NCBI GenBank assembly: GCA_041645165.1
Contig: JBAZQN010000001.1
Span: 53,971 to 117,970 of the forward strand
From: Patescibacteria group bacterium
GTDB taxonomy: Bacteria > Patescibacteriota > Patescibacteriia > 2-02-FULL-49-11
Direction of reading: 5' to 3'
Length of the DNA: 64,000 nucleotides
Part shown: positions 1 to 64,000 of the stretch, piece by piece
Layout of the letters: each line of letters opens with the position of its first letter
Numbering within the stretch: position 1 is the first letter of the stretch
Program-made: the position numbers and the translations under genes
The notes under the pieces: generated by a model
The model's database searches: none
What the model saw: the letters and a program-made list of their open reading frames with translations, nothing else
What the model was told of the DNA's origin: nothing

Positions 1-672
1 CGGCCGCAATAAACTTCGTATAAAGCATGGTGGAGAGTGTGATGCGGCCGAACGCAGATATACGCAGATATTTTTCTACTGTCTCATATTTTATTGATTT
101 TTTTGTTTCTGGATCCCAGATCTCGGTCTGGGATGACAAGAAACGTGTAAGTCCTGACAGGTTAAGAATAGGAAACGTACCATTTGGCCCGAAATGGTAT
201 ATTGTCGAATGCGTACGCACTCACTGTGTGGGCATCGCCATCCTCGCGGTTTAAGCCCCCCTCTTGATCTCCCCCCTGATAGGGGGGAGACCACACGCCT
301 TGTCCTCCCCCTAAAAAGGGGGAGGTATGGCGGGGGTGTTTTAGGGGTGGGAGCATGTGAGTCCAGTGTAATTCCATTTGACCCGAAACCTCCCCTCGCG
401 TCCCTTCCTTCTCGAGGAGGGGATATTCAGATAGTGCGCTTGTTTCAAGTTCTCAATTCGAATATAATAGAAATGAGGCTATTGAGGGACTACATAAATC
501 GAAATGGTTACTAGAAGGGACAAATTTGGTGAAATATCGTACCCTGATTACATAAAATAGCACGTTAACAATGTTCGCAGCGCGGAAATGGCGATCAGTA
601 TCGTTGGTCACCACCACGGCGCTGCTGAACACTAAAAAAAGCTTTTTCAAAAAGATAGGGAGAAAGGAGGTG

Positions 673-816
673 ATGATGATGGGATGTAGTCCAGATAAAG
701 CTGGTTGTGCTTCCGGGACTCCTCGGAAGACTTCGATCCAGAAGACTCCTCGGAAGACTTCGATCCAGAAGACTCCTCGGAAGACTTCGATCCAGAAGAC
801 TTCGCGGATCCGGTAA
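673..816 (+). CDS. small repeat peptide (47 aa, TPRKTSIQK x3), hypothetical
   Basis: ATG triplets at 673-681 lie 5 nt after a strong SD (aaaggaggtg). The frame reads MMMGCSPDKAGCAS followed by three copies of TPRKTSIQK encoded by a 27-bp tandem repeat. The longer 571 ORF has no RBS. Confidence 0.25.
   Translation: MMMGCSPDKAGCASGTPRKTSIQKTPRKTSIQKTPRKTSIQKTSRIR
716..796. repeat. perfect 27-bp tandem repeat x3 (actcctcggaagacttcgatccagaag)
   Basis: Read directly: three consecutive identical 27-mers. The period is a multiple of 3, so any reading frame is preserved. Confidence 0.9.
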
Positions 817-1029
817 ATTATAAGTTCACTTACTCACCTCACCGCGTTTTAAGCCATTCAGGGTCCCTATCCTCTGGATGGCTGTTATTTTTTATAAAAG
901 AAGATTCAAGATAATATTAAAGTGTCATAAAAATTTTGCGTACGCAGAAAAATGATGACAGTTTTGTGGTGCGAACTGGGCACAGATTTGCGTGGACTTA
1001 ACGCAGACAACGCTGACATCATTGTCACC

Positions 1030-1059
1030 GTAGTGGTCGGAGATAAACTCCGACGCTAC
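1030..1059. repeat. REP-like family R copy (gtggtcggagaNaaNctccgacgctac hairpin)
   Basis: Shares the 25-27-bp core with copies at 1108-1162, 18010-18086 and 23159-23228 (reverse). The internal palindrome is tcggag/ctccga. Confidence 0.7.
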
Positions 1060-1107
1060 GAACGTGAGATCATAGACGAGCTATGACGCTACAAACGACA
1101 ATTGTAT

Positions 1108-1162
1108 GTAGCGTGGCAGTTTATCTGCCACCACGTGGTCGGAGACAAGCTCCGACGCTACG
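1108..1162. repeat. REP-like family R full copy (gtagcg-tggcag..ctgccac..ggtcggagacaagctccgacg-ctac)
   Basis: Two nested hairpins inside an outer gtagcg/cgctac inverted repeat. The same architecture is seen at 18010-18086 and 23159-23228. Confidence 0.7.
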
Positions 1163-1305
1163 GATTGAAATTGCCAGAGGTAAGATCATGGAACGAGGTT
1201 CAAAAAGGGAAACGTGCCATCTGGATCTAAATGGCTCATTTTTTAGCGTTAAAATACTATTTTGTGGTATAATTTTTATATTATTATCAGGATAACGTGA
1301 CCGGA

Positions 1306-2934
1306 ATGAAAAAACAGACTGCGTTTTTGGCTATAATGATAGTGCTTTTTTTGTTGCCCATTCCTATATTTGCGGCGCGGACGGTGAAAACCGCGGGGAG
1401 TAGCACCGTCTATTATGTGGATGACGGAGGGGTGAGGCATGCGTACCCAAACCAACATACGTACCGTAGTTGGTTTGGAGGGACCCTTCGACAAGCTCAG
1501 GGTGACAAATTAATTGAAACGGTGAAGGTTGAAGAGTTGGCGGGGATTGCGTTGGGGAAAAATGTGACGATGCGGCCCGGGTCCTTGGTGAAGATTCCTA
1601 CTGCGCCGCAGGTGTATGCGGTGGAGGCAGGCGGCATATTAAGGCCGATAGTGGGAGAGCAGACGGCAATCGACCTCTGGGGGAAGGATTGGGCAAAGAA
1701 AGTAATAGATATGCCAGAGGTATTTTTCAGCGATTACCAGATTGGCAAATCAGTGCGGGGAAGGGCGGATTTGCCTGATGGCACGTTGGTGAAATTGGAG
1801 ACCCCCCCAAGTGAGCCCCCCCTTGGTAAGGGTGGGACAAGTGCGAATTACTATTATTTCAAGGATAAAGGAGTTTTGAGACCATTTAAGGATGTCGCGG
1901 CGGTTAAGGAGAATAGGTTGGATACGAGTGTAGCGGTGGTTATCCCGCAATTATTTCCCATACGAACCCGCGTGATAAGCGGGTTAGAGTCGCGGATTGT
2001 CGAGCCACAATGGGACCTTTTGATAAATTCCGTGGACTGCGAAGCGGCAAATTTGCGCGCTGCTGTAATTTATCTTTCCCGCGGTTCCGGGAATACTGTC
2101 ACGAAATTAAACCTGTGGCGCACTTCGGTGGCGTCCTCCTGGGAGAGGAGAACCGACGTGCTGTCGCTTATCTCTATTGATCCTGTGGAAGAGATGGTAT
2201 TGGAGGATCGCTTTTTAGGCAGTACCACCCTTGAGATGCAGGAAATCAGCCGCACGTTTTTTGATACGCACCGCGATGTGTATGATTTCCTCTTTGTCTG
2301 GAACCCCGCCGTGCCGGTCAATGGCACGAAGGAACTTGCTGATTTTTGGCCGGTCACCAACCAGATCGACGGTTTGGGAAAGGCGGCGTTCGAGCGCGGT
2401 GAACTCTATGGCAGCAAGGGAAAGCTCAAAGCAGTAATCAATATGGGAAGGCCGGGCGATTATCCCATTGATGACACCGCCGGCATGGCAAGGGCGGTTG
2501 AAACGGGGCTGCATGAGCTGCTCCACCAATGGAGCGGGGAAGCGGATTATAAGGACAGCAAAGGAGCCGATCGCACTGATCTGCAGACCGCGGACGGCTA
2601 TCACTGGTCGCCTCTTGCGGATCTCATTTCCCCGCTTGGCGGATGGGGATGGAGGGACAACGGCGACGGTACGCTCACTTCAAAGCGTTCTCTTTATACC
2701 ACCCAGCAGCTAGCAGATCTTCATTTTCCTGATCTTGATTTATATTTGATGGGATTGGTGCCGAGGCATTCTGTGGCGCCGTTTTCCTATATCGTGCCCA
2801 CTGCGGCAGGCGTTTCGCTCACGGATACGGTCGTGGGAACCCTCCGGAGCGTTAGCATCGATGACGTGGTGTATGGGAATGGTGTGAGAAGGTGCACAAA
2901 CCGTAACATGGGTTATATTCAGGAGATTTGGTAA
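1306..2934 (+). CDS. secreted protein with HExxH motif (putative zinc metallopeptidase) and N-terminal ~55-aa repeat modules shared with the 1235-aa surface protein
   Basis: Signal peptide MKKQTAFLAIMIVLFLLPIPIFAA. Three modules of the G-x-LVK-x-P-x-VY-x-V-x-G-x-LR type, as in ORF 55487-59176. HELLH follows in the C-terminal half. The ORF-track start at 1297 is GTG; ATG 1306 is preferred. Confidence 0.6.
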   Translation: MKKQTAFLAIMIVLFLLPIPIFAARTVKTAGSSTVYYVDDGGVRHAYPNQHTYRSWFGGTLRQAQGDKLIETVKVEELAGIALGKNVTMRPGSLVKIPTAPQVYAVEAGGILRPIVGEQTAIDLWGKDWAKKVIDMPEVFFSDYQIGKSVRGRADLPDGTLVKLETPPSEPPLGKGGTSANYYYFKDKGVLRPFKDVAAVKENRLDTSVAVVIPQLFPIRTRVISGLESRIVEPQWDLLINSVDCEAANLRAAVIYLSRGSGNTVTKLNLWRTSVASSWERRTDVLSLISIDPVEEMVLEDRFLGSTTLEMQEISRTFFDTHRDVYDFLFVWNPAVPVNGTKELADFWPVTNQIDGLGKAAFERGELYGSKGKLKAVINMGRPGDYPIDDTAGMARAVETGLHELLHQWSGEADYKDSKGADRTDLQTADGYHWSPLADLISPLGGWGWRDNGDGTLTSKRSLYTTQQLADLHFPDLDLYLMGLVPRHSVAPFSYIVPTAAGVSLTDTVVGTLRSVSIDDVVYGNGVRRCTNRNMGYIQEIW

Positions 2935-2965
2935 GTAAAAAATATTATTGTTTATTACAAGTATT

Positions 2966-3052
2966 AAAATTTTCAATTTTCAAGTCTCAATTATCAATTA
3001 ATTTTCAATTTATCAATGTTTGAAAATTGGAAATTGAGATTTGAAAATTATT
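2966..3052. repeat. AT-rich palindromic intergenic repeat, family C (tttcaattttcaa...ttgaaaattgaaa)
   Basis: Long imperfect palindrome: caattttcaagtctcaatt pairs with aattgagatttgaaaattg. Related copies lie at 6650-6755, 32897-33020, 34003-34125 and 63270-63400. Confidence 0.65.
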
Positions 3053-3062
3053 ATCATAATTT

Positions 3063-3992
3063 ATGTCTTGGTTTACCATCGCCATCATCGCTTATATACT
3101 TCTCGCGCTTGTCAACGTACTCGACAAGGTCATGATGGAGAATTTCGTGAAGGATGCGCGCGTGTATACGTTTTTGGTGGGAGTATTTGGGCTCCTCTCC
3201 ATCGTGCTCGCGCCCTTAGGATTGACCCTGCTCTCCGCGCCGTTGTTGGGGATCGCGCTTGTTTCCGGGATATGGATGTTTTTCGGGCTCCATTGGTTTT
3301 TCCGCGCGTTGAGTTTGGGAGAAGCTTCGCGGGTCATACCGCTCTCCGGCGCTTCCATCCCCACCCTTACCGTGCTGCTTGCCTTTATCGTGCTCGGTGA
3401 CACCTTTTCCCCGTGGCAGATGTCAGCGATCATCCTTCTCATCGCCGGAAGCGTGCTCCTCACCCATATACCGCAGGAGCACCACTGGTGGAATGCGGTG
3501 ATCAACCGTTTCCGCCATCCCCGCAAGTACCATGACGTGCTGCTTGCCGTGGGTTCGGGATTTGCGTTTGCGCTCTCCTATGTTCTTTCCAAGTACGTGT
3601 ATGACCAATCCTCATTTGTCACCGGTTTTATCTGGGGGCGCATTGGCACATTCCTCGCCGCCCTCTGTTTGCTCACCATCCCGAAGGTCCGCGCGCATCT
3701 TAAAGAAACATTCACCCATTTTATCTCTCCGAAAGGCGCCATGTTTTTCGGGAACCAAGGGTTAGGAGCGCTCGCAGTGGTGCTCCATAGCTATGCGGTG
3801 TCGCTGGGAAGCGTTGCATTGGTGCAAGCGCTGCAGGGCGTGCAATATGCCACGGTGTTTACGATTGCGATACTCGCCTCCATCTTCAGGCCGAAATTAT
3901 TGAAAGAATATCTCACCCCGCGGGTGCTCATGGAAAAATCATTTGCGATTCTTTTAGTCATCCTAGGGGTGGCGATGATAGCACTGCTGTGA
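3063..3992 (+). CDS. DMT/EamA-family membrane transporter
   Basis: About ten hydrophobic segments. The EamA-like signature ALSLGEASRVIPLSGASIPTLTVLLAFIVLGDTFSPWQMSAIILLIAGSVLL is present. Confidence 0.6.
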   Translation: MSWFTIAIIAYILLALVNVLDKVMMENFVKDARVYTFLVGVFGLLSIVLAPLGLTLLSAPLLGIALVSGIWMFFGLHWFFRALSLGEASRVIPLSGASIPTLTVLLAFIVLGDTFSPWQMSAIILLIAGSVLLTHIPQEHHWWNAVINRFRHPRKYHDVLLAVGSGFAFALSYVLSKYVYDQSSFVTGFIWGRIGTFLAALCLLTIPKVRAHLKETFTHFISPKGAMFFGNQGLGALAVVLHSYAVSLGSVALVQALQGVQYATVFTIAILASIFRPKLLKEYLTPRVLMEKSFAILLVILGVAMIALL

Positions 3993-4098
3993 GATGTATT
4001 TCGTATCACGTATTATGTATTATGGGCACGTTCACCGATGCCTAATACGTAATACCTACTGCCTAATACGAAAGGCATGAGAGGGTAGAATTCCATAT

Positions 4099-5391
4099 AT
4101 GGATCAGATAAATGAAGAAATAATCAGTTTCCCTCATGGTTTCCTCTGGGGCACGGCGACTGCTGCCCATCAGGTGGAGGGGGATAACGTTCATAGCGAT
4201 TGGTGGAGTTGGGAAAGAAGCGCGCAAAAGCTGGAGGCATTAAGGCAAGAAGGTAAGAACGCGGATGATTATATTTCAGGGCATGCGTGCGATCATTATC
4301 ACAGGTTCGAGGAAGATATTAATTTAATAAAACTTGGAGGGCAAAACGCGCACCGGCTGTCGCTTGAGTGGTCACGCGTGGAGCCGGAGGAAGGAGTGTG
4401 GGATGAAAAAGAAATTGAACACTATCGGGAGGTTCTAGAAATGCTGAAGCAGAGGGGTATCAAAACATTTGTTACTTTGTGGCACTTTACGAACCCGCAG
4501 TGGTTTGCGGAAAAGGGAGGATGGCTGAAGAGGAGGAACGTGAAATATTTCGTGCGGTATTGCGAGAGGGTAGCGCGGATTTTAGGCGATTTGGTCGACG
4601 TATGGACGACCATCAATGAGCCGAATGTATATGCGCAGGTTGCGTATAATTGGGGCGTTTGGCCGCCGCAGCATCGCTCATATCTGGAGTCATTGAAGGT
4701 TTTTTGGCATTTGGCACGCGCGCACCGCCGTTCCTATGCGATATTGCATCGCCTCACGCCGCACGTGCCGGCGGGCGCCGCGATTAACGTGGTTTCGTAT
4801 GTCGCGCATACGCCGCACCGGTTCTCCTCCCACGTTTCGGTGTGGCTTATGCATATGGCGACAGGTCACCTGTTTTATACACTCACCGGCAGGAACACGC
4901 ACGATTATATTGGCATGAATTATTATTTTCGCACGCGCCTTAAAAATTTATCCTGGAGCCTGAACCCTTCTTTCGTGGATGTGCGCTCACATGGCAGAGA
5001 AACTTCGTCGTTGGGATGGGAAATTTATCCCCAAGGATTGTTTGAGTCGCTTGTTGATCTCTCACGCTACCACAAGCCAATTTATATCCTAGAGAACGGC
5101 ATTGCGACAGATGACGACGGCCAGCGTGCCCGCTTTATCCTTTCACACCTGCGCGAAGTGTATCACGCGATTCGGGAGGAAGTGGATGTGCGGGGCTATT
5201 TCCACTGGTCGCTTCTCGACAATTTCGAGTGGCATGAAGGCTGGAGGCCGAAATTCGGGCTGGTCGCGGTGGACCGGGAGACATTCAAGCGCACTCCCAA
5301 AGAATCGTTTTATCTGTATAAAAGAATTGCAGAAGACAATGCGATAAACCCTAAACTCTCTCGCTACGCGAGATCTGGCGTAGCCAGATAA
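4099..5391 (+). CDS. glycoside hydrolase family 1 beta-glucosidase
   Basis: N-terminal FPHGFLWGTATAAHQVEG. Acid/base TINEPNVYA and nucleophile YILENGIA. C-terminal HWSLLDNFEW. The 3' end, including the stop, lies inside repeat A1. Confidence 0.9.
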   Translation: MDQINEEIISFPHGFLWGTATAAHQVEGDNVHSDWWSWERSAQKLEALRQEGKNADDYISGHACDHYHRFEEDINLIKLGGQNAHRLSLEWSRVEPEEGVWDEKEIEHYREVLEMLKQRGIKTFVTLWHFTNPQWFAEKGGWLKRRNVKYFVRYCERVARILGDLVDVWTTINEPNVYAQVAYNWGVWPPQHRSYLESLKVFWHLARAHRRSYAILHRLTPHVPAGAAINVVSYVAHTPHRFSSHVSVWLMHMATGHLFYTLTGRNTHDYIGMNYYFRTRLKNLSWSLNPSFVDVRSHGRETSSLGWEIYPQGLFESLVDLSRYHKPIYILENGIATDDDGQRARFILSHLREVYHAIREEVDVRGYFHWSLLDNFEWHEGWRPKFGLVAVDRETFKRTPKESFYLYKRIAEDNAINPKLSRYARSGVAR

Positions 5392-5517
5392 ATCCTAAAT
5401 ACTAAACAAACTCAAAATTTCCCGCTTCAGCGGGATCCCGCTTACCTTAAAAAGAAAGAATTCAAGGTGCGGGACAAAATTCAAATATTTTAGTTTAGTA
5501 TTTCGTGCTTAGGATTT
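5350..5517. repeat. repeat family A copy 1 (TIR aatcctaaata.../...tatttcgtgcttaggatt; internal cccgcttcagcggga hairpins), preceded by partial IR-R-like segment
   Basis: Near-identical organisation to 18809-19046. The TIRs and the cccgc..gcggga hairpins are read directly. Confidence 0.7.
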
Positions 5518-6679
5518 GGAATTTCTCATATTTATGGATTTTTTAGAGACCTTTATTCCATTCATAAGAAAGAAACGCGAACATGAGCGGCGCAAGAGGC
5601 GCATTTTGCACGTGGCGATGATTGCGGCGATTGTCATTGTTTTGTTATGCAGTGCGGCGGTGATTGCGTACCGCATGCGCAATCGCATTCCCGACGGCAT
5701 TGCACAGGAGTGGGGCGTGACGTTTTCAAAAAAATATGCAGAAGAATTGGGCATCCCTTGGCAGGACGTTTTTGTTGGCCTCCTTGATAACCTTCGCGTG
5801 CGCTTGATCCGCATTCCTGCGTATTGGGATGAAATTGAGCCAGTGCCCGGCCAATATCATTTTGCCGACCTTGATTGGATGCTTATGGAAGCTGACCGCC
5901 GAGGAGCGAAAGTTCTCATTGCCGTAGGCCGCAGGCTGCCGAGATGGCCTGAGTGTCACGATCCTCTTTGGCTCAAAGACGCGGACCAGCGCAGAACGTC
6001 ATCCCGCTTAGCGGGACCTCAATCGCGGAATAACGCGGAAAGTGAAGATGAGGCAAAAGAGGCGTTGCTGATGTATATTCGTACGGTGGTGGAGCGGTAT
6101 CGCAAACATCCGGCGGTGGCGGCGTGGCAGGTGGAAAATGAGCCTCTTTTAAGCGTATTTGGCATCTGCCCTCCTCCTGACAAGGCTCTTTTGGATGAAG
6201 AAATCAAGCTGGTGAAATCTCTTGATGAGAAGCCGGTTATCCTCACTGATTCAGGGGAGCTCTCGGACTGGATCGAGCTCTCGTCGCGCGCGGACATTCT
6301 CGGCGTGAGTTTATACCGTCTGGTGTGGAACCAGTATTTTGGGTATTTCCATTGGCCGCTCCCTGCATCATATTACCGGAAAAAAGCAGAGCTCTCTTTG
6401 AGTCGCGTCAAGGACGTGGTCATCACCGAGGTGCAGCTTGAGCCGTGGACTGGCGAGCCGATCATCGGAGTGCCAATAAGCGAGCAGCGTCGCACCTTTG
6501 ACCAAGAACGATTTCATGATACTATTGAGTACGCGCGCGAGACAGGGTTGAGGCAGATTTATCTCTGGGGGGCTGAGTGGTGGTATTGGATGAAGGTGCA
6601 GGGGTATCCTGAATATTGGGAAGGAGCGAGGGAAGTGTTTCATAAAAAATCTCAAATCCCAATTTCCAATGACCAATAA
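5516..6679 (+). CDS. membrane-anchored clan GH-A (GH5-like) glycoside hydrolase
   Basis: N-terminal TM helix. (beta/alpha)8-type motifs: acid/base WQVENEPL and nucleophile VITEVQLEPW. Exact start uncertain. Confidence 0.6.
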   Translation: MEFLIFMDFLETFIPFIRKKREHERRKRRILHVAMIAAIVIVLLCSAAVIAYRMRNRIPDGIAQEWGVTFSKKYAEELGIPWQDVFVGLLDNLRVRLIRIPAYWDEIEPVPGQYHFADLDWMLMEADRRGAKVLIAVGRRLPRWPECHDPLWLKDADQRRTSSRLAGPQSRNNAESEDEAKEALLMYIRTVVERYRKHPAVAAWQVENEPLLSVFGICPPPDKALLDEEIKLVKSLDEKPVILTDSGELSDWIELSSRADILGVSLYRLVWNQYFGYFHWPLPASYYRKKAELSLSRVKDVVITEVQLEPWTGEPIIGVPISEQRRTFDQERFHDTIEYARETGLRQIYLWGAEWWYWMKVQGYPEYWEGAREVFHKKSQIPISNDQ

Positions 6680-6755
6680 AATTCAAATTTCTAAATCCCA
6701 AATGTTGGATATTGAGGTTTGAAGTATTGATTGGGCATTGAGGATTGGGCATTAT
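6650..6755. repeat. palindromic intergenic repeat, family C variant (cccaatttccaatgaccaat ... attgggcattgaggattggg)
   Basis: Arms are reverse-complementary and share ttcaaat/ttgaa motifs with the other C copies. Confidence 0.5.
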
Positions 6756-6900
6756 TGGTGTAGTTTATTTCATCGTATCGGAATTTCAATTTCCGCGTTA
6801 TTCCGCGTAAAGGGCAAGCCTGCCACGTACCGTGCCACAGGCTCTGGTGCGGGGCGTGACGTTCCGCGTGAGTCCGCGATTAATGCCGAAGGCTTAATTT

Positions 6901-7860
6901 ATGATTCATACATCAAAAAGAATAAAAATCATAGCTTTTGCTTTCGCCTTGCTTATTGTCGCGAGTGGCGGGTTATTGCTTTTGCGCCGGAAGGAAACAG
7001 CGTCAGTGCCACAGCCCCCAGTGGTGAAACGCTTAAAAGTGGTTACTACCATTCTGCCGCTGTATCTGACTGCACGCGAAGTAGGAGGGCCGCTCGTGGA
7101 TGTGGTGAATCTGATTCCCTTAACGGCGCAGCCGCACGGTTACCTTTTAACCGAGGAAGATATCCGCAACCTTGAGGACGCCGATATTGTCATCACCTCA
7201 GGCACTACAATTGATGCATGGGCTGATGAGGCGCTCAAGATTCTTGATCCTTCCCAGGTAAGCATCCTTCCGGTGGGCAAACGGTTGGAGCTCAAGCCGC
7301 AATTGCCGCTTCTTGCGGGCGGGAAGGCTTCTGGAGAGTTAGATGAACACTTCTGGCTCGATCCGGGAAGGATGATACTAGCGGTGTCTTCCATCAGGGA
7401 TGCCATTTCTGAAAAAAACCCCCCACATAAGGATCAATATTGGGTTCAAACATCGTTTTTTCTGGAAACGCTCGGCATGATAGACCGTGATTTTAGGGAA
7501 CGATTCAAAGGGGCGGCAAGCACGCGCATCGTGAGCAGCCATTTGTCCATGGCGCATTTTATTTCATCCTTTGATCTTGTGTGGGTGGGAGCGATTGCCG
7601 CAGAACCTGACGAGGCGCCCATTCCCGCCCACGCGGACGCGTTAGTGCGCCGTATGCGTGCGGACAAGGTGCGTGCAATATTCAGTGACAGCCTTACGGA
7701 TGAGTACGCGTTAAAAGCGGCTAAAGAATCAGGAGCGAATCTTTTCTTGTTTGATAATTTAGAGGTAGCAAGCACAACGCCTGAATCCTATGAGACCATT
7801 ATGCGGAGAAATATGATGACGATGTCGCGAGCGTTAGGCTATCAGCCGGTGATGGAGTAA
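6901..7860 (+). CDS. znuA: metal ABC transporter substrate-binding protein, ZnuA/TroA family
   Basis: Signal/anchor, then KVVTTILPLYLTAREVGG and an HFWLDP motif typical of the ZnuA/TroA fold. No cognate permease or ATPase is adjacent. Confidence 0.75.
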   Translation: MIHTSKRIKIIAFAFALLIVASGGLLLLRRKETASVPQPPVVKRLKVVTTILPLYLTAREVGGPLVDVVNLIPLTAQPHGYLLTEEDIRNLEDADIVITSGTTIDAWADEALKILDPSQVSILPVGKRLELKPQLPLLAGGKASGELDEHFWLDPGRMILAVSSIRDAISEKNPPHKDQYWVQTSFFLETLGMIDRDFRERFKGAASTRIVSSHLSMAHFISSFDLVWVGAIAAEPDEAPIPAHADALVRRMRADKVRAIFSDSLTDEYALKAAKESGANLFLFDNLEVASTTPESYETIMRRNMMTMSRALGYQPVME

Positions 7861-8006
7861 TGATGATTACATGGTTACACTGTTGTATGGTTAAAATAGA
7901 GGTGAGCAACGAAAATCTGGAATTTGATATTAGGATTTGCCCAGTCATCCGACTGGGCACCCCGTCGAATGACGGGATGGATTTCGGATTTAGTATTTTT
8001 TAATAG

Positions 8007-8078
8007 CGGGGTGTAGCGAAGTGGTATCGCGCACGGTTCGGGACCGTGAGATCGGGAGTTCAATCCTCCCCACCCCGA
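8007..8078 (+). tRNA. tRNA-Pro (anticodon CGG)
   Basis: Manual fold. Acceptor cggggtg/caccccg with the C1:G72 pair typical of bacterial tRNA-Pro. D-stem gcga/tcgc with GG in the loop. Anticodon stem cacgg/ccgtg, loop ttCGGga. T-arm gggag-TTCAATC-ctccc. Discriminator A. No encoded CCA. Confidence 0.85.
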
Positions 8079-8113
8079 TTTGATAATTTTATTTATTATT
8101 AATTAATACGACT

Positions 8114-8509
8114 ATGAAAGGCTATATTGCGAACATCGAAAAAATCACGCTGGAGAATGAAAATTTTCGCAAGGTGCTCTATACCGCAAAGCACAGCCAG
8201 CTGGTGGCGATGAGCCTGAAACCAAAAGAAGAAATCGGCGAGGAAGTGCACACGCTCGACCAGTTCATCAGGATTGAAGAAGGGGAGGGGTTAGCGGTTC
8301 TTGATGGCGTCGAGTATGCCATACATGATGATTATGCCGTGGTAGTACCGGCGGGAGCCAAGCACAATATTATCAATACTTCCTCGGAAAAACCGATGAA
8401 GCTCTATACGCTTTATTCGCCTCCTGAACATCAGGATGGGGTGGTGCGCGAGACCCGCGAGGAGGCGATGGCGAAAGAAGAGCATTTTGACGGCAAGACG
8501 ACGGAGTAG
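8114..8509 (+). CDS. cupin-domain protein
   Basis: Small beta-barrel profile (VLDGVEYAIHDDYAVVVPAGAKHNIIN). Confidence 0.55.
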   Translation: MKGYIANIEKITLENENFRKVLYTAKHSQLVAMSLKPKEEIGEEVHTLDQFIRIEEGEGLAVLDGVEYAIHDDYAVVVPAGAKHNIINTSSEKPMKLYTLYSPPEHQDGVVRETREEAMAKEEHFDGKTTE

Positions 8510-8567
8510 GAGGGAATTGTTAAATTGTTAAATGGCTAATGGTCATATTACTATAGTGAGTTGCTCA

Positions 8568-8716
8568 CCTTATTCCGATTTGTCATTCCTGATTTATTCA
8601 GGAATCCAGTAACAAAAATATAAAATCGATCGTTATGGTAGTTCTGGTTTTCTGGATCCCGCATCTTGAGTGCGGGATGACGGTGAGGAATCGGAATTTG
8701 AATAGCAATTGAGTAT
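8568..8716 (+). repeat. structured repeat family B copy 1 (attccgatt-[gtcattcc..ggaatcc]-..atcgatcg..-[ggatcccgc..gcgggatgacg]-..aatcggaatttgaatagcaattgagtat)
   Basis: Two hairpins with stems conserved and loops variable relative to copies at 60069-60277 and 42921-43030 (reverse). Terminal inverted repeats attccgatt/aatcggaat. Confidence 0.7.
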
Positions 8717-8770
8717 GTCTGCATAAATCAGCGTGATAACCTTTTATCGAACTGTTCCTGTAATCTATTT

Positions 8771-10534
8771 ATGAAACTAGTAACGAAACAAACTTTTTCA
8801 CTTCTCTGGCGTCATGCGAGGCCGTACAAGAAGCTCCTTTCATTCATGATCGCGACGCTGGCGATGGGCATGATACTCGAAACGGTGGTCCCGCTTTTCT
8901 ATAAGCGGTTTTTTGATTTGTTAAGCGACGGTTCAGTCCCGCGCGCTGCACAGACCGGCGCGCTTATCCGCACCGTTATCATAATCCTGATGCTGTACCT
9001 CGTGGAGTGGATCCTCTGGCGTGTTACCACCTTTGCGAACAATTACTTCCAGCCGCGCGTCATGTCTGACATCCTTAATTCTTCGTTTGAATATCTCCAT
9101 GCCCATGCCTACGGCTTTTTCGTAAACCGCTTCGTGGGAGCGCTGGTGCGTAAGGTAAACCGCCTTGTGGATGCGTTTGAAAGCATCGCCGATAGGATAT
9201 GCTGGGATTTGCTGCCCATGGCCATACGCATCGTGACCATCCTCATCGTGCTGTGGTTTCGCAGTACCACCGTTGCGCTTGTCATGATGGTATGGATTGT
9301 CTTTTATCTTGCCGTGAACTACGCGTTTACGATGTTCAAGCTCAAATACGACGAGCAGAGCGCGACGGTTGATTCGCGGGTCACCGCGCATTTGGGCGAC
9401 ACGATTACGAACAACGTCAACATTAAGCTCTTTACTTCCTTAGCGAGTGAATTGCGCTCGTTCAAGCGTATCACGACTGATCAATTTAAAATCAGGAAGT
9501 TCGTGTGGGATTTAAGCGCAATCCTTGAGGCGATCCAGGCGCTGTTTATGATTTTTCTTGAGTATGCGATTTTCAGGATTTCTATACACTATTGGGCAAT
9601 GGGGGTTTTCAGCATCGGCGATTTCGTGCTTATCCAAGCCTACCTTCTGCAGATATTCAACCGCCTCTGGGATTTCGGCCGCATCATCCGCGATATTTAT
9701 AAGCGTTTGGCGGATGCCGAGGAAATGGTGGAGATACTCCATACGCCGCACGGAGTGCAGGATGCCTCGAATGCAAAAAAATTAGTGGTGAAGAATGGTG
9801 AAGTTGATTTTCGGAAAATACATTTTACCTATACGGGAGTGCAGGACGTGCTCCATGATTTTTCACTGCTGATACGCCCCGGGGAAAAAGTTGGCTTGGT
9901 GGGGCCGTCGGGAGCAGGCAAGTCCACCATTACCGCGCTTCTTTTCCGTTTTTATGATGTCACGAAGGGGGGTATTTATATTGACGGCATTAATGTTAAA
10001 CAGGTGACGCAACGGTCGCTGCGCGAGAGTATCAGTCTGGTCCCGCAAGATCCCATCCTTTTCCACCGCACTCTGATGGACAATATCCGCTATGGCAGGC
10101 TTGATGCCATGGATGCGGAAGTGTTCCGGGCGGCAAAGCTTGCGCATTGCGATGAATTTATCCAGCGGATGCCGGACAGCTATGAAACTTTTGTGGGAGA
10201 GCGGGGAATAAAGCTTTCTGGGGGTGAGCGCCAAAGAGTGGCGATCGCGAGGGCGATCCTGAAAAATGCGCCGATCCTCGTGCTTGATGAGGCGACCTCG
10301 AGCCTTGATTCGCATTCCGAAGCGATGATCCAGGACGCCTTGGAAAAACTGATGATTGATAAGACCGTCATCGTTATTGCGCACCGGCTTTCCACGATCA
10401 TGAAGATGGACCGGATCGTGGTGGTCAAGGAAGGCCGCATCACGGAGCAGGGGACTCATGATGCGCTCCTGACGATGCCGCGCGGCACCTACCGCATGCT
10501 TTGGCGTTTGCAGGCAGGCGGATTTATTAAATAA
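8771..10534 (+). CDS. ABC transporter, fused permease/ATP-binding exporter (MsbA-like)
   Basis: Six N-terminal TM helices. Walker A GPSGAGKST, signature LSGGERQRVAIARA, Walker B ILVLDEATS. Confidence 0.9.
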   Translation: MKLVTKQTFSLLWRHARPYKKLLSFMIATLAMGMILETVVPLFYKRFFDLLSDGSVPRAAQTGALIRTVIIILMLYLVEWILWRVTTFANNYFQPRVMSDILNSSFEYLHAHAYGFFVNRFVGALVRKVNRLVDAFESIADRICWDLLPMAIRIVTILIVLWFRSTTVALVMMVWIVFYLAVNYAFTMFKLKYDEQSATVDSRVTAHLGDTITNNVNIKLFTSLASELRSFKRITTDQFKIRKFVWDLSAILEAIQALFMIFLEYAIFRISIHYWAMGVFSIGDFVLIQAYLLQIFNRLWDFGRIIRDIYKRLADAEEMVEILHTPHGVQDASNAKKLVVKNGEVDFRKIHFTYTGVQDVLHDFSLLIRPGEKVGLVGPSGAGKSTITALLFRFYDVTKGGIYIDGINVKQVTQRSLRESISLVPQDPILFHRTLMDNIRYGRLDAMDAEVFRAAKLAHCDEFIQRMPDSYETFVGERGIKLSGGERQRVAIARAILKNAPILVLDEATSSLDSHSEAMIQDALEKLMIDKTVIVIAHRLSTIMKMDRIVVVKEGRITEQGTHDALLTMPRGTYRMLWRLQAGGFIK

Positions 10535-10652
10535 TATAGATGCAGATCAACGCGGATTGTTACGCTAATGTACGCGGATATTTTCAATGGCTACGAATTC
10601 GTAGTCATTAGCCTGCCTGCGCAGGCAGGTATCATTCGTATGAATAAGTATA

Positions 10653-11108
10653 TTGGTATCATATTTTATGAAACTCTCATGCCCCGCATTTCAACATGAA
10701 GGAATGGTTCCTCCGCAGTACACTTGTGACGGAATGGACGTAAACCCTCCATTTACCATAGAAGGGGTACCAGAGCAAGCCCGGAGCCTTGCGCTCGTGG
10801 TAGACGATCCTGATGCGCCTGGAGGCGATTGGGTGCATTGGACCATGTGGAATATTGACCCCTCGACATCAAGAATCGAGGGAAACACAGTACCCGTAGG
10901 TGCCGTCGAAGGCATGACAGATTTCGGCAGGTCCGGTTGGGGAGGCCCGTGTCCACCGTCAGGCACGCACCGCTACCAGTTCAAGCTCTACGCTCTTGAT
11001 GCCATGCTCTCGCTTGGCAACACCGCAAAGAAGCGCGATCTGGAGGAAGCTATGAAGGGTCATGTGCTCGCACAGGCAGTGCTCGCAGGGAAATATTCAA
11101 GAAGATAA
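10653..11108 (+). CDS. PEBP/YbhB-YbcL family (Raf kinase inhibitor-like) protein
   Basis: DPDAP...WVHW and C-terminal GHRYQFKLYALD-type motifs. Start may be at 10668 (MKLSCPAF). Confidence 0.75.
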   Translation: MVSYFMKLSCPAFQHEGMVPPQYTCDGMDVNPPFTIEGVPEQARSLALVVDDPDAPGGDWVHWTMWNIDPSTSRIEGNTVPVGAVEGMTDFGRSGWGGPCPPSGTHRYQFKLYALDAMLSLGNTAKKRDLEEAMKGHVLAQAVLAGKYSRR

Positions 11109-11248
11109 CTCGAAAGTACTCACTCAGGGTTATCACATCGCTCGGAATGCACAATTTTTCTGCGGACGCGACCAAACAGCCTGAACGCCTAAATCCTCGA
11201 AAAATTGGTATTCCTTCGCGTCGCGTTGAAGCCAGTGAGTACTTACGA

Positions 11249-12214
11249 TTATTCCTGTTCAGGCATAGTCATAATAATCCGTTGCACTTCCTCGAGGGTT
11301 TTTACTTTTACAAGTTCCTCGCGGATTTTTTTTGCGCGCGGCAAGCCCTTCACATACCATGCCAGATGTTTGCGCATTTCAATAATGCCGTATGGGCCTT
11401 TGGCCTCAAGCGCAAGTTTTACGTGCTCCATGATATATTGTTTTTTTTCGTCCCAGGTCGGTTCGTGATAAGTACCTGATGCGAGATATTCTCTGATCTG
11501 CCGGAAAATCCAAGGCCGCCCCAGCGCCCCGCGCGCAATGCCTAATCCGTCCGCATGCGTGGCCTCCACCATTTCCTTTGCCAATACAGGGCTGTAAATG
11601 CCGCCATTCGCGATCACGATGCCAGTAAAAAGTTTTTTCACCTCTGAGATCATCTCGAGATCAGGTTCACCGTCAAATGGCTTTTCGTACGATCGTCCGT
11701 GGACCATAATTGCCGAGATGGGGAGGGATTTTATTTTTTTTACAAGATCAAGCGCTGTTATTTTTTTTTGATTCAGATTAATACTTGCGCGGACCTTGAT
11801 GGACACGGGAAGCGTGGTAGCACTGCATACCGCAGCGACGAGTTCAGCGCAAAGTTCGGGATTTCGCATCAAATTTACGCCACCACCATGGCGAGTCACC
11901 TTGTACGCGGGACAGCCGAAGTTGATATCAATGCCCGAGAATCCCAAGCGTTCCACCTGCCTTGCTGCTAAGCGTAATACAGACGGGTCATTGCCGAATA
12001 TTTGGCATACGACTGGCTTCTCACCCGGCGAGAAGGAAAGCATGTCGTGCGTTTTTTGGCTGTTCCGCGCAAGGGCATTTGCGGAAGCGAATTCAGTATA
12101 AATAACATCAGCGCCGAACCGTTTGCACATGGTGCGGAATGCCAGATCAGTGACTCCTGCCATGGGTGCAAGGGCGAGGAAGGGTTTTGGCAATTTTGTC
12201 CAGAAATTATTCAT
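11249..12214 (-). CDS. dus: tRNA-dihydrouridine synthase
   Basis: LAPMAGVTDLAFRTMCKRFGADVIYTEF and a TIM-barrel FMN-binding profile. Confidence 0.85.
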   Translation of the reverse strand: MNNFWTKLPKPFLALAPMAGVTDLAFRTMCKRFGADVIYTEFASANALARNSQKTHDMLSFSPGEKPVVCQIFGNDPSVLRLAARQVERLGFSGIDINFGCPAYKVTRHGGGVNLMRNPELCAELVAAVCSATTLPVSIKVRASINLNQKKITALDLVKKIKSLPISAIMVHGRSYEKPFDGEPDLEMISEVKKLFTGIVIANGGIYSPVLAKEMVEATHADGLGIARGALGRPWIFRQIREYLASGTYHEPTWDEKKQYIMEHVKLALEAKGPYGIIEMRKHLAWYVKGLPRAKKIREELVKVKTLEEVQRIIMTMPEQE

Positions 12215-12299
12215 ATGCGACTTGAGCTGCAGTGATTATATATTAATAATGCGATTATAGCTGAAAATGCGCCTTATTCAAAGCTTTTTATTATGCACT

Positions 12300-12328
12300 T
12301 TGACAAGGGGGGAAAGAACGTGTATAAA
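12300..12328 (+). promoter_or_regulatory. sigma70-type promoter (TTGACA-17 nt-TATAAA)
   Basis: TTGACA at 12300-12305, a 17-nt spacer, TATAAA at 12323-12328. Followed by a ~190-nt leader before the ORF at 12517/12526. Confidence 0.5.
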
Positions 12329-12516
12329 ATAGTAAACTGAATAAAGGAGCATATAGCAACGTATACATTATAAACGCGTAAAGTAACCTCATTTCACTCA
12401 TCAGTGCACGACATACGCTCAAAATGGAAAGCGGATGTGAAGCATCCCAAGCCCCGCCTTAAGCGGCGGGGTAACTGAAGGGGAAGAAGAGCGTAGCGCA
12501 TAGGTTCAAACGTTCG

Positions 12517-13356
12517 TTGGCAGGTATGCCTGCGGACGCTTGGATCGATTGCTTCTTCGGAGAAGAATGTCGTTCGCTAGGGTTTCACATGAAAAGGGGT
12601 CTTTGCGGATTCCTTTTTTATTGTACCTCAATATTTATTATGTCCGGAGAAAAAGATTCATTTGAAATTATTGAGGCGCTTAAACATGCGATTTGGACGC
12701 GCAGGCCGATGTTGGGGGAAATTATTCGCACGCATGGAGATAAGATTCTCTATGATTATACCGTAGATTTTCTTGATGTGAATAAAAGTAAATTGTTAGA
12801 CGATAGAAAGGGAGAGTTATTGGACGTGGTTAAGAAATTGTTGTCAGAAAGGTTAGGGGACAGAGTCGCTAGTGAGGTGGTAACGCAGATGGCGGCACTT
12901 CCGCTCGTTTCTACCGCGGATCACCATGGACCGATAGATCATCCATTTTGGGTCAATTCAAATATTATTAGCGGCATACCTCTATTTGAAAAAAAATTTA
13001 ATAGTGCCAAATATCTTGTGGTGTTTTCATTTGCCAGCGTGTCTGTGAACAATCTTTCCGCTTACCCGCGCGGCATCGAATTTCATGGAGGAGTAAACGG
13101 ATCCAGTAATATAATTAAATTACCTATTTTGCCAGATAAATTGAAAATGAGCGTGGTGTATGGCACTCGCGCATTTACAAGAGATGACTTAGAAAAGACG
13201 CACCATGAATTACTAATGAGAGAGCGTCATGGCGATATTATCTATGGACGCGCGGAAGAGGTGTGGAGGATAATTGAGAACAATTTTGGGAGTAGTGATG
13301 TCTTAAATGCTCTTGATTTTCCAAGCCAAGTCACAAAAATAAATTTTACCCTTTGA
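12517..13356 (+). CDS. hypothetical protein (no recognisable family)
   Basis: Intact 279-aa ORF. The annotated start is TTG; ATG candidates at 12526, 12589 and 12640. No family assignable. Confidence 0.5.
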   Translation: MAGMPADAWIDCFFGEECRSLGFHMKRGLCGFLFYCTSIFIMSGEKDSFEIIEALKHAIWTRRPMLGEIIRTHGDKILYDYTVDFLDVNKSKLLDDRKGELLDVVKKLLSERLGDRVASEVVTQMAALPLVSTADHHGPIDHPFWVNSNIISGIPLFEKKFNSAKYLVVFSFASVSVNNLSAYPRGIEFHGGVNGSSNIIKLPILPDKLKMSVVYGTRAFTRDDLEKTHHELLMRERHGDIIYGRAEEVWRIIENNFGSSDVLNALDFPSQVTKINFTL

Positions 13357-13398
13357 CAGATTTTTTTTCACCATACATTCTCCGATCATTCTCGTGAC

Positions 13399-14190
13399 GT
13401 GAGAGTGCCGGAACTCATTTATATTGAGATAGAAACAATTGTAAAAGAACTGCTTATTCATTATCATCTCTCTCGTCCAAAATCGTTATTGTATCGTATA
13501 TTATTCAATCAAAGGAAGCAACAATTAGTCCATTATTATTTTAATAATATCGCAGGCGCTTTTTCTAGCCAGCAAAAATGGGGCACTTACCTTTTTTGGG
13601 CGTTAGACAACAAGATGCATCGTGTTCGCCTCTCGTTAAAAGAGAATATTTTAATTTCAGAAGATAATAAAATTTCAATACCATTTACTCCCGAGGCAGT
13701 TGCACGTGCATTACAGGATAAAGCCATTTTTCCTAGTATGGCCATGTGTTATGTAACGGTAGCGCTCTATTATGGCATGAAATGCTTAGGTGGATTTTGC
13801 CAGGTACACGATCTGACTATGTTAAAAGAAGCCTGGATGAAAATCTTGTTTGAGGCGGATGAACGCGAGGAGGCGCTGGCTGTTGAACCGGTACAAACAA
13901 AAGAGTTGGGTGGGGATGGTATGGTGCTTGCTTATCTGAATACCCGGAAGGGTGAACTTGTACCCGCCACAGGCATTGATTTGGCGCTAAACAAGCAAGA
14001 TACCAGTTTTGAGAAATTCGTCGCGATTTCGCGGCGTGTGACACTTTCAGATATGATGAATTCTATGCTTCCTGAAATGTATACAGTCCTGTATCCTTCT
14101 TTTCAACGAGATGGAAGATTAGCCTCGCTTACCCCAGAACAAATTTCAAAAGTTATTGGTTTGCATGGAAAAATTGATATTGAAGAGTAA
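13399..14190 (+). CDS. hypothetical protein (no recognisable family)
   Basis: Intact 263-aa ORF lying 42 nt downstream of the previous one on the same strand. Confidence 0.5.
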   Translation: MRVPELIYIEIETIVKELLIHYHLSRPKSLLYRILFNQRKQQLVHYYFNNIAGAFSSQQKWGTYLFWALDNKMHRVRLSLKENILISEDNKISIPFTPEAVARALQDKAIFPSMAMCYVTVALYYGMKCLGGFCQVHDLTMLKEAWMKILFEADEREEALAVEPVQTKELGGDGMVLAYLNTRKGELVPATGIDLALNKQDTSFEKFVAISRRVTLSDMMNSMLPEMYTVLYPSFQRDGRLASLTPEQISKVIGLHGKIDIEE

Positions 14191-14300
14191 TCATTTTTCG
14201 CTTGTTTGAAAAGCTACAGCATATAAAGCCGCATTGATTCTTGGATATAAATAGAGTATGTTTAAAACGCTTATTTGCGTTTTGTTATTTTTATAGAGAT

Positions 14301-15491
14301 ATGAATACTAGTCCATTAGCCGACCGGATGCGGCCGGAGCGGCTGGAAGATTTTGTCGGACAGGAAGAGCTCCTAGGGAAGGGGACTTTTTTGCGCCGCG
14401 CCATTGAGGAAGACCGCGTGCCTTCCATGATTCTCTGGGGCCCGCCGGGGTGCGGAAAAACCACGCTTGCGCATGTGATTGCGCGGATCACGAAGGCGGA
14501 ATTTGTCTCATTGCCCGCGACATCGAGCGGTGTTGAGGAATTGCGCAAGATGATCGAGCGCGCGGAAAGCGGTGTGCGGCTTGGGGTAAAAACAGTCCTG
14601 TTTATTGACGAGATCCACCGCTGGAACAAAGCGCAGCAGGACCGGCTGCTGCCTTATGTAGAGAAGGGCGTGATAACGCTCATCGGCGCGACAACCGAGA
14701 ATCCCTCGTTTGAGGTGAATTCGGCGCTGCTTTCCCGCGCGCGCGTGTTTGTATTGAAACTGCTTGATGAAGCAGCGTTAAAGAAAATTTTGTTGCGGGC
14801 GGCTAAAGAAGCGGGAAGAACGTTTCCCGGCGAACTATTGGACTTCATCGCCGCGCAGGCGCACGGCGATGCCCGTTTTGCGTTAAATACGCTTGAGGCG
14901 TGTTTTGATGAAGGGGAAGTTATTACCATAGAAAGGATTAAGCAGATTTTGCAGAAATCCCACCTGTTGTATGACAAGAAAGGAGAAGAACACTATAATA
15001 TCGTTTCCGCTCTGCATAAATCCATGCGCGGGGGAGACGCAGATGCCGCCGTGTATTGGCTCGCGCGGATGCTCGAAGGCGGCGAAGATCCGCTCTATGT
15101 GGCGCGCAGAATTGTAAGGTTTGCTTCGGAAGACATCGGACTTGCGAATAACACGGCACTCCTTGTCGCAAATGCTGCGTTTGACGCATGCCACAAATTA
15201 GGCATGCCTGAGTGCGCGGTGCACCTTGCCCAGGCGGTAATGTACATGGCGCTGTCGAAAAAAAGCATTGTCGCGTATGAAGCGTATGGAAAGGCGAAAC
15301 AGGACGTGGAGAAGTACGGCGCCCTGCCCGTACCGCTCCATATCCGCAATGCGCCCACGCAGCTGATGAAAGATTTGAATTACGGGAAGGGATATAAATA
15401 CACGCCGCATTTCGAAGGCGACGCGGGTAAACAGGATTATCTGCCGGAGGAGTTGAAGGGAAGATATTATATTGAAAATCCAAAATTTTGA
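14301..15491 (+). CDS. rarA: replication-associated recombination protein A (AAA+ ATPase RarA/MgsA)
   Basis: PLADRMRPERLEDFVGQEELLG, Walker A GPPGCGKTTLA, Walker B LFIDEIHRWNK, and a MgsA C-terminal domain. ORF-track start at 14241; the internal ATG at 14301 fits the family N-terminus. Confidence 0.9.
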   Translation: MNTSPLADRMRPERLEDFVGQEELLGKGTFLRRAIEEDRVPSMILWGPPGCGKTTLAHVIARITKAEFVSLPATSSGVEELRKMIERAESGVRLGVKTVLFIDEIHRWNKAQQDRLLPYVEKGVITLIGATTENPSFEVNSALLSRARVFVLKLLDEAALKKILLRAAKEAGRTFPGELLDFIAAQAHGDARFALNTLEACFDEGEVITIERIKQILQKSHLLYDKKGEEHYNIVSALHKSMRGGDADAAVYWLARMLEGGEDPLYVARRIVRFASEDIGLANNTALLVANAAFDACHKLGMPECAVHLAQAVMYMALSKKSIVAYEAYGKAKQDVEKYGALPVPLHIRNAPTQLMKDLNYGKGYKYTPHFEGDAGKQDYLPEELKGRYYIENPKF

Positions 15492-15494
15492 TTT

Positions 15495-15881
15495 TTGCAT
15501 TTTGATTTTTGCATTATCGTCATGTTCCCTTGGCTCTTTCCCCTCTTTTGGGTTCTTCTCATCTTCCTCGGCTCCTCCATCCCCGGCGGATCAATTCCCG
15601 CGCCGGTGTCAGTGGCGAGCCAAGTGCTCCATGCGTGCGAATATGCGGTATTGGCATACCTTATCGCGCGTGCGTTTTCGCAAACAAAAAAAGAACCTAA
15701 GCACTCTTTCTCTGCAATTATTATCCTTGCATTCAGTATTAGCGTGCTTTATGGGGCTACTGATGAGCTGCATCAGTTATACGTCCCCGGGCGCCATCCA
15801 GATTCTATGGATGTGTTCGTAGATGCCCTCGGGAGTGGCATAGGGGTGTTTGTGTGGTATAGGTTGAAACGAGGGATTTGA
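15495..15881 (+). CDS. VanZ-like family membrane protein
   Basis: Small 4-TM protein with a VanZ-like pattern (ACEYAVLAYLIARAF). Confidence 0.5.
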   Translation: MHFDFCIIVMFPWLFPLFWVLLIFLGSSIPGGSIPAPVSVASQVLHACEYAVLAYLIARAFSQTKKEPKHSFSAIIILAFSISVLYGATDELHQLYVPGRHPDSMDVFVDALGSGIGVFVWYRLKRGI

Positions 15882-15944
15882 CGGCATGTGTACGCGAATG
15901 AGATATTTTTTTATCTAAAAACTGAGATAATAGAAAAGCAATTA

Positions 15945-16277
15945 TTATAACAAAATATCATCATCGGAGAATCCAGCATTGCGCATTATAATATAAACAT
16001 TATATAAATCTTGATAATACGGCTGAAAAGCTTCATTATCAGGTAGACGTTTCCCATCGCGATAAAAAATACTTGCATCCTTCAATGCAGTAAACAGTTT
16101 TTGAACTAGTTCAGAGTTTACTTCTAAAAGTTTTTTATATTGGGGAGTTTTTCGATACTCGTCGCCTAATTCACCTGAAGTGAAGAAGAGATACGTATTA
16201 TTGCTAAATCTACTACAGAATTCATCAAAGCTTAAGTATTCAATTTCCTCCCCGGATTCCTGTGAGGTTTCTGACAT
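15945..16277 (-). CDS. hypothetical protein
   Basis: Intact 110-aa ORF with no motif recognised. Confidence 0.35.
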   Translation of the reverse strand: MSETSQESGEEIEYLSFDEFCSRFSNNTYLFFTSGELGDEYRKTPQYKKLLEVNSELVQKLFTALKDASIFYRDGKRLPDNEAFQPYYQDLYNVYIIMRNAGFSDDDILL

Positions 16278-16330
16278 ATTAATGATACAGATTAATAAGC
16301 GGAATGAGTTGAGAAATAAGTTTAACGATA

Positions 16331-16765
16331 TTATCTTTTTATCGGCTGGGTTATCGTTTTGCCAAAGATATAGCAGTCTTCACCGTACCATTGTTTTTTA
16401 AACAAGAATCGTTCCTTGAAACCCATAGCCTTATAAAACCCTACTGCGTGGTACCGTAAAAGGCTCCAGCACCACAATTTTGGGATTTTCTCTTTTTTGC
16501 ATTTCTGGATGGCAAATTGTATGAGACTCCTGCCTGCGCCTTTCTGTTGAGATGCGATAGAATAGATTTGATAGGAGCCTTCGGTAGGCTCGAGGCACAT
16601 AGCCCCGACCGGTCGGTTTTTTTCGAGTGCGAGATAGTACCAGCCTTTAGAAACGTGAGCGGTAATGTGGTGAATATCAGAAAAGTGGTAATGTTCATTA
16701 TCAAGCACGGAAATAATCTTCGCAATCGAGGGAATGTGTTTTTTTGATGCTTTGAGTATTTTCAT
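16331..16765 (-). CDS. GNAT-family N-acetyltransferase
   Basis: Acetyl-CoA-binding core QQKGAGRSLIQFAIQKCKKEK plus GFYKAMGF. Confidence 0.75.
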   Translation of the reverse strand: MKILKASKKHIPSIAKIISVLDNEHYHFSDIHHITAHVSKGWYYLALEKNRPVGAMCLEPTEGSYQIYSIASQQKGAGRSLIQFAIQKCKKEKIPKLWCWSLLRYHAVGFYKAMGFKERFLFKKQWYGEDCYIFGKTITQPIKR

Positions 16766-16794
16766 GAGTCGCGTTTGTAAATAAGAATATTTTT

Positions 16795-17409
16795 TTATCG
16801 TGTGGTACGGCGAGGTACACTAACTATGCCATAGGCGGCGAGCTCTTTTTTAAATTGGTTGAAATTTCGGTAGTGGATGCCATGTATGCCAAGTTTTTTA
16901 GCGGCGATGACGTTTTCTTTCTGGTCGTCAATGAAAATGCACTCTTCAGGCTTTTTGCGCATTTTACGGAGGAGCGCGCGATAGATGGCTTTGGACGGTT
17001 TTGCCGCTCTCGTACCATAGGAAGTGACAATCGCATCAAAATATTTTTCAAGATGATGATTGGCAATTGTTTCCTCCAGCCAGTCCTCAATATGGTTCGA
17101 TAAAAGACCAGTGGTGTAATGACGTTTTAATGCGGTAATCAGCTGCAGCATGTGCGGACGCATTTTGTGATGTGTGGTGATTTCTTGGCGCAGTAGATGT
17201 GTCTCCCTGCTTAAATAATCAGATATTGTTGTCCAGAATAATTTTGATGATATTTTGTTTACTCTCGCTTTGCGCCATGTGGTACGTAACAGTTGAATGG
17301 TTTTAGGTTTGTTCACATGGTATTTTTTTGAAAGTATACTGCCGAGCTCTTCCCATGTTTTTATATCAGTGAGCACTCCTCCCGCGTCAAAAATAATTGT
17401 GGTAATCAT
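16795..17409 (-). CDS. HAD-superfamily hydrolase
   Basis: Motif I IIFDAGGVLT and a C-terminal IFIDDQKENV motif. Confidence 0.75.
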   Translation of the reverse strand: MITTIIFDAGGVLTDIKTWEELGSILSKKYHVNKPKTIQLLRTTWRKARVNKISSKLFWTTISDYLSRETHLLRQEITTHHKMRPHMLQLITALKRHYTTGLLSNHIEDWLEETIANHHLEKYFDAIVTSYGTRAAKPSKAIYRALLRKMRKKPEECIFIDDQKENVIAAKKLGIHGIHYRNFNQFKKELAAYGIVSVPRRTTR

Positions 17410-17639
17410 AAATGTAAAGATTTCCTACTGATGATAACTTATGCGTTTATCCTTATTAAGCACCTTCAGTATAACCTTATAAAGATAGGAAGCAAAGGCG
17501 AATATCTCCTCATTTGGTTATACATCAGAAATTTGGTATAGTATATCTTAGGATTTATCTGGTTACGCCGGATAAGAGCTCGTCGTAGCTACGCTAGATC
17601 CCGCGTAGCGGGACGTAGCGAGAGAATTTAGAGTTTTAT

Positions 17640-17972
17640 ATGAATGATGAACAATGGGAAGTGACCCTAGACCGGATTGAGCAGAAGTTCCGTATTGAGG
17701 AACGGAAGCGGGAGGAGCGCGGGGAAGGGGAGGGGGTGGTGGAATGGGTGGTCTTTATGACACCCCAAGGAAAGGTGAGGCTTGAGCGCACGACGAAGCC
17801 GCGCGTGGTGGGAGAGCATTCGGAGCGTTCGAAGCGCATCGGGAGCACGGCCGTGATCAAAAAAATTTACGATCCTGACGACCTTGTCAGTTACATGCGC
17901 GCGTACCTTTGGGATGAGGGCACTTCAAGCTGGGGGGAAATAAAAGGCGAGGGCTTTTCTGCAAATTTTTAA
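17640..17972 (+). CDS. hypothetical protein (110 aa, charged)
   Basis: Starts immediately after the left inverted repeat. No family recognised. Confidence 0.4.
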   Translation: MNDEQWEVTLDRIEQKFRIEERKREERGEGEGVVEWVVFMTPQGKVRLERTTKPRVVGEHSERSKRIGSTAVIKKIYDPDDLVSYMRAYLWDEGTSSWGEIKGEGFSANF

Positions 17973-18009
17973 TTGTTTTACAAACAATAATCGCTAAAAA
18001 TAACAATGG

Positions 18010-18086
18010 TAGCGTGGCAGCTCTTGTCCCGTCGAATGACTGGGATGTCTGCCACCCACGTGGTCGGAGACGAGCTCCGACGCTAC
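18010..18086. repeat. REP-like family R copy
   Basis: gtagcgtggcag...ctgccacccacgtggtcggagacgagctccgacgctac. Confidence 0.7.
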
Positions 18087-18120
18087 AGAGAGAAATACTA
18101 TTTTATTCTAAGCTCACCGT

Positions 18121-18735
18121 ATGAAAAAACAAACGCAACCGTCAACCAAATCACCTTCCTTTCCCTATCGCTCCTTCCATCTTTCGCGGCAAGTGAAGAT
18201 TGCTTTTCCCCCCATGCGCGAGCTTGTGGAATTGCTGCATAAACCGTGGGGAATTTTTTTCCTCACATTCGTGCTTATCATTAATTATGCCTACGTCTCG
18301 ATGCTTGCGACCATTCCGGTGCTCGCCAATATGCCTACAGATAATATGATCTTGATACGAAGCGATGCCGGCCAGTCATTAAGTGTGAAATATAAAGATG
18401 AAGTGCCGATGATTTTATCGAACTATTTGGCAAATCGGGGGCAATTTGCGGCAAAACTTTCTAATGAATCGTATATAAAAGCAGATGTGGATGCGTGGCT
18501 TGCAGAGATTAAGAATGAAAAAGGTTTATTGCTTAGCTTTAGCGTCCCTCAAAACCTTAAGGAAGTGCATTTGGGGCTCGTAATCGCAATGGGGACTGAC
18601 GAGCAGGCGGCAGCACGGTATCTCACCGCATTGGAAGGCGACACCACGGCCGGGAAGGAAGCCGAAAGCGAATTTAGAAATGCAGAGGAGCGCCTTACGA
18701 TGGTTTTCCAGCTCGCGCCTTGGTTGAGTAAGTAA
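18121..18735 (+). CDS. hypothetical membrane-anchored protein
   Basis: One TM helix (IFFLTFVLIINYAYVSMLATIPVLA). Start may be at 18214 (MRELVELL). Confidence 0.4.
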   Translation: MKKQTQPSTKSPSFPYRSFHLSRQVKIAFPPMRELVELLHKPWGIFFLTFVLIINYAYVSMLATIPVLANMPTDNMILIRSDAGQSLSVKYKDEVPMILSNYLANRGQFAAKLSNESYIKADVDAWLAEIKNEKGLLLSFSVPQNLKEVHLGLVIAMGTDEQAAARYLTALEGDTTAGKEAESEFRNAEERLTMVFQLAPWLSK

Positions 18736-18808
18736 AGTGGAATACCAAGCAATACCACATCCAAGAGGGGGATGGTTTTGGTAGCGATGAGGAAGAATAG
18801 TCATTGAT

Positions 18809-19046
18809 AAAATTCTAAACTCTCGCTACGTCCCGCTACGCGGGATCTAGCGTAGCTACGACGAGCTCTTATCTGGCGTAGCCAGATAAATTCGAAACCC
18901 TAAACAAGCACCAAATCTCCCGCCTCATCGGGATCCCGCCTACCTTAGTAATTCTCATTCAAGGAGCGGGACAAAATTCAAAACGTGTTTCGGTGATTTT
19001 GTCATTTGGATTTGTTTAGGATTTAGAGTTTCGGATTTAGGATTTT
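18809..19046. repeat. right inverted repeat (18809-18890) contiguous with repeat family A copy 2 (18890-19046)
   Basis: Same composite architecture as 5350-5517. TIR ccctaaac.../...tttaggatt and tcccgcctcatcggga hairpins. Confidence 0.7.
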
Positions 19047-19057
19047 TCAATGTTGGT

Positions 19058-19879
19058 ATGGATCTACCTTCAGTCGTGCAAGGGGTTCATCAGGAATACA
19101 AGAGCGACGATTCGGTAGGCAGGATTGTCGTGCGCCACTATGGCCCGTTTGCGCTTATCGCGGTGGTGTTTAGCGCAATGCTCGGAATATGGCGCTGGGT
19201 GGATTCATGGTGGTTGTTTCTGCTCATTGAACTGTTTGTGATCCTCGCGATCTATCGCATTTCGTACAAAAAAGGAGAGGGAAACTCATTTCGATGGCAT
19301 GCGGCAACTCCTCTCATTTTTGTCATCGCGGGAAGCGGGTTGCTTATCATGGTGACGGGGGGCGTGTTTCGCAGCGTGATTGCAGTCTTAGTAGCATTCA
19401 GTATCGGTGCGCATCTGCGAGGATACGTGAAGTATCAGGAAGCGCCAAACGCAATGAGGGCGCTCTATTGCGAGAATGTGGGATGGTTTATGGCATCCTT
19501 CGGCGTATTCGCATTATGCGTAACCCTGAGCGGTGGTTTGACATTTGTCCGTTTCCCTCTGATAGGCGTATTGGGTTTGGTGTTTTTAGGTACTTTCCTT
19601 TTCACCCGCCACGCGTTGGAGTATTCAGCCATATCATCCCGGAATCGCAGTCACGGCAGATGGGCGCTTAGTCTTTGTATTACAGAAAGCATGGGAGTGT
19701 TTCTCTTACTGCCCTCCACGCCCTTGGTGCTCGCAGGACTTGTCCTCCCTCTCTACGCGGTATTGCTTGAGCTCGTGCGGAAGCCCGCGTCCTTCATGAA
19801 ACGCAGTTCACAGGTTTTAGGGGCATCCGTGGTGGCAGGCGTATGGATATTATTATTATCGACGGCACGCTGGCCGTAA
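19058..19879 (+). CDS. hypothetical polytopic membrane protein
   Basis: Six to seven hydrophobic helices and no motif. Confidence 0.45.
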   Translation: MDLPSVVQGVHQEYKSDDSVGRIVVRHYGPFALIAVVFSAMLGIWRWVDSWWLFLLIELFVILAIYRISYKKGEGNSFRWHAATPLIFVIAGSGLLIMVTGGVFRSVIAVLVAFSIGAHLRGYVKYQEAPNAMRALYCENVGWFMASFGVFALCVTLSGGLTFVRFPLIGVLGLVFLGTFLFTRHALEYSAISSRNRSHGRWALSLCITESMGVFLLLPSTPLVLAGLVLPLYAVLLELVRKPASFMKRSSQVLGASVVAGVWILLLSTARWP

Positions 19880-19942
19880 AATCGAAATATTATTAAGTAA
19901 AGAAATGTTACTATTAATTATTATTCATGAGAATCTAAACCT

Positions 19943-21232
19943 ATGACCGCCAAACCTAAACCACCGACTGCGACCCAAGAGGTATCGAATGATCCGCGCG
20001 TCAATGTGCGCGATGATGCGCTTGCGGCGGTGTACGCGAAACCACATCATTTTGAACTTCCTCACGAGCATCACGGTTTGAGACTCATCGCCAATGCGAT
20101 AGTCGCTGTAGTGTTCGGCATGATTGCGGGGGTCGTGGGCCTCCTGTTGTTTATCTCGGGAGCGTTTTCCCGTGTGCCGTATTTGGGGTCGATTGATGTG
20201 GCGGCGTTAGTGCCGAGCGCGCCGGTGACCATTGAACGCACGGAGAAGGTGTCGGTTACTGCAGATGAGCGCGCAAGCGCGGTTTTGAAACGGATCCAGC
20301 CGAGCGTCGTAGGTCTCTATGCGACAAAAAATTTAAGCAAGGACCTCGCAGGTCTTATCAATTCAGCGGGTGCGCCTCTTGCGACTGGTATCGCGCTCAC
20401 GAGCGACGGATGGGTGCTCGCTGCGGGAGATTTGAGCGATGAATCAGCAGGGCCTTTAACTATTATTACCATCGACGGAAAAATTTATGAGGTAGAGCGC
20501 CGCATGCAGGATAAGGCGACCGGATTGTGGTTTGTGAAGGTAAGCACCTCGCTGTTTGTGGCTGTACCGTTTACGCGCAGCGAGTCGTCGCTCGAGGCAG
20601 GATCATCTGTGCTTCTCCCTTCATTTCAAATCGGGACGCAGGGGGCAGCCTTTGCGGGTACGGTCGCGGGATTGAGCGTGCTCACGGTGCGTGACAGCGA
20701 TCGGTTGGAATCCCGCCTCACGCTTGCGGTATCACTAAAAGGAAACGCGCTTGGTGTGCCGTTGGTTTCTTTAGCCGGAGAAGTCGGAGGACTTGTGAGT
20801 GCGCAAGAGGAGGGTATTGTACACGCAGTGCCCGTCGCATCCCTTCAGCCGATTATTGACCGGATATTGAAGGAAGGCGATGCGCGTCGTCCGCAGGTTG
20901 GCATGCATTATATAGAGCTTTCAAGCGTTGCGGATGTGGCATTTCCACTTACCCACGGGAGGAGATTCGGCGCGCTTTTAGTGAAGAATGGCGATGTGCC
21001 GGCAATAACACTGAAATCAAATGCAGAAACCGCGGGGTTGAAAGAAGGCGATATCGTGATAAAAGTTGACGGGGACGAGGTGACTGATGAGACGGATCTT
21101 GCCACCCTTATCCAAGCCTATCCCAACGATAAAGCCCTTAAGCTCTCCATCCTGCGGGCGGGAGAAGAGAAATTGGTTGACCTTTCCCTTGCGCCACCTC
21201 CTACACCAACACAAGCGGAAAAGAAACGTTAA
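19943..21232 (+). CDS. membrane-anchored HtrA/DegP-like protein with C-terminal PDZ domain, catalytic triad apparently substituted (pseudo-protease)
   Basis: Trypsin-like fold: DGWVLAAGD aligns to DGYVVTNNHVV (His to Asp), LKGNALGVPL aligns to GNSGGAL (Ser to Ala), and the Asp position reads GLWFVKV. PDZ domain: GALLVKNG...GLKEGDIVIKVDGDEV. N-terminal TM anchor. Confidence 0.55.
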   Translation: MTAKPKPPTATQEVSNDPRVNVRDDALAAVYAKPHHFELPHEHHGLRLIANAIVAVVFGMIAGVVGLLLFISGAFSRVPYLGSIDVAALVPSAPVTIERTEKVSVTADERASAVLKRIQPSVVGLYATKNLSKDLAGLINSAGAPLATGIALTSDGWVLAAGDLSDESAGPLTIITIDGKIYEVERRMQDKATGLWFVKVSTSLFVAVPFTRSESSLEAGSSVLLPSFQIGTQGAAFAGTVAGLSVLTVRDSDRLESRLTLAVSLKGNALGVPLVSLAGEVGGLVSAQEEGIVHAVPVASLQPIIDRILKEGDARRPQVGMHYIELSSVADVAFPLTHGRRFGALLVKNGDVPAITLKSNAETAGLKEGDIVIKVDGDEVTDETDLATLIQAYPNDKALKLSILRAGEEKLVDLSLAPPPTPTQAEKKR

Positions 21233-21256
21233 GAGAAGCCGAGAACGCCTTTTTGT

Positions 21257-22126
21257 ATGTCGTGGAAAGGGATCGTTATAATATTAATGATCGTGCAGGT
21301 GTTGGTGGAGGTGCTTTTTAAACGCGCTACGGACCGCCTGCCGCAACAGAAATCGCTGGGAGTTGCCTACCAGTTCTTTTTTTGTTCTCTGTGGGCTCTC
21401 GCTTTGAGCGCCATCATAGGAGAGGGTATCGGCAATGCGCGCAATATTTCGGCGGCGGCGGGAGTCGGGGTCTTGAATGCGTACGGCAATTACAGCAATT
21501 GGCGCGCGTATGCGTATAGCCTCAGCAAGACTGCGCTATTTTTCCCTTTGAGCAGTCTCATTGCGATTGTCCTTGCCGTGGTGATTTTGGGAGAACGCGT
21601 GCTCGTGGAGCCGACGGTGTTTTTCGGCGTTCTTTTGAGCTTTTTTGCCATGTGGTTGTTCCAGGTACCGCAGAAGGAAGGACAGTTTCCCCATCGGCGC
21701 GCGTGGCTTTTTGCCACTGTTGCGACGGTGGTTATTTTCGGCGTAACCAATTATCTCCTGAAGCCCCTTGCGCTGGGGGGCGTTTCCCTCCATGAATTTG
21801 TGGTGGGATGGTATGGGGGTTCGTTCATAGGATCCCTGACCATTTTGCCTTTTGAGCGCGTGCGAACCTTGCGGCTGTCGCGTCGGTCGCTCGTCGCGAT
21901 TATCATCCTTTCTTTGGGATTCGTGGCCGCCCTCAGTCTCCTCTATGTCACCTATCAATACGGCGGCACGTTAACGCAAATTATACCTCTCAAAGGGATT
22001 GCGCTCACGATTTTGCCCGCGATAATCGGCTGGTTGTATTTCGGGGAGAAACAGGGGATGGGGAAAAGAGAGTGGTGGGCATTTAGCCTGGGCATTGCCG
22101 GCGCGGCGCTCATTCTTTTAAGATAA
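21257..22126 (+). CDS. DMT/EamA-family membrane transporter
   Basis: Ten hydrophobic segments. EamA-like block SSLIAIVLAVVILGERVLVEPTVFFGVLLSFFAMWLF. Confidence 0.5.
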   Translation: MSWKGIVIILMIVQVLVEVLFKRATDRLPQQKSLGVAYQFFFCSLWALALSAIIGEGIGNARNISAAAGVGVLNAYGNYSNWRAYAYSLSKTALFFPLSSLIAIVLAVVILGERVLVEPTVFFGVLLSFFAMWLFQVPQKEGQFPHRRAWLFATVATVVIFGVTNYLLKPLALGGVSLHEFVVGWYGGSFIGSLTILPFERVRTLRLSRRSLVAIIILSLGFVAALSLLYVTYQYGGTLTQIIPLKGIALTILPAIIGWLYFGEKQGMGKREWWAFSLGIAGAALILLR

Positions 22127-22203
22127 AAAGTCTATTTGTCACACTGGAATTTGTAGAAATAAAAAACTAGAAGGTAATATAGCTCTGAATTATGGTAAGA
22201 TTT

Positions 22204-22240
22204 CACCCCATTATTTTACGATCGTATAATAGTGGGGTAT
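22204..22240. promoter_or_regulatory. 32-bp near-perfect palindrome ccccattattttacgatcgtataatagtgggg (copy P1), candidate operator
   Basis: Dyad symmetry centred on acgatcgt. Further copies at 22897-22932 and 43971-44004. P1 and P2 bracket the PaaX-like regulator gene. Confidence 0.45.
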
Positions 22241-22301
22241 AATATTCATACATAGTGAAGGGGCGGCAGAAGGGTTAATAGAGAATTTAAAATTAACATT
22301 C

Positions 22302-22847
22302 ATGTTTTTGCACACAAAAACGCCATTCACTGAGAAATTATTAACAAAATTAGTTGATTTAGAGCCAATGTTTACCATGAGTCCCTCGGCTGCCGCAGAA
22401 CTCTTTGGCTTTAATCCACAGCGGGCGGCATGGCGAGCGGCACGTTTTCGACGCGAGAGTGAGCAGCGTGAGCGTAAACGCATAGCGAAAGCGTTTGAAA
22501 ATTTATGTCAGGCAGATTACCTCACAGCGGTTAAGGGGAAGAAAGGTACGTACCGGATTACTCCCAAAGGATGGTTGAAATTTGCCATATCATATGCGCG
22601 GCACTTTAAGGCGTCTGCCACATCGGGGAAACAGGGAGGATTTCTCATTGTATTCGATATTCCCGAACGGCATCGTCAATTTCGCGATGTCTTTAGACGT
22701 GTGCTCTATTCGCTTGGTTTTTCTCAATTTCAACGAAGTGTTTTTTACACATCTGATCGAAAGGTATTCGAGTTTGCCGCGCGCATCATTGTGAATTGTG
22801 AATTGGAAGATTGTGCGAAATTGGTGTTTGCGGATAAAATCGTGTAA
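22302..22847 (+). CDS. PaaX-like small transcriptional regulator (winged-helix N-terminus plus Cas2-like-fold C-terminal domain)
   Basis: N-terminal HTH AFENLCQADYLTAVKGKKGTYRITPKGW. C-terminal GFLIVFDIPERHRQFRDVFRRVLYSLGFSQFQRSVFYTS resembles the PaaX C-terminal domain. No cas genes nearby. Confidence 0.5.
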   Translation: MFLHTKTPFTEKLLTKLVDLEPMFTMSPSAAAELFGFNPQRAAWRAARFRRESEQRERKRIAKAFENLCQADYLTAVKGKKGTYRITPKGWLKFAISYARHFKASATSGKQGGFLIVFDIPERHRQFRDVFRRVLYSLGFSQFQRSVFYTSDRKVFEFAARIIVNCELEDCAKLVFADKIV

Positions 22848-22896
22848 TATAGAAAGAGCACAGAGCGAATTGGTTGTTAAAGTTTCATTAGGTTGT

Positions 22897-22932
22897 TACC
22901 CCATTATTTCACGATCGTGCAATACTGGGGTG
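22897..22932. promoter_or_regulatory. palindrome copy P2 (ccccattatttcacgatcgtgcaatactgggg)
   Basis: Same dyad as P1, with substitutions that mostly keep the symmetry. Confidence 0.45.
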
Positions 22933-23050
22933 AAGAGTTGAGGGGAAGGGGGAGGAAAGGAAGGGAAAGGAGAAAAGAAGTGCAAAGGGTTGAGGTGGAG
23001 TGAAATTGGGAATTTGGGAGAAGAGAGCAAATTAGGAGTTTTCTCGTTGG
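22925..23050 (+). repeat. ~125-bp polypurine (GA-rich) tract
   Basis: The plus strand is almost only G and A (ggggtgaagagttgaggggaagggggaggaaaggaagggaaaggagaaaagaag...). Confidence 0.8.
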
Positions 23051-23158
23051 TTTGATGGGAGAACTTTTTGTTTTTAAAAGCGAAACATATTGAGAGTGCA
23101 GCACAATGATATAAAAAAATTTGCGCGCAGATCATCAGCCACAATCAGAACCTCAATC

Positions 23159-23228
23159 TGTAGCGTCGGAGCTTGTCTCCGACCAATCAGCTGCGATCCG
23201 TTGGTGGCAGACAGGCTGCCACGCTACA
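23159..23228 (-). repeat. REP-like family R copy (reverse orientation)
   Basis: gtagcgtcggagcttgtctccgacc...ggtggcagacaggctgccacgctac is the reverse complement of the R consensus. Confidence 0.7.
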
Positions 23229-23539
23229 GTGTATCACTATGTGGACGAACGCGGATTAACGCGGATATTATCATAGGGTCCACTGTCATTCCTAAGCGTT
23301 TGTTTAGGAATCAGGTGAAGCGCGCAACCGATAACGTGCGGCCTTCGGCCCAGTCCTTCAGGATTAAGTCTTCAGGATGACCCCGAGTGGGCAGTTACAC
23401 CCCGCGTCTATTGACAGAGAGAGAGAGTTCGTGGTAAGAAAGTGGTGACAAAAACTTTTTTTCTTTGTCAAAATTAAATAAGTCCCACGTATTTTTTATC
23501 GTGGGGATTTTTGGTTCATTTAAAATTTGGAGATAAATT

Positions 23540-23743
23540 ATGAATTCCCCAGACACCGGAACCAACGTGGAAATCACCTATCTACTCAAGTGCCCTAAGG
23601 GGCATGAAGGGAAGAAGGTGATCTATCCCCGCAACATCCTGAGCGACACGATCGCCCTGATCGCTGCTAGCCAGGTTCATTTGGCTCAGGGGCAGGTATG
23701 CAGCGTATGCGGGAAAATAATGTTGGTGACGGGGTGGAAGTAG
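23540..23743 (+). CDS. small zinc-ribbon-like protein (CxxxH...CxxC), hypothetical
   Basis: Good RBS (ggagataaattATG). A CPKGH...CSVCGK pattern in 67 aa. Confidence 0.45.
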   Translation: MNSPDTGTNVEITYLLKCPKGHEGKKVIYPRNILSDTIALIAASQVHLAQGQVCSVCGKIMLVTGWK

Positions 23744-23870
23744 CTCTCACCCGAAAGACTGAAAGGCGAGATTTATCTATTCGCCGAGTAAGTCTTTTTT
23801 TGTTTGTTTTGCGTTCTTTCAGCCTTTTGTGATATTATGTAAATGAGAATTATATTTTTACTTTTATTTT

Positions 23871-24788
23871 ATGAGTGAACTAAAATCTGAAATTACACCA
23901 GTTGACTCAAGATCTGCTACACCTGATTACGAAGGAGATTATCAGAAGATAAATAACGGTGAGGCGTCAGTGGAGAATTTTGATATTAGCCATCTATTTG
24001 AAATGGCCAATCAGCCATTTGCCACCAAAGATGGCTATGCGATAAAAAATAGGATTTTTTTTGAACTTATCCGTAATCACCCGCAGGTCTCCCCCGAAGA
24101 TCTTCTTATTGTTGATTGCCGCGATGGGGATTTACAAAGGCGAAACGCAAAAGATAAGACAGATATTGGAAAGGCCATTAATTTTTTGAAAGGAGTGAAT
24201 GGCAGAATCTCGAAAGATACACCGATTGATACCGTTGCGGCTATAAAACAAGCATTTACTCAAGCATATTACCACAATAAACAAATAAAAGAAGCGGCGG
24301 ATCTGCAGCAGGAATTTTGCAATGACCCGCGGTTTAAGGAGCTGCCCCCTTTCAGGCGGGCGATGATGCTGGAATCCCTCGCATCGTTTTATTTGGATTT
24401 AGATGACACGGATGGGGCGGCTTTAACAGTTCATGATATGCATGGCTGTTTAGTGGATAAAAATTTAAAGGAGAGCGAAGTGCCGCGGGTTGTAGGGGGA
24501 TTTAATCATATTTCTGGTGATCTTGAATATAAACGCGGGCGATATAGTTTAGCAGCAGAGTCGTATTATGCGGTGCACGCTACTTTTAGTCCAGATTCAC
24601 GGAACCAAATCGTCGGCGCGATGAAATTCATGCACTGTAAATGGCTGGAGAACAGAATCGATGATCCAAGGTTTGAGTCCGTGAGAAAGTTTTTCTTGGA
24701 TAATTATTCCAAGCTTGAGGAAACAGATAAGATAGGGCACGCGGCATCGTGGGAATTTGTTTCGCAAAAGTTTGACATCAAAGGCTGA
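23871..24788 (+). CDS. hypothetical protein (305 aa)
   Basis: Intact ORF followed by an intrinsic terminator. No motif recognised. Confidence 0.45.
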   Translation: MSELKSEITPVDSRSATPDYEGDYQKINNGEASVENFDISHLFEMANQPFATKDGYAIKNRIFFELIRNHPQVSPEDLLIVDCRDGDLQRRNAKDKTDIGKAINFLKGVNGRISKDTPIDTVAAIKQAFTQAYYHNKQIKEAADLQQEFCNDPRFKELPPFRRAMMLESLASFYLDLDDTDGAALTVHDMHGCLVDKNLKESEVPRVVGGFNHISGDLEYKRGRYSLAAESYYAVHATFSPDSRNQIVGAMKFMHCKWLENRIDDPRFESVRKFFLDNYSKLEETDKIGHAASWEFVSQKFDIKG

Positions 24789-24807
24789 CCAAGCGGGTGG
24801 CGCGGTG

Positions 24808-24853
24808 CAACAAGGGTGAAAATGTTGTGTTGCGTCACCCTTGTTGTTTTTTT
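24808..24853 (+). terminator. Rho-independent terminator
   Basis: A 12-bp stem (caacaagggtga/tcacccttgttg) followed by a T7 run. Confidence 0.7.
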
Positions 24854-24885
24854 GTGAGTGAAGGAACACACCCCTGAAACCCCTC

Positions 24886-25734
24886 TCAAGAGGGGATTTT
24901 TTGAGCGATGAGGACAAGGTGGGGAGAGAAGAGGGGATTGGGATGGTTGGGGCCGATGAGTTTGTTAATGATGCGGCCAAAGGTTTGAATTTTCCAGTTA
25001 ATCGCGCGTTCCCACCAATTGAGAGGCAGTGGTTGGTTGTCATAACTCCCCCCACCCCTCTTATCATAAGAGGGGGGTCTTGGTGGGCGTTCGGTCCAGA
25101 AACCGAAGGTGCGGTAGTAGTTGAGATATTGGATATCCAATTTTGATCGTGTGCCTGCATTCGCAGGAGATGCTTCGTTAAGCTCAGCATGACGAATCGC
25201 ATTTTTGATTCTTTTAAGATTCATAATTTTCGTATTGTGTTTTTTTAAATTTTCTTTGTCGATGAGCCAGTGGAAGAGGTATTGCAGGTGCGCGAAGTGC
25301 GGCATGCTCATTATCAATGTGCCGCCTGGCGCGACAAGGTCGGCGTGTTTTTGAATAACTTCGTTAAGATTTAAAAAATGTTCGACAAACCCAAAAGAGC
25401 AGACGATATCAAACTGTCTTTTGGGATTCCACGAAAACAAGTCTTCTTTATAGAGAGCAGGCTCGGGAAGATTATTAAACGCGAATAGCGCGCGGGTGGT
25501 TTCAATTTCATCGGAATAATCAATACCGTAAGCTTGGTAGTGGTATTTTTTTGCCAGGAAACACAAAAAGTCGCCGCCGGCACATCCTATTTCAAGGACT
25601 GATTTTTGGGGATCAGGGGCAAGATATTTTTCAAAAAGATCGGCAAAATAGACCTTCTCTACGGTGTGTGGTTTGAATTTGCCGTAATAAGAATCCCAGA
25701 ATTGCTTTGTCGTATATTCTTGCATATTTATCAT
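24886..25734 (-). CDS. class I SAM-dependent methyltransferase
   Basis: Motif I VLEIGCAGGDFLCFL, plus post-I and motif II blocks. The C-terminal ~60 aa are encoded by a CCCCTC..GAGGGG hairpin repeat region, so the true stop may be earlier. Confidence 0.75.
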   Translation of the reverse strand: MINMQEYTTKQFWDSYYGKFKPHTVEKVYFADLFEKYLAPDPQKSVLEIGCAGGDFLCFLAKKYHYQAYGIDYSDEIETTRALFAFNNLPEPALYKEDLFSWNPKRQFDIVCSFGFVEHFLNLNEVIQKHADLVAPGGTLIMSMPHFAHLQYLFHWLIDKENLKKHNTKIMNLKRIKNAIRHAELNEASPANAGTRSKLDIQYLNYYRTFGFWTERPPRPPSYDKRGGGSYDNQPLPLNWWERAINWKIQTFGRIINKLIGPNHPNPLFSPHLVLIAQKIPS

Positions 25735-25817
25735 GGTGTCTCCTCTTAAGATAAGAGGAGCGTTAGAGGAGTTATGACGTGCGGAATCGTAACTCCCCCC
25801 TGTGTCCCCCTCTTACC

Positions 25818-27152
25818 CTAAGAGGGGGAACTGAGTATTTGATAGTATAGTGTAATATAATTATTAACCATTTGATCGAGAGAGAACTTTTCTACTGCAC
25901 GCTTGCGGCAGGCGGCGGCAATGGCAGCGTATTGGTCGCGTGGAAGATTGATGAGCCATTCAAAGCCATTGGTTAAATCCGAAAGGTCCTTATAAGCCGC
26001 GATGTAGCCATGTTCTTTATGCACGACGAGTTCGGGGATTCCTCCGGTATGGAACGCAAGCGCTGGCAGGCCCGAAGATAACGCTTCAAGCACCGTAAGA
26101 GGGCAATTGTCAGCAAGTGAAGGATAAAGGAGCAAGTCACTTAATGCATAATAATCGGCGATCGTGTGCGAATCAGATGAAAAGGGGACATAGGTTATAT
26201 TTAAATTCTGGGGCACCGTTCGATCGTACCCTCCCATGCAGACGAAAAGTATGTCATTCCTTTGGGCATACGCGTGAATAAGCTGCTCTGCATACTCCCA
26301 TCCTTTCCATACGTTTTTAGCGCCCCCCTTGCTTGAGAAAAGGATAATCTTTTTGTCTTGCGGAAGGTTGTATTTTTTTCTAAGTTCGCCCTTATTCCCC
26401 GGTTTATACAGGCGAGTGTCAACGCCGTTATAAATGACATGGAGCGGTTTATCTTTTAACATGCTTTTTTCTACTTGTGATTTTAACCATAGAGAAGGTA
26501 CGACCACATTGAAGTGCGCGTGGTCGTAGATTTGTTTTTTGAGCTTCCACAAATGCCGGCTGTTGTTACGTCGAAGAGGGGGCAGAGAATCGGAATGGGC
26601 GCAATCGCACCCCCCAGAGATCCAATGTGTGCATTCAAATGCATGCGCTCCTTGGCCTAAAATGGGCCACATATCGTGGAGGGTCCAGACCAATGGTTTG
26701 TTTGAACGGCTACATTGTTGAATGGCTACACTGTTAGGTTGATTGTATGGTGCAATGAGGGGAAGAGTTTTTAAATTAAACCAGAGAGAATGTAGGTTGT
26801 GTGCGTGGACAATGTCTGCGTGCGTATATTCTGGATACGTGAGGATGCGTTTCCCGGGAAGAAAAGCGATGTCGTTGGAGAGCCAAAAGCTAAGATGGTG
26901 ATGGAAGCGGGCTCGGAAATTGCGTTTGATAATTTTTGAAATACGATTATTGAAGGGCGTATCCCAAATTTCACGCACCGAGGGGGCGTGCGAGCGCTTG
27001 TATCCCACGATCATGTTGACCGCGTGCCCTCGGGCTTCCAAGCTTTGTTTTAATTCCCAAGAAACAGCAGCGGCACCGCCTTTCGTGTCGGTAGTGCCGA
27101 GCTCGAGGATGCGCAGTTTTTTTTCGTTAAAATTCGATGTCATCGAAATCAA
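25818..27152 (-). CDS. glycosyltransferase family 4 (GT-B, group 1)
   Basis: C-terminal EX7E-type region LEALSSGLPALAFHTGGIPELVVHKEHGYIA. Confidence 0.8.
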   Translation of the reverse strand: MISMTSNFNEKKLRILELGTTDTKGGAAAVSWELKQSLEARGHAVNMIVGYKRSHAPSVREIWDTPFNNRISKIIKRNFRARFHHHLSFWLSNDIAFLPGKRILTYPEYTHADIVHAHNLHSLWFNLKTLPLIAPYNQPNSVAIQQCSRSNKPLVWTLHDMWPILGQGAHAFECTHWISGGCDCAHSDSLPPLRRNNSRHLWKLKKQIYDHAHFNVVVPSLWLKSQVEKSMLKDKPLHVIYNGVDTRLYKPGNKGELRKKYNLPQDKKIILFSSKGGAKNVWKGWEYAEQLIHAYAQRNDILFVCMGGYDRTVPQNLNITYVPFSSDSHTIADYYALSDLLLYPSLADNCPLTVLEALSSGLPALAFHTGGIPELVVHKEHGYIAAYKDLSDLTNGFEWLINLPRDQYAAIAAACRKRAVEKFSLDQMVNNYITLYYQILSSPS

Positions 27153-28020
27153 TGCACGGAAATATGTCTAGAAACGTATTTGGCGTGGTATTATAAATTT
27201 TTACGCGCGGATGAGTCTGTTCCACTTTTGTAGAAAAGTGGCGGTAATTCTTAAAAAGTTGAAGTACGCTCACCATATATTTTTCATACGACATCTCGAC
27301 ATCGCGTTGCAGCCCCCGTTCTTGGATCGTTTTTATGTCTTTCGTGGGATCTATCTTCTTTTCGTCTTCGGTAGAATAGAAATGCGAGACTGTCTTGATT
27401 TTTCCTAATCCAGTGGGATTGGAGAGATAACTATGCTCGCACCCCAAGAGGTAAAGCTCCTCGAATCCCATATAGACAGCAGCGATCATGCAGGCGAGCA
27501 CCACATTTTTTGGATAGGGTACGGTTTTATCGAGACCAATATTGAAGGGAATTTTATCGCTAAAAATGCCATGATAGGAGATATATGTGATAGGATGATG
27601 GGAGAAAATATTTTTTTGTTCGATGAGAGGTCTTGCCTTTATGTTCAGCAGTAATCGGGTTGAGGGGCTGATGTTTTCTGTTTTATGCTTGAGATTTAAG
27701 CCCCAAAAGTCATCGTCTGATTTAGAAATGAAGTAAGTTGTGTCAGCAATGGCGTAAAATTTCGCATTAAGGTCACGGTAGCGCGGATGCTTGTCCATGT
27801 CGTTGACGGCAAAAGTATATTCGTCCTTGAGTTCTACAAGATCAAAATCTTTGATGGATGGGCCGGTGCCGAGGATAAAACAGCGTTTCCCTTTATGCGT
27901 ATCCCGCAGCGCTCTATTCTTGCGTATAATTCCGCGATAACGATAGTTGAGCGCATGCGGGTAGAGCACGTTTGTATATGCGTAGTGGAAAGGATATTTG
28001 AGTGCGTGAATGATATGCAT
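27127..28020 (-). CDS. DUF115/Maf-like (MptE-like fold) protein, putative nonulosonic-acid transferase
   Basis: CFILGTGPSIKDF (the GxGPS motif) plus AVYMGFEELYLLGCEH, typical of motility-accessory-factor/DUF115 proteins. The assignment is from memory of the family. Confidence 0.45.
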   Translation of the reverse strand: MHIIHALKYPFHYAYTNVLYPHALNYRYRGIIRKNRALRDTHKGKRCFILGTGPSIKDFDLVELKDEYTFAVNDMDKHPRYRDLNAKFYAIADTTYFISKSDDDFWGLNLKHKTENISPSTRLLLNIKARPLIEQKNIFSHHPITYISYHGIFSDKIPFNIGLDKTVPYPKNVVLACMIAAVYMGFEELYLLGCEHSYLSNPTGLGKIKTVSHFYSTEDEKKIDPTKDIKTIQERGLQRDVEMSYEKYMVSVLQLFKNYRHFSTKVEQTHPRVKIYNTTPNTFLDIFPCIDFDDIEF

Positions 28021-28029
28021 AAAGGATGA

Positions 28030-28989
28030 TTAGAGCGGATGTCCGCCGTTTATTTTTTCGTAGACGCTAAGAGCTTCGACTTGGTCATGGACAGTAGGGA
28101 GATCATACTGGTCATTGAGGAACGATTCCACCTGCCGGTAAATGCCTGGTTTGAAACGAGTGTCATAATCGTCGTCAAGCGGCACTTCCTCCTCTATCAC
28201 CGTTCCTTTCATTTGCGTTTTAAGGGTTTCTAAGGGACGGAGAACTATTTTTCGTTTGGTAGTTAGCGCTTCTACCCACCAGCGTCCGGCAGAATCCCAT
28301 GTGGCGTGATAAGAAAAGAGCGCTCCTTGTTCGCTTATGCCAGCGCCGGTGAAGCGCGCAGGACCATCGAGCCAGTCAAATCCTCCCGCGACAAAACTTT
28401 CCATTGTGTGCGGATGTCCGCAGAGAAAAAAGGCAAGGTCAATAAGGTGCGTGGAATTGGCGAGAAACCAGTGGTGGCCGGTGGGGGATAATTTCAATTG
28501 ATCCGAGATTTTATGCACCCATTCGGTGAATTCAAAATGGAACGCGGTTATACCGCCATCTTCTTTAATAAGTTCGCGCGCTTTGCGCGTTGACGCATAG
28601 AAGCGGCGATTGTAGGCGATATAGGTTTTTGATCCTGTTGCCTTTGTTTTCTCTGCGACTGCTTCAATGTCGCTGCGGATAAGCCCACCTGGTTTTTCAA
28701 TGAGCAGAGAACGTGTTCCATAATCCATAAGCGCAATCGCAGAGGGTGAGAGCTGATCTTCGTTTGTGCATATAATAGCTGTTTTAGGGGCGTTTTGATT
28801 GGTTTTAAGCCAAGTTTCCAATCCTCCGCTTACTGTGGGGACCTGGTGCATTGTTTCAAATTCTTTAGCGTGCTGCTCTCCGCGGCCCACGGCGATAAAA
28901 GGCAGGTGCATAGCCTGAAGCACTTTTGCGTACTCATTTCCCATATAACCAGTACCGACGAGGAGGATAGGATCTTGCATAAGGCGCAT
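28030..28989 (-). CDS. Gfo/Idh/MocA-family NAD(P)-dependent oxidoreductase
   Basis: N-terminal Rossmann segment ILLVGTGYMGNEYAKVL...IEKP. Confidence 0.6.
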   Translation of the reverse strand: MRLMQDPILLVGTGYMGNEYAKVLQAMHLPFIAVGRGEQHAKEFETMHQVPTVSGGLETWLKTNQNAPKTAIICTNEDQLSPSAIALMDYGTRSLLIEKPGGLIRSDIEAVAEKTKATGSKTYIAYNRRFYASTRKARELIKEDGGITAFHFEFTEWVHKISDQLKLSPTGHHWFLANSTHLIDLAFFLCGHPHTMESFVAGGFDWLDGPARFTGAGISEQGALFSYHATWDSAGRWWVEALTTKRKIVLRPLETLKTQMKGTVIEEEVPLDDDYDTRFKPGIYRQVESFLNDQYDLPTVHDQVEALSVYEKINGGHPL

Positions 28990-29942
28990 TAGGTAAAAGG
29001 ATAATGATCCAGATTTAATAATTTTCGGATCGGTTCATAGAGTTGGAGATGGAGACGCATGGACTCGGCGTACGGCGTGAGCTGACAATCGCCGTTATGC
29101 AAAATATCTTCAATGACCGGTGCGGTAAGCTGGCTTTGGTAGGGAATGACTGCTTCGTGTTCTATCCATTTCCAGTCTTGTTGAGGCGTTGCCATCCACA
29201 TTTTTCGCTCATTTTCGCGTATAATAACGCGCGCCTGTGGATTGCTTATCGTAATCATAATCGGCGCGCTGTCCTCTAAGAAATGAGAGAATACGCCTAG
29301 ACTGCCATCTTGAAATGTTACCGTCAGCGTTCCATTGAGCTCGAAAAACCCCAGACGTTTACTGGGGATGAGCTTATTGTCCAGCAGATCGGTAGAAACG
29401 GTAAATTCGCGGCAGTCATTGAGATATGACAAATGATCGACGAAATGAATGGCGTTGCACGCGAGGCCCCAGTTTGCCCCGCTTACATGATAATAGAGCC
29501 TGTCGCCTCGTAGTAATTTTTTACAATCGCGATACGCGGGCATGACGCGCATGGGGCAGTTTACCCACGCTTTGATATTGAGCGCATTTAATTTTTTTTG
29601 CGCCGCGTCGTAATCGTCCGGCCGATTAAAGAGGATTTTCTCGAGAAGCAAATAACGCACATGGGCGCGGGCAAGCAGCTCTTCAAGCGCCTGTTTTCTC
29701 ACCGCGGAGGATGTGGCAATGATCGCGACGTCAATATCGGGAAGAGATGCCGGCAGCGTGTTCACGAAATTTATTTCATGCGGTGCGGCGCCATCCACGC
29801 TGTCACATCGTTCTTTCGCCGTTTTTAACGATTCGGAGGACGGATCAACCACAATGATCTGCAGCGGCAGCGATACCGTTTTAAGGGATTGAAGATGCCG
29901 GCTGCCTATATTCCCGGCACCAATAAGTATAATATTTTTCAT
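28989..29942 (-). CDS. Gfo/Idh/MocA-family NAD(P)-dependent oxidoreductase
   Basis: MKNIILIGAGNIGSRHLQSL...LLEKI. ORF-track start at 30017; ATG 29942 gives a 4-nt overlap with the upstream gene, suggesting coupling. Confidence 0.6.
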   Translation of the reverse strand: MKNIILIGAGNIGSRHLQSLKTVSLPLQIIVVDPSSESLKTAKERCDSVDGAAPHEINFVNTLPASLPDIDVAIIATSSAVRKQALEELLARAHVRYLLLEKILFNRPDDYDAAQKKLNALNIKAWVNCPMRVMPAYRDCKKLLRGDRLYYHVSGANWGLACNAIHFVDHLSYLNDCREFTVSTDLLDNKLIPSKRLGFFELNGTLTVTFQDGSLGVFSHFLEDSAPIMITISNPQARVIIRENERKMWMATPQQDWKWIEHEAVIPYQSQLTAPVIEDILHNGDCQLTPYAESMRLHLQLYEPIRKLLNLDHYPFT

Positions 29943-31861
29943 AGGGCATTGGCATTGACAGCCTTTTTGTTTTGCTCCGCCAGGATTTGCAGAAACGAAT
30001 GTTCCGCTTTTTCCCAATCTTCCGGCGTGTCAATGTCGAGAGAGTATTTTCCATCCATCACGTATGCCCGCACCTGTTTGCCGTAGAGTGAGGGTTCAGA
30101 ATTAAGCAAGAGCTCGGTCTTTAAGGCATAGATCGCCCCGTTGCGATAATATGTTTTTGGCAATTCCTGGCGTCGTGGCACAATGCCAGATACCGGCTGG
30201 TCCGTATAAAGTTTAAGCATATTCGTGTCCTGCATGACAAACTGCCAATGGGGGTTAAAATGTCCCGGCACTTCGGTGACGCTCACCACTGAGTCGGCCC
30301 CGGATGTGAGCAAGAGTTCTATTGCTTCGCGGATATGATAATGCATCCTGCCGGGTGAAGTTGGTTCCAGCAGGACGACATAGGCAGGCAAATAGCCCTG
30401 ATTTTCTTTTAGCCACTGAATTGCGTGTTGGAGCACGGCAAGGGACGGGGTATGATCTTGTGCCAGCGCAGTTGGGCGCAGGAAGGGCACGTCCGCGCCC
30501 GCGTGCCGGCCAATATCGGCAATTTCCGCGTCATCGGTGGAGAGGATTAGACGGTCGAGTTTCCCCGATCGCACGCAGGCGTCGATTGTCCAGGCAAGGA
30601 GCGGTTTGTCGCAGAATAGTTTGATATTTTTTCGGGGGATTGATTTAGATCCGCCGCGCGCCGGCACGATTCCTAAAATTTCCGATTTTGGCTGGGAATG
30701 CGTCGAGATATTAAAATCTCTGAATTGTTTTTGGATCCCTGTTTGCCAGATGCGATCCGAGCGCAATTCGGTCAAAAATCGTTCCGTACTTTTGCCGTCA
30801 CCGAAATGGTTATTAGGCGGGAATCTGGTGAGCTGGGAAAATTTCCGAATATGATCAAGAATCGTTTCATGGTGGTAATCGCAATGGAATATACTCGCGT
30901 GCGTGTCAGGAGGGATTCGGTTTGCCTGGCGTGAACCTATGTTGATAGTAGGTACGCCGAAAAACGGAGCCTCCCGTATGCCAGCGCTGGAATTGCCAAT
31001 TATAAAAAGCGCGTTTTGCAGAAACGTAAGGTAATGCTCAAACCGCATGGAAGGGAAGATGCGGAAGCGGGGATGGGCCATGATTTTTTCCCGATAGACG
31101 CTTAAGATCAGATCATTTCCGTGATCATTATTAGGATAGATTACAATGTAATGCAAGCCAGAAGCGATGAGAGCATCAACCAGTTTTTCTGTTTGCTCAG
31201 GAATGCGATGGAGTTCAGTGGTAACGGGATGATGCCCCAGAATGGCATATTCGGAAAAAGGTATTTCGTATCGCTGTTTCGCCTCTGTGAGCGTAGGGAG
31301 ATCGGGCGAGCTCATGATGTCAAGATCAGGAGAACCAATGATGTAAATATGGCGTTCGTCTTCGCCTAGCTGTTGCAAGCGGCGTTTTGCTTCGGTATTG
31401 GAGACAAAATGGATATGGGCGAGTTTACTTATGGCATGGCGGATAATTTCATCCACTGTGCCGGAAATCTCGCCGCCTTCGATGTGGGCGACGAGGATAT
31501 TATTGAGCGCGCCGACAATCGCGCCGGCAAGCGCTTCCACGCGATCGCCGTGGATGACGATCATGTCCGGCTTGAAAAGCTTCACGTAGTTACCAATTCC
31601 TTCAATAGTATGCGCGAGAATCGTGTCCATGGTGCCATGTTCGGCATCGTTAATGTATTGATAGACATGCGGAAAGCCGAGTTTCAAGATTTCTTCGCCG
31701 GTGTATCCGTATTTTTCGCTCATGTGCATTCCCGTGACAAAGACGGATACGTCGAATAAATCCAGTTTGATAATTTCCTGAATCAGCGGCTTGATTTTTC
31801 CGAATTCTGCTCGCGTGCCGGTGAGATAGACGATTTTACGTTTCATACAAAATACTCCCAC
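29939..31861 (-). CDS. neuCA: bifunctional UDP-N-acetylglucosamine 2-epimerase (hydrolysing, NeuC/LegG-like) / CMP-nonulosonate cytidylyltransferase (NeuA-like) fusion
   Basis: N-terminus KIVYLTGTRAEFGKIKPL...VTGMHMS (NeuC). C-terminus ILGIVPARGGSKSIPRKNIKLFCDKPLL (NeuA/CMP-KDO-synthetase-like). Confidence 0.8.
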   Translation of the reverse strand: MGVFCMKRKIVYLTGTRAEFGKIKPLIQEIIKLDLFDVSVFVTGMHMSEKYGYTGEEILKLGFPHVYQYINDAEHGTMDTILAHTIEGIGNYVKLFKPDMIVIHGDRVEALAGAIVGALNNILVAHIEGGEISGTVDEIIRHAISKLAHIHFVSNTEAKRRLQQLGEDERHIYIIGSPDLDIMSSPDLPTLTEAKQRYEIPFSEYAILGHHPVTTELHRIPEQTEKLVDALIASGLHYIVIYPNNDHGNDLILSVYREKIMAHPRFRIFPSMRFEHYLTFLQNALFIIGNSSAGIREAPFFGVPTINIGSRQANRIPPDTHASIFHCDYHHETILDHIRKFSQLTRFPPNNHFGDGKSTERFLTELRSDRIWQTGIQKQFRDFNISTHSQPKSEILGIVPARGGSKSIPRKNIKLFCDKPLLAWTIDACVRSGKLDRLILSTDDAEIADIGRHAGADVPFLRPTALAQDHTPSLAVLQHAIQWLKENQGYLPAYVVLLEPTSPGRMHYHIREAIELLLTSGADSVVSVTEVPGHFNPHWQFVMQDTNMLKLYTDQPVSGIVPRRQELPKTYYRNGAIYALKTELLLNSEPSLYGKQVRAYVMDGKYSLDIDTPEDWEKAEHSFLQILAEQNKKAVNANAL

Positions 31862-32883
31862 TTTAACTGCATATCTTCCTCTAGATTAACGATTGCATTT
31901 TTACCTATTATACGGAAGAAGTCAACTGCTTTAATCTCTCCTGTGCCGGGACGTTTGACCCAGATGTTTCCGTAGTTCAGTTGCTCTCCTTGTTTAATTG
32001 GTTTAATGGTCACGACGCTCGCGTATGCAAAATCGATCGTCGGTTGCTCATCGGGAAGAATTGTCTTCTCTCCTCCGCGCGCTTCAAAGATTGCACGGCT
32101 GCCATGAATAAGCTCTTTAAGCTCTTTTAAGTCCATAGATAGAGGGATGTCAGGCCCTGGCCATGTTTTATCAGAGGTAAAATGCCTTTCTAAAATAGAC
32201 GCGCCAAGCGCGGTCGCGCCGTAGCATGCATAATTGCCGATAGAATGGTCGCTTAATCCAAGCACCGCATCAGGGAACGCTTCGCAAAGCTGCGCCAGCG
32301 CGCCAAGGCGTATTTGAGGGTAGGGAGTGGGGTAGAGGGAAGTGCAGTGCATGAGCGCATAAGGTACGCTCCGTGCGCGGAAAATGTCAACTGCGCGCAC
32401 TATGGATGAAATATCATTCATCCCGGTGCTCAAGATGATGGGTTTTCCAAATGAAGCAATATGGTCTATGAGAGGGTAATTATTGCATTCTCCAGAGCCT
32501 ATTTTATAGGCAACCACCCCCATCCGTTCCAGGCGGTCGGCAGCCGCGCGGGAAAATGGTGTGGAGAGATAGATCATTCCGAGCGATTCAGTGAGGCGCT
32601 TCAATTCCCCGTCTTGTTCTGCAGTGAGCGCACAGCGGGCCATAATATCCCAGATGGATTCTTTTGCATTGCCGGGTATGGTTTGTTTGGCTGCCGGCAC
32701 CATTTCGTCTTCAATGACGTGGCATTGAAATTTTACAATTTCAGCGTCGGCGAGGCGCGCGTCTAACACCATGCGTTTCGCTTTTGTGAAGTCGCCTTCA
32801 TGGTTGATGCCAATCTCCGGGATAACGAGGGGAGGGCAATCAAGTCCTATATTCCTACTGCCGATTTGTATAAATGGATTCAT
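31843..32883 (-). CDS. neuB: N-acetylneuraminate/legionaminate/pseudaminate synthase (NeuB family) with C-terminal SAF domain
   Basis: VIPEIGINHEGDFTKAKRMVLDA...IVKFQC. C-terminal SAF: VTIKPIKQGEQLNYGNIWVKRPGTGEI. Confidence 0.85.
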   Translation of the reverse strand: MNPFIQIGSRNIGLDCPPLVIPEIGINHEGDFTKAKRMVLDARLADAEIVKFQCHVIEDEMVPAAKQTIPGNAKESIWDIMARCALTAEQDGELKRLTESLGMIYLSTPFSRAAADRLERMGVVAYKIGSGECNNYPLIDHIASFGKPIILSTGMNDISSIVRAVDIFRARSVPYALMHCTSLYPTPYPQIRLGALAQLCEAFPDAVLGLSDHSIGNYACYGATALGASILERHFTSDKTWPGPDIPLSMDLKELKELIHGSRAIFEARGGEKTILPDEQPTIDFAYASVVTIKPIKQGEQLNYGNIWVKRPGTGEIKAVDFFRIIGKNAIVNLEEDMQLKWEYFV

Positions 32884-32896
32884 AACTTCACATCAG

Positions 32897-33020
32897 TAAT
32901 TTTCAATTTTCAAGCATCAATGTTCAAATAATTTTTAATGACCCAATGTTCAATGTTTGAAAATTGTTTCATTGGAGCATTAAATGAAAATTGGAAATTG
33001 ATTATTGAAAATTAACCAAT
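32897..33020. repeat. family C AT-rich palindromic repeat (copy 3)
   Basis: taattttcaattttcaagcatcaatg...tttgaaaattg. It is the inverted counterpart of copy 4 at 34003-34125. Confidence 0.65.
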
Positions 33021-34001
33021 CTTTTTAAACATTACTCTCATATGATTGCTCAATCCTTGTTTATCGATAATCGCCTGCATGACCGGGATGAAGTCCCGTA
33101 ATCGTTCATGGTAGTCAAATCCATCCTCGTATTGTTTCTTGTACAGGTAGTCCATCACATCGAGGCCATAATAGTCAAGGGAATGAATTATAAAGCCGGT
33201 CTTGTGTGCGAGAAACTCAAGCGACATGCGGTCAAAAAAACACAAATGTTGGAAAGGAAGAAGAGTATTTTGTTCGCCCTGCATAAGATAGTAAGCGAGG
33301 GAATGCACATGGGGAGTGTAGGCGAGCACGTAGCCTCCGGGCATAAGCTTTTCATTGAGCGCAGTAAACGTGGCGGCGGGATCAGTCAAATGCTCTAGCA
33401 CATCGAACATGGTGATGATATTGTAGCCCTTGATAGGCTCATTTTCCAGCTGGACCTCTTCCACATGAAGCCCGCGTTTCTTGCAGATTTCAACGAGAAA
33501 ACGAGCGAGTTCTATTCCCTTATAGGCGATGCCTTGATCCTTGAGGTAATCGATAAAATAACCAGGGCCGCAGCCAAGGTCGAGTATTTTCATCGCTCTG
33601 CGGGGAATATCGGAAATTTTTTCTTCAATATATTTCATGCGTTCCGGCGCATAGGTTTGTTTCCGGTACTCGTAGGTATCAATAATTTCTCTCGTGGTAT
33701 CTTTTACATAGGCGTCATCATCATAGATTTCAATTTTTTTCAGCGCTTCCCATTTTATAAGAGGAGATACCAAGTGGCATTGGGCGCACTCAAACAGTTG
33801 GTATTCTCGATAGGACAGGTACGCAAACCCTTCCTTGCCCGCGCAGAGCGGGCAGGAAAACTGGTCAGGAGACAGGCAGGCATCTTTGCATTGATCCATT
33901 ATTTTATGCCTATATTCGAGCATGTTCTTGAAGAAGTCCTTGCTCCTTAATTTTTTTGGATCGATGTCGAAGATTTTATAGTCTTTCAGGATATCGCGCA
34001 T
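33012..34001 (-). CDS. SAM-dependent methyltransferase with N-terminal Cys4 zinc-ribbon (sugar C/O-methyltransferase-like)
   Basis: CPLC...CAQC then ILDLGCGPGYF. Architecture as in TylC3/TcaB9-type sugar methyltransferases. Flanked by inverted family C repeats. Confidence 0.65.
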   Translation of the reverse strand: MRDILKDYKIFDIDPKKLRSKDFFKNMLEYRHKIMDQCKDACLSPDQFSCPLCAGKEGFAYLSYREYQLFECAQCHLVSPLIKWEALKKIEIYDDDAYVKDTTREIIDTYEYRKQTYAPERMKYIEEKISDIPRRAMKILDLGCGPGYFIDYLKDQGIAYKGIELARFLVEICKKRGLHVEEVQLENEPIKGYNIITMFDVLEHLTDPAATFTALNEKLMPGGYVLAYTPHVHSLAYYLMQGEQNTLLPFQHLCFFDRMSLEFLAHKTGFIIHSLDYYGLDVMDYLYKKQYEDGFDYHERLRDFIPVMQAIIDKQGLSNHMRVMFKKIG

Positions 34002-34002
34002 A

Positions 34003-34125
34003 CCAATTGATAATTTTCAATTTTCAAATACCAATTTTCAAATAATTTCCAATGACCTAATTTCCAAACGTTTGAAAATTGAGAATTGATGCATTGATTG
34101 AAAATTGAGCATTGAAAATTACTGA
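34003..34125. repeat. family C AT-rich palindromic repeat (copy 4, inverted relative to copy 3)
   Basis: Reverse complement begins cagtaattttcaatgctcaattttcaatcaatgcatcaat, matching copy 3. Confidence 0.65.
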
Positions 34126-35345
34126 ATCTGATGTTTAAGTATCCACTCACCGCCTTTTTGTTCCCATAGGTGCGGCGTGCGGAAATAGTTGACGCGTTCC
34201 CAAAATCGCTCTTCCGCAATGCCTGTGTATTCCAGAAATTCCTTGAAATATTGATGAGGGAATTCTTGGTCAAACCGATGGACTAAAGCCACGCCTTCCT
34301 CGCGCGTAATTTTTCCATTCCTGATTTCCTGCGCGGCGTCATATGTCGCGCGCCCGATGCCGAACTTGATGAGCGTGGTGTAGTAATGGAAGGGATCGAT
34401 CTTGTCGTCAATGCTTGAATATTTGGAATAACTTCCTTCAGTGCGTTCTTTATTCGCCACGAATCCGGTGTGTTCTGCGGAATAATAAAAATTTTCCTGC
34501 GGATCCCATTTTAAATAGTAGCCGAGATAGTGGACCTGTATGCCCGCTTCCTTAATTTTATTTTTTGCCTCTGGGAGATATGGATTGAGATCATTTATGG
34601 ACACCGCGTGTTCTTTTATCAGGTCGCTTGCACGGACGCCGCCTAAAAAGAGATTATCGAAATTAATATCCAGGGCAAAAAAATCTTCTTTCATTACGGG
34701 GACGTCATTTTCTTTGATATTATTGCCGTATTCAGCCTGGTTTTCCCCGTAAAATACGAGGGGTATATGATACATCGCCGCGAATTTCGGTCCGATGTGG
34801 CGCTGTCCGATGATGAAAGGCTGGAAAGGATGGAGTAGGTTTTCAAATGCAAATTTAGTCAAGAGACGGTGTACGTGGCCGTTGGGGGTAAAGAGGATAT
34901 TGTCAAATCCTCCCACATGGCTCCAGTTCGTGAAATTTTGCCAACCGGTTTCGGTATAAAGATGGGGAGCCCAGGTTACCGTGAGCGGGTTCATGCCATA
35001 CTTATATTTCAGCACATGGGCAGTGAAGCCGCTGTCTTTGCCGCCCGAACCGGGCACGATGCAATCATAGCGGCCATCCTTGCTGCGATATTTGTCGCAA
35101 AGCGCGATAAGCTCTTTTTCACGCGCAATCCAATCTATCGTATTGTCTTTCATCCACGCATACTGGCACGCGCTGCAGACTCCTTGCTGATTGAATTCAA
35201 TAGTGGCCTTGCGCTCTTCTTTATTGGATTTGAATTCCACCGTGGAGCTGGGGCGCTGATTGGAGATTACGCATCGGGTGCAAAACTTGACGGTCAACGG
35301 GAGGCCATAACGGCCATATCCCGAATCTGAAATGGTATTTGTCAT
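34119..35345 (-). CDS. N-acetyl sugar amidotransferase (PP-loop ATPase; WbuX/PseA/LfnA family)
   Basis: PP-loop DCIVPGSGGKDSGFTAHVL. ORF-track start at 35423; ATG 35345 (MTNTISD) gives a 4-nt overlap with the hisH-like gene. Confidence 0.75.
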   Translation of the reverse strand: MTNTISDSGYGRYGLPLTVKFCTRCVISNQRPSSTVEFKSNKEERKATIEFNQQGVCSACQYAWMKDNTIDWIAREKELIALCDKYRSKDGRYDCIVPGSGGKDSGFTAHVLKYKYGMNPLTVTWAPHLYTETGWQNFTNWSHVGGFDNILFTPNGHVHRLLTKFAFENLLHPFQPFIIGQRHIGPKFAAMYHIPLVFYGENQAEYGNNIKENDVPVMKEDFFALDINFDNLFLGGVRASDLIKEHAVSINDLNPYLPEAKNKIKEAGIQVHYLGYYLKWDPQENFYYSAEHTGFVANKERTEGSYSKYSSIDDKIDPFHYYTTLIKFGIGRATYDAAQEIRNGKITREEGVALVHRFDQEFPHQYFKEFLEYTGIAEERFWERVNYFRTPHLWEQKGGEWILKHQIQ

Positions 35346-35977
35346 AGCGACGGTATAAGTCGGATAAAATTCTCGATAATGCGCAATCCCGCGTTGCCGC
35401 TCTTCTCGGGGTGGAATTGGCATCCGTATACGTTATCCATCCTGACTGCTGAACAGAATTTCATGCCGCCATATTCGGTCACGGCGAGGATATGATCAGG
35501 ATTTTCAGGATTCAGAATATATGAATGCACAAAATATACGTGCGTTCTTTGAGGTATGCCATCAAGAATTGTATTTTTCCACGAACCATCACCGGGCGCA
35601 ATGGGACTCCAATTGATATGGGGCACTTTAGCGCCTGGCGCAAGGGGAGGGAATTTTTCAACGTTCCCGGGAATAATCCCAAGTCCATCCCAGGCGCCGA
35701 ATTCAAATCCTTTTGAGAGGAGAATTTGCGCGCCCAGGCAGATGCCGAGCACGGGTATGCCCTGGCGGATGCGGGATAAAAGCGGCTCCCTCAGCCCGCG
35801 CACCCGCAGGCCTTCCATGCCCGCGTGAAATGCGCCATCACCCGGAAGCACGAGCGCGTCTGCATTCAAAAGCTCATCTGCTTCTTCGGTGAGTGAAGCG
35901 TTTGCATATTTTTTCAGCGCCTTATGGAGGCTGTAAAGATTGCCTACGCCGTAATCTACGATAGAAACATTTTTCAT
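35342..35977 (-). CDS. imidazole glycerol phosphate synthase HisH-like glutamine amidotransferase subunit (WbuY-like)
   Basis: VSIVDYGVGNLYSL, with the catalytic Cys in GICLGAQIL and a HPE C-terminus. Start set at MKNVSIV, giving a 4-nt overlap with the hisF-like gene. Confidence 0.8.
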   Translation of the reverse strand: MKNVSIVDYGVGNLYSLHKALKKYANASLTEEADELLNADALVLPGDGAFHAGMEGLRVRGLREPLLSRIRQGIPVLGICLGAQILLSKGFEFGAWDGLGIIPGNVEKFPPLAPGAKVPHINWSPIAPGDGSWKNTILDGIPQRTHVYFVHSYILNPENPDHILAVTEYGGMKFCSAVRMDNVYGCQFHPEKSGNAGLRIIENFIRLIPSL

Positions 35978-36747
35978 AAGTCCAATATATCGTTCCGCGT
36001 AGGGATATGGCACAAACCCAGATATTGTTTTACTTCTTGTATCGCGGCATCGCCGTAATGGAGCATTGAAGCAAATGCAAGCGCGTCTGGGTTTGCGGCT
36101 TTAATGGCATCGGCCATCGAAGCGAGCGAGCCCGCGCCGCCGTGGGCAATGATGGGAATGGGCGCAAAGGCGGTGACCGCGCGGATTAGCTCAAGGTCAA
36201 ATCCTTTCTTGGTCCCTTCCTTATCAATTGAGGTAAGGACAATTTCACCCGCACCCATTGCGATTGCCTTTTTTGCCCACGCTACCGCATCGATGCCGGT
36301 CCTTTCTCTCCCGCCGTCAGTGTAGGCTTCCCAATGGTCTTCATTCATTTTTTTTGCTTCAATTGAAATGACTACGCATTGCGCGCCAAAAGTATTCACC
36401 GCATCTGAGATAAATTCTGGGTTGTGAATCGCGAAGGTATTGATTGCCACCTTGTCAGCGCCTGCGCGCAGCGCTTGGCGCATATCATTAATCGATCGGA
36501 TGCCACCTCCCACGGTGATGGGAATAAAGATATCATCGGCGACAGATTTCAGCAGTTCAAAATCGATATTGCGTTGGTAGAGGCTCGCCACTATATCCAT
36601 GTACATCAGCTCATCCGCCCCTTGTGCGCAGTAGCGTAAGGCTAGCTCCCGCGGTTTCCCGACGACACGCAACCCTTCCATATGGATGCCCTTCACTACG
36701 TTGGGACCTTTTATATCAAGACGAGGGATGATGCGGATATTAGGCAT
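35974..36747 (-). CDS. HisF-like cyclase subunit (WbuZ-like)
   Basis: IIPRLDIKGPNVVKG...ADELMYMDI...GGGIRS, a TIM barrel. Confidence 0.8.
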   Translation of the reverse strand: MPNIRIIPRLDIKGPNVVKGIHMEGLRVVGKPRELALRYCAQGADELMYMDIVASLYQRNIDFELLKSVADDIFIPITVGGGIRSINDMRQALRAGADKVAINTFAIHNPEFISDAVNTFGAQCVVISIEAKKMNEDHWEAYTDGGRERTGIDAVAWAKKAIAMGAGEIVLTSIDKEGTKKGFDLELIRAVTAFAPIPIIAHGGAGSLASMADAIKAANPDALAFASMLHYGDAAIQEVKQYLGLCHIPTRNDILDL

Positions 36748-36750
36748 AGA

Positions 36751-37806
36751 TCATTCGCGTTCTATACTACGTCGTATGTCATTGAAATCTTGATAATAAG
36801 GAGTGGAAGGATCAGTGACTGCAGCGTGGAGAGGAAGTGCACGCCCCAACAATTTTTTAAACGTACGATTGAGTATTTTCAAAAATGGGAATTTCTTGAC
36901 AAGTGCAACTTTCCAATGTCCGCGCGAGGGGATGGAGGGTGAGATATGGAATTCTGCATATTCCCGATTGAGTTGCCGTGCAAGGAAATTCCAGAAACTT
37001 TTGCGTACGATCCTCATTGCTTCGTCAGCGGGCAGGTGGTCTTTTTCCGCGAGTGCAGTCGTCGTGAGCGTTTCGAAGAGCGCGTATGCAGGGGGGAATG
37101 TTTCTTGTACGACCCAATCAAAATAATTTGGTACTGGTTTATTGCGGTCGTGAATATGGCGTATGAATTGGAGGCAATCGATGAGCTTTGATTTTCCTTC
37201 TATAATAGAAAGCGCGCAAGGGATAATCTCACATCCCATGCTCACATCTTTGATTTTTTCACGGTGCGCCCAGTGGGCGTGCATCGCAGTGGTGCGGTGG
37301 ACTGAAAAGAGCGTCACATAATAACGGGAAAAATAATACATAAGGCGTACCGCCGAGCTTTCTTGTTCATACTGCGGTTGGGGATAATCTTTTATTTTGG
37401 TGATGCGTCCAGCTACCTTGTTTCCTTCTATTCTCAGGGCCACCGCATGACCGTGCGCCGAAGCATAGTCGCGGTGCGATTCCAGGAATTCAGCGCAGCG
37501 GGTGAGTGAGGAAGGGATTTGGAAATCATCATCGCCGATCATGCACATGTACTCCTCAGTAACGTTTTCTAACAGGTGATAAGTTGCTACATCGATGGTT
37601 TCGTTAGGGAAAGAGAAGTAATGAACCGTGAGGGAGGGGAGTGACGCGATCGCTTCACGCTGCGCTAAGTCGTGCGCCGCATTGCTCGAGTCGCCGATAT
37701 AGATGGGATGCGGGCATCCCACCTGCACATAATACTTCAGCTGCCGAATGACAAATTCGGAGCGGTTCATCGTGGGAATGAGTATGGCAACGAATGGAGA
37801 AGACAT
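36751..37806 (-). CDS. GT-A-like (DxD) glycosyltransferase-domain protein, of the kind found next to N-acetyl sugar amidotransferases
   Basis: VAILIPTMNR...IGDSSN and CMIGDDDFQIP (DxD). Confidence 0.5.
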   Translation of the reverse strand: MSSPFVAILIPTMNRSEFVIRQLKYYVQVGCPHPIYIGDSSNAAHDLAQREAIASLPSLTVHYFSFPNETIDVATYHLLENVTEEYMCMIGDDDFQIPSSLTRCAEFLESHRDYASAHGHAVALRIEGNKVAGRITKIKDYPQPQYEQESSAVRLMYYFSRYYVTLFSVHRTTAMHAHWAHREKIKDVSMGCEIIPCALSIIEGKSKLIDCLQFIRHIHDRNKPVPNYFDWVVQETFPPAYALFETLTTTALAEKDHLPADEAMRIVRKSFWNFLARQLNREYAEFHISPSIPSRGHWKVALVKKFPFLKILNRTFKKLLGRALPLHAAVTDPSTPYYQDFNDIRRSIERE

Positions 37807-37827
37807 AGGTACTCTCTTCTAATACAA

Positions 37828-38400
37828 TTATACATGATCGTGTATGGGTGGGGTTATTTTTAACTTATCCACATTTGTGAGTATGGTATATACCTCTAAT
37901 ATATTTTTCACTTCATAGTGGGGTGCTACTGTCGAAGGATATAGGTCATTGGCGATGCGAAATGTAATTCCGCAGCAATTACGACCAAACTCGACATCAC
38001 TGTCTTTATCCCCTACAAAAAAACTTTTTTGAAGCGAAATATTGTATTCTTGCGCGGCTTGCAGAGCAAGTCCAGGTTTTGGTTTCCTGCACTCACACGC
38101 TCCCGTGAAATCAGGATGATGGGGACAGAAGTACGTTTTGAGGATATGTACACCCTTCTCGGCGAGCTCCCGTTCCACTGCGTTGGTAAATTCAATAGCC
38201 TCTTTTTCCGAATAGATGCCGCGCGCGATGCCTGCCTGATTCGTTACCATAATGAACCGGTAGCCTTGACCCTGTAATAATAAAAGCCCTTCGACGGCAT
38301 CAGGAAGGAATTCAATATGCTCTGGTTTATGGGGGTAACCTATATCGCGGATGATCGTGCCATCGCGGTCAAGAAAGATAAAGTTAGGCGAAGTAGTCAT
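37828..38400 (-). CDS. gmhB: D,D-heptose 1,7-bisphosphate phosphatase (HAD IIIA, GmhB-like)
   Basis: FIFLDRDGTI...MVTNQAGIARG...FVGDKDSD. Confidence 0.75.
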   Translation of the reverse strand: MTTSPNFIFLDRDGTIIRDIGYPHKPEHIEFLPDAVEGLLLLQGQGYRFIMVTNQAGIARGIYSEKEAIEFTNAVERELAEKGVHILKTYFCPHHPDFTGACECRKPKPGLALQAAQEYNISLQKSFFVGDKDSDVEFGRNCCGITFRIANDLYPSTVAPHYEVKNILEVYTILTNVDKLKITPPIHDHV

Positions 38401-38947
38401 CGATCATTTCACAGAGGAGGTGAATAATAAGAATATGGCATTCTTGAATACGCGGTGTGCTAGAGGAGGGGACAGTTAATATTTCGTCGCACCATTCATT
38501 CATTTTTCCGCCATCGTTGCCGGTTAAGCCCACCGTTTTCATATTCATTTCCCGCGCTTTTTGCAACCCTTTCACAATATTGGGAGAATTTCCGCTGGCG
38601 GAAATGGCAATGTAAATATCGCCTTCCCTGGCTAACGATTCCAGCTGCCGTGAGAACACATACTCAAATCCAAAATCATTCGCAATCGCGGTAAGGTTTG
38701 AAGTATTAGTGGTAAGCGCGATTGCAGGAAGGGGTTTGCGTTTTTCTTTCTCAAATTTCCCTGCAAGCTCTGCGGCGAAGTGTTGCGCGTCAGCAGCTGA
38801 TCCTCCGTTGCCGGCGATAAATAGTTTATTGCCTTGCTTCAATGCGTCAATAATTTTCTGGCCGATTGATTGAATTTGCGTGAGACATGAAGCCTGCAGC
38901 AATTTCTGCTTCAGTTCAATTGATTCTTTAATAGAGCGTTCAATCAT
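38384..38947 (-). CDS. gmhA: sedoheptulose-7-phosphate isomerase (SIS domain, GmhA-like)
   Basis: FIAGNGGSAADAQHFAAELAGKF...ISASGNSPNIVKG. Confidence 0.8.
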   Translation of the reverse strand: MIERSIKESIELKQKLLQASCLTQIQSIGQKIIDALKQGNKLFIAGNGGSAADAQHFAAELAGKFEKEKRKPLPAIALTTNTSNLTAIANDFGFEYVFSRQLESLAREGDIYIAISASGNSPNIVKGLQKAREMNMKTVGLTGNDGGKMNEWCDEILTVPSSSTPRIQECHILIIHLLCEMIDDYFA

Positions 38948-38992
38948 AGTGGCGTTTAGTGGCGTAATAAAAGCGTCATCTGGCTTCTATTG

Positions 38993-40039
38993 TCAAAACG
39001 GCCCTTTAAATTTATTCTCATAGCTATAGAATTCTTCTCCACTTAGGTCAGTTTCAGAGAGCCCTAATTTCTGTTCAATGGCCTTGATAATCTGTATTGC
39101 ATTTGGGTAAAATTTATTCTCGAGCGGCCGGGTCGTAGGGCACGGTGTCTCAGCAAACCCTATTCGCGTAATAGGAGATTTTAATTCATTGAAACAATGT
39201 TCTTGCACGCGCGCTGCGACTTCGGCGCTGAAACCGCAGTTAAGCCAGTCATAATCCACGACGATGCAGTGCCCCGTTTTTTTTATTGAATCATATATCA
39301 GGGTGTAATCAAGGGGAGAAATAGTTCGAGGATCGATGACCTCGACGCGCACTCCTCGGCGGGCAAGGATCTCCGCTGCTTTCACTGCCTCTATGACCAT
39401 CCATGAAACGCCAATCACCGTGACATCGGTTCCTTCACGGATACAGCGGGGAACGCCAAGCGGTTCAAGGTAATTCGGGTCTTCTGGCACTTCGCCAGGC
39501 GTGTCATAAAGCCATCGCTGCTCGATAATGAGAACCGGATTATCATCACGGATGGCAGATTTGAGCAAACCTTTCATGTCTGCGGCAGTGGAAGGAAGCG
39601 CCACTTTGAGTCCGGGGAGGTGGGCAAAGAGAGCGTGGAGAGTTTTGCTATGCTGCATGCCTTGTCCCCATCCGCGGCCAATGACCGTGCGGATGGTGAG
39701 CGGTACCTTAAGTTTGCCTGCGGAGGTATAGCGCATGCTGGTAACCATGTTAGCCAGTTGGTTTAGCGTAAGAAGGAGGAAATCTACTCGAATGTGCACA
39801 TTGACCGGCCGCAGCCCCATTACCGCCGCACCCAGCCCTATGCCCATAAGCGCATCTTCAGAAAGCGGTGTGCTGAAATATCGTTTCGCGCCAAATTGTT
39901 CCAACAATCCTTTGCCGCTACCGAAGGTACGCTTGAAGTCTGCCACATCCAAGCCGTAGACAAACACACGCTCATCGCGCTCCATTTCCTCACGGAGTGC
40001 TTCAGTGATAGCTTCGCGGTACGTTATTATGCGAGACAT
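38993..40039 (-). CDS. TPP-dependent 2-oxoacid dehydrogenase E1 component, beta subunit (transketolase-C-like)
   Basis: ITYREAITEALREEMERDERVFVYGLDV and C-terminal transketolase-like blocks. Confidence 0.75.
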   Translation of the reverse strand: MSRIITYREAITEALREEMERDERVFVYGLDVADFKRTFGSGKGLLEQFGAKRYFSTPLSEDALMGIGLGAAVMGLRPVNVHIRVDFLLLTLNQLANMVTSMRYTSAGKLKVPLTIRTVIGRGWGQGMQHSKTLHALFAHLPGLKVALPSTAADMKGLLKSAIRDDNPVLIIEQRWLYDTPGEVPEDPNYLEPLGVPRCIREGTDVTVIGVSWMVIEAVKAAEILARRGVRVEVIDPRTISPLDYTLIYDSIKKTGHCIVVDYDWLNCGFSAEVAARVQEHCFNELKSPITRIGFAETPCPTTRPLENKFYPNAIQIIKAIEQKLGLSETDLSGEEFYSYENKFKGPF

Positions 40040-40040
40040 A

Positions 40041-40997
40041 TTATAATGCGTAAATATCGCTGTAGAGTTCCTGCGGATCGGGAAACGAGGCTATTTTTGC
40101 TTTCCGAACGCTTTCAGTCAATTGTTGTTGCACTGATTCCTCATACCTCTTCAGGTCGTCGTTCATCCCTTGGGAGAACAATTTCGTACGTTGCAGTTCG
40201 AGGGGATCCCGCGCTTTCCATTGTTTGTATATTTCTTCTGAGCGGTATCCCGCATGGAAGTCGGTATACATTCCGACGTGTTCATAGTAACGGTAGTACT
40301 TAAAGTGGAGAAAAGCTGGCCGTTGATCGGAGCGGAGCTGGGCAATTGCTTGAGTAGTGGTTTGATAGATTTGTTGTACGTCTGTCGTTTCATTTGCATA
40401 TGCATTGCAGTCAAATTGTCGCACAATATCAGTAATTGAACGATAGCCATGCCGTTCTTCCGTCGAGGTATGGATTGCAAGATCATTGTCTTCGCAGATA
40501 AAGAGAATAGGGAGTTTTTTTAAACACGCAAAATTAATGCTTTCCCAGAAAACACCTTCATCAGTCGCCCCATCACCAAAGAATACCGCCGTTATTCTTC
40601 CCGTCGCAAGATATTGTTGAGCAAGAGCGCTTCCTACCGCCATAGGGATGGTGGTGCCCACTACTGCGGAGGTTGCGACCAGTCCGTGTTCAGGCGAGGC
40701 GATATGCATTGATCCTGCCTTTCCTTTCTGCGTACCTGTCGCTTTGCCGTAGAGTTCACAGAAGAATGCGTCAGTTTCCATGGTCCTCGCGAGGTAGATG
40801 CCATGGCTGCGGTAGGTGCCGAAGAGGTAATCATCCTTTGCAAGCGCTTGTAGCACGCCTGCCGCAATGTGTTCACCTCCGACATACAAGTGGCAGGGAG
40901 TCTTCATTTCATCCTCTTCATAGTGCGCTCTGATTTTCTCTTCCGTGGCGCGGATGAGGTACATCTTTTTGTAGAGTTCGAAATTGAGGTTATCCAT
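40041..40997 (-). CDS. TPP-dependent 2-oxoacid dehydrogenase E1 component, alpha subunit
   Basis: ThDP-binding GDGATDEGVFWESINFA motif. Directly upstream of the beta subunit, separated by 1 nt. Confidence 0.75.
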   Translation of the reverse strand: MDNLNFELYKKMYLIRATEEKIRAHYEEDEMKTPCHLYVGGEHIAAGVLQALAKDDYLFGTYRSHGIYLARTMETDAFFCELYGKATGTQKGKAGSMHIASPEHGLVATSAVVGTTIPMAVGSALAQQYLATGRITAVFFGDGATDEGVFWESINFACLKKLPILFICEDNDLAIHTSTEERHGYRSITDIVRQFDCNAYANETTDVQQIYQTTTQAIAQLRSDQRPAFLHFKYYRYYEHVGMYTDFHAGYRSEEIYKQWKARDPLELQRTKLFSQGMNDDLKRYEESVQQQLTESVRKAKIASFPDPQELYSDIYAL

Positions 40998-41055
40998 ATC
41001 GAGACTTCCCCATCCCCTCCTTAGTAAGGAGGGGACAAGTGATGTTGTCCTTTAT

Positions 41056-41991
41056 TTATACAAGATTCGAAAAATGATTATTCCTAATGATTTGGAATCC
41101 TTTTATTAATTCCCTAATACCGTCGGAAAGATGGTAGCGGGGCACAAAACCTGTCTTTTCAATTTTTTCATTGCTTACGATGTAGTTTCGCTTATCCCTA
41201 TCCTCGCCAATTTTTGCATCGGTAAAATAAAAATCAGGCACCTGCTTCTTGATCTCCTCGCATAATTCCCATTTGCTCAAGTTTGCATCGCTCAATCCGA
41301 CATTATACACGTTGTTTTTCATTTGATTCAGATTATTCAACGCGTGCAAGAAAGCGCGTGCCACGTCGCGCACATGGATGTAATTCCTTTTAAAATGCGA
41401 TTCGAATAGGATAAGGAAGCGGTCGTTCACCGCGCGATGGACGAAATCGTTGACAAGGAGATCGAGGCGCATGCGCGGGCTTATGCCGAACGCGGTAGCC
41501 AGGCGCAGGGTAATGGCATTGCCTGCTTCAAGGATTTCTTTCTCTGCCTGCACTTTCAGCCTGCCATAGAGCGAGACGGGGCGAAGCGGCGTTTCTTCAG
41601 TGCAATATATCCCTTCTTCGCCAACGCCGTAGCCGCTGTTGGTCGTGGGATAGATAATGAGCTGATCCGGCCGTCTCGTTTTTAGCATATGGCGCACCGC
41701 GTCCACAATGACCGCCTGCGCTTCGTGCGGGTTGCGGTCGCACAAAGGCGCGCCCGTGAGGCATGCAAGCGGGAAAATCGCGTCAGCATCACTAATGAGT
41801 TTTTCCATGAGCCCTTCATTCCTGACATCGCCGTGGATGATGGCAAGATCGGGGTCATGCACGACATCAAGGAGCGGCGTCTGGCCGTAGCGAAAATTAT
41901 CCACGACCGTAACCTTGTGCCCTTCTTGGAGAAGGGCAGGGACGAGGATGGAGCCGATATATCCGGCGCCGCCGGTAACGAGGATATGCAT
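41056..41991 (-). CDS. NAD-dependent epimerase/dehydratase (extended SDR)
   Basis: ILVTGGAGYIGS and an extended-SDR fold. Start likely at MHILVTGG. Confidence 0.75.
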   Translation of the reverse strand: MHILVTGGAGYIGSILVPALLQEGHKVTVVDNFRYGQTPLLDVVHDPDLAIIHGDVRNEGLMEKLISDADAIFPLACLTGAPLCDRNPHEAQAVIVDAVRHMLKTRRPDQLIIYPTTNSGYGVGEEGIYCTEETPLRPVSLYGRLKVQAEKEILEAGNAITLRLATAFGISPRMRLDLLVNDFVHRAVNDRFLILFESHFKRNYIHVRDVARAFLHALNNLNQMKNNVYNVGLSDANLSKWELCEEIKKQVPDFYFTDAKIGEDRDKRNYIVSNEKIEKTGFVPRYHLSDGIRELIKGFQIIRNNHFSNLV

Positions 41992-42175
41992 ATTTATTCT
42001 CATTTATACCTCCATAACAATATCATATCTTGTGGGTTTGTTCAATTTGACAATATAAGAGAATTCGTGGTAGAAAGAGGTGGTAAAAAATAACTCACGC
42101 GGCTGTTTGAAAAAGAAAAAATGAATTTTTCAGACGGGCGATTTCTTTTCACAATTCAAATCATGAGGTGAAGTT

Positions 42176-42814
42176 ATGCAACAATCAAATTTATTCCCGC
42201 CGAAAATTTTGCCTCCCCTCACAATTCTCGGTACCGATAGTGGCAGACGGCGCGCCCTACTTGAGGCCGATTTTCAAATCGGACCAGATCCCATCAAAGA
42301 TGTTGTTAAAAAGTTTGGAGGATGGGGTCGCAATATCCCTAACATAGCCGAACAGTTTCCCGCCATTCACGTTATGGCGATCACGAAGGATCGGCAGGTG
42401 ATCGCGCTTTATCATCAACGAGTGTGGCGCGGAATTCGGCTCGAGTTCTCAGGTGGTAACGTCGCTCTTGGACAGGATCCGGAGCAGGTCATCCGGGAAC
42501 GATTGCTGAAAGAAACCGGCTACGTCGCCGGTCCTGTAAAAATTCTCGTCTTTGATCATGAGTACAAGGAGGGTGATTTCGACCCGGCAAGCTGTCCGAT
42601 TGGATATCTCATGGTTCTTGCAACGAACTGCGAGCTCGACGAGAACTATGAGGGCACGATGGGCGAACGATCGGAAGTGATCCTCACACCGTTGGAAGAT
42701 TGGGTACCGTTATTGCTGAATCATCGTTACATTGATGGCAAAACGGCAACCATCACCCTCGCCGTGCTGGACGAGATAGGGGTGAAGTTTGATTTTTCGA
42801 GCGTTCAAATTTGA
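42176..42814 (+). CDS. hypothetical protein, possibly degenerate NUDIX-like
   Basis: GGNVALGQDPEQVIRERLLKETGY loosely fits the NUDIX box. Confidence 0.3.
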   Translation: MQQSNLFPPKILPPLTILGTDSGRRRALLEADFQIGPDPIKDVVKKFGGWGRNIPNIAEQFPAIHVMAITKDRQVIALYHQRVWRGIRLEFSGGNVALGQDPEQVIRERLLKETGYVAGPVKILVFDHEYKEGDFDPASCPIGYLMVLATNCELDENYEGTMGERSEVILTPLEDWVPLLLNHRYIDGKTATITLAVLDEIGVKFDFSSVQI

Positions 42815-42920
42815 GCGTTTTCTCGTTCAAACGGTAAAAGGTCAATGTATCCATATATTTTGGTGCGTTGGCCTTTTCAATTTTGGCGAGTGTGAGATAA
42901 TAAGCAAAGCGTGCACGTCT

Positions 42921-43030
42921 CACGTCATCCCGCAGGCAAGATGCGGGAACCAGAAATAAAAATAAACAAAAAACCGATCGATTTTCTGTTTATGTTTTGT
43001 CTGGATTCCTGCCTGCGCAGGAATGACAAC
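42921..43030 (-). repeat. structured repeat family B, core copy in reverse orientation
   Basis: cgtcatcccgcaggcaagatgcggga...atcgatt...ggattcctgcctgcgcaggaatgac is the reverse complement of the B core hairpins with different loops. The outer TIRs are absent. Confidence 0.65.
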
Positions 43031-43062
43031 AGCGTGAACGCTAGGGATAAATGTGTAATTTC

Positions 43063-43855
43063 AGGTATGCTTAATGAGACTCAAGAATATTTAAATTTCG
43101 CTGCGGAATTTGCCAAAAAGGCAGGCGAAATTGTGATGGAATTTCGCGGTAGAGTGAAAAATGTGGAATGGACCGCCCGGACGCATTTCCGGACGGAGAT
43201 TGATACGAAGGTGGGGGAGTTGGTGCGCCGCGAGATTGGACAGAGATTTCCGGAGCACAATATTCACTCGGAAGAATTTGAAGATAAGGACGCAAAAAGT
43301 CCTTATACTTGGGTCATTGACGAACTGGACGGCACTATCCCATATTTTCGCGGCACGACTGATCATTTTTCTGTATGCATCAGTCTTTGTGAAAACGGCG
43401 TGCCGATTATCGGCGTAGTGAATGCGTGCGGGCGCGGCGAAATGTACACAGCGGAGAAAGGAAAAGGAGCATTTTGTAATAGCGAAGCAATTCACGTCGG
43501 TGATACCACAGAAGTCAACCATGTAATTATGGGAATTGATCCAGGTAAATTCGACCGTCAGGCATACGTGCCTTTCATTAATCGTGCTATGGCGCTGGAC
43601 GGTATTTCATGTTTTCTTCAGTCCGGCTGCGCCAGTGTGCCGCTCTGTCTGGTCGCGAGCGGGAAGTACGATGCGTACCTTGCAACCTCGCTCAACCCAG
43701 AAGACATGGCTGCTGCGGTGTGTATTATTCGTGAAGCCGGTGGGAAGGTTACGAATCTTAAGGGTGAAGAATGGAAACTCGGCGATGCTTCGATTCTCGC
43801 GGCTAATCCCGCGCTTCACGAGAAACTCTCGGATTTTTTTAAGATAGGCATATAA
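43063..43855 (+). CDS. inositol monophosphatase/CysQ-family phosphatase
   Basis: WVIDELDGTIPYFRG and WDxAAG-like blocks. The upstream extension of the 42911 ORF overlaps repeat B2 and was discarded. Confidence 0.75.
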
Positions 43856-43970
43856 TTTTGAGGATGCAGACTTTGTCCGCCATTTCGCGCAAAATGGCGG
43901 ACAAATAGTTTAACCGTTCATTTCGAGCCAAATGATCAGTTGCAATTAGGATTGAAGAGTTAAGAATTTT

Positions 43971-44004
43971 ATCCCACTATTTTACGATCGTATAATAGTG
44001 GGGT
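43971..44004. promoter_or_regulatory. palindrome copy P3 (cccactattttacgatcgtataatagtgggg)
   Basis: Perfect dyad identical in core to P1; it also shares upstream taaga(a/t)ttt context. Confidence 0.45.
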
Positions 44005-44063
44005 TGAGTTAAAGGTGACGTGAAAGATACTAAACGAAATAAGATAAAAAAGCGATGGGGGAA

Positions 44064-45221
44064 TTAAACACTATTAACCACATTGCAAATGTAGTGCACG
44101 TCTTCTGGGGTGATGGACTCGTTATTGGGCAGGAAGAATCCGCAGGAATGGATTTTATCGGATACCTCGTCATGGAACTCGCCGTAGCGTTCGCTCCAGA
44201 AGGGGTGAAGGCCGAGGTTGCCGGCGGAGAAAAGCCGCGTTTCAATGTGATGCGCATCGAGCGCTGCCACGATTTGTTTCCGGTGAGCGCGGTCGCGCGC
44301 AAGCGCGCCGAATGAAATGCTGCACGGCGCTGCTTTTTCGCTCCAGCGCTGCCATTCCAAAGAGGGGAGGAGTTTCGCATAGAGGAGGTGGTTTTCCGTG
44401 CGGCGTTTCGTCACGGCGTTTGCCTTATCAATCATGCGCAATCCTAAAAACGCTTGTGCATCAGTGGTGCGAAGATTAAATCCGGGTACAATAAAGGTGA
44501 AAGGCTCGTGCCAGTCGTCAAGATGATATTTTTGCATGAACGCGGACCTTTTCTCTTTGGGAAGGTCTTTGAGCCATCCATGGCTGCGCAGCATTAAAAG
44601 CAGATGATAAAGATCTTCATCATCCGTGTTTACCATGCCTCCTTCAATGGTGGACAGTTGATGGCCGAAAAAGAAAGAAAACGACGACATGGCGCTGAAG
44701 GCACCCACTTTTTTGCCGCCGTATTCGGCCCCCAGCGCGGCGCACGCGTCTTCCATGAAAAAAAATCCGTAGCGGCGCTGCAGTGCGGCGAGTGAATCCA
44801 TATCCATGGGCACTCCCAGCACTTGGACCGCAATGACGGCGGCAGGATCATGCTGCTGCAGCAGGCGTTCCAATTGCGACAGGTCGAGGCCGAAGTTATC
44901 CTTGTCCGCTCCGCACATGAGAGGCTCAAAGCCGAATTGCATAAATGGCGCAATGGTGGTGACCCACCCTACGCTCGGCACGACCACTTTTCTATTTTTT
45001 AATTTTCCGGATAAGAGCGCCGCATACGCCATGAGCAGGTTCGCGGAAGAGCCGGAATTGCAAAATACCGCATATTTCGTGCCAATCCAGCGAGCCCATT
45101 GGCACTCGAATTCAAGCGTCAGCGGCCCTTTAGTCAATTGCGGGTTATGCTGCAGCCAATCCGCCAGGGCGTTCAGATCGTGCTGATCAATAATTTGTTC
45201 TGCAAGTTTATACTGTCTCAT
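44064..45221 (-). CDS. DegT/DnrJ/EryC1/StrS-family PLP-dependent sugar aminotransferase
   Basis: KYAVFCNSGSSANLLMAYAAL plus the conserved Lys region. Confidence 0.8.
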   Translation of the reverse strand: MRQYKLAEQIIDQHDLNALADWLQHNPQLTKGPLTLEFECQWARWIGTKYAVFCNSGSSANLLMAYAALLSGKLKNRKVVVPSVGWVTTIAPFMQFGFEPLMCGADKDNFGLDLSQLERLLQQHDPAAVIAVQVLGVPMDMDSLAALQRRYGFFFMEDACAALGAEYGGKKVGAFSAMSSFSFFFGHQLSTIEGGMVNTDDEDLYHLLLMLRSHGWLKDLPKEKRSAFMQKYHLDDWHEPFTFIVPGFNLRTTDAQAFLGLRMIDKANAVTKRRTENHLLYAKLLPSLEWQRWSEKAAPCSISFGALARDRAHRKQIVAALDAHHIETRLFSAGNLGLHPFWSERYGEFHDEVSDKIHSCGFFLPNNESITPEDVHYICNVVNSV

Positions 45222-45937
45222 GATGTAGAAGAGAAATAATCTAAGGCTTTACTATACCGTTCCGGCGTACCTATGTCGATGAACTGTTCAGAGGTGGCAA
45301 ATCCGTACAATCCCTTGCCAATGAGTGCAGGGAATAGGTCGTATTCAAGAGACGTCTTTGCGTCTGGCGGGATGAGGGAGAGCGCCTTCTTATGGAAGAG
45401 GTAGATACCGGCATTTCTCCATTGCGCCTCTGGGAGATTTTCTTTTTCTCTAAACGCCACAATGCGCTTACTGCGCTCGTCAATTATTACGTTGCCTGCG
45501 TCAGTGCGCTCATTACATTTACTGCATACCATAGTTGCGAGCGTGTTTTTATGCATAAAGTGCTGCTGTGCTACTTCAAGGAGATTAACCGGACAATAGG
45601 AATCTCCATTGGCAACAAAAAAATATTCACCGCGCAAGAGCGTTTCAGCCTGTTTGAGAGCGCCCCCTGTCCCGAGGGGCGCGTCTTCTTTTGAATACAC
45701 AAGGTGTTTTGTGTAAGGACTTGAGCGGTAATAACTCTCGATATCCTCCGCCTTATAACCAACGCAGAGGATGATGCGTGTTGTGCCTATGCGGAGGAAT
45801 TGCTCAATCAGCCGTGAAAGAAAGGGTATGCCGTTAAAGGGGGCAAGTACTTTAGGGATACTCGGATCTACTGCACGGAAACGGGTACCCAAACCTCCGC
45901 ACAGGATGCATACCTCTAATGGTTCATTCCTTTTCAT
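45218..45937 (-). CDS. sugar-1-phosphate nucleotidyltransferase (HddC/PtmE-like)
   Basis: CILCGGLGTRFRAVDPSIPKVLAPF. 4-nt overlap with the aminotransferase gene. Confidence 0.75.
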   Translation of the reverse strand: MKRNEPLEVCILCGGLGTRFRAVDPSIPKVLAPFNGIPFLSRLIEQFLRIGTTRIILCVGYKAEDIESYYRSSPYTKHLVYSKEDAPLGTGGALKQAETLLRGEYFFVANGDSYCPVNLLEVAQQHFMHKNTLATMVCSKCNERTDAGNVIIDERSKRIVAFREKENLPEAQWRNAGIYLFHKKALSLIPPDAKTSLEYDLFPALIGKGLYGFATSEQFIDIGTPERYSKALDYFSSTS

Positions 45938-46935
45938 GGTACGACACCTCCCAAGGTAGTGTGGTTAAAGATAACGGTACTTCCTTCTGTTTCAAATTTA
46001 AACGGAATTTCTAAAAGCCGACGCAATCGTTCTCGCACCATAGGCTGTGACGAGGGGGGCACAAAGAGGAGGAGAAATCCACCTCCGCCGGCGCCCAGGA
46101 TCTTCCCGCCCCTCGCGCCTGCGTGCAGCGCATCCTCATATATTGAATCGATCACTTCATTCGTGACTCCTTCGGCGAGTGACTGCTTGAGGCGCCAATT
46201 TTCATGCAAAAGTCCCCCAAACTCTTGGATTGCGCCGGTCTTCAGTATATGGCGCGCTTCGTTGACGAGTTGCATGAGATGCGACAACTCTTTTTCACGC
46301 TTGGAGAAATTGTCTATTTTGCTTTTTTCGATGAGTGAAGCCATTCTGGTAAATCCAGTAAAAAAGAGCATGAGGTGGCATTGCAGCTCGGCACTCACCT
46401 CAGGGGATACCTCGAGGGGGCTCACCGTGATCTCGCCATCGGGATGAAACGTAATATGGTTAAATCCTCCGTACGCGGCGGCAATCTGATCTTGAGAGCC
46501 GACAGTTTCCCGTATGCGTTGCTGTTCCACCTCGATTGCCTGTGCCGCGAGCGTCTTTTTATCGATTGTTCTGCCATTCAAAACATGGAGGGCGTGGAGG
46601 AGTCCCACGGTGAATGATGAGCTTGTGCCAATGCCGGATCGTGCGGGCAGATCGCCATCATGGTGCACCTCCAATCCCTCGTCATGTCCCAGGAATTTGA
46701 TGCATTCGCGCACCACGGGATGCTGGATTTCATCCGTGTCATTCGCCGTTTCAATATGGGAATAGACAATGCGGTGTTTGTGTTCAAAAAAGGGAGGCAG
46801 ATTGCGGCAGCTCACATAGCAGTATTTGTCGATGGAGGTGCTGATGACCGCACCGCCGTGCATGAGAAACCATTTTGGATGGTCAGTGCCACCGCCGAAA
46901 AAAGATATACGGTAGGGTGTTCTCGTAATGACCAT
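45934..46935 (-). CDS. GHMP-family sugar kinase (D-glycero-D-manno-heptose 7-phosphate kinase HddA-like)
   Basis: GHMP motif LPARSGIGTSSSFTVGLLHAL. 4-nt overlap with the nucleotidyltransferase gene. Confidence 0.7.
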   Translation of the reverse strand: MVITRTPYRISFFGGGTDHPKWFLMHGGAVISTSIDKYCYVSCRNLPPFFEHKHRIVYSHIETANDTDEIQHPVVRECIKFLGHDEGLEVHHDGDLPARSGIGTSSSFTVGLLHALHVLNGRTIDKKTLAAQAIEVEQQRIRETVGSQDQIAAAYGGFNHITFHPDGEITVSPLEVSPEVSAELQCHLMLFFTGFTRMASLIEKSKIDNFSKREKELSHLMQLVNEARHILKTGAIQEFGGLLHENWRLKQSLAEGVTNEVIDSIYEDALHAGARGGKILGAGGGGFLLLFVPPSSQPMVRERLRRLLEIPFKFETEGSTVIFNHTTLGGVVP

Positions 46936-46939
46936 ATAT

Positions 46940-48916
46940 TTACATTGAGAGAGCAGAAGAGGGAATCACGGGGTTGGGAAATTTGCTCATGTCAATAATC
47001 CAGGCGTAGCCGCGCCAGCGGTCTTTCTCCGTAATTTCATGTAGGATCAGATCGCGGTAGCTGGGCACCTCGCTTTCATGTCCCCAGAATCGGCTTGTGC
47101 CAAATGTTTTTAATTGGGCTACAGCCACTTCTTTGATTTGCCTCGTTCGCAAAAGCTCATTTAATGCGGGATCTTTAGTGAAGTCTCCATCTTTAATCGT
47201 TTCCGGCACTGATTCTAAGTTTAATGCTTTGCTGCTTGTGCCCGGGATGATGACATAGCCATTCTTGACTTCGTTGAGAGTGTTAATATACTGAATTTCG
47301 TATTTATTGCGTATCGTAGGATTAATATTATTAATAACAGCGTCATTATAGACGGTTTTATAGGTAGAAAATTGCGTGATACCAAGGGCATCAAGTTTGC
47401 GAATGAGGAAAGCGCTTGTCATGCGCGCCGGGTAGATATCGCGCGCGAGCTGAAGCCAATTCCAAATCACGGTAGGTATGAATGCACCGATCGCAGTCAA
47501 CCAAAATAGAAACGGCGCGGTAGTAACATGAAAAAGCGCATAACCAATAAACATAAGCATGCCGATAAACCCTGGCAGGTATGAGCGTCCAAGCTGGGGT
47601 CCTTTCGTAAATTCTCCCCACGCAATAGGGGAGATCGCCAGCAGCAACATAGCCAAAGACGGAATGATAATCAACAGCGGCCGGGTTGACAGGTACCCAA
47701 GACCTGCCAGGTATATTACGCCCAGTCCGCAGAGGGCGGTAGGTAGGGGAACAAAGCGCCAGAACAGTCTAGGAACCCAGCGCCAACCCGCGCCGCGCAT
47801 ATAATAGTTAATCGGTTTGCCAATACTGGCAAAGTAGTTTACATAGAGACGAAAGTGACCCTTGGTCTGGCCGGCATAGTAGTACCAGAAGTATTGTTTA
47901 AGATTATACGGCAAATTTGGAATATTGAAGAAAATAACAGTAATGGCAAATCCGGCAAGCACAGGCAGGAAGTAGGATATGCCGAGCGCATTAATGATAA
48001 TGATTACCCAGAGAACAAGCGCTATTACTTTTTTTGTAACTACCACAAGCCGGGCGTGGGCGTGGGCAAGATAATGATCCAGGGTGAATTTACCTCGACT
48101 ATTGATGATTTTGTTAAGGAATCGCGGCGCTCGTTCGTAGTAAATTTCCGTAACTATCTTTTTATACCATCCCCAGAGCATGAGAAGACCGATGAAGGTG
48201 AAAAGAGGGAGCCAGATATTTATAAGCGTTACATGATTGTGGCGCAAAAGCTCGACAAGCCCGCGGTGGTCAGAGGCGATGAGTAGAGGAGAGTATTTGG
48301 CATAGAAGATCGCAGCCAGAAACAGCATAAAATATTTTCGTGACGAAGCTGAGGCAAACATAGTAAGGCTAAAAAGCGCGCCGCTGACTCCTAACCAGAG
48401 AAAGGCGTTGGTAGTGGCAGCGGTATAATCGTTTACTTGCTGGACGACGAGAATTGTTAAAAGAAAGATTGTGGTGCCATCAATAATATGTCCGCCGAAA
48501 AGCGCCACTTGCCAAATCCATAGGGAAGTAAGAAACAATATGCTTACTACAAAAGCGACAGATGCGTTCCAATAGTCTTTTCCAATGAGGTAGAGGAGAA
48601 TCGTGGAAGCGGCATTGGCGAATCCGCACATCGTGAGAAGCGGATGTTCTGTTAATTTGTCCCCCATGATTTTTTGGAATACCGCAATCAACATGATCGT
48701 CACATCTTTCATGCGCGTCTTCCCAATGCCATATTTGTGAATATCAGACGGCAGGCGCCATTTGTAGGCTTGAGCTGCGGCATAGACTTGTCTTTCGTTA
48801 TCGGTGTCATCGGTGATATACTGGCTTCCTCGTGTGCGGCATGAGAAGTAAATGGCAGAGCCTAAGGAAAGGACAATGATGATGAGAAAGTACCAGTCAA
48901 ACATAATGATATTCAT
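46940..48916 (-). CDS. large polytopic membrane protein, GT-C-fold-like (candidate oligosaccharyl/glycosyl transferase or polymerase)
   Basis: About 12 TM helices over 470 aa, then a ~190-aa C-terminal soluble domain. Resembles the PMT/ArnT/YfhO architecture. No exact motif recognised. Confidence 0.35.
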   Translation of the reverse strand: MNIIMFDWYFLIIIVLSLGSAIYFSCRTRGSQYITDDTDNERQVYAAAQAYKWRLPSDIHKYGIGKTRMKDVTIMLIAVFQKIMGDKLTEHPLLTMCGFANAASTILLYLIGKDYWNASVAFVVSILFLTSLWIWQVALFGGHIIDGTTIFLLTILVVQQVNDYTAATTNAFLWLGVSGALFSLTMFASASSRKYFMLFLAAIFYAKYSPLLIASDHRGLVELLRHNHVTLINIWLPLFTFIGLLMLWGWYKKIVTEIYYERAPRFLNKIINSRGKFTLDHYLAHAHARLVVVTKKVIALVLWVIIIINALGISYFLPVLAGFAITVIFFNIPNLPYNLKQYFWYYYAGQTKGHFRLYVNYFASIGKPINYYMRGAGWRWVPRLFWRFVPLPTALCGLGVIYLAGLGYLSTRPLLIIIPSLAMLLLAISPIAWGEFTKGPQLGRSYLPGFIGMLMFIGYALFHVTTAPFLFWLTAIGAFIPTVIWNWLQLARDIYPARMTSAFLIRKLDALGITQFSTYKTVYNDAVINNINPTIRNKYEIQYINTLNEVKNGYVIIPGTSSKALNLESVPETIKDGDFTKDPALNELLRTRQIKEVAVAQLKTFGTSRFWGHESEVPSYRDLILHEITEKDRWRGYAWIIDMSKFPNPVIPSSALSM

Positions 48917-48931
48917 TAAAAATATTATTCA

Positions 48932-50725
48932 TTAAAAGTGAACGGTATTCACTTTATAGAAATAAGAATCTTTGTCTTTGAGGAGCGCATCGGGTCTGCC
49001 GCGCTCTTTAATGATCCCATCTTGGAGAATAATCAATGAGTCACAATGCTTGAGAGTGGTTAAGCGGTGCGCAATGATGATAATCGTCACCCTTCCCTTC
49101 AAGTGCTCGATCGTTCGTTGGATAAGCGCTTCTGATTCATTATCGAGGGCGCTGGTCGCTTCGTCAAGAATGAGGATATCAGGCTGACGCGCCAAGACGC
49201 GAGCGAGGATGATGCGTTGCCGCTGTCCGGCAGACAGCTCCATTCCCCTTTCCCCCACTACGGTGCCGTACCCTTCGGGAAGTTTGTCAATAAAATCATG
49301 AATATACGCCAAGCGCGCGGCGGCCATAACCTCTGCGCGTGTCAAATCATGGTAGAACGTAATGTTATGCTCAATGGTGTCATTGAGCAAAAAAATGTCT
49401 TGCGACACGTAGCCCACATGGCGCCGCCAGTCCGCCAGGCGGATGGAATGTATGTCTATTCCATCGAGGGTAATGGCGCCATGGAGCGGTGTGAGGAGGC
49501 GCAGTATCAGATCGACGACGGTGGTTTTGCCTGAACCGGAAGGCCCAATGATCCCCACCATAGATCCTTTTTTCACTTCAAACCGTACGTTTTTCAGCAC
49601 CGCATCGGTTTCGCGGTGGTAATGAAACTGTACGTCGCGGATCGCGAGGAGCGACTGAAAAGAAAAAGGCTGCGTTCCCTCGTCGTGTTCCCGATTCTGG
49701 CGCATGGATTCGCGATGATCGGTGACGCTTTTGAGGTAGGGCGCCGATTCGCTCATACCGTTGAGCTTTCCCTGCATGGATTGGACGTACGAGAATATCT
49801 TTTGAATGAGATAGAGAATAACGGCAAAGGAGGCGAAGTTAAACTGCGGCGATTGGTAAGAGAAGGCGAATACTGCAAGGATGAATACGATGCTGACTGG
49901 CTGGATAAACACGTTCAGTCCGCTGTTGTAGAGTGAGAGCTGGAGGCGTGCGCGCCGTAAATGTTCAAAGAGATGTTCTCCCCTTATGAGGACGCTTGTT
50001 TCTGCGTTTATAGCTTTCACGGTTTTTATCCCGATCATGTGCTCGTTGATGTGGTGGGAGACGGCCTTTCCCATTTCCGAGAGACGGTATGACACCTTGC
50101 GCGTGCGGTAGAGCAGCGGTTTGATGATGAGAAAGAGCGCGGCGCCAACAATGAGCGTGACGATCGTGATCGGCGCCGATATGTTGACTGCCACGAGCAG
50201 ATACATGATGAGGTTGGTGAGGATGAGGACGGAAGAGCTCAAGAGCAGGAGCACCCCGGAGGAAGCGCTCACATGGTCCACAAGCACTTTTTCCAAGTGG
50301 CCGATTTTCTGGTTGAGCAAGTGCGGCCACGACGCGTCGAGCGACTCTCGGAAGAGTTCCGTCCTCATTTTCATCTCGTAGCTATAGCTCATGCGAGCGT
50401 TGAGATAGTTGGCCGCAAAGAGCACGAATGCTTTCGCGATAAACAGGAGGGCGATCAAAATAGCGAGCGAGGTGAATGTGAAGGCTATATGAGCGCGGAC
50501 GAATGCCGTCCTGATGATATTGGATATAGCATCGGCTCCTGGGGGCGTAGTGTCGCTTACTAGGGAAAAGAGAGGGATGACCGCATTAATGCCCACTCCT
50601 TCGAGCAAACCGCTCAGGAATCCCAAGGCAGTCATGAGCGCCACTTGCGGCTTATATGCGCCAAAAGCTTTATTGAGTAGGTGATAGGCGAAGGTGATTT
50701 TATTGTCTTTCAGGAGAGCAGCCAT
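48932..50725 (-). CDS. ABC exporter, fused permease/ATPase (MsbA/PglK/Wzk-like, candidate glycolipid flippase)
   Basis: Walker A GPSGSGKTT, signature LSAGQRQRIILARV, Walker B ILILDEATSALD, and a six-TM N-terminal domain. Confidence 0.85.
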   Translation of the reverse strand: MAALLKDNKITFAYHLLNKAFGAYKPQVALMTALGFLSGLLEGVGINAVIPLFSLVSDTTPPGADAISNIIRTAFVRAHIAFTFTSLAILIALLFIAKAFVLFAANYLNARMSYSYEMKMRTELFRESLDASWPHLLNQKIGHLEKVLVDHVSASSGVLLLLSSSVLILTNLIMYLLVAVNISAPITIVTLIVGAALFLIIKPLLYRTRKVSYRLSEMGKAVSHHINEHMIGIKTVKAINAETSVLIRGEHLFEHLRRARLQLSLYNSGLNVFIQPVSIVFILAVFAFSYQSPQFNFASFAVILYLIQKIFSYVQSMQGKLNGMSESAPYLKSVTDHRESMRQNREHDEGTQPFSFQSLLAIRDVQFHYHRETDAVLKNVRFEVKKGSMVGIIGPSGSGKTTVVDLILRLLTPLHGAITLDGIDIHSIRLADWRRHVGYVSQDIFLLNDTIEHNITFYHDLTRAEVMAAARLAYIHDFIDKLPEGYGTVVGERGMELSAGQRQRIILARVLARQPDILILDEATSALDNESEALIQRTIEHLKGRVTIIIIAHRLTTLKHCDSLIILQDGIIKERGRPDALLKDKDSYFYKVNTVHF

Positions 50726-51679
50726 TTAGACAAGATTATGTTGGTACCATTCGTACATTTTCGTTAAACCTTCTTTCAATTCAATCTTCGGTTTCCAGCC
50801 CAATGCGTTTATCCGGCTCGTGTCCAGAGTTTTCATCGGCATACCGTCGGGTTTGGTATGGTCCCACACGATTGTCCCGTGATAATCTGTAATTTTTTTC
50901 ATAAGTTCTGCCAGTTCATAAATGGCGATGCCCATGCCGGTTCCCACATTAAAAAATATTTCTCCGCGTTCATTCTGTGTTTTGGTGGGATTAAATTTAT
51001 CCATGAGCATAAGGCACGCTTCCGCACAATCTTCGCTATAAAGGAATTCCCTGATCGCGGTTCCTGATCCCCAGAGTTGAAGTTCAGGCGCTTGGTGTAT
51101 TTTTGCTTCGTGAAATTTACGCATTAATCCGGGAATTACATGAGAATTGATTGGATGGAAATTGTCATGAATCCCATATAAGTTAATGGGCATAATAGCG
51201 ATATAATTGGTGCCGTATTGCCGGTTGTAGCTTTGGCACATTTTCATGCCGGCGATTTTAGCTATCGCATACGGTTCATTTGTTGGTTCTAAGGGCCCTG
51301 TAAGGAGATATTCTTCTTTCATGGGTTGGGGGCACTCACGCGGATATATGCACGCAGATCCAAAAAACAACAATTTTTTTGCATGGGAGAGATAGGACTG
51401 ATGGATAACATTAGCGGTAATCGCGAGATTTTGATAAATAAATTCTGCGGGTAATGTATTATTAGCGATAATACCGCCCACTTTTGCCGCTAGCAAAAAT
51501 ACATAATCTGGTTTCTCCTGCGTAAAGAATTCAGCTACCGCGTTCTGGTTGGTGAGGTCAAGTTCTGCGTGAGTTTTTGTAATGATATTATGATATCCAT
51601 ACTTTTGTAATACTTGCAGCAGTGCATGTCCCATAAGTCCTGTATGCCCTGCGACGAAAATTTTTGAATAAGTATCCAT
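50726..51679 (-). CDS. fcl: GDP-L-fucose synthase (GDP-4-keto-6-deoxymannose 3,5-epimerase/4-reductase)
   Basis: KIFVAGHTGLMGHALL...VFLLAAKVGGIIANNTLPAEFIYQNL. Start likely at MDTYSKIF. Confidence 0.85.
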   Translation of the reverse strand: MDTYSKIFVAGHTGLMGHALLQVLQKYGYHNIITKTHAELDLTNQNAVAEFFTQEKPDYVFLLAAKVGGIIANNTLPAEFIYQNLAITANVIHQSYLSHAKKLLFFGSACIYPRECPQPMKEEYLLTGPLEPTNEPYAIAKIAGMKMCQSYNRQYGTNYIAIMPINLYGIHDNFHPINSHVIPGLMRKFHEAKIHQAPELQLWGSGTAIREFLYSEDCAEACLMLMDKFNPTKTQNERGEIFFNVGTGMGIAIYELAELMKKITDYHGTIVWDHTKPDGMPMKTLDTSRINALGWKPKIELKEGLTKMYEWYQHNLV

Positions 51680-51683
51680 AGTA

Positions 51684-52745
51684 TTATGGTTGCATAAATT
51701 TAGCAGGATCCTCACCCATTGTGCGAAATTCAGCTTCCATCATGATGCGGACCAGTTCCTCAAATGAGGTATGCGGCGTCCAGCCAAGATTTTCCCTTGC
51801 TTTAGTCGCATCGCCGAGCAGCATATCAACCTCTGAAGGGCGAAAATAGCGCGGATCGATTTCTACCAAAACCTTGCCGCTTTTCGCATCAATGCCTTTT
51901 TCATCCATTCCGTTGCCTCGCCATTCGAGGTTGTATCCTACCAGCTGGGCTGCGCGTGTTGCGAACTCGCGTACGCTGTGTGATTCGCCTGTTGCGATTA
52001 CATAATCGTCAGGCGTATTCTGCTGAAGTATAAGCCACATCGCTTCTGCATATTCAGGCGCATAGCCCCAGTCGCGCCGTGCATTGAGATTGCCAAGATA
52101 AAGCACTCCAGGTTTTGCCAAACCAAGCTTTATTTTCGCCAGAGTATTGGTAATTTTTTTTGTGACGAAAGTGCCGCCGCGCCGGGGTGATTCGTGATTA
52201 AAAAGAATGCCGTTAGACACGAAGAGCCCGTACGCTTCACGGTAATTTACGGCTATGTGGTAGGCGAACGCCTTGGCGCAGGCGTAGGGTGAGCGCGGAT
52301 GAAATGGCGTTGTTTCTTTTTGCGGCGTCTCCTGCGCCTTGCCGAACATCTCGCTTGAACCCGCCTGATACACTTTCACATGCGCTTTGGTGTCTTTTAT
52401 CGCATCTAAAAGGCGCAGAGTGCCAAGACCATCGACGTTGCTGGTAAATTCTGGAATTTCAAAGCTTACCTGAACATGGCTTTGCGCGCCAAGATTGTAA
52501 ATCTCATCTGGCTCTGTGCGTTCAATGATGCGGTTAATGCTGCTCGTATCACCCAAGTCCCCATAATGGAGATACAGTTTTCTGCCCTGTTCATGGGGAT
52601 CCTGGTAAATCTGGTTGAGGCGTTCGGTATTAAAGCTTGATGATCTTCGTATGATGCCATGCACTTCATATTCTTTTCGCAATAGCAGCTCTGCAAGATA
52701 AGAACCATCTTGACCAGTGATGCCGGTGATGAGCGCTTTTTTCAT
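51684..52745 (-). CDS. gmd: GDP-mannose 4,6-dehydratase
   Basis: [21 protein letters not shown]...[20 protein letters not shown]. Confidence 0.9.
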
Positions 52746-52919
52746 AAGGGTTATCTGCTATTGATATCGGAGCTTACTGGTACCGTAATAATTTAATTTG
52801 GTATGCCAGTATTGCGTTTAATATCCGTGTACTTTACATATTCAAGATTCACCTTTAAATAACTTAATTTTTACGGTACTGGTATAATTGTATCATAAGA
52901 GCAGCATATCAGTATTTCC

Positions 52920-53186
52920 TTATGATTCAGCGCTTATATCCCATTGTTTAACATATTTGCCTATACCGTGCCGCTGAAGTTTATTTTGGCGCCGCAGGGA
53001 TATTTGGGTCCATGCGAGCAGGCTTTCAAAGTTGATCTTATATCTTCCTTTGATAACGATAAATTTAATCTCCTTATTTTTTAGCGCGGTTCTTATTGTT
53101 TTATCAGAGAGGCCGAATAACTTTGCTGCCTCTGAAACCGATACCCTTATTAAAGGAATAGATGAAGGTGCATTATTTTCTGGCAT
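52920..53186 (-). CDS. small HTH DNA-binding protein (excisionase/MerR-like HTH_17 type)
   Basis: VSEAAKLFGLSDKTIRTALKNKEIKFIVIKGRYKI. Confidence 0.5.
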   Translation of the reverse strand: MPENNAPSSIPLIRVSVSEAAKLFGLSDKTIRTALKNKEIKFIVIKGRYKINFESLLAWTQISLRRQNKLQRHGIGKYVKQWDISAES

Positions 53187-53390
53187 ATCTTAAGGTATAA
53201 TCATATTAAACATAATCACTATATAATAGTTTTAAAATCTAGACAAGTCTAGAAGTTCATAGTATAAATAATAATTATCCACATTGGATTTCTAGATATA
53301 TCTAGATATTAGTATAAATTTTGTTATAAATTATATAAAAATAAGACAATATTCAGGTGTAACAGATGGTATTTAATAACGTCTACTTTA

Positions 53391-53963
53391 ATGCAAGACG
53401 CATCAGATAGCCTAATTGAAAGGATACGGCAGGGCGACAGAGAGGCCTTAGGAGAAATGTACGACACATTTGCCCCTTCTCTTTATCGTTATATCTCCTT
53501 TCGCATTGCACATACACAGGATAGGGAAGATATATTGAGCAGTGTTTTTTTAAGGGTATTTGAATCCATTGCGAAAGGGAAAATGATAACGAACATCAGG
53601 GCGTTTCTTTATCAATCAACGCGGAATGCGATTATAGATTATTACCGGGAGTCATCACGCAGTTCTTCAGTTATCATAGAATGGAATGAAGAGTTATTGC
53701 AGGACGAACAGTCTCTTACGCCCCTTTTGCATTCGGAACAACTTATCGACACCGCTATCCAAAACAGAATCATAGCGAAAGAGCTTGGGAACTTGAAAGA
53801 AGAATATCGTGAACTACTTTCATTGCGATATATAGAAGATCTGGAAATAGATGAGATTGCGGCGATTATGCAGAAATCTCACATCGCGGTACGCGTTACG
53901 CTCCATAGGGCGCTCAAAGCGCTCAAGAAATTAGTAGAAAGTACTATAAGTGCTAATAAGTGA
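53391..53963 (+). CDS. RNA polymerase ECF-type sigma-70 family factor
   Basis: Region 2 (LYRYISFRIAHTQDREDILSSVFLRVFE) and region 4 HTH (IDEIAAIMQKSHIAVRVTLHRALKALKK). Confidence 0.85.
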   Translation: MQDASDSLIERIRQGDREALGEMYDTFAPSLYRYISFRIAHTQDREDILSSVFLRVFESIAKGKMITNIRAFLYQSTRNAIIDYYRESSRSSSVIIEWNEELLQDEQSLTPLLHSEQLIDTAIQNRIIAKELGNLKEEYRELLSLRYIEDLEIDEIAAIMQKSHIAVRVTLHRALKALKKLVESTISANK

Positions 53964-55149
53964 TATGCGAGATAATGATCTCATAAAATCATTAATAAAT
54001 CTTCGCCAGCACACATCGGTGCCGGAGCGCAGCCTTGTTTCATTGCGCACAAAAGTGCTGAATAGCGCTGGTTCTATCACGTTTACACAAAATAGCCGCA
54101 TACCTCCCTTACCAATACAAACGACTTCATTATTCGTTTTTTGGAAATCATATATACAAACCCATTTTAGCATTATTCCGCAGGTGGCAACCGCAGTGGT
54201 AATTGTGCTGGTGATAGTCGGCGCAGGTTCGGCATATTCCTTACACGCAAAACCCGGCTCCCCTTTATATAAAGTAAGGATAACCTTGGAGAATACGAAC
54301 GTGGCGCTCCATTCCCAGCCAACGAGGCGTACTGCACTGGAAATCCAGCTTTTTGATAAGGGAGTGAGCGAGCTCAAAGAAATGAGCACAAATGACGCAT
54401 CTTCTTTCGCAGTAATCGCGGTCATAGATACTCTTGACGAGCGGTTAGTCAAAGTAAACGATAGGATCGGCACATTAAAGGGGGTTCAATTGGACTCACA
54501 AGTGGTACCCACCATAATTTCCGCAACCGATAAAGCCATATATGCACATAATACGCTGAAAAATCTTCGAGAATCTGCTCCGATCGCCATGCAGTCGAAG
54601 TACAATAGAGCTATTGCGGCGTCATCGCGATTGAAGATTACTGCGCTGCAGGCTCTGGTAACCTATTCTGACGGCACAAAAGATACCAAGGCGCAGGAAG
54701 CAGTCGCTGAAAAGCTGCAGGATGAGATTATTGCCGCCAAAGAAAGCATTAATACGTTAAAAGGGGCACAAGAGCCGGAAACGGCTGCAAAGACAGATAA
54801 TATAAAGAATCTTGAAAATGCTATTAACAATGCCGAGATTGCGCTTAAAGAAGGAAATTTAAGCATTGCACTAAACCATATTATTGAATCCAATGAATTA
54901 TTAGAATCTTCCAAAGGCATTGTAGAGGGGGATTCCATAGAAATTATAGGAAGTTTACAGTCAGTAACTTCAACTAACGAATCCAGTACACCCGTCATTG
55001 TGGATGAACCTGTTGTAGTGCTAGAACCTTCTGGAAATTCGAATAGATCTGTATTGTCCAGCACTACTTCATTACCTCTAAATATTGAAGAAAATATTGA
55101 ACAAACACCAAAAGAACCGCCAGAGTTTCCGTTGGGGTTTGATCTTTAA
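53950..55149 (+). CDS. putative anti-sigma factor: single-pass membrane protein with extracytoplasmic coiled-coil domain
   Basis: Overlaps the sigma gene by 14 nt. One TM helix (VATAVVIVLVIVGAGSAY) and an alpha-helical C-terminal domain. Placement is typical of ECF anti-sigma factors. Confidence 0.5.
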   Translation: MLISDMRDNDLIKSLINLRQHTSVPERSLVSLRTKVLNSAGSITFTQNSRIPPLPIQTTSLFVFWKSYIQTHFSIIPQVATAVVIVLVIVGAGSAYSLHAKPGSPLYKVRITLENTNVALHSQPTRRTALEIQLFDKGVSELKEMSTNDASSFAVIAVIDTLDERLVKVNDRIGTLKGVQLDSQVVPTIISATDKAIYAHNTLKNLRESAPIAMQSKYNRAIAASSRLKITALQALVTYSDGTKDTKAQEAVAEKLQDEIIAAKESINTLKGAQEPETAAKTDNIKNLENAINNAEIALKEGNLSIALNHIIESNELLESSKGIVEGDSIEIIGSLQSVTSTNESSTPVIVDEPVVVLEPSGNSNRSVLSSTTSLPLNIEENIEQTPKEPPEFPLGFDL

Positions 55150-55486
55150 AGTTGACAAAAGAGTATTCTGTTGTTCTAATGTATAATGTACAGAGAAAAG
55201 GGATGCTTGCCTGGATGCGACTTATTGTTGTAGATGAGCAAGAATATTTTAGTTTTATTTGTAATAAAGATTTATGGCATTGCTCATAGAGGGTTATGTC
55301 ATAACTTTATAATTTAAAAAGGTCGGCCTCTTATTTATTCAAGCATTTGGATAAATAAGTTGTAACGCTAATAAACTTGTCTGTTATATTTGATTTTAAT
55401 AGGTCGAATCATTATTAATAAAGTAACAGGCAAGATACACACTGTACGGTACTTTATCTACCGGCAGGGTGCGAAAGGAAGTACGA

Positions 55487-58400
55487 ATGTCGAATTTTAT
55501 CAAAAAAAGTTTTACATGGGGAGTTGTGGGCGCCACTATCGTATGGTCGCTCGGAATATTTGTTCTCCCCGTTCAAGTGAAGGGCGCGCAGGACGGCGAT
55601 CTTATCAAGATGCCGGGTAATCCTGCGGTATACCTTCTCAAGGGCGGCAAGAGATTTGTATTCCCGAACGACAAGGCATACTTTACGTGGTACAGCGACT
55701 TCTCTGGAGTGGTAACGGTATCGCAATCCGAGCTCCAATCGTATCCCATCGGCGGCAACGTGACTTACAAACCAGGTACCAGGTTAATAAAGATCACGAC
55801 CGATCCGAAGGTATATGCGGTTGAGCCAAACGGAACTCTCCGATGGGTAACATCGGAAGCGATCGCCGTTTCCCTCTACGGATCAAACTGGAACAAGAGA
55901 ATTGATGACGTTCCAGATCCGTTCTTCGTGAACTACACCACCGGCGCAGATGTCACGACTGCAACATACCCGGTTGGCTCTATAGTGAAAGAAGAGAGCT
56001 CCGCCACGGTCTATTACATTGCCGAGAGCAATACCAAGCGGCCATTCGCCACTGATGCGGCGCTCACCGCGAACATGATGAAGACCGGCAATGTGCTCAC
56101 CGCGACCAGTCTCGCCAGCTACACTTCAGGCACCTCTGTCACAGGCAAAGAGGACACGCTTGCAGTATTTGGCGGCACCACGAGCACCGGCCCCGCGGCA
56201 GGCGGCACGCTTTCATTGGCGCTCTCTGCTGACACGCCCGCGTCTGGCGTCTTCGTGAAAAGCGCTGCGCGCGTTCCGTTTACCTATATCAATGCGACCG
56301 CAACCGGCGGCGAAGCAGTGATTGACTCGATGGTAATCCAAAGAGGCGGCATTGCGCAGGACTCGATATTTTCAGATATCACCATTCTTGTGGATGGGAC
56401 GCAGGTGGGATTAAACAAATCCTTTAACTCCGTGCACCAAGCCACATTGTATGATGACATCACCATCCCAAGCGGCACTACCAAGAAGATCATGCTGACC
56501 GGTAATACGTCAGCGATGGCCTCAAACTCTGGTGAAATGCCGATCCTTGGTTTGGCTGCAGTTACCCTCAAGAGCGGCACCTTGTCAGCATCGCTGCCAA
56601 TCTATGGCAACCCGATGACTGCCAATAACACTATCAGTATCGCTGCCGTAACCGTCGCGCGCGGTCCGCTTGACCCCGGCGCCACTTCTACCCAGAAGAT
56701 CGGCACCAAACAATATGCCTTCACCTCGGTGAAACTTAGCAATGATTCAGTAGAAAAAGTGCAGGTGGAAGAGCTTATCTGGGATCAGGCAGGTTCAGCT
56801 GACGATTCAGACATTTCAAATGTCAATCTTTTGGTTGACGGCGTTGTGATTGCGTCCCTGTCCAATCCAGTGGACAAGAAAGCGCACTTCAAGCTTGCAA
56901 CCCCATATTTGATTGATAAGGGGAAGAACAAAGAGTTTACCATCAAGGCGGATATTGATTCTGGATCAAACCGCACGGTGGACTTTGACATCGAAAAGAA
57001 TACCGATGTCGTGGTAAAGGGATTAACCTATGGCTATTATGTCCTGGCAACAGGATGGCCATCAGCGACTGATCCTCGATTGAGCGGTTATGCCGTGACC
57101 ATTGATACTGGCTCGCTAAAGATTGAGCCTGTCGCCACCGCGTCCAACAAGATAACGGACGGCTCCACAGGCCAGATCTTGGGCATGTTTAATTTTGAGG
57201 CAAAGGGTGAAGATGTTTCCATCACTTCTCTCGGCATCAAGGTTACCGTTTCAAGCTCCGCGGCAAACGTATCTGACGTGACCAATATCACGCTCTATGA
57301 CGAGGCAGGCCTTGCGGTAGCCGGTCCGGTAGACCCTACAGGAACTACCGCAGATATTACCGCAACTTCCACTGATACCATTACGGTGCCCGTCGGCATT
57401 CATAAATACACCGTTAAGGGTGATTTGAGCACTGATTTTGTGTCTGCGGATACGGTGTTAGTGAAAATTAAGCCTTCAGACATCACTTCAAAGGGCGTCA
57501 CGACAGGCAAGACGGTCACCCCGACGCCCGCGACATACCAAACCTCTACCACACAAACGGTGCAGGCAGGATCTCTTGTGGCGAACATTTCCACGACTCC
57601 TGTGGCACAGACCGTGGTCGCAGGCACCAATGGGCATACCTTTACGAACTATGTGCTTGACGCGCAAGGTTCTGGCGAAGATATCCGTGTCACGCAGATA
57701 AAGGCTGCCATGCATACCACGGGGTCTTCCTACCCTGCGTTGATTTCAGGATTGAAGCTTTATGACGGCTCCCTCGAGCTCGTCACGTCAAATGATCCTG
57801 ATCCGACGAACACCACTGCAGCCGCATCGGCTACTTCAACCTTCACCTTTGTGAATGCGCTTGTAGTGCCGAAGGGAACCTCCAAGACTTTGTCGCTCAA
57901 GGGGAATATCTCCAAGAGCGTCACGTCTGGCACAGTGAAACTCGGGCTTCAGAATGATGCGACGAATGCTATCGCGGCGACAGGCAAGGATACCGGCGCG
58001 ACCATTACTCCTACCTACAGCTATTCTGACGGCCAAGCGATGACACTCACTGATGCTGGCACACTCACGCTCTCGGCAGACGCGTCTACGCCAATCGCAG
58101 GGCATGTTCCCGGTTCATCCACCGGACTCCCTGTGGGCGTATTCTCCATGCAATCGAGGCATGAGGATATCAATGTAGAAAAGATTTGGTTCAGGCTCTC
58201 AGCGGTGAACAGCGGCGGTCCAGATCAAGTTGACAAGATTTGGCTCACTGACGGCACGAAGACTGTAGGGGTTACTCCAACCTCTTCAGATTCTTCCGCT
58301 CCGGTTCAGGTGCTCTTCGATGTGTCACTTGATCCATTCGTGGTTGCCGCAAACACTACCAAGCTCTATACCCTCAAGGTTGATACGGCGCAAGTTGACA

Positions 58401-59176
58401 CGCCATCAGGATCCAAGGGCGCCATGGGCGAGGGCTTCCAGTTCTCGATTAACGCAACCGGTGATATTACCGCAAAAGGTGCGTCATCTGGCAATAGCGT
58501 AAGCACGATTACTGGCACGCCCACGTTCAATGCCTTTACCCTGTATAAGACTGTGCCAACAGTTGACGTATCGAGCGGAGTGACGAATAAGCTTACTTCA
58601 AACGGCACCTATGAACTCTACAAGTTCACCATTGCCGCGGATCCGAAGGGCGAAGTAGCTCTCTATAAGCTTACGTTCGGCATTTCAACGACCACGGTCA
58701 CCGCATCCAGCTTCGAGCTACGCGACAGCGGGTATACCCAGGGCGCAGTAGGCACCCTCTCCGTAGCGTCGCAGAACCTCGCTGTTCCGGCGTCAGGATA
58801 TCTCGAGTTCCTGTTTGACACGGATTCAAGCGGTATAGGCCAAGGCGGTGAGTATCGATCGATTCCTGCAGGCAGCTCGCGAACCTTTACTTTGAAGGCC
58901 AGCGTAAGCGGCTACAGCTCAAGCGTCTCCAATGGCGTGAACGTTGCGCTCGCAGGCGATGCAACCTTCCCATCAACCGTGGTTGAGTGCGCAGGCACTA
59001 CCGGAGCAAGCGATAATGCGTGCACCGGTGTAGATTCCGACGATCAGGACGACTTCATCTGGTCTGACCTTAACTATGGTAACAACTCCACGACTGCCAC
59101 TAATACGGCACAATGGACCAACGGTTACCGCGTGAAAGGCCTTGATTCAACCTCGTCAACTGCGCAATCAATCTAA
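55487..59176 (+). CDS. large Thr/Ser/Gly-rich secreted surface protein (S-layer/adhesin-like), N-terminal ~55-aa modules shared with ORF 1306-2934
   Basis: Signal peptide/TM FTWGVVGATIVWSLGIFVLPVQVKGA. Modules GDLIKMPGNPAVYLL... and GTRLIKITTDPKVYAVEPNGTLRWV... Over 1000 aa of low-complexity T/S/G/A/V beta-rich sequence. RBS aaggaag before ATG 55487; the ORF-track start at 55469 is GTG. Confidence 0.7.
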   Translation: MSNFIKKSFTWGVVGATIVWSLGIFVLPVQVKGAQDGDLIKMPGNPAVYLLKGGKRFVFPNDKAYFTWYSDFSGVVTVSQSELQSYPIGGNVTYKPGTRLIKITTDPKVYAVEPNGTLRWVTSEAIAVSLYGSNWNKRIDDVPDPFFVNYTTGADVTTATYPVGSIVKEESSATVYYIAESNTKRPFATDAALTANMMKTGNVLTATSLASYTSGTSVTGKEDTLAVFGGTTSTGPAAGGTLSLALSADTPASGVFVKSAARVPFTYINATATGGEAVIDSMVIQRGGIAQDSIFSDITILVDGTQVGLNKSFNSVHQATLYDDITIPSGTTKKIMLTGNTSAMASNSGEMPILGLAAVTLKSGTLSASLPIYGNPMTANNTISIAAVTVARGPLDPGATSTQKIGTKQYAFTSVKLSNDSVEKVQVEELIWDQAGSADDSDISNVNLLVDGVVIASLSNPVDKKAHFKLATPYLIDKGKNKEFTIKADIDSGSNRTVDFDIEKNTDVVVKGLTYGYYVLATGWPSATDPRLSGYAVTIDTGSLKIEPVATASNKITDGSTGQILGMFNFEAKGEDVSITSLGIKVTVSSSAANVSDVTNITLYDEAGLAVAGPVDPTGTTADITATSTDTITVPVGIHKYTVKGDLSTDFVSADTVLVKIKPSDITSKGVTTGKTVTPTPATYQTSTTQTVQAGSLVANISTTPVAQTVVAGTNGHTFTNYVLDAQGSGEDIRVTQIKAAMHTTGSSYPALISGLKLYDGSLELVTSNDPDPTNTTAAASATSTFTFVNALVVPKGTSKTLSLKGNISKSVTSGTVKLGLQNDATNAIAATGKDTGATITPTYSYSDGQAMTLTDAGTLTLSADASTPIAGHVPGSSTGLPVGVFSMQSRHEDINVEKIWFRLSAVNSGGPDQVDKIWLTDGTKTVGVTPTSSDSSAPVQVLFDVSLDPFVVAANTTKLYTLKVDTAQVDTPSGSKGAMGEGFQFSINATGDITAKGASSGNSVSTITGTPTFNAFTLYKTVPTVDVSSGVTNKLTSNGTYELYKFTIAADPKGEVALYKLTFGISTTTVTASSFELRDSGYTQGAVGTLSVASQNLAVPASGYLEFLFDTDSSGIGQGGEYRSIPAGSSRTFTLKASVSGYSSSVSNGVNVALAGDATFPSTVVECAGTTGASDNACTGVDSDDQDDFIWSDLNYGNNSTTATNTAQWTNGYRVKGLDSTSSTAQSI

Positions 59177-59237
59177 ACTGATCATTTAGATGAGATTAAG
59201 ATGCATTGACAGCGATTGAATCGCCAGAGTGGCATTC

Positions 59238-59276
59238 CGCCCCCCGCAATTGCGGGGGGCGGATGCTTGTTTCTGG
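59238..59276 (+). terminator. Rho-independent terminator
   Basis: A 12-bp GC stem ccgccccccgca/tgcggggggcgg followed by cttgttt. Confidence 0.6.
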
Positions 59277-59324
59277 ATGATGGATTTGCTAAGCTGTTGT
59301 TATGATAATTTAAGGATTTGAAAT

Positions 59325-60056
59325 ATGATATACCAATTAAAACAGAACAGAATTTTACTTCTGTTAGCGGCAATAATAATCGTAATCGGCGGAGGAATAT
59401 ATTACCAACAATATCGTCAACGACCGCCAGTTTATTCCGGCAACGGATTACCGGCGGAACTTCAGCCCTATGCTCATTTATTCGAGTTTGAGAATCTTGA
59501 CCCCAATCTTCCGGATTCGGCGCGTGAGAAATTTTTTAAGCGTTTCACCAATGATACCAATGCGCTTCGCGCAAACCCCGACAATTTTAATGCATGGCTG
59601 GATATTGGGCTCGTGCATAAGAATTTAAACGCGTTTGAGAAAGCGCGCGATGCGTGGGAGCATCTGGGCGAGATCCGTCCCCTTAACTCCATCTCATTTT
59701 CAAATATTGGGGATCTCTATGCGTGGTTTCTCCATGAACCAGCCAAGGGCGAAGCGGCATACCTGCAGGCTCTAAAAAATGAGCCGACCGATATAAATTT
59801 CTACAGAAATCTTGCCGAGATATACGATAAGCTCATGCCCGAAAGGAAAGGCCAAATTGACCCGCTTCTGGAAGAGGGGATAAAGGCAGCAAGAACAAAT
59901 ACGGAGAAAGCAGAGCTCACCGCGCTTATGGCAAGTTACGAACGTGATCGTGGAGAAAAGGATGAAGCGCTAAAACATTATCGCGAGGTACTCGCGCTCG
60001 ATCCAAAGTATCCTAAAAAAGAGTTGATTCAGGCAGAGATAGATAAATTATACTAA
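59325..60056 (+). CDS. membrane-anchored tetratricopeptide-repeat protein
   Basis: N-terminal TM (ILLLLAAIIIVIGGGIYY) then TPR-like helices (AWLDIGLVHKNLNAFEKARDAWE...). Confidence 0.6.
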   Translation: MIYQLKQNRILLLLAAIIIVIGGGIYYQQYRQRPPVYSGNGLPAELQPYAHLFEFENLDPNLPDSAREKFFKRFTNDTNALRANPDNFNAWLDIGLVHKNLNAFEKARDAWEHLGEIRPLNSISFSNIGDLYAWFLHEPAKGEAAYLQALKNEPTDINFYRNLAEIYDKLMPERKGQIDPLLEEGIKAARTNTEKAELTALMASYERDRGEKDEALKHYREVLALDPKYPKKELIQAEIDKLY

Positions 60057-60068
60057 TTTGCCAACCCA

Positions 60069-60277
60069 ATTCCGATTGTCATTCCAGACCGAGATCTGGA
60101 ATCCAGGAATAAAAAACAAACAAACAATCGATTTTCGTTTGGTGTTCCCCGATCTCGGTCGAGGACGGCGTCTGGATTCCCGCCGGAGCCCCGCCTGCGC
60201 GAGGCCATGGTTTACCCCGTACAGTGATACGGGGCGGGAATGACGATAGAATCGGAATTTGAATAGCAATTGAGTAT
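60069..60277 (+). repeat. structured repeat family B copy 3
   Basis: attccgattgtcattccagaccgagatctggaatccaggaataaaaaacaaa...atcgattttc...gcgggaatgacg...aatcggaatttgaatagcaattgagtat. The second hairpin is expanded. Confidence 0.7.
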
Positions 60278-60296
60278 AACATCCACAAAACCTTAA

Positions 60297-61433
60297 TCAA
60301 TTGAGATACACGCGTTCGGTCGCCGCGATCATCGTTTGAAGTGTGGGGATCGGCTTGGGTGGTGATTCTCGAACAGTGGAAGTTGCGGAGAGCACCGAGA
60401 GAATCACTTCGGTAAGCGCAAAGGAGTCCTTCGGATCAATGAGGCGATACATAGCATTTTCCTCCATAACTTCAGGAATTCCTCCCACGCGTGTTGCGAC
60501 GATAGGAATGTGCGCGGCAAGCGCTTCGAGGATGGTATAGGGAAGGCCTTCTTTGAGCGAGGGAAGTGCGAAACAATCAAACGCTTTTAGGTACACGGCA
60601 GCATCAGGAATATGCCCCAGCAGGTGGCAATTTTTTTGTAAATGATTTGCGGCAATAAATTGCTCAAGTTTATTTCTTTCCGGTCCTTCGCCAATGATGA
60701 GGAAATGGAATTCTGGATTTTTTTGGATAATAGTTTTTGCCGACTCAAGCAGCGTATCCAATCCCTTGGTCGCATATAATCCTGCAATGGTGCCGATCCA
60801 TGTTGCAGCAGCATTGAGGGGAGGAAATTTTTTAGAAAGATGCAATCGTGCCTCGTCGCGTGTAAGAAATGAAATTTCCTTAATCCCTATGGGTATGGTC
60901 ACTATATTTTGCGGCTTGGCAATATGTGCGCGGATTGCCGCACGGTGATCGTCTTCTGAAACGCAAATCGTGACATCGCGCAGTTTTCCCGCAAACCACT
61001 CCGCTAGCCAGTAGATAAGCTTAATGATAGGCGCGAGAGGCTCTTTGAGCACCAAGCCATGCACAGTATAGATTATCTTCGGCACGCGAGCGAAGCGCGC
61101 GGCTAATGCGCCTAGAAATCCTGACTTCGATGAATTGAGATGGACAATTTGCGGCCGGATACTGCGGCAAAGTTGATAGATTTCTGCGATAGCGGCGACG
61201 TCATTCAGCGGCGAGAGGGGACGTTTTAGTCTTGAGAGATACACTGCGTGCACGCCGGTATCTTGTAAACGGGCAAAAAGCTCTCCCTCTGGGTCTTCTC
61301 CTGCCGCGACCGTGACATCCCATCCGCGGGATGCGAAATGCGATGCCAAGTCGAAGACATACCTCTGCGCCCCTCCCCATACCGACTGGGTGACGAGGAA
61401 GAGAATTTTTTTCATGCGGGCTGGTATTTCCAT
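60297..61433 (-). CDS. glycosyltransferase family 4
   Basis: SLKEGLPYTILEALAAHIPIVATRVGGIPEVMEE. Confidence 0.8.
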   Translation of the reverse strand: MEIPARMKKILFLVTQSVWGGAQRYVFDLASHFASRGWDVTVAAGEDPEGELFARLQDTGVHAVYLSRLKRPLSPLNDVAAIAEIYQLCRSIRPQIVHLNSSKSGFLGALAARFARVPKIIYTVHGLVLKEPLAPIIKLIYWLAEWFAGKLRDVTICVSEDDHRAAIRAHIAKPQNIVTIPIGIKEISFLTRDEARLHLSKKFPPLNAAATWIGTIAGLYATKGLDTLLESAKTIIQKNPEFHFLIIGEGPERNKLEQFIAANHLQKNCHLLGHIPDAAVYLKAFDCFALPSLKEGLPYTILEALAAHIPIVATRVGGIPEVMEENAMYRLIDPKDSFALTEVILSVLSATSTVRESPPKPIPTLQTMIAATERVYLN

Positions 61434-61489
61434 ATATATTCATGATAGAATGGAACAAGCGGAAGGTCAAAGAAATTACTTATTAATTT

Positions 61490-62452
61490 ATGAATATACT
61501 TATAACCGGTGGCGCTGGTTTTATCGGTGCATGGTTGGCAAAAGCATTACACGAACGAGGAGATGTAGTTACGGTGATTGATGATTTTTCTTCAATTAAC
61601 TATCGTGCTCAAATTAAGGAGGCACGTGTTGAAGCCCTCCTTAGCGGCGTTAACGTTGTACGTGGCAGTATTCTTGATGTTTCTTTGATGGTCAGGTTGC
61701 TTAAAGATAAACCGTATGATTGCATCGTACATTTCGCAGCAGCACCCGGCGTGCGCTATTCAAGTAGAGAGCCATTAACTTACGCGCGGGTAAATGTTGA
61801 AGGAACTACTGCAGTATTTGAGTCAGCGAAACAAGCAGGAGTGAATTGGGTAGTGTATGCGTCTTCTTCTTCAGTGTATAGCATGGTTCAGGACATTCCG
61901 TTCAATGAGAATCATTCAATAGAAAAAGTTACATCGATTTATGCTGCAACCAAGCGTGCAACGGAATTGATTGCAGGGACCTATTGGCTTACTGCGAGAA
62001 TTAAATCTACCGGAGTACGTTTTTTTAATGTGTACGGCCCATGGGGACGTCCGGATACCCTTCCTTATATTGTTTCTAATGCTATTTTTAATCACGCTCC
62101 TATTGAACTGAAATGGGAAGGTAATATCGCGCGTGACTTTACATCGGTGCACGATATTGTTCGCGGAGTCATTTCAGTGATTGGTCATCCCGAAGCAGAG
62201 TGTGAACTTGTCAATTTTGGTAACTCTCATCCAATCCTTCTCAAGGAGCTGGTTAGTAGGCTTGAAGCAATCATCGGTATTGATGCAATTGTTAAGAGCG
62301 AACATGCGATTCCACGAGAGGATCCCATCAATACTTATGCCGATATTAAACTTGCAAAACTAAAGTATGGATGGGAGCCATGTGTCTCATTGGATGAAGG
62401 GTTAAAAGAATTGGCGGAATGGCATAAAAAATATTACAGAGCTGATTATTAA
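61490..62452 (+). CDS. NAD-dependent epimerase/dehydratase (UDP-sugar 4-epimerase-like)
   Basis: ILITGGAGFIGAWL, SSSSVYS and YAATKRATE (the YxxxK motif). Confidence 0.75.
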   Translation: MNILITGGAGFIGAWLAKALHERGDVVTVIDDFSSINYRAQIKEARVEALLSGVNVVRGSILDVSLMVRLLKDKPYDCIVHFAAAPGVRYSSREPLTYARVNVEGTTAVFESAKQAGVNWVVYASSSSVYSMVQDIPFNENHSIEKVTSIYAATKRATELIAGTYWLTARIKSTGVRFFNVYGPWGRPDTLPYIVSNAIFNHAPIELKWEGNIARDFTSVHDIVRGVISVIGHPEAECELVNFGNSHPILLKELVSRLEAIIGIDAIVKSEHAIPREDPINTYADIKLAKLKYGWEPCVSLDEGLKELAEWHKKYYRADY

Positions 62453-62466
62453 TATTTCCATATATT

Positions 62467-63264
62467 ATGAAATTTAAGTTAGGCATTATAGGAGTCGGAA
62501 TGGTCGGCGGCGCGGTGTACGCGTACTATCCCGATGCTATTCCTTACAGCCCGCGGAAATATCCGCAGAATAAGGAAAAAATTAATGATGCAGATATCGT
62601 ATTCGTGTGCGTTCCCACGCCATTTATGAAAGATGGCGTAGGGTTTGATCTGTCTTATGTGCATGACGCAATTTCACTATTGAAGGAAGGGAAGACAGTG
62701 GTCATAAAATCAACCGTCATCCCGGGCACTACGGATGCCTTGCAGGCGCAATATCCCCAGCATAAATTCCTTTTCAATCCTGAATTCCTGCGCGAGGCAT
62801 CAGCTAATGAGGATTTCAAAAATCCGGACAGGCAGATTATCGGCACTACTGCGCAGAGTGAAGCCGCAGCCCGTGAATTAATGGGAATCCTCCCTCCCGC
62901 GTCGTTTAGCAAAATTGTTCCGGCAAAAGAGGCAGAGATGGTGAAATATTTCGGGAATACCTTCTTAGCTACGCGCGTTATCTTCGCAAACCAGATGTTT
63001 GACTTGTGTAAAAAGCTTGGAATCGATTATGAATTAGTGAAAGAAGCGGCATCAGCCGATCCCCGGATCGGGCCTTCTCATTTTAATATAGATCAGGATG
63101 GCTATCGCGGGTATGGCAAAAAATGCCTGCCCAAAGACACACGCGCGCTCCTGCAGCTCGCTGTACAGACGGGGGTGAATTTGGAACTATTAAAGACGCT
63201 TGAGGAGATTAACCACGAGCTCACCGGCGGCGTGGACAAAGAAGCAGACCCTTACGGTTTGTGA
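62467..63264 (+). CDS. ugd: UDP-glucose/GDP-mannose dehydrogenase family protein, unusually short (265 aa)
   Basis: N-terminal Rossmann LGIIGVGMVGGAV, FVCVPTP, NPEFLREASA, and the catalytic Cys context GYGKKCLPKD. It ends about 130 aa short of typical family members. Confidence 0.55.
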   Translation: MKFKLGIIGVGMVGGAVYAYYPDAIPYSPRKYPQNKEKINDADIVFVCVPTPFMKDGVGFDLSYVHDAISLLKEGKTVVIKSTVIPGTTDALQAQYPQHKFLFNPEFLREASANEDFKNPDRQIIGTTAQSEAAARELMGILPPASFSKIVPAKEAEMVKYFGNTFLATRVIFANQMFDLCKKLGIDYELVKEAASADPRIGPSHFNIDQDGYRGYGKKCLPKDTRALLQLAVQTGVNLELLKTLEEINHELTGGVDKEADPYGL

Positions 63265-63269
63265 GAATC

Positions 63270-63400
63270 ACAAACCGTAAATCCAAATTTCAAAGTTCAA
63301 ATGTCAAATGAACGACCAATGCCAAAATTCCAATATTTCAATGTTTGGAATTTAGAATTTGAGATTTTATTAGAAATTTGAAATTGGGGCTTTAGATTTA
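63270..63400. repeat. family C AT-rich palindromic repeat (copy 5)
   Basis: aaatccaaatttcaaagttcaaatgtcaaatg...caatgtttggaatttagaatttgagatttt...gaaatttgaaattgg. Confidence 0.55.
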
Positions 63401-63408
63401 TTAAAATT

Positions 63409-64000
63409 ATGCGTATTCTTGTTACAGGCGGTGCCGGTTTTATCGGCGCTCATCTCTGCAAAGATCTACTTACAAAAGGTCACGAAGTTGTGTGTCTTGA
63501 TAATTTTGTGACCGGAAAAAAAGAGAATCTTGGGGATCTTCTGAAGCAGAACAATTTTTCTCTCATTATACATGATGTATGCGAACCCTTGCCTCCTGTA
63601 CTTGGTAAAGTAGATCTTGTGTACCATCTCGCGGCCATTGCCTCTCCGTGGAAATACCTTGAACAGAAATTATTTACTTTGAAAACAAATATTTGGGGCA
63701 CTTATCATGCGCTTGAGTATTGCCGCGCGAACGGAAGCGCTCTTATTTTTTCTTCCACCTCGGAAGTCTACGGCGATCCTGAAGAGCATCCTCAAAAAGA
63801 GGAATATTGGGGACACGTGAATCCCATTGGCCCGCGCGCCTGTTACGACGAAGGAAAGCGCGCGGCTGAATCGATGATTACTAATTACCAGGAAACGTAT
63901 GGAATGCAGTGCGCGATAGCCCGGATATTCAACACCTTCGGACCCCAGATGGCGCTTGATGACGGCAGGCCGGTCATTAATTTTATCTCAAAAGCATTGA
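63409..64000 (+). CDS. uxs: UDP-glucuronate decarboxylase (UDP-xylose synthase), 5'-partial, runs off window
   Basis: ATG 63409 then MRILVTGGAGFIGAHLC...VNPIGPRACYDEGKRAAE, the classic UXS signature. No stop before position 64000. Confidence 0.8.
   Translation, partial: MRILVTGGAGFIGAHLCKDLLTKGHEVVCLDNFVTGKKENLGDLLKQNNFSLIIHDVCEPLPPVLGKVDLVYHLAAIASPWKYLEQKLFTLKTNIWGTYHALEYCRANGSALIFSSTSEVYGDPEEHPQKEEYWGHVNPIGPRACYDEGKRAAESMITNYQETYGMQCAIARIFNTFGPQMALDDGRPVINFISKAL

Follow-up and report, generated by a model that had tools for sequence, protein, structure and literature searches.

Two units lie side by side in the 64,000-nucleotide stretch of DNA analysed here (the window), whose sequence points to a patescibacterium close to Candidatus Uhrbacteria as its source: an ancient, phylum-wide envelope operon containing a 1235-residue secreted protein (BIG), and a strain-variable surface-glycan factory. 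The latter comprises a 27-kb sugar-biosynthesis island (25818-52745), adjoining the BIG operon upstream, and a conserved GT4/SDR/Ugd/UXS module downstream, so that glycan genes physically surround the large Ser/Thr-rich protein, as a first-pass annotation had described. The genome closest to the window is one of Ca. Uhrbacteria, and two window proteins, of 658 and 297 residues, have exact matches in an NCBI MAG labelled 'Patescibacteria group bacterium'. Genes were identified through HMM, structure and PDB searches of the window proteins. The HMM searches bore out all the main gene calls of that annotation, which had missed an E1 alpha/beta pair, an SDR protein (41056-42003), a NUDIX hydrolase, an IMPase-like phosphatase and an HTH_17 protein.

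The envelope operon runs, on the plus strand, from an ECF sigma factor through an anti-sigma-like DUF5667 protein and BIG to a membrane-anchored TPR protein. Diverging from it is the gene for the small DNA-binding HTH_17 protein (52920-53186, minus strand; PF12728, 1.9e-10), which 37 of the 45 related loci also have ahead of the operon. The sigma factor (53391-53963; Sigma70_r2 and r4_2; TIGR02937 76.5 bits, cutoff 42.9) is encoded immediately 5' of BIG in all 45; it is the invariant partner of BIG and does not belong to the island. The earlier placement of the sigma/anti-sigma pair inside the island, or as dedicated to it, therefore fails, the more so since an ECF-type promoter, TGTAAC-N16-CGTC (53358-53383, plus strand), has its single match anywhere in the window just ahead of that sigma gene. 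Its end lies 8 nt from the start codon, a placement from which the sigma mRNA is probably leaderless; motif and spacing both recur in 24-27 of the 48 loci compared, while the strict pattern was found upstream of BIG in none of the 48. The putative anti-sigma factor (53950-55149), which shares its first 14 nt with the sigma gene and whose position is conserved among related loci, matches PF18915 (DUF5667) at 27.0 bits, equal to the cutoff, and has a single transmembrane segment (about residues 69-101, by hydropathy) with an extracytoplasmic DUF5667 and coiled region. The TPR protein (59325-60056; TPR Pfam matches, N-terminal transmembrane segment) is a conserved partner, lying 3' of BIG in at least 16 of 36 loci.

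BIG itself (55469-59176, plus strand) has a signal peptide, a three-repeat N-terminal module (about residues 40-240) and then about eight beta-sandwich domains, the AF2 model (pLDDT 84) giving structural matches to Ig/MG-like domain arrays. The protein is acidic, contains two Cys and, as previously noted, is rich in Ser and Thr (24.1%, against about 10-11% in neighbouring proteins); it is Sec-secreted, and we consider it a candidate S-layer or envelope protein. Its N-terminal module is probably a cell-wall anchor, since PG_binding_1 takes its place in two homologues (P0112 and P0114) and the module is reused on a different protein of the same window (1297-2934). The family comprises 1,796 clusters (50% identity, E<=1e-30), and the homologues named come from Patescibacteria only. 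In the leader element upstream of BIG (55318-55365, plus strand), a long hairpin comes after the conserved AAAGGTCGGC. The element represents a diverged version of an RNA motif, covarying and without an Rfam match, that precedes BIG in other lineages; the window copy scores 6.8 bits with the covariance model and is not recognised by it. Downstream of BIG lies a strong intrinsic-terminator-like hairpin (59236-59263, plus strand; 12 bp, 11 of them G-C). BIG sits between this structured leader and the terminator, and the sigma gene has an ECF promoter of its own.

The island, whose genes lie on the minus strand except where indicated, begins with a nonulosonate block. At its outer edge is a SAM-dependent methyltransferase (24886-25734; Methyltransf_23, 1.7e-16), syntenic in locus L088 of the closest relative, MAG041; it and a second methyltransferase (33012-34001; Methyltransf_23, 2.9e-25) are the two formerly listed, the first falling just outside the start then given to the island. 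The CMP-nonulosonate route was confirmed. It includes a NeuB/LegI-like synthase (31843-32883; Pfam NeuB, 2e-68), scoring 347 bits with TIGR03569 versus 207 with PseI, two Gfo/Idh/MocA oxidoreductases (28030-28989 and 28989-30017; GFO_IDH_MocA, 3.9e-5 and 5.8e-6) and a fusion of a NeuC-type hydrolysing 2-epimerase with a CMP-nonulosonate synthetase (29939-31861; TIGR03568 392.5 bits, cutoff 235.9). The cytidylyltransferase part of the fusion is PseF-like at 171.6 bits (cutoff 205.7), and in MAG041 the two activities are encoded by separate genes. The sugar would be of a legionaminic/neuraminic rather than a pseudaminic type, and it probably bears an acetamidino group, the WbuX N-acetyl-sugar amidotransferase (34119-35423; TIGR03573 368.5 bits, cutoff 203), HisH-like (35342-36013; TIGR01855 188.8 bits) and HisF/WbuZ-like (35974-36747; TIGR03572 268 bits, TIGR00735 287 bits) proteins forming a predicted acetamidino-forming trio. 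The short MptE/DUF115-like protein (27127-28020; 297 residues), previously called Maf/DUF115-like, itself scores beneath the PF01973 cutoff (21.8 bits against 34.6; E 1.7e-4), although this domain is present in about 85 of the 120 homologues listed; NeuB and NeuC genes are always adjacent to it, and it is a candidate CMP-nonulosonate transferase. The three GT4/GT-A transferases of the first-pass annotation were all recovered: a GT4 (25818-27152; Glycos_transf_1 and Glyco_transf_4, no NCBIfam equivalog reached), a TIGR04440-type, GT-A-like enzyme (36751-37806; 161 bits, cutoff 70; weak GT2 match, 0.006) and the GT4 of the downstream module.

The middle of the island encodes heptose-like and branched-sugar functions. 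Proteins resembling GmhB (37828-38400; TIGR00213 131.5 bits, cutoff 149.6; above the HAD-IIIA superfamily cutoff), the SIS isomerase GmhA (38384-38947; TIGR00441 205.9 bits, cutoff 209.45), the HddC sugar-1-phosphate nucleotidyltransferase (45218-45937; NF049965 115 bits, cutoff 300) and the GHMP kinase HddA (45934-46935; NF049969 140 bits, cutoff 600) are present, as formerly proposed. The label 'GDP-heptose' for their product is uncertain, because these enzymes mostly fall under equivalog cutoffs and because, in locus L008, the GHMP kinase accompanies the E1 pair without GmhA or GmhB. The ThDP-dependent E1 beta (38993-40039) and alpha (40041-40997) proteins together carry the Transket_pyr/Transketolase_C/E1_dh Pfam set, under the PDH equivalog cutoffs. 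In both L007 and L008 they are found together with the ABC exporter, the GT-C and the GHMP kinase. By analogy with Plm8/Plm9 (PMC4802897), a precedent for E1-type addition of a two-carbon branch, they may attach such a branch to a keto-sugar. Also present are an SDR epimerase/dehydratase/reductase (41056-42003; Pfam Epimerase, 1.6e-32), a NUDIX hydrolase (42176-42814, plus strand; 1.8e-4), an IMPase/HisN/CysQ-like phosphatase (42911-43855, plus strand; Inositol_P, 1.6e-48) whose counterparts lie in two related islands, L008 and L088, and a DegT/PseC/RfbH-type PLP enzyme (44064-45221; DegT, 1.1e-66), either aminotransferase or 3-dehydrase, for which PseC (193 bits) and RfbH (183 bits) both score under cutoff.

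Towards the BIG operon lie the genes for export, transfer and GDP-fucose. The 658-residue protein (46940-48916), with about 13 transmembrane helices and a C-terminal soluble domain of ~150 residues, has a GT-C fold and represents a new GT-C family; it is a candidate extracytoplasmic glycan transferase. Its neighbour is an ABC half-transporter (TMD+NBD; 48932-50725; ABC_membrane and ABC_tran), MsbA/HepA/PglK-like with HepA, MsbA and PglK scores of 323, 314 and 231 bits, all under cutoff, and by homology a candidate lipid-linked glycan flippase. Both had been called before, and they are adjacent in the window and in all three related contexts read. The GDP-6-deoxyhexose route likewise stands, with Fcl (50726-51715; NF047922 442 bits, cutoff 500) and Gmd (51684-52745; TIGR01472 556 bits, cutoff 415).

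In the downstream module, the TuaC/EpsE-like GT4 (60297-61433, minus strand; Pfam GT4; stp2 127 bits and TuaC 89 bits, under cutoffs) is conserved in position among related loci. The plus-strand SDR epimerase/dehydratase (61490-62452) has as its closest PDB chain 5u4q (7e-55), deposited as a dTDP-glucose 4,6-dehydratase, followed by 6zl6 (9e-32), deposited as 'Epimerase domain-containing protein', and MoeE5 (6kv9; 3e-31), the last two of which we take to be UDP-GlcA 4-epimerases; assignment as UXS was rejected, the UXS1 match reaching only 1e-21. A true UXS, UDP-glucuronate decarboxylase, runs off the end of the window (63409-64000, plus strand; Pfam Epimerase; human UXS1 1.2e-68 and 234 bits, next-best family only 92 bits). 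The proposed UDP-GlcA/UDP-Xyl route is upheld; its Ugd (62467-63264, plus strand) proves to be a short, 265-residue UDP-glucose/GDP-mannose dehydrogenase-family protein with PF03721 and PF00984 only, lacking the C-terminal domain and matching a PDB Ugd at 5e-32 over residues 37-250. This short form also occurs in L004 and other related loci.

Comparison of related loci separates the two units. The nonulosonate/heptose/fucose island occurs in the window and MAG041 only, and its proteins are 39-81% identical between the two, compared with 90% for BIG; the island is a lineage-specific, fast-diverging insert beside the operon, and divergence of this kind is typical for surface-glycan loci. Gmd lies at the island edge in the window; in L009 the operon is likewise preceded by a Gmd gene, and in L004 by a gene of the Gmd/SDR family. 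The co-occurrence of island and surface protein anticipated by the first-pass annotation holds in a broader form: some glyco gene lies within 10 kb 3' of BIG in at least 29 of 36 loci. The genes that habitually follow BIG homologues across Patescibacteria encode Wzy_C-TPR proteins, PMT/PMT_2 membrane transferases (one or both types within 10 kb in at least 15 of 36), GT4s, SDR and Ugd. The Wzy_C-TPR and PMT-type transferases in other lineages link BIG to extracytoplasmic glycosylation in general.

These results support the earlier notion of a surface-glycan locus that joins several pathways and whose logic is that of a lipid carrier, a flippase and a GT-C enzyme. Soluble enzymes would make a CMP-nonulosonate of legionaminic/neuraminic type, probably acetamidino-bearing, a GDP-heptose-like sugar that may gain an amino group (DegT) and a two-carbon branch (E1 alpha/beta), GDP-fucose and UDP-GlcA/UDP-Xyl. 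Cytoplasmic GT4, GT-A and DUF115 transferases would build the glycan on a polyprenyl-phosphate carrier, the ABC exporter would flip it, and the adjacent GT-C would pass it on to an extracytoplasmic acceptor, which we take to be most likely Ser/Thr of BIG and perhaps also of other wall-anchored proteins. Searches of the window turned up no initiating phosphoglycosyl transferase, Wzx, Wzy_C or LCP ligase; the lack of the first and of a Wzy_C-type O-oligosaccharyltransferase counts against this reading. So do the sequence motifs: N-X-S/T sequons are only mildly enriched in BIG (19 versus 12.9±3.1; mean z 1.2 in homologues), and the Bacteroidetes D-S/T-[AILVMT] motif is not.

A serious rival has a wall polymer, not BIG, as the acceptor. 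The downstream module, with its TuaC-like GT4 and Ugd, and with Wzy_C in relatives, resembles a teichuronic-acid-type wall-polymer operon. The GT-C enzymes ArnT, Aft and Emb modify lipids or polysaccharides, and the fold of the 658-residue protein does not tell what its acceptor is. Moreover, the core cassette of ABC exporter, GT-C, GHMP kinase and E1 alpha/beta occurs with no BIG nearby in L007 (another contig) and L008 (an Elusimicrobia MAG), one of these copies being accompanied by NeuB/NeuC and one lying beside a Wzy_C-TPR gene; the cassette is therefore not dedicated to BIG. Island homologues lacking a large Ser/Thr-rich protein had been named beforehand as one half of a pattern that would indicate an LPS/capsule locus, the other being proximity to WaaL. 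An LPS/WaaL locus is not an obvious alternative, because CPR bacteria are reported to be without lipid A and LPS, their envelope being called unresolved (PMC5220378).

Taken as a whole, the explanation of an envelope operon beside a glycan factory, whose lipid-linked product is flipped and transferred by the GT-C with BIG as likely acceptor, is tentative, a little short of an even chance. The island and module probably serve to decorate the cell surface of this organism, and BIG is possibly the protein decorated.

Listing the open reading frames of the window and scanning them with Pfam and NCBIfam regained almost all of the genes named in the first-pass annotation, which had been made from the sequence alone; the gene content described there is real, although a PDH-E1 beta/alpha pair had been overlooked. 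The 27-kb sugar-biosynthesis island (25818-52745) lies on the minus strand and encodes, in order of rising coordinates, a GT4 glycosyltransferase; a short MptE/DUF115-like protein (27127-28020); two Gfo/Idh/MocA oxidoreductases; a NeuC-type epimerase fused to a cytidylyltransferase; NeuB; a methyltransferase; the WbuX amidotransferase with a HisH paralogue and a HisF/WbuZ paralogue; a TIGR04440 glycosyltransferase; GmhB-like and GmhA-like proteins; the PDH-E1 beta/alpha pair; an SDR; a DegT protein; an HddC-like nucleotidyltransferase; an HddA-like GHMP kinase; a 658-aa polytopic protein (46940-48916); an MsbA/HepA/PglK-like ABC half-transporter (48932-50725); Fcl; and Gmd. Genes for a NUDIX protein and an IMPase-like phosphatase, on the plus strand, break up this run. 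The small HTH_17 gene that follows (52920-53186) is divergent from a plus-strand series comprising an ECF sigma gene, an overlapping gene for a DUF5667 membrane protein (53950-55149), the gene for a 1235-aa secreted, Ser/Thr-rich protein here called BIG (55469-59176) and a gene for a TPR protein. Beyond these, a downstream module (60297-64000) opens with a minus-strand GT4 gene and continues with genes for an SDR and a short Ugd-like protein; it closes with a UXS gene that runs off the end of the window. The true UXS is this cut reading frame from 63409 (human UXS1, E 1.2e-68); the SDR at 61490-62452, previously taken for UXS, was rejected in that role. Among the scanned reading frames of the window there was no initiating transferase, Wzx, Wzy, Wzy_C or LCP ligase. 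Unrelated to the present findings, GH1 beta-glucosidase-type and GH42-like genes occur at 4099-6679, beside a ZnuA-like binding protein and tRNA-Pro (8007-8078).

The relationship between these parts was assessed by fetching 79 genome loci with a 12-sequence BIG alignment and annotating them by phmmer, with the proteins of the window and of the loci as queries. A full-length BIG was present at 50 loci; 45 had sufficient upstream sequence and 36 at least 6 kb downstream. Since the queries were single sequences, the resulting counts are lower bounds. The ECF sigma gene lies directly upstream of BIG in 45 of 45 cases and the divergent HTH_17 gene is found in 37 of the 45, while a DUF5667-type protein is detectable at 20 or more of the 50 loci with full-length BIG. 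Downstream, a TPR protein is encoded in at least 16 of 36 loci, and polytopic enzymes of the Wzy_C-TPR and/or PMT/PMT_2 types follow BIG in at least 15; Wzy_C-TPR, in particular, does so in at least 11 of the 36, with one to four copies in a row. The nonulosonate/heptose/fucose island, on the other hand, accompanies BIG only in the window and in a close relative, MAG041, where it occupies the same place, split over two contigs. An Uhrbacteria locus (L009) has the Gmd gene alone, and most other lineages have HtrA or an unrelated gene upstream of HTH_17. A constant association between island and surface protein was not seen. Some glycan gene lies within 10 kb downstream of BIG in at least 29 of 36 loci. 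The picture originally drawn, in which the sigma/anti-sigma pair and the surface protein were part of the island, is therefore inverted: the sigma, anti-sigma-like, BIG and TPR genes form the ancient unit, and the island, specific to this lineage, is an insertion beside them.

In a comparison of the window with MAG041, identities are 90% for BIG, 77% for HtrA, 74% for the sigma factor and 60% for the anti-sigma-like protein, with values of 39-81% for island proteins (IMPase-like phosphatase 39%, DUF115 protein 45%, the 658-aa protein 60%, Gmd 81%). BIG is the most conserved protein of the region in this comparison, which is unusual for an exposed surface protein. As judged from these identities, the surface protein changes slowly and the sugar genes beside it fast, which is what variable surface-glycan loci look like.

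The ECF sigma factor consists of sigma-2 and sigma-4 domains only (TIGR02937, 76.5 against a cutoff of 42.9). Its overlapping partner matches DUF5667 at exactly the cutoff (27.0) and has one transmembrane segment, with no match to zf-HC2 or RskA; a literature search on DUF5667 found nothing relevant, and a putative anti-sigma role is supported by the gene overlap and invariant position. An ECF-type promoter, TGTAAC-N16-CGTC(T), occurs once in the window (53358-53383), ending 8 nt ahead of the sigma start codon, and is found at equal distance from the sigma start at 24-27 of 48 loci. Being directly preceded by this promoter, the sigma gene is predicted to be autoregulated, and its mRNA is probably leaderless. 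The strict pattern is seen upstream of BIG at none of the 48 loci and before none of the island operons in the window. The lack of an ECF promoter before any island operon indicates that the sigma factor belongs to BIG and not to the glycan genes, so that, given also its unbroken pairing with BIG, the idea of a sigma factor dedicated to the island has to be abandoned. A sigma-70 scan gave no clear promoter of BIG's own; the sequence TTGACA-N17-TCTAAT right behind the anti-sigma stop codon was noticed by eye and fails the rule of that scan. A G+C-rich terminator hairpin of 12 bp lies 60 nt past the end of BIG.

The leader of BIG contains a conserved RNA element. The sequence AGGTCG (mostly AAAGGTCGR) is present 30-340 nt upstream of BIG at 44 of 48 loci, followed by a hairpin of unrelated sequence, and an outer helix often encloses both. 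When each sequence was folded with the motif held single-stranded, this two-helix architecture appeared in 21 of the 44 loci, compared to 1.4±1.2 in shuffles. MAFFT alignments of the motif were unusable for structure, and a covariance model was built in two rounds. It yielded 23 matches in 1.5 Mb, 19 of them 49-272 nt upstream of a BIG-like reading frame. In 16 aligned matches 93% of cells pair, where shuffles reach 62% and slid partners 28-46%; compensatory changes are seen in 12 of 12 pairs and the covariation score is 0.76, compared to 0.24 in shuffles. The resulting layout is an outer helix, a conserved 5' internal loop, (A)AAAGGUCGR, and then the hairpin. No Rfam family matches it. Copies lie at L002 9832-9869, L047 9865-9902, L036 9917-9954 and L015 9850-9888, and at around 15 more loci. 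The copy in the window (55318-55365; the AAAGGUCG element) keeps the conserved loop and a long hairpin, and has diverged to the point of being unrecognised by the covariance model. Our guess is that the element serves in processing or stabilisation, or as an attenuator between the sigma genes and BIG.

BIG itself contains 24.1% Ser+Thr, where the window's other proteins have around 10-11%. A signal peptide is present and a C-terminal anchor absent, and the protein is acidic, with two Cys residues. An AlphaFold model based on a 37-sequence alignment (pLDDT 84) comprises an N-terminal alpha/beta region of around 200 residues, with three similar repeats (xVYxIxxxGxxRxI...), and then around eight beta-sandwich domains, for which Foldseek found generic Ig/MG-like arrays only (mastigoneme, PrgB, alpha-2-macroglobulin, integrin legs). 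The N-terminal module is highly conserved, with invariant YP[IL]GGNVTY and DVPDPFF motifs. Two BIG homologues, P0112 and P0114, align only from residue 244 on, and in them PG_binding_1 replaces the N-terminal module. Conversely, the module recurs on other proteins: a 545-aa secreted protein in the window (1297-2934, plus strand) combines a BIG-type three-repeat module with a terminal domain bearing an HExxH sequence (HELLH) and no Pfam match, and related MAGs each encode several proteins headed by it. One such paralogue, L4_519, was at one stage a candidate membrane transferase; it was rejected as such and is excluded from the transferase counts. From the PG_binding_1 swap and the reuse of the module we infer that it is a cell-wall anchor, seemingly a general device for wall anchoring. 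Acidity, the two Cys residues, the Ser+Thr content, the beta-sandwich array, the anchor and the terminator all fit an abundant structural surface protein, and are compatible with, though not proof of, S-layer formation.

An exhaustive HMMER search placed the BIG family at 1,796 clusters at 50% identity (E≤1e-30), mostly of 1,150-1,300 aa, which puts BIG among the main large, conserved proteins in this section of the phylum. Hundreds of the homologues are full-length and all named ones are from Patescibacteria (Kuenen-, Buchanan-, Komeili- and Parcubacteria), the closest genome match being Candidatus Uhrbacteria RIFCSPLOWO2_02_FULL_49_11, with a BIG 91% identical. Many loci with the typical BIG operon (L011, L013, L016 and others) come from TPA assemblies labelled 'uncultured Gammaproteobacteria bacterium', one from an Acutalibacteraceae and one from a Methylomirabilis assembly; these bins are probably mislabelled or contaminated.

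Turning to the sugars, a CMP-nonulosonate route is represented by epimerase, synthase and cytidylyltransferase together. The NeuC-type epimerase scores well over its equivalog cutoff (TIGR03568, 392.5 against 235.9), and Pfam recognises NeuB (2e-68) and the cytidylyltransferase (CTP_transf_3, 5e-21); NeuB (347 against 400) and PseF (172 against 206) do not reach their equivalog cutoffs. Together with the NeuC score, the better match to the NeuB/LegI than to the PseI model (347 and 207 bits, respectively) would point to a sugar of legionaminic/neuraminic rather than pseudaminic type. NeuC and the CMP-nonulosonate synthetase form a single 640-aa reading frame in the window (29939-31861); MAG041 (L088, 6200-8095) encodes them separately, in neighbouring genes of 391 and 238 aa, so that the window has either a real fusion or a stop codon lost in assembly. 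WbuX (TIGR03573, 368.5 against 203.2) and HisH (188.8 against 105.4) exceed their cutoffs, with WbuZ slightly short (268 against 299.7), and the occurrence of WbuX with HisH and HisF points to a putative acetamidino group on the sugar. The putative heptose enzymes all lie under their equivalog cutoffs, GmhA (205.9 against 209.45) and GmhB (131.5 against 149.6) much more narrowly than HddA (140 against 600) and HddC (115 against 300); in an Elusimicrobia MAG (L008) the GHMP kinase is found with the E1 alpha/beta pair and without GmhA or GmhB. For the GDP-L-fucose route, Gmd scores 556 against 415 and Fcl 442 against 500, the Fcl model being the best by far, and the predicted product of the two is GDP-fucose. 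UXS, clearly matched despite its truncation, would yield UDP-xylose given a supply of UDP-GlcA. In the Ugd-like protein the C-terminal domain is missing and the N-terminal domain is incomplete. Short forms of this UDP-glucose-dehydrogenase family (261-279 aa), without the C-terminal nucleotide-sugar-binding domain, occur in the window (62467-63264), at L004 (15940-16734) and at L016, L024 and L040, and the full-length form (418-422 aa) is kept in other lineages.

The PDH-E1-like alpha/beta pair is found without E2 or E3 in the window (38993-40997), on another contig bearing the core cassette (L007, 20171-21923) and in the Elusimicrobia MAG (1546-3677), where it adjoins ATP sulfurylase, APS kinase and a pyruvate-kinase-like gene. 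Its companions, in the Elusimicrobia MAG as elsewhere, are the GHMP kinase, B12-radical-SAM enzymes, the ABC exporter and the 658-aa protein. Plm8/Plm9 of paulomycin and AviB1/AviB2 of avilamycin biosynthesis, likewise PDH-E1-like pairs without E2/E3 in a sugar cluster, add a two-carbon branch from pyruvate onto keto-sugars (PMC4802897). With an SDR and a DegT/RfbH-like enzyme nearby, the present pair recalls these, if only by analogy, since theirs are deoxysugars of Streptomyces secondary metabolites whereas a surface-glycan role would apply here.

The enzyme that may transfer the finished glycan is the 658-aa protein. Neither it nor BIG is matched by Pfam or NCBIfam even at E≤10, which for the former includes PF02366 and PF13231, and there is no Pfam STT3 match. 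The polytopic N-terminal membrane domain of the 658-aa protein shows a GT-C fold, structural comparison giving scores of 23.8 for Pmt4, 22.5 for ALG12, 20.5 for AglB, 19.9 for ArnT and 18.2 for STT3B. Only 12 homologues were found, one of them carrying PF13231. Among them D39, in the stretch TDDTDNE right behind TM1, is invariant and N40 nearly so; taking the membrane side from the GT-C fold, this loop would be extracytoplasmic. An hhalign comparison with the PMT/PMT_2 proteins behind BIG in Buchananbacteria-type loci gave a weak match (probability 70.7%, E 3.8e-5, 136 columns) in which an invariant K-Y pair is aligned. This weak link and the conserved first-loop Asp are points of contact with the PMT group (GT39, including yeast Pmt1/2/4 and actinobacterial Pmt) and with PMT_2/ArnT-like GT-C enzymes. 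Unlike these, the protein is without a Pfam PMT/PMT_2 match or a MIR domain, and its partners are an ABC exporter and a complex-glycan island, in place of a simple polyprenyl-P-mannose synthase. The only match in a PDB sequence search with the GT-C profile, to cytochrome c-554 (E 0.00097), is spurious.

In all three contexts read, the ABC exporter directly adjoins the GT-C protein and the GHMP kinase is also there; the E1 pair is present in two of the three, often with the B12-radical-SAM enzymes, and NeuB and NeuC accompany the GT-C protein in the Elusimicrobia MAG. The exporter is a half-transporter with fused six-helix TMD and NBD (ABC_membrane plus ABC_tran), below the equivalog cutoffs for PglK (231 against 1000), MsbA (314 against 602) and HepA (323 against 725). 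An ABC half-transporter adjoining a GT-C protein with a C-terminal soluble domain, together with GT4 assembly on a lipid carrier, resembles the pgl system of Campylobacter jejuni (PglK plus PglB). The differences are the absence of a WWDxG motif, which places the 658-aa protein outside the STT3 family, the low PglK score and the weak enrichment of sequons.

The DUF115 protein, the GT4 enzymes and the TIGR04440 enzyme have no membrane segments. PDB sequence searches with the DUF115 and TIGR04440 proteins gave nothing useful. The former scores 21.8 bits with PF01973, against a cutoff of 34.6, and most of its homologues carry that domain. A DUF115/MptE-like domain inside a nonulosonate cluster is shared with the Maf flagellin nonulosonate glycosyltransferases (PMC9298399; bioRxiv 10.1101/2020.06.03.131540). 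In contrast to the multi-domain Maf architecture, the window protein is a single domain of 297 aa, and neither the window nor the related loci showed any flagellar genes. CPR bacteria are not known to be flagellated.

From what is known of these families, the glycan would be assembled on polyprenyl phosphate as carrier, on the inner side of the membrane; the ABC exporter would then flip the lipid-linked product and the GT-C protein would transfer it outside the membrane. That a surface glycoconjugate is made through such an ABC/GT-C route we consider very probable. That BIG is its main acceptor we hold more tentatively, giving it somewhat less than an even chance. This reading is favoured by the richness of BIG in Ser and Thr, by protein O-mannosyltransferases being the best structural match of the GT-C protein, and by the recurrence of extracytoplasmic transferases (PMT-type and TPR-bearing Wzy_C) right behind BIG and the TPR gene; the reported lack of LPS in CPR bacteria points the same way. 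Counting against it, or neutral, are the existence of the cassette without BIG, the GT-C fold, which leaves the acceptor unfixed, and the sequon statistics: N-X-S/T is weakly enriched in BIG and the Bacteroidetes D(S/T)(A/I/L/V/M/T) motif not at all, and sequon enrichment was accordingly dropped as evidence. The surface-glycosylation interpretation first proposed is supported in part.

The first-pass annotation had set against protein glycosylation an LPS or capsule locus, to be recognised from island homologues lying apart from any large Ser/Thr-rich protein and beside WaaL genes. The core cassette does occur without BIG, on the L007 contig and in the Elusimicrobia MAG, and genes of the Wzy_C, Lpx and Kds kinds are absent from the window. 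Both lipid A and LPS are reportedly missing from CPR bacteria, whose envelope has been called unresolved (PMC5220378), and a classical O-antigen/WaaL reading is for that reason unlikely. In three related loci (L027, L037 and L069) three or four tandem Wzy_C-TPR paralogues, of around 720-780 aa each, stand directly behind BIG-like genes, a striking 'O-antigen ligase-like' expansion in a phylum so described.

A proposed glycosylation of BIG has a parallel in the slg clusters of Geobacillus stearothermophilus, Paenibacillus alvei and Aneurinibacillus thermoaerophilus, which contain an ABC-2 Wzm/Wzt exporter, the initiating enzyme WsaP and the Wzy_C-type O-OTase WsaB. There too a large secreted surface-protein gene adjoins nucleotide-sugar genes, including the GDP-D-glycero-alpha-D-manno-heptose and GDP-6-deoxyhexose routes, first described for A. 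thermoaerophilus S-layer glycans, and cytoplasmic assembly by glycosyltransferases is followed by ABC-type export and final transfer outside the membrane. The window differs in having an MsbA/PglK-type half-transporter plus a GT-C protein, and in having neither an initiating enzyme nor Wzy_C, which in TPR-bearing form is found in relatives; nor are there SLH domains, and BIG is a candidate S-layer protein only.

S-layer genes also adjoin SCWP genes in Bacillus and Paenibacillus, and a serious rival follows from the resemblance of the conserved downstream genes to a teichuronic-acid-type operon. The island, or at least the downstream GT4/Ugd/UXS module, may make a wall-linked glycopolymer or capsule (SCWP- or teichuronic-acid-like) rather than a protein glycan, with the BIG module binding the polymer and the GT-C and ABC proteins adding or exporting sugars onto it. 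As in the tua operon of Bacillus subtilis, a TuaC-like GT4, a TuaD-like Ugd, further GT4s and, in relatives, a Wzy_C-family protein come directly past BIG; the downstream GT4 matches both TuaC and EpsE models and has the Ugd-like gene adjacent to it. The scores are, however, far under the equivalog cutoffs, TuaA and TuaB are missing, Ugd is truncated in this lineage and the Wzy_C proteins are multiplied and carry TPR. The latter could be polymerases, not protein transferases, yet their TPR domains and their one to four copies right behind BIG suggest protein recognition. BIG has a dedicated wall-anchor module, as a polymer-bound protein would, but a binding domain that is conserved would be expected to bind a ligand that is conserved too, and the module is highly conserved while the island is strongly divergent between close relatives and missing in most lineages, which argues against the island, at least, as source of the polymer. 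Cytoplasmic DUF115 and GT4 proteins are compatible with any lipid-linked pathway, and the cassette without BIG with a polymer; on the other side stands the lack of an LCP ligase, Wzx, Wzy or initiating transferase in the window. We regard the wall polymer as possible, at perhaps a third of the overall likelihood.

General protein O-glycosylation, in which many secreted proteins (type IV pilins, the 545-aa paralogue, other wall-anchored proteins) are modified, as in Tannerella/Bacteroidetes or by Neisseria PglL, and BIG is one abundant substrate in a non-specific neighbourhood, appears improbable. It would accommodate a mobile cassette present in other contexts and an anchor module common to several proteins, and at L002, though not in the window, the BIG operon is preceded by type IV pilus genes. 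Such a system, with terminal pseudaminic or legionaminic acid on S-layer proteins, is established in Tannerella forsythia (PMC5420450, PMC6120980), which resembles the present case in its nonulosonic-acid-capped surface-layer glycan with fucose and methylation and its strain-specific nonulosonate module. T. forsythia is, however, a Gram-negative Bacteroidete with its own transferase set, and its sequon is the one not enriched in BIG, where no recognisable sequon emerged at all; moreover, membrane transferases repeatedly right behind BIG and TPR in distant lineages imply a special relation to BIG. A Maf-like nature of the T. forsythia nonulosonate transferases was rejected, the text of the paper giving no support. 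Finally, it is very improbable that the space separating the sigma operon from the HtrA-side genes simply permits integration and that the product is a glycolipid or released exopolysaccharide unrelated to BIG or the wall, as the absence of the island from that position in most lineages, its opposite strand and its want of ECF promoters might suggest, since it is retained at one site in two genomes whose island proteins have diverged to 45-80% identity, and BIG's other flank also bears glycan genes in most lineages.

Taking BIG as main acceptor a step further, it may be the main S-layer-type envelope protein of much of Patescibacteria, held by a novel wall anchor, controlled by an ECF circuit and a leader RNA, and O-glycosylated outside the membrane by GT-C/ABC (elsewhere by Wzy_C-TPR or PMT-type enzymes) with a strain-variable acetamidino-nonulosonate/branched amino-heptose-like/fucose/xylose-uronic glycan. 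In its entirety this is unlikely; if true, it would describe the CPR cell surface, with its antigenic variation, in molecular terms for the first time. The overall kind of locus, a variable surface-glycan locus beside a surface-protein gene, is already known. New in detail are a GT-C family that has an ABC exporter as fixed partner, a sigma/BIG operon found phylum-wide, the wall-anchor module, the leader RNA and the E1 alpha/beta pair in a surface-glycan island. A literature search found no paper linking Patescibacteria with nonulosonic acids or S-layer glycosylation, and no nonulosonate cluster seems to have been discussed in this phylum before.

CPR/Patescibacteria live attached to other cells, and it is therefore their surface that governs host contact, phage adsorption and immune-like recognition. 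The locus gives names to parts of that surface: a candidate major surface protein, its dedicated regulator, a reused wall-anchor module and the enzymes that may decorate it.

Follow-up and report, generated by a model that had tools for sequence, protein, structure and literature searches.

A heptamer-built hairpin repeat of Patescibacteria in the spacers of a WbuX–methyltransferase–NeuB operon

Correia/NEMIS elements of Neisseria and ERIC elements of enterobacteria are imperfect palindromes of ~100–150 nt that lie in transcribed intergenic regions and fold in the mRNA; NEMIS are processed by RNase III, and ERIC affects mRNA stability. The loop of helix 45 in 23S rRNA is a classical site of excision by RNase III, and no classical intervening sequence (IVS) is known to form part of a dispersed intergenic family of hundreds of copies. 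REP/BIME sequences are abundant short extragenic palindromes between co-directional genes; REPs are 20–40 nt long, their GTAG head is conserved, and a RAYT gene is linked to them. Intergenic convergent heptamer arrays capable of forming stem-loops are represented by the GGGAATC arrays of Xanthomonas (Rehm et al. 2015, PMC4692102) and by the cyanobacterial STRR; arrays of the Xanthomonas type are mostly transcribed, and close relatives retain the same kind of repeat at a given site but differ in its length and sequence (PMC4692102). The 23S rRNA genes of CPR bacteria contain short non-intron insertions at known RNase III-cleaved sites (PMC11270868).

The repeat described here, found in a 64-kb stretch of a Patescibacteria MAG (the window), shares features with several of these systems. 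It resembles the Xanthomonas and cyanobacterial arrays in consisting of convergent intergenic heptamers, but is AT-rich (CAATTTT) with no G-quadruplex potential, and has a multi-unit consensus over many Patescibacteria contigs as well as copies in 23S rRNA genes. As in the IVSs of helices 25/45, some members stand as an extended hairpin of 120–180 nt in place of the helix 45 loop and are polymorphic between near-identical alleles, whereas the window copies sit in mRNA spacers. Unlike Correia/NEMIS and ERIC, which lack heptamer periodicity and occur as near-identical copies from recent bursts, the family is divergent within the genome (64–79% identity between copies), and has neither a TA target-site duplication nor sequence similarity to those elements. 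Abundance and location between co-directional genes are shared with REP/BIME, but the elements are ~110 nt long without a GTAG head, and neither the window nor the recurrent neighbour families of the loci yielded a Y1 transposase (Y1_Tnp). A TIGR-Tas guide array was rejected, because TIGR arrays have a 36-nt period and need a Tas gene (PMC12045711), whereas the present elements are dispersed single palindromes with a period of 7 nt; Pfam scans of the window ORFs detected no Nop-domain family. No description emerged from literature searches for the element sequence and for palindromic repeats of CPR bacteria, and at the gathering score the sole Rfam match in the window was tRNA-Pro, with chance-level matches only in the region 32800–34200 at E up to 1. 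The hairpin repeat, which is very abundant in Patescibacteria (CPR bacteria), is apparently undescribed.

Hairpin copies in the window

The gene at 33012–34001 (– strand) encodes a SAM-dependent methyltransferase of 329 aa (Methyltransf_23, E = 2.9e-25), which a sequence-only reading of the window had described as a Zn-ribbon enzyme; its CxxC-x18-CxxC motif is invariant in 115/115 homologues, which fits a zinc ribbon. The upstream operon neighbour (34119–35423, –) is a WbuX-family N-acetyl sugar amidotransferase (TIGR03573, 368 bits), and the downstream neighbour (31843–32883, –) a NeuB-family nonulosonic acid synthase. The spacers that flank the methyltransferase gene, 128 nt and 117 nt long, are filled by two members of the heptamer-palindrome family of ~115 nt each: C3 (32893/32897–33014) lies between the methyltransferase and NeuB genes, and C4 (34006/34011–34125) between the WbuX and methyltransferase genes (no strand is assigned to any copy in the window). 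The TAA stop codon of the methyltransferase gene (TTA on the + strand, 33012–33014) falls within the right terminus of C3, TTGAAAATTA, as does that of the WbuX gene (+ strand TTA, 34119–34121) within the same terminus of C4. Both copies are imperfect palindromes with an arm complementarity of 75–83%, and the minimum free energies of their transcribed strands (–31.3 kcal/mol for C3 and –30.4 kcal/mol for C4; z = –3.7 and –3.8) were equalled in 0/200 shuffles. The coordinates, the arm complementarity, and the RNA folding thus bear out the earlier description of palindromes filling both spacers. That the two copies are reverse complements of each other, as had also been stated, follows from the palindromy of each copy; the direct-repeat alignment is in fact slightly better than the inverted one (79% versus 75%, and 78.4% versus 73.2% in a second comparison).

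Three further copies that had been placed at gene boundaries were confirmed, the five window copies having nhmmer E-values of 1e-13 to 1e-26. The short copy C1 (2965–3051) lies between genes 1297–2934 and 3063–3992 (+). C2 (6644–6759) is built of CAAATCC/CAATTTC units and is entered for ~35 nt by the upstream ORF 5516–6679, and C5 (63272–63402), with CAAATTT/CAAAGTT units, lies between a UDP-glucose dehydrogenase-like gene (62467–63264) and a gene that starts at 63409. All three have co-directional genes on both sides. A weak degenerate match at 18950–19050 (E = 0.0046) belongs to a larger composite palindrome (~18800–19050), of which it is the right arm. With up to 2 mismatches allowed, the core 16-mer AATTTTCAATTTTCAA is present 12 times, compared with 0.18 expected, and the GC content of the spacers is 0.16–0.26. 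Pairwise identities among the window copies are 53–79%, compared with 83% for matches to elements carried by other metagenome contigs.

Architecture, distribution, and turnover of the family

The element of ~110 nt consists of some eight tandem CAANNNN heptamers (mostly CAATTTT), a short center, and an inverted NNNNTTG array, an organization that corresponds to an intergenic heptameric SSR paired with its own complement. The spacing from CAA to CAA is exactly 7 nt in 59%, and CAATTTT accounts for 377/718 units, followed by CAATTTA (= TAAATTG). A position-specific consensus extending over several units is common to many contigs (alignment A3). In the search for more copies that had been suggested, a 28-base pattern matched more than 117 metagenome contigs and yielded 151 elements in 627 kb, a sample that the exact pattern biases toward the CAATTTT subfamily; the same pattern had no match in 2.9 million viral contigs. 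With genes called by a simple ORF caller, 97/101 interior elements were intergenic and 76/101 lay between co-directional genes, at median distances of 7.5 nt past the upstream stop and 9 nt ahead of the downstream start, and some copies were located in convergent spacers. The elements thereby occupy almost the whole length of the spacers in which they lie. The density of five copies in the 64-kb window is exceeded in one 14-kb contig, which carries 11. Short-read assemblies break at copies of the repeat.

Members of the family are also present in 23S rRNA genes. In the contig L075, a copy at 5398–5519 replaces the loop of helix 45 (positions 1206–1228 of the Rfam LSU model), that is, it forms an extended hairpin in place of the helix 25/45 loop as 23S IVSs do, unlike the window copies in mRNA spacers. 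Five copies explain roughly 700 extra nt in another 23S gene (L035), and between 23S alleles that are otherwise 99–100% identical, 15 nt are replaced by a 177-nt hairpin. In 4/4 diverged genomes, the RNase III gene (rnc) is likewise preceded by a long hairpin, located in the nusB–rnc spacer.

Comparison of relatives indicates that sites are retained while their sequences are replaced. In the closest relative (L132; 90.7% nucleotide identity, with 17.5% of the codons for conserved residues differing), both spacers of the methyltransferase gene are occupied by hairpins unrelated to C3 and C4. Unrelated hairpins likewise occupy the orthologous C5 site in L133 and L134, and the same is seen between L044 and L122. 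The orthologous elements of L048 and L061, on the other hand, are 97.5% identical, compared with 91.5% and 86.5% for their flanks; this suggests constraint on the elements, but as the sequence, and not the structure alone, is conserved, it could instead indicate protein binding.

The flanked gene and its operon in relatives

The gene order HisF–HisH–WbuX–methyltransferase–NeuB is conserved in seven or more contigs besides the window, usually free of repeats. Without any repeat, the methyltransferase gene occupies the slot between the WbuX and NeuB genes in L002, L005, L014, L136, L139/L140, and L137/L138, the last pair having an additional cytidylyltransferase gene before NeuB. The junction spacers in these related islands are mostly –4 to 16 nt, the methyltransferase and WbuX genes overlapping by 4 nt in some contigs; the best WbuX match in the search of genome contigs was 79%. 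These gene arrangements show that the WbuX | methyltransferase | NeuB junctions were ancestrally tight and that the elements came into them later. An amidotransferase of the PtmG/WbuX type is paired with a PtmH-type methyltransferase in Campylobacter and Legionella (PMC3766260), and the present methyltransferase is likely a partner of the WbuX amidotransferase. The operon is predicted to serve a legionaminic-acid-type sugar, with the methyltransferase as a native member that was probably inherited together with it.

Role of the hairpins and alternative explanations

The consensus sequence folds into a hairpin of 53 pairs, whereas RNAalifold found no consensus structure for 38 elements. When the structure was taken from the consensus, paired cells amounted to 80.6%, versus 81.5% in shuffles, and arm complementarity was 67% within an element versus 63% between elements. 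Since covariation is absent and the complementarity within elements barely exceeds that between them, there is no positive evolutionary evidence of selected RNA pairs. Folding energy favored the transcribed strand in 38 cases and the other strand in 37, and the strands showed no asymmetry in unit content; strand-specific RNA selection was therefore rejected, and these strand-neutral data are equally compatible with a DNA-level function or with none.

We consider it fairly probable that C3 and C4 are independent members of a hairpin family that is lineage-wide in Patescibacteria, co-transcribed with the operon and probably substrates of RNase III, and that the methyltransferase gene is native; rapid turnover of the heptamer hairpins at their sites belongs to this interpretation and shares its standing. 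Co-transcription would produce a long imperfect double-stranded RNA hairpin, which RNase III might excise or clip in analogy with the IVSs of helix 45. This link is suggested by the family copy in the helix 45 loop and the other 23S insertions, by the insertions of CPR 23S genes at RNase III-cleaved sites (PMC11270868), and by the hairpin upstream of rnc. A hairpin removable in this way would be tolerated at any site that permits its removal, and hairpins between genes may separate cistrons. The elements presumably do not spread by classical cut-and-paste transposition; replacement at existing hairpins or junctions, together with heptamer slippage, would be the likelier routes. AU-rich stems with regular mismatches might be poor substrates of RNase III.

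The sequence-only reading had offered insertion of a gene cassette by a MITE as one explanation, in which C3 and C4 are the ends of a composite mobile unit that delivered the methyltransferase gene into the glycan island. It is true that exactly one gene is flanked, that the whole element is palindromic with the ends TAATTTTCAA...TTGAAAATTA, as expected of terminal inverted repeats, and that C3 and C4 are mutually the closest copies within the window (79%); the placement of the methyltransferase gene also varies in some distant clusters, L004 having it at another place and L003 lacking it in this slot. However, C3 and C4 each share 83% identity with elements of other contigs, the window copies are far from the near-identical copies of a MITE in one genome, and the probability that two of the five copies occupy neighbouring spacers by chance is ~0.30, as calculated from the 59 spacers of the window. 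Direct-repeat lengths at the boundaries of 118 elements equalled those of a mismatched-flank control, giving no indication of a target-site duplication. As regards an autonomous element with the same ends, Pfam scans of the window ORFs detected no transposase, nor was there a transposase-like recurrent family among 549 neighbouring ORFs in 117 loci, whose clustering, also inspected for a partner protein, yielded only housekeeping families. The gene is kept in its slot in the repeat-free relatives, where a cargo should be missing, and L132 retains it between different spacer elements, essentially the outcome that the earlier reading had regarded as contradicting insertion; delivery as a cassette is thus scarcely credible. 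A selfish or neutral DNA repeat with no role in RNA, arising as heptamer SSR arrays by slippage and palindrome formation and persisting because it is harmless, deserves more weight, though we regard it as unlikely. The strict 7-nt periodicity, the different unit sequences in orthologous spacers, and the lack of covariation, strand bias, and target-site duplication are all compatible with it, as are the over-representation of heptamers in bacteria and the inverted heptamer arrays of Xanthomonas (PMC4692102). In contrast, the multi-unit position-specific consensus, the 83% identity of copies to elements of other metagenome contigs, the conservation of the L048/L061 orthologues above their flanks, and the recurrent hairpin upstream of rnc together suggest constraint.

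Two further explanations assign the elements to transcriptional control. If the TTGAAAA arrays were mobile, outward sigma-70-like promoters from which the next gene would be transcribed behind a very short leader (the forms proposed being TTGAAA-N17-GAAAAT and TTGTAA-N18-TAAATT), the median of 9 nt from the element end to the downstream start, the second rank of CAATTTA among the units, and the scan match TTGAAA-17-GAAAAT at 34041–34013 (–), which ends 11 nt before the methyltransferase ATG, could be accommodated. Nevertheless, the region contains 8 promoter-like matches, against a shuffle expectation of 8.2, the gene-proximal arm shows no enrichment of TAAATTG (33 versus 23, p = 0.23), GAAAAT is devoid of the conserved first T of a –10 box, and copies occur within rRNA genes and convergent spacers, which makes promoters very unlikely. 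A transcription terminator or attenuator common to the adjoining genes, suggested by long hairpins directly 3′ of stop codons, is more improbable still. Instead of the GC-rich stem and U-tract of intrinsic terminators, the elements have AT-rich stems, with at least six T in the 9 nt past the hairpin in only 6–9% of the copies; the terminator scan flagged no element, and the copies in tight operons and 23S rRNA genes require read-through. Of the shared AT-rich regulatory or terminator structure that the sequence-only reading had proposed, the dispersed hairpin family therefore stands, but not as a canonical terminator, given the rarity of T-rich tails and the copies within 23S rRNA genes.

Returning to processing by RNase III, a broader and quite doubtful proposal joins the rRNA and mRNA copies, in that hairpins would replace hairpin tips or gene junctions without a transposase or target-site duplication and would punctuate transcripts for RNase III. 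Heptamer hairpins would then colonize both 23S helices, as IVSs, and operon spacers; RNase III would divide polycistronic mRNAs by cleavage into units whose leaders are very short, and the hairpin upstream of rnc would be an autoregulatory site of the enzyme.

For the glycan island, the methyltransferase gene provides no evidence of cassette-driven diversification and is to be seen as a stable partner of the amidotransferase. The family links the short non-intron insertions in the 23S genes of CPR bacteria to a dispersed intergenic repeat, and its conserved positions with replaced sequences make it a useful case for the evolution of hairpin repeats. If the elements are substrates of RNase III, they would shape mRNA processing in the CPR, where gene expression is almost unstudied.

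Gene order around the methyltransferase

The genes surrounding two copies of the AT-rich heptamer repeat, C3 (32893–33014) and C4 (34006–34125), are all on the minus strand and comprise a NeuC/cytidylyltransferase fusion (29939–31861), NeuB (31843–32883), a methyltransferase of 329 residues (33012–34001), and a WbuX-family N-acetyl sugar amidotransferase (34119–35423), with HisH-like, HisF/WbuZ-like, glycosyltransferase, GmhB, and GmhA genes in the same cluster. By Pfam and NCBIfam assignments, the cluster is of the nonulosonic-acid type, legionaminic or pseudaminic. The CxxC-x18-CxxC motif of the methyltransferase does not vary among its homologues (115 of 115), so that its earlier labeling as a Zn-ribbon protein is reasonable. 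In Campylobacter/Legionella, the WbuX-like PtmG (Cj1324) yields the acetamidino sugar Leg5Am7Ac, which is N-methylated by the methyltransferase PtmH (Cj1325) (PMC3766260); by likeness to this pair, the combination of WbuX and the methyltransferase would make functional sense. The fusion joins a NeuC-type UDP-GlcNAc 2-epimerase and a CMP-sugar cytidylyltransferase in a single ORF of 640 residues; several related clusters (L003, L004, and L139) encode the two separately. Pyruvate/acetoin-dehydrogenase-like E1 alpha and beta subunits are encoded within the sugar-biosynthesis operon (38993–40997), adjoining GmhA/GmhB, and are an unusual companion of a nonulosonic-acid cluster. The window is part of a Patescibacteria MAG; for its UDP-glucose-dehydrogenase-like protein, the named homologues among the matches listed are from Patescibacteria groups, for example Parcubacteria, Nomurabacteria, and Uhrbacteria.

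C3 takes up almost all of the 128-nt NeuB–methyltransferase spacer, and C4 almost all of the 117-nt methyltransferase–WbuX spacer. The two are related, AT-rich, and each an imperfect palindrome, with folding energies on the transcribed strand of −31.3 and −30.4 kcal/mol (z = −3.7 and −3.8), confirming the sequence-only reading that palindromic copies lie on both sides of the gene. Its description of the copies as reverse complements of each other stands in part: an inverted match of 75% exists, but the direct alignment is slightly better at 79% (78.4% versus 73.2% in a second alignment). Because each copy is palindromic, C3 and C4 are inevitably “inverted repeats” of one another; each is 83% identical to elements of other metagenome contigs, above their mutual identity. 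The TAA stops of the methyltransferase and WbuX genes fall in the terminal TTGAAAATTA of C3 and C4. Three further copies pointed out from the sequence, C1 (2965–3051), C2 (6644–6759), and C5 (63272–63402), are real, and a core 16-mer occurs 12 times against 0.18 expected. A GH42-like ORF (5516–6679) runs ~35 nt into C2 before its stop, so that the repeat encodes its C-terminal residues; (AATTTTC)n, the left arm of the consensus, is stop-free in every frame. Two sequences from Logan short-read assemblies of this organism (SRR8449827) end within family-C copies, L001 in C4, at position 37 ahead of the methyltransferase, and L135 in C5, 45 nt past the UGDH stop; family-C repeats fragment short-read assemblies.

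A scan for WbuX in one genome per species gave 13 related clusters, and was followed by tblastn with the window proteins and look-ups of methyltransferase homologues. The order HisF–HisH–WbuX–methyltransferase–NeuB was found in L002, L005, L014, L132, L136, and L139/L140, and also in L137/L138 with a cytidylyltransferase gene ahead of NeuB. The junctions flanking the methyltransferase in these relatives are usually tight: 9 and 7 nt in L002, 4 and 7 nt in L137, a 4-nt ATGA overlap and 9 nt in L139, and 6 nt after WbuX in L005, where a second methyltransferase-like gene precedes NeuB. A profile of the window copies detected no family-C member in L002, L005, L137, or L139. The methyltransferase is thus native to the operon and not cargo; its proposed insertion as a cassette is not borne out, since the gene keeps the same slot without repeats in related clusters.

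Spacer contents in related lineages

The closest relative, a 5.2-kb NCBI metagenome contig (L132), shares 90.7% nucleotide identity with the window across WbuX–methyltransferase–NeuB–NeuC, and 17.5% of conserved-residue codons differ. Its spacers, of 111 and 112 nt, contain hairpins entirely different from C3 and C4, one with a GC-rich clamp (TATGCCCGCCTAA...TTAGGCGGGTATG) and the other with AAAATGC-type units. Homology ends two codons ahead of the WbuX stop and one to two ahead of the methyltransferase stop, and restarts 3 nt before the ATG at the WbuX–methyltransferase junction and at the ATG itself at the methyltransferase–NeuB junction. Since neutral orthologous DNA should still be alignable at this divergence, the comparison indicates that the spacer contents were replaced or independently gained after the lineages split, while the genes stayed put. 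Yet other GC-rich hairpins occupy the WbuX–methyltransferase junction in L014 and L136. With the gene native, other hairpins in L132, and a probability of ~0.30 that two of five copies fall by chance in neighboring spacers among 59 (1 − C(55,5)/C(59,5)), the cassette hypothesis is rejected overall.

The C5 site in relatives carries a hairpin of similar size built from other heptamers (CTAAATC in L133; CCAATAC and GCCAATC in L134). Between two further contigs of 83–97% nucleotide identity (L044 and L122), every intergenic spacer differs, and the hairpins in them are of different types (CAATTTT, TTAAGAT, and CGCGAAT heptamers, and a GC-rich GTCATTCCCGC...GCGGGAATGAC). The window also contains other hairpin families. 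A GC-rich palindromic family (GTAGCGTCGGAGCTTGTCTCCGAC / GTGGCAGACAGGCTGCCACGCTAC) is present at at least two intergenic sites (1033–1161 and 23158–23229), and the region 3993–4098 is a heptamer palindrome with GTATTAT/GTATCAC on the left and CTAATAC/GTAATAC on the right (7-nt self-match, 0.51). At 18800–19050, a composite palindrome has outer heptamer arms (AAATTCTAAACTCT... and ...TTTAGGATTTAGAGTTTCGGATTTAGGATTT) and a loop of nested GC-rich CGCTACG-type palindromes, and looks like one hairpin element inserted in another.

Architecture, distribution, and identity of the repeats

The left arm of the element consists of ~8 heptamers CAANNNN and the right arm of the mirror run NNNNTTG; across 135 elements, the step from one CAA triplet to the next is exactly 7 nt in 59% of cases. 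CAATTTT accounts for 377 of the 718 units, followed by CAATTTA, CAATTAT, CAATTTC, and CAAATCC. When 38 elements, taken from the window and from metagenome contigs, were aligned, they gave a consensus that is position-specific over several units, (T/A)AATTTTC AATTTTC AAnnnnC AATTTTC AAT(G/C/A)AAT TTTC AATGAnnnAATTTTCAA (A)(C/T)G TTTGAAAATTG ..., which sets the family apart from generic low-complexity DNA. The search pattern AATTTTCAATTTTCAA-N30–50-GTTTGAAAATTG matched >117 metagenome contigs among the matches listed and none of 2.9 million viral contigs; because an exact match was required, the sample is skewed to the CAATTTT subfamily. In a profile search of these 627 kb, 151 elements (140 unique) were found, averaging 111 nt in length and −31.8 kcal/mol in best MFE. 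When genes were called by a simple greedy ORF caller and elements at contig ends were left out (n = 101), 76 elements lay between co-directional, 14 between divergent, and 7 between convergent genes, and 4 inside a called ORF, with median gaps of 7.5 nt after the upstream stop and 9 nt ahead of the downstream start. The largest neighbor clusters are IF-2, PilB, DnaK, AspRS, a glycosyltransferase, a pilin-like protein, a LAGLIDADG endonuclease, RNase III, and NusB; no transposase was found among the window ORFs scanned or the recurrent neighbors in the loci.

The elements are not classical MITEs, as target-site duplications did not exceed the mismatched-flank control and the window copies are divergent. 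They matched no Rfam family, and assignments as a TIGR array or a REP were likewise rejected. With spacer GC of 0.16–0.26 and a T-rich tail after only 6–9% of elements, they are not canonical terminators either; a terminator role, also raised in the sequence-only reading, and a promoter role are both less likely. The chief alternative, that they are DNA-level repeats with no function, is compatible with the lack of covariation and of strand bias. No selection on particular base pairs was detected: in the 38-sequence alignment, 80.6% of cells pair versus 81.5% with partners shuffled among sequences, double changes are rarer than in the shuffles, and arm complementarity within an element (67%) is barely above that between elements (63%). 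Nor is the transcribed strand preferred: the sense strand folds better in 38 cases, the antisense strand in 37, and there is no asymmetry in unit content. Orthologous elements of two contigs (L048 and L061) are 97.5% identical (117/120), above the coding flank (91.5%) and the other flank (86.5%), which hints at constraint. We file the elements with dispersed intergenic hairpin repeats, as a heptamer-built type; the closest architectural analogue is the intergenic inverted pairs of heptameric repeat arrays in Xanthomonas (PMC4692102), and our literature search found no description of the heptamer hairpin family.

Insertions in 23S rRNA genes and RNase III

Several of the loci are rRNA operons, and 23S rRNA genes with several family-C insertions are found in L035 (1–2909), L075 (3402–6642), and L081 (4175–8124). 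The L035 gene is ~700 nt longer than the model span, an excess made up by the five elements within it; one further element lies in the 23S–5S spacer, and the contig as a whole has 11 copies in 14.3 kb. A family member in L075, with short clamps richer in GC, takes the place of the helix loop at Rfam LSU positions 1206–1228, which corresponds to helix 45 of 23S, the classical site of intervening sequences (IVSs), which are removed by RNase III. The same gene has two copies 89% identical over ~175 nt, clamps included, and at 6055–6231 a 177-nt clamp-plus-heptamer hairpin in place of 15 nt in the L081/L063 alleles (99–100% identical), a presence/absence polymorphism by replacement, not duplication. 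Tsurumaki et al. (2024) reported that CPR 23S genes have many short insertions, other than introns, at known IVS sites; the heptamer hairpin family is not described there (PMC11270868).

In each of four diverged genomes (L033, 2421–2589; L049, 847–985; L064, 5662–5740; L101, 3420–3518), whose RNase III proteins are 57–70% identical, a long hairpin lies in the nusB–rnc spacer, immediately upstream of the gene for RNase III. These hairpins differ in repeat sequence, two being of family-C type and two from other sequences, and may be a site of RNase III autoregulation. As functional analogues of the elements, the 23S IVSs and the Correia/NEMIS elements of Neisseria, which are processed by RNase III, come closest. 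By analogy, the elements would be transcribed within the operon, fold into a hairpin of ~50 paired positions, and be clipped by RNase III as in rRNA. Such clipping would explain their tolerance in rRNA and at translationally important junctions, and also the hairpin persisting upstream of rnc. As to their spread, template switching or conversion at hairpins, together with heptamer slippage, is a speculative reading of the loop-replacement events and the absence of duplications. The general picture is one of genomes in which hairpin elements, many of them heptamer-built, occupy the gene junctions and vary more in sequence than in presence.

Follow-up and report, generated by a model that had tools for sequence, protein, structure and literature searches.

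A GT-C-fold membrane protein paired with an ABC exporter in a patescibacterial sugar operon belongs to an unannotated family with a mirrored charge pattern

The membrane protein described here, encoded next to a fused ABC exporter, belongs to an unannotated family whose ABC-linked subfamily distributes lysine and arginine (K/R) in mirror image to a canonical sister subfamily. This pattern suggests that the ABC-linked subfamily is inserted upside-down, with its N-terminus out and its active face in the cytoplasm. The explanation that we favour, with a probability of roughly 45%, is an inverted GT-C-fold glycosyltransferase module that would act before the exporter. GT-C enzymes are defined by far-side action with lipid-linked donors, and an unannotated family that combines the GT-C fold and motifs with an ABC exporter partner represents a new kind of glycan-assembly module, of relevance to poorly known phyla (CPR, Planctomycetes, Elusimicrobia and Omnitrophica). 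A true inversion would be a rare natural flip of a large polytopic enzyme in evolution and would show that GT-C chemistry can operate on the cytoplasmic leaflet; a canonical orientation would still leave a new GT-C family, one whose partner is an ABC-type flippase and whose C-terminal domain is itself new. No publication on this family or on TIGR04440 came up in literature searches, nor any on GT-C enzymes in Patescibacteria or an inverted GT-C topology.

Results

The gene pair comes from a Patescibacteria MAG (GCA_041645165.1, contig JBAZQN010000001.1). The window, meaning the whole stretch of DNA that was analysed, comprises 64,000 nt (positions 53,971-117,970 of the forward strand), and coordinates below refer to it. 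Both genes lie inside a tightly packed sugar operon, the exporter gene upstream:

48932-50725, minus strand: fused ABC exporter, 597 aa, with six TM helices and a nucleotide-binding domain
46940-48916, minus strand: GT-C-fold membrane protein, 658 aa, of the 'short' subfamily of the unannotated family

The sequence-only reading had described a fused permease/ATPase ABC exporter lying 16 nt from a protein of about 12 TM helices with a C-terminal soluble domain. Both ORFs are indeed present on the minus strand, and the adjacency and the soluble domain were recovered; the spacing and the helix count needed correction, as the TAA of the exporter ORF is followed by 15 nt (tgaataatattttta) and then by the ATG of the 658-aa ORF, and 13 TM helices are predicted from the AF2 helices and hydropathy. 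The NCBI start for the GT-C-fold protein is four codons later (654 aa, P0001). Pfam places ABC_membrane at aa 67-302 (E 1.3e-13) and ABC_tran at aa 377-525 (E 4.2e-32) of the 597-aa ORF, which is thus a fused TMD-NBD half-transporter. Its best NCBIfam models all score under their cutoffs (HepA family, 323 bits against 725; MsbA, 314 against 602; PglK, 231 against 1000), and its PDB matches, mostly ABCB1-type, do not separate a PglK from an MsbA identity.

The sugar cluster encodes the following further proteins:

51684-52745, minus strand: GDP-mannose 4,6-dehydratase, among the first operon genes (TIGR01472 gmd 556 bits, cutoff 415; Pfam)
50726-51715, minus strand: GDP-fucose-synthase-like reductase, among the first operon genes (Fcl 442, cutoff 500; Pfam)
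45934-46935, minus strand: GHMP sugar kinase (Pfam; HddA-like match under cutoff)
45218-45937, minus strand: sugar-1-phosphate nucleotidyltransferase (Pfam; HddC-like match under cutoff)
44064-45221, minus strand: DegT aminotransferase (Pfam)
41056-42003, minus strand: SDR epimerase (Pfam)
38993-40997, minus strand: E1 alpha/beta TPP enzyme pair (Pfam)
38384-38947, minus strand: SIS isomerase (Pfam)
37828-38400, minus strand: HAD phosphatase (Pfam)
36751-37806, minus strand: TIGR04440 soluble GT-A glycosyltransferase, the third recurrent partner (TIGR04440 161 bits, cutoff 70)

A 4-nt gap separates the GT-C gene from the GHMP kinase, which is joined to the nucleotidyltransferase and the DegT gene by 4-nt overlaps. 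The GT-A protein gives a weak Glycos_transf_2 match and has no TM segment, and no solved homologue of it was found. Scanning 43800-53500 for promoters and terminators gave nothing above shuffled expectation.

The family comprises about 413 clusters, none of them annotated. Neighbours were counted at 31 non-redundant loci with a family member, drawn from Patescibacteria, Yanofskybacteria, Planctomycetes, Elusimicrobia and Omnitrophica. An ABC exporter is present in 16/31 loci and is directly adjacent to the family member in 12/31, in either gene order, with the exporter a few genes off in 3-4 further loci. This pairing of the GT-C-fold gene with an ABC exporter holds at 31-80% protein identity in several phyla and is not by chance. 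TIGR04440 GT-A homologues (14/31 loci) often lie immediately downstream of the GT-C gene, and a GHMP kinase is found in 14/31 loci. Across the window cluster and the six related loci with Pfam calls, neither a phosphoglycosyltransferase nor a small GtrA-type flippase had a Pfam match, and a Wzx-type gene was present only in L002/L003. Together, the GT-C-fold protein, the fused ABC exporter and usually the soluble TIGR04440 GT-A make up a conserved gene module. The clusters hosting this module probably make unusual activated sugars, of heptose, nonulosonic acid, amino and branched types.

The 658-aa protein itself has no Pfam or NCBIfam match. Of the profiles for which the sequence-only reading had suggested searches, STT3 (PF02516) matched neither this protein at E<=10 nor any of 70 family members at E<=0.01, and Wzy_C (PF04932) and YfhO were likewise absent from the profile matches of the protein and of the 70 members. 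PMT_2 (PF13231) did not match the 658-aa protein and matched 6/70 members at E<=0.01, with P0004 (27.5 bits) and P0125 (28.6 bits) barely over the 26.1-bit cutoff in the TM2-TM6 region. The family profile gave chance matches only against all PDB sequences, and a protein search with the 87-sequence family alignment returned 10 members, all already known, and no fusions. The TM domain of the 658-aa protein has the multi-spanning GT-C fold. The family probably consists of GT-C-fold membrane glycosyltransferases that stand at a remote edge of the PMT_2/ArnT-like group.

The 658-aa protein is almost certainly not an STT3/PglB-type oligosaccharyltransferase. It contains no WWD and not even a WW string, its C-terminal domain lacks the STT3 central-core fold, and the motifs conserved in that domain are of a different kind. 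The failure to see a WWDYG or Wzy_C signature by eye in the sequence-only reading was therefore borne out. That reading had proposed a possible flippase and oligosaccharyltransferase pair, of which the pairing with an exporter survives (adjacent in 12/31 loci) and the STT3/PglB part, with neither profile nor WWDYG motif, does not; its suggestion of a new GT-C variant agrees with an unannotated family of GT-C fold, apart from the STT3 affiliation.

The architecture of the GT-C-fold protein is as follows:

47423-48916, minus strand: transmembrane domain, aa 1-498, 13 predicted TM helices (AF2 helices, hydropathy)
48794-48805, minus strand: T38-D39-N40-E41 motif, ~11 residues past TM1, candidate catalytic acidic motif (conservation)
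48332-48352, minus strand: S189-A-S-S-R-K-Y195, short TM5-TM6 loop, candidate phosphate-binding site (conservation)
47984-48229, minus strand: TM7-TM8 helical hairpin spanning aa 230-311, K/R-rich at its tip, aa ~251-293 (alignment A5)
47423-47614, minus strand: E435-x-T-x(3)-Q-x-G-R loop and D493-x-x-P-A-R498-M at the end of TM13 (93-97% conserved)
46943-47410, minus strand: C-terminal alpha/beta domain, aa ~503-658, ~155 aa

Conserved residues (D39, S57, H60, S189, K194, P333, W380, E435, D493 and R498) are confined to one face of the protein. The conserved acidic loop residues that the earlier reading had named as characteristic of GT-C enzymes are present, since D39 is invariant in 87/87 family sequences and TD-x-E recurs in the sister subfamily; the T38-D39-N40-E41 motif may be the counterpart of the GT-C first-loop acidic motif. 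In the ABC-linked subfamily S189 is invariant and K194 is conserved at 97%, and R193/K194 could bind the phosphate of a polyprenyl-phosphate-linked donor. The E435 loop is flexible, being partly of low pLDDT (<50 at aa 440-443, AF2). The C-terminal domain is better conserved than the TM domain, with the motifs PGTSSK, GTSRxW, ESEVxSYRDLIL and DRWRG, and its comparison with solved folds gave no match. The TM7-TM8 hairpin has an average of 6.8 K/R at its tip; it is inserted only in the ABC-linked subfamily and is missing from the sister subfamily (alignment A5).

The sister 'long' subfamily, exemplified by P0116, P0121 and P0125 (about 700-870 aa), shares TD-x-E, H60, W133, S189, R374/G377/W380, E435, a D-x-x-P-x-R-M motif closing the last TM helix, and the conserved C-terminal domain. 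It differs in lacking both the TM7-TM8 hairpin and R193/K194, in having an extra C-terminal beta-rich extension, and in its charge pattern, which is canonical positive-inside and thus opposite to that of the ABC-linked subfamily. The four sister loci with usable flanks are housekeeping neighbourhoods with no ABC exporter and no sugar genes, so that in this comparison ABC linkage is found only in the subfamily with mirrored charges.

The charge asymmetry is pronounced. In the 658-aa protein, 3 K/R are found on the N-terminal side against 23 on the catalytic side, and per-loop counts show that the loops on the N-terminal side of the TM domain are tiny and almost uncharged. An excess of K/R on the catalytic face is present in 87/87 members (short-loop means of 11.4 against 1.9), whose N-tails average 3.5 residues and 0.14 K/R. 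The sister subfamily is reversed in 20/20 members (10.1 on the N-terminal side against 1.8 on the catalytic side) and has K/R-rich N-tails. As a positive-inside control, E. coli ArnT gave 15 against 12 with a crude hydropathy finder, a count that is uninformative because 12 helices instead of 13 were found; orientation controls were taken instead from the sister subfamily and from the window's two ABC exporters. The exporter of the gene pair has a K/R bias of 21 against 3, N-in as expected, and the second ABC exporter of the window one of 22 against 5, such that both follow the positive-inside rule.

One apparent fusion was set aside. In P0059 (951 aa), a singleton on one contig, the C-terminal domain appears to run into a TIGR04440 GT-A without an intervening TM helix, an arrangement that would imply a cytoplasmic domain. 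The junction contains a G6 run, and removal of one G yields a 620-aa ORF ending in TAG and an overlapping 333-aa ORF starting with ATG. The fusion is probably a homopolymer indel, a single extra G, and thus lends no support to a cytoplasmic C-terminal domain.

Discussion

In the inverted module that we favour, the cytoplasm would contain the catalytic face together with the C-terminal domain and the TM7-TM8 hairpin with its K/R-rich tip. The GT-A would probably first load a sugar on polyprenyl phosphate, the GT-C-fold enzyme on the inner leaflet would move this sugar to a membrane-bound lipid-linked acceptor, and the completed lipid-linked product would then be flipped outward by the adjacent ABC exporter; with inner-leaflet transfer followed by ABC flipping, the transferase would act before the exporter and not after it. 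From charge and sequence comparison, we consider it an even call whether this would be the first GT-C-fold family with a cytoplasmic catalytic face and soluble domain, having undergone a whole 13-TM inversion relative to its sister, coincident with hairpin gain and exporter recruitment, and serving as an inner-leaflet, lipid-linked-donor transferase upstream of export. Use of a lipid-linked donor on the nucleotide-sugar side has no clear biochemical rationale, a point against inversion. Furthermore, the C-terminal domain of the sister subfamily is predicted outside the cell, and under inversion the ligand of this domain must therefore exist on both sides.

Orientation is normally kept among homologous polytopic proteins, which counts against inversion, and the sister subfamily shows canonical charges. 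Also counting against it, the active site is extracytoplasmic or lumenal in every characterised GT-C enzyme (PMC11127046). In a canonical orientation, a reading that is possible if on the doubtful side, a cytoplasmic glycosyltransferase, such as the TIGR04440 GT-A, would build a polyprenyl-phosphate-linked sugar or short glycan, the ABC exporter would flip it, and a GT-C enzyme with its active site outside would transfer it to a surface acceptor, for which the candidates are an adjacent 1235-aa Ser/Thr-rich protein, encoded beside the cluster in the window and in L001, or wall glycan. All known GT-C enzymes act in this way, and new families keep emerging with dedicated flippases and extra C-terminal domains, such as GT136 with a MATE flippase in Citrobacter (PMC11127046). 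The triad of GT-A, transporter and GT-C also fits the logic of GtrB/GtrA/GtrC and ArnC/ArnEF/ArnT. As in these and the other three-component systems (CsbB/GtcA/YfhO, Citrobacter GT136), among which are new GT-C families bearing an additional C-terminal domain (PMC11127046), the three components recur near sugar-nucleotide genes; here, however, an ATP-driven ABC exporter takes the place of the small GtrA/SMR or MATE transporter, the GT-A lacks a membrane anchor, and a cytoplasmic orientation is predicted for the GT-C-like protein. The canonical orientation would leave only ~2 K/R in total in the cytoplasmic loops and, in 87/87 sequences, would require short loops with 11 K/R to be translocated, two of these positive charges lying in the 7-residue TM5-TM6 loop. 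The N-tail of 3-4 uncharged residues, the conserved Arg after TM1, the lack of a TM segment in the TIGR04440 protein and the restriction of the surface protein neighbour to two closely related CPR MAGs likewise speak against it.

A PglB/AglB/STT3-type oligosaccharyltransferase, transferring a lipid-linked oligosaccharide en bloc to protein Asn with a PglK-like flippase, is highly improbable. The sequence-only reading had likened the gene pair to PglK-PglB and Wzk/Wzt-WsaB in gene order and topology. The pair differs from Campylobacter PglK-PglB and from archaeal AglB in having no STT3 profile match, no WWDYG and an unmatched C-terminal domain; the exporter is far under the PglK cutoff, and for the window and most of the related clusters Pfam detects few GTs and not a single PGT. 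The differences from PMT/ArnT (PMT_2/PMT clan; GT39/GT83) are these: the 658-aa protein has no PMT_2 match, no solved structure is retrieved by sequence with the family profile, the C-terminal domain bears no relation to known ones, an ABC partner replaces ArnE/F-type flippases, and the predicted charge topology is opposite. It is also unlikely, though less so than the STT3-type reading, that the protein is a non-catalytic or differently catalytic exporter partner, either a PIG-U/GAB1-like lipid- or glycolipid-binding subunit or a polymerase or ligase of the exported glycan. The invariant first-loop Asp and the conserved polar residues that encircle one face look catalytic, and the C-terminal domain is better conserved than would be expected of a glycan-specific binding module.

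The surface protein named above as a candidate acceptor is encoded on the opposite strand:

55469-59176, plus strand: surface protein of 1235 aa, Ser/Thr-rich, secreted or anchored, flanking the cluster, with an N-terminal hydrophobic segment

Its role as a glycan acceptor is speculative and belongs to the canonical-orientation scenario. It neighbours the cluster only in the two CPR MAGs, being syntenic and 90% identical in L001. Serine and threonine together make up 24.1% of its residues, compared with 10.7% for reference proteins, and it contains 19 N-x-S/T sequons where 12.9 are expected.

Results

In the window, part of a Patescibacteria (CPR) MAG, seven tightly packed minus-strand genes run from 52745 down to 44064, with spacings between a 32-nt overlap and a 15-nt gap, and the cluster extends downstream of the DegT gene into further sugar, transferase and methyltransferase genes.

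Gene cluster and surface protein gene of the window
52745-51684, minus: gmd
51715-50726, minus: fcl-like reductase
50725-48932, minus: fused ABC exporter (ABC_membrane and ABC_tran)
48916-46940, minus: 658-aa membrane protein (13 predicted TM helices; C-terminal alpha/beta domain of 155 aa)
46935-45934, minus: GHMP kinase
45937-45218, minus: nucleotidyltransferase
45221-44064, minus: DegT aminotransferase
38993-40997, minus: E1 alpha/beta TPP enzyme pair (pyruvate-dehydrogenase-like)
36751-37806, minus: TIGR04440 GT-A (161 bits; cutoff 70)
34119-36747, minus: WbuX-type N-acetyl sugar amidotransferase (TIGR03573, 368 bits) with HisH-like and HisF-like genes
27127-32883, minus: nonulosonic-acid genes (NeuB, a 640-aa NeuC (Epimerase_2)-cytidylyltransferase fusion, two GFO/IDH/MocA, and a 297-aa Maf/MptE-like protein, a weak match)
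downstream part, minus: SDR epimerase; SIS isomerase and HAD phosphatase; methyltransferases; GT4
55469-59176, plus: 1235-aa surface protein

Together, the SIS isomerase, HAD phosphatase, kinase and nucleotidyltransferase make up a route of the GDP-heptose type, and the WbuX, HisH-like and HisF-like genes form the triad known for acetamidino sugars. A Pfam search of the cluster ORFs of the window found no phosphoglycosyltransferase, Wzx or Wzy. The window also encodes Inositol_P (42911-43855) and Nudix (42176-42814) genes, and a second fused ABC exporter (8771-10534, plus strand, 587 aa, ABC_membrane and ABC_tran) lies distant from the glycan cluster.

The sequence-only reading had paired the exporter with the membrane protein as a PglK-PglB-like flippase and oligosaccharyltransferase. 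The two genes do adjoin, and the fused exporter and the C-terminal soluble domain stand, with the spacer between the exporter TAA stop and the membrane-protein ATG corrected from 16 to 15 nt and the helix count from ~12 to 13. The PglB-like label should be dropped. HepA-family, MsbA and PglK models all align over the whole length of the exporter with scores far under their cutoffs; it is a generic fused exporter.

The 658-aa protein has no Pfam or NCBIfam match of its own. Within its family, PMT_2 is the sole sequence-level link and matched 6 of 70 members at E<=0.01. Two homologues, P0004 and P0125, narrowly passed the PMT_2 gathering score over the TM2-TM6 region, and a profile of the family found no solved structure by sequence. 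An AF2 model built from 12 homologues was confident (pLDDT 83.4, pTM 0.86), and Foldseek on this model agreed with a GT-C fold, the ~365 residues aligned per match corresponding to the TM domain. D39, in a T-D-N-E motif ~11 residues past TM1, is invariant in 87 sequences, and conservation is 93% or higher at S57, H60, W133, S189, K194, P333, W380, E435, D493, P496 and R498. Both the acidic motif of the first loop and a polar face of the protein are conserved. GT-C enzymes have mobile catalytic loops, and the low pLDDT of the long TM9-TM10 loop and the E435 loop fits this behaviour. At fold level, GT-C is therefore a well-supported assignment.

An exhaustive profile search of 1.84 billion representatives gave 413 clusters at E<=1e-3 and 258 at E<=1e-30, with genome matches in Patescibacteria, Yanofskybacteria, Planctomycetes, Elusimicrobia and Omnitrophica; all members with a source name are called hypothetical. 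When all ORFs of 31 non-redundant loci were clustered, the recurrent neighbours were SDR enzymes (24/31), the ABC exporter (16/31), B12-binding radical SAM enzymes (16/31), the GHMP kinase (14/31), the TIGR04440 GT-A (14/31) and E1 beta (13/31). The exporter directly adjoins the GT-C gene in 12 of the 31 loci, in both gene orders, and lies a few genes off in several more; many of the remaining loci stand on truncated contigs. Immediately downstream of the GT-C gene there is often the GT-A. Exporter and GT-C identities drop in parallel between loci (80/60, 47/43, 46/40 and 32/34%), as expected of a co-inherited module. This GT-C-fold family is real, conserved and unannotated; its C-terminal domain is new, an ABC exporter is its recurrent partner, and its linkage to exporter and GT-A is conserved inside unusual-sugar clusters. 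The E1 alpha/beta pair and the B12-radical-SAM enzymes, among its commonest neighbours, suggest branched or C-methylated sugars.

When TM boundaries are taken from the AF2 helices, the N-side loops of the query (those on the face of the N-terminus) hold 3 Lys/Arg, against 23 on the side with D39, K194, E435, R498 and the C-terminal domain. Across the 87 members, the N-side loops (1-16 residues) total 1.9 Lys/Arg and the short loops of the opposite side 11.4, with the same sign in 87/87; the N-tail averages 3.5 residues and 0.14 Lys/Arg, and an Arg after TM1 is conserved. The two ABC exporters of the window, used as a control, follow the positive-inside rule, with counts of 21 vs 3 and 22 vs 5. 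A sister subfamily of ~700-870 aa has the C-terminal domain, the TD-x-E motif and the other conserved residues in common with these proteins; the TM7-TM8 hairpin is missing from it, and it carries an additional C-terminal extension. Its charge pattern is canonical in 20/20 sequences (10.1 vs 1.8), with 2.4 Lys/Arg in the N-tails, 1.5-2.2 in each of the loops after TM4, TM6, TM10 and TM12, and none in the TM5-TM6 loop; the bias of the window protein's subfamily is its mirror image. Flanks were usable for four sister loci; these are set among housekeeping genes (another PMT_2 gene, leuS/lptE/bamD/murJ, or the dcw cluster), and in none of the four is there an ABC exporter or a sugar gene. Of the two subfamilies it is thus precisely the one with mirrored charge that has been recruited to the exporter module.

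Discussion

The positive-inside rule is established, and the mirrored Lys/Arg bias, read through it, predicts that the window protein is N-out/C-in with its GT-C active face cytoplasmic. The reversal of charge from one sister subfamily to the other is a strong and easily testable anomaly. We tentatively favour (probability roughly 0.45) a mechanism in which the enzyme would be inserted with its catalytic face toward the cytoplasm: the GT-A would plausibly load a sugar onto polyprenyl phosphate, the GT-C enzyme would move this sugar to a lipid-linked acceptor in the inner leaflet, and the exporter would then flip the product. Characterised GT-C enzymes are all described with the catalytic loop outside the cytoplasm (PMC11127046), and our literature search found no report of an inverted one; if the inversion is real, for which the chances are about even, the window protein would be the first cytoplasm-facing GT-C enzyme.

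The main rival keeps the canonical orientation: a polyprenyl-linked donor would be flipped by the exporter, and the GT-C enzyme would glycosylate an acceptor at the surface, which may be the Ser/Thr-rich protein encoded nearby. This rival generalises the idea of the sequence-only reading and resembles three-component systems; we regard it as a serious possibility, if a somewhat doubtful one given a charge bias of the same sign in every member. That the protein is instead a partner of the exporter that is non-catalytic or resembles a polymerase is improbable, given the invariant D39 in its first loop. A true STT3-type oligosaccharyltransferase is very improbable.

The candidate surface acceptor is encoded among genes transcribed away from the cluster. 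Besides an HTH gene, these include genes for an ECF sigma factor (53391-53963, plus strand) and a DUF5667 anti-sigma-like protein (53950-55149, plus strand), and the latter two precede the 1235-aa gene. The product of that gene has no Pfam match; it carries an N-terminal anchor, is 24% Ser+Thr and is possibly an S-layer or surface protein. It is 90% identical to its counterpart in a related MAG (L001), against only 60% for the GT-C protein and 52-81% for the latter's other neighbours; the GT-C gene appears to be evolving more quickly than most genes around it.

The TIGR04440 GT-A of the window has no TM helix and ends in a basic amphipathic stretch (WKVALVKKFPFLKILNRTFKKLLGRAL, aa ~297-325) that could be a membrane-interface helix. 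An apparent direct fusion of the C-terminal domain to such a GT-A, in a homologue of 951 aa (P0059; GT-A part 33% identical to the window copy), was dropped as support. Its junction falls in a G6 homopolymer run (L039, 6657-6662), where G5 would give a 620-aa ORF ending in TAG and a 333-aa ORF starting with ATG, overlapping by 10 nt (ATGGGGGTAG); the protein is a singleton, and an indel is probable.

In Planctomycetes-type loci (L008, L009, L022 and L028), the GT-C/ABC/GT-A module likewise occurs with the NeuB/NeuC/GFO set seen in the window. Two tandem GT-C-like paralogues, either directly adjacent to each other or with a GHMP kinase between them, occur in some loci (L007 597-6572, L015 5861-11836 and L010 8919-11902). 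In the Elusimicrobia locus (L004 11991-15892), genes for APS kinase and ATP sulfurylase, a pyruvate-kinase-like gene and an inositol-monophosphatase/CysQ-like gene come after the GT-C gene; these genes, with the Inositol_P and Nudix genes of the window, hint at sulfation of the product.
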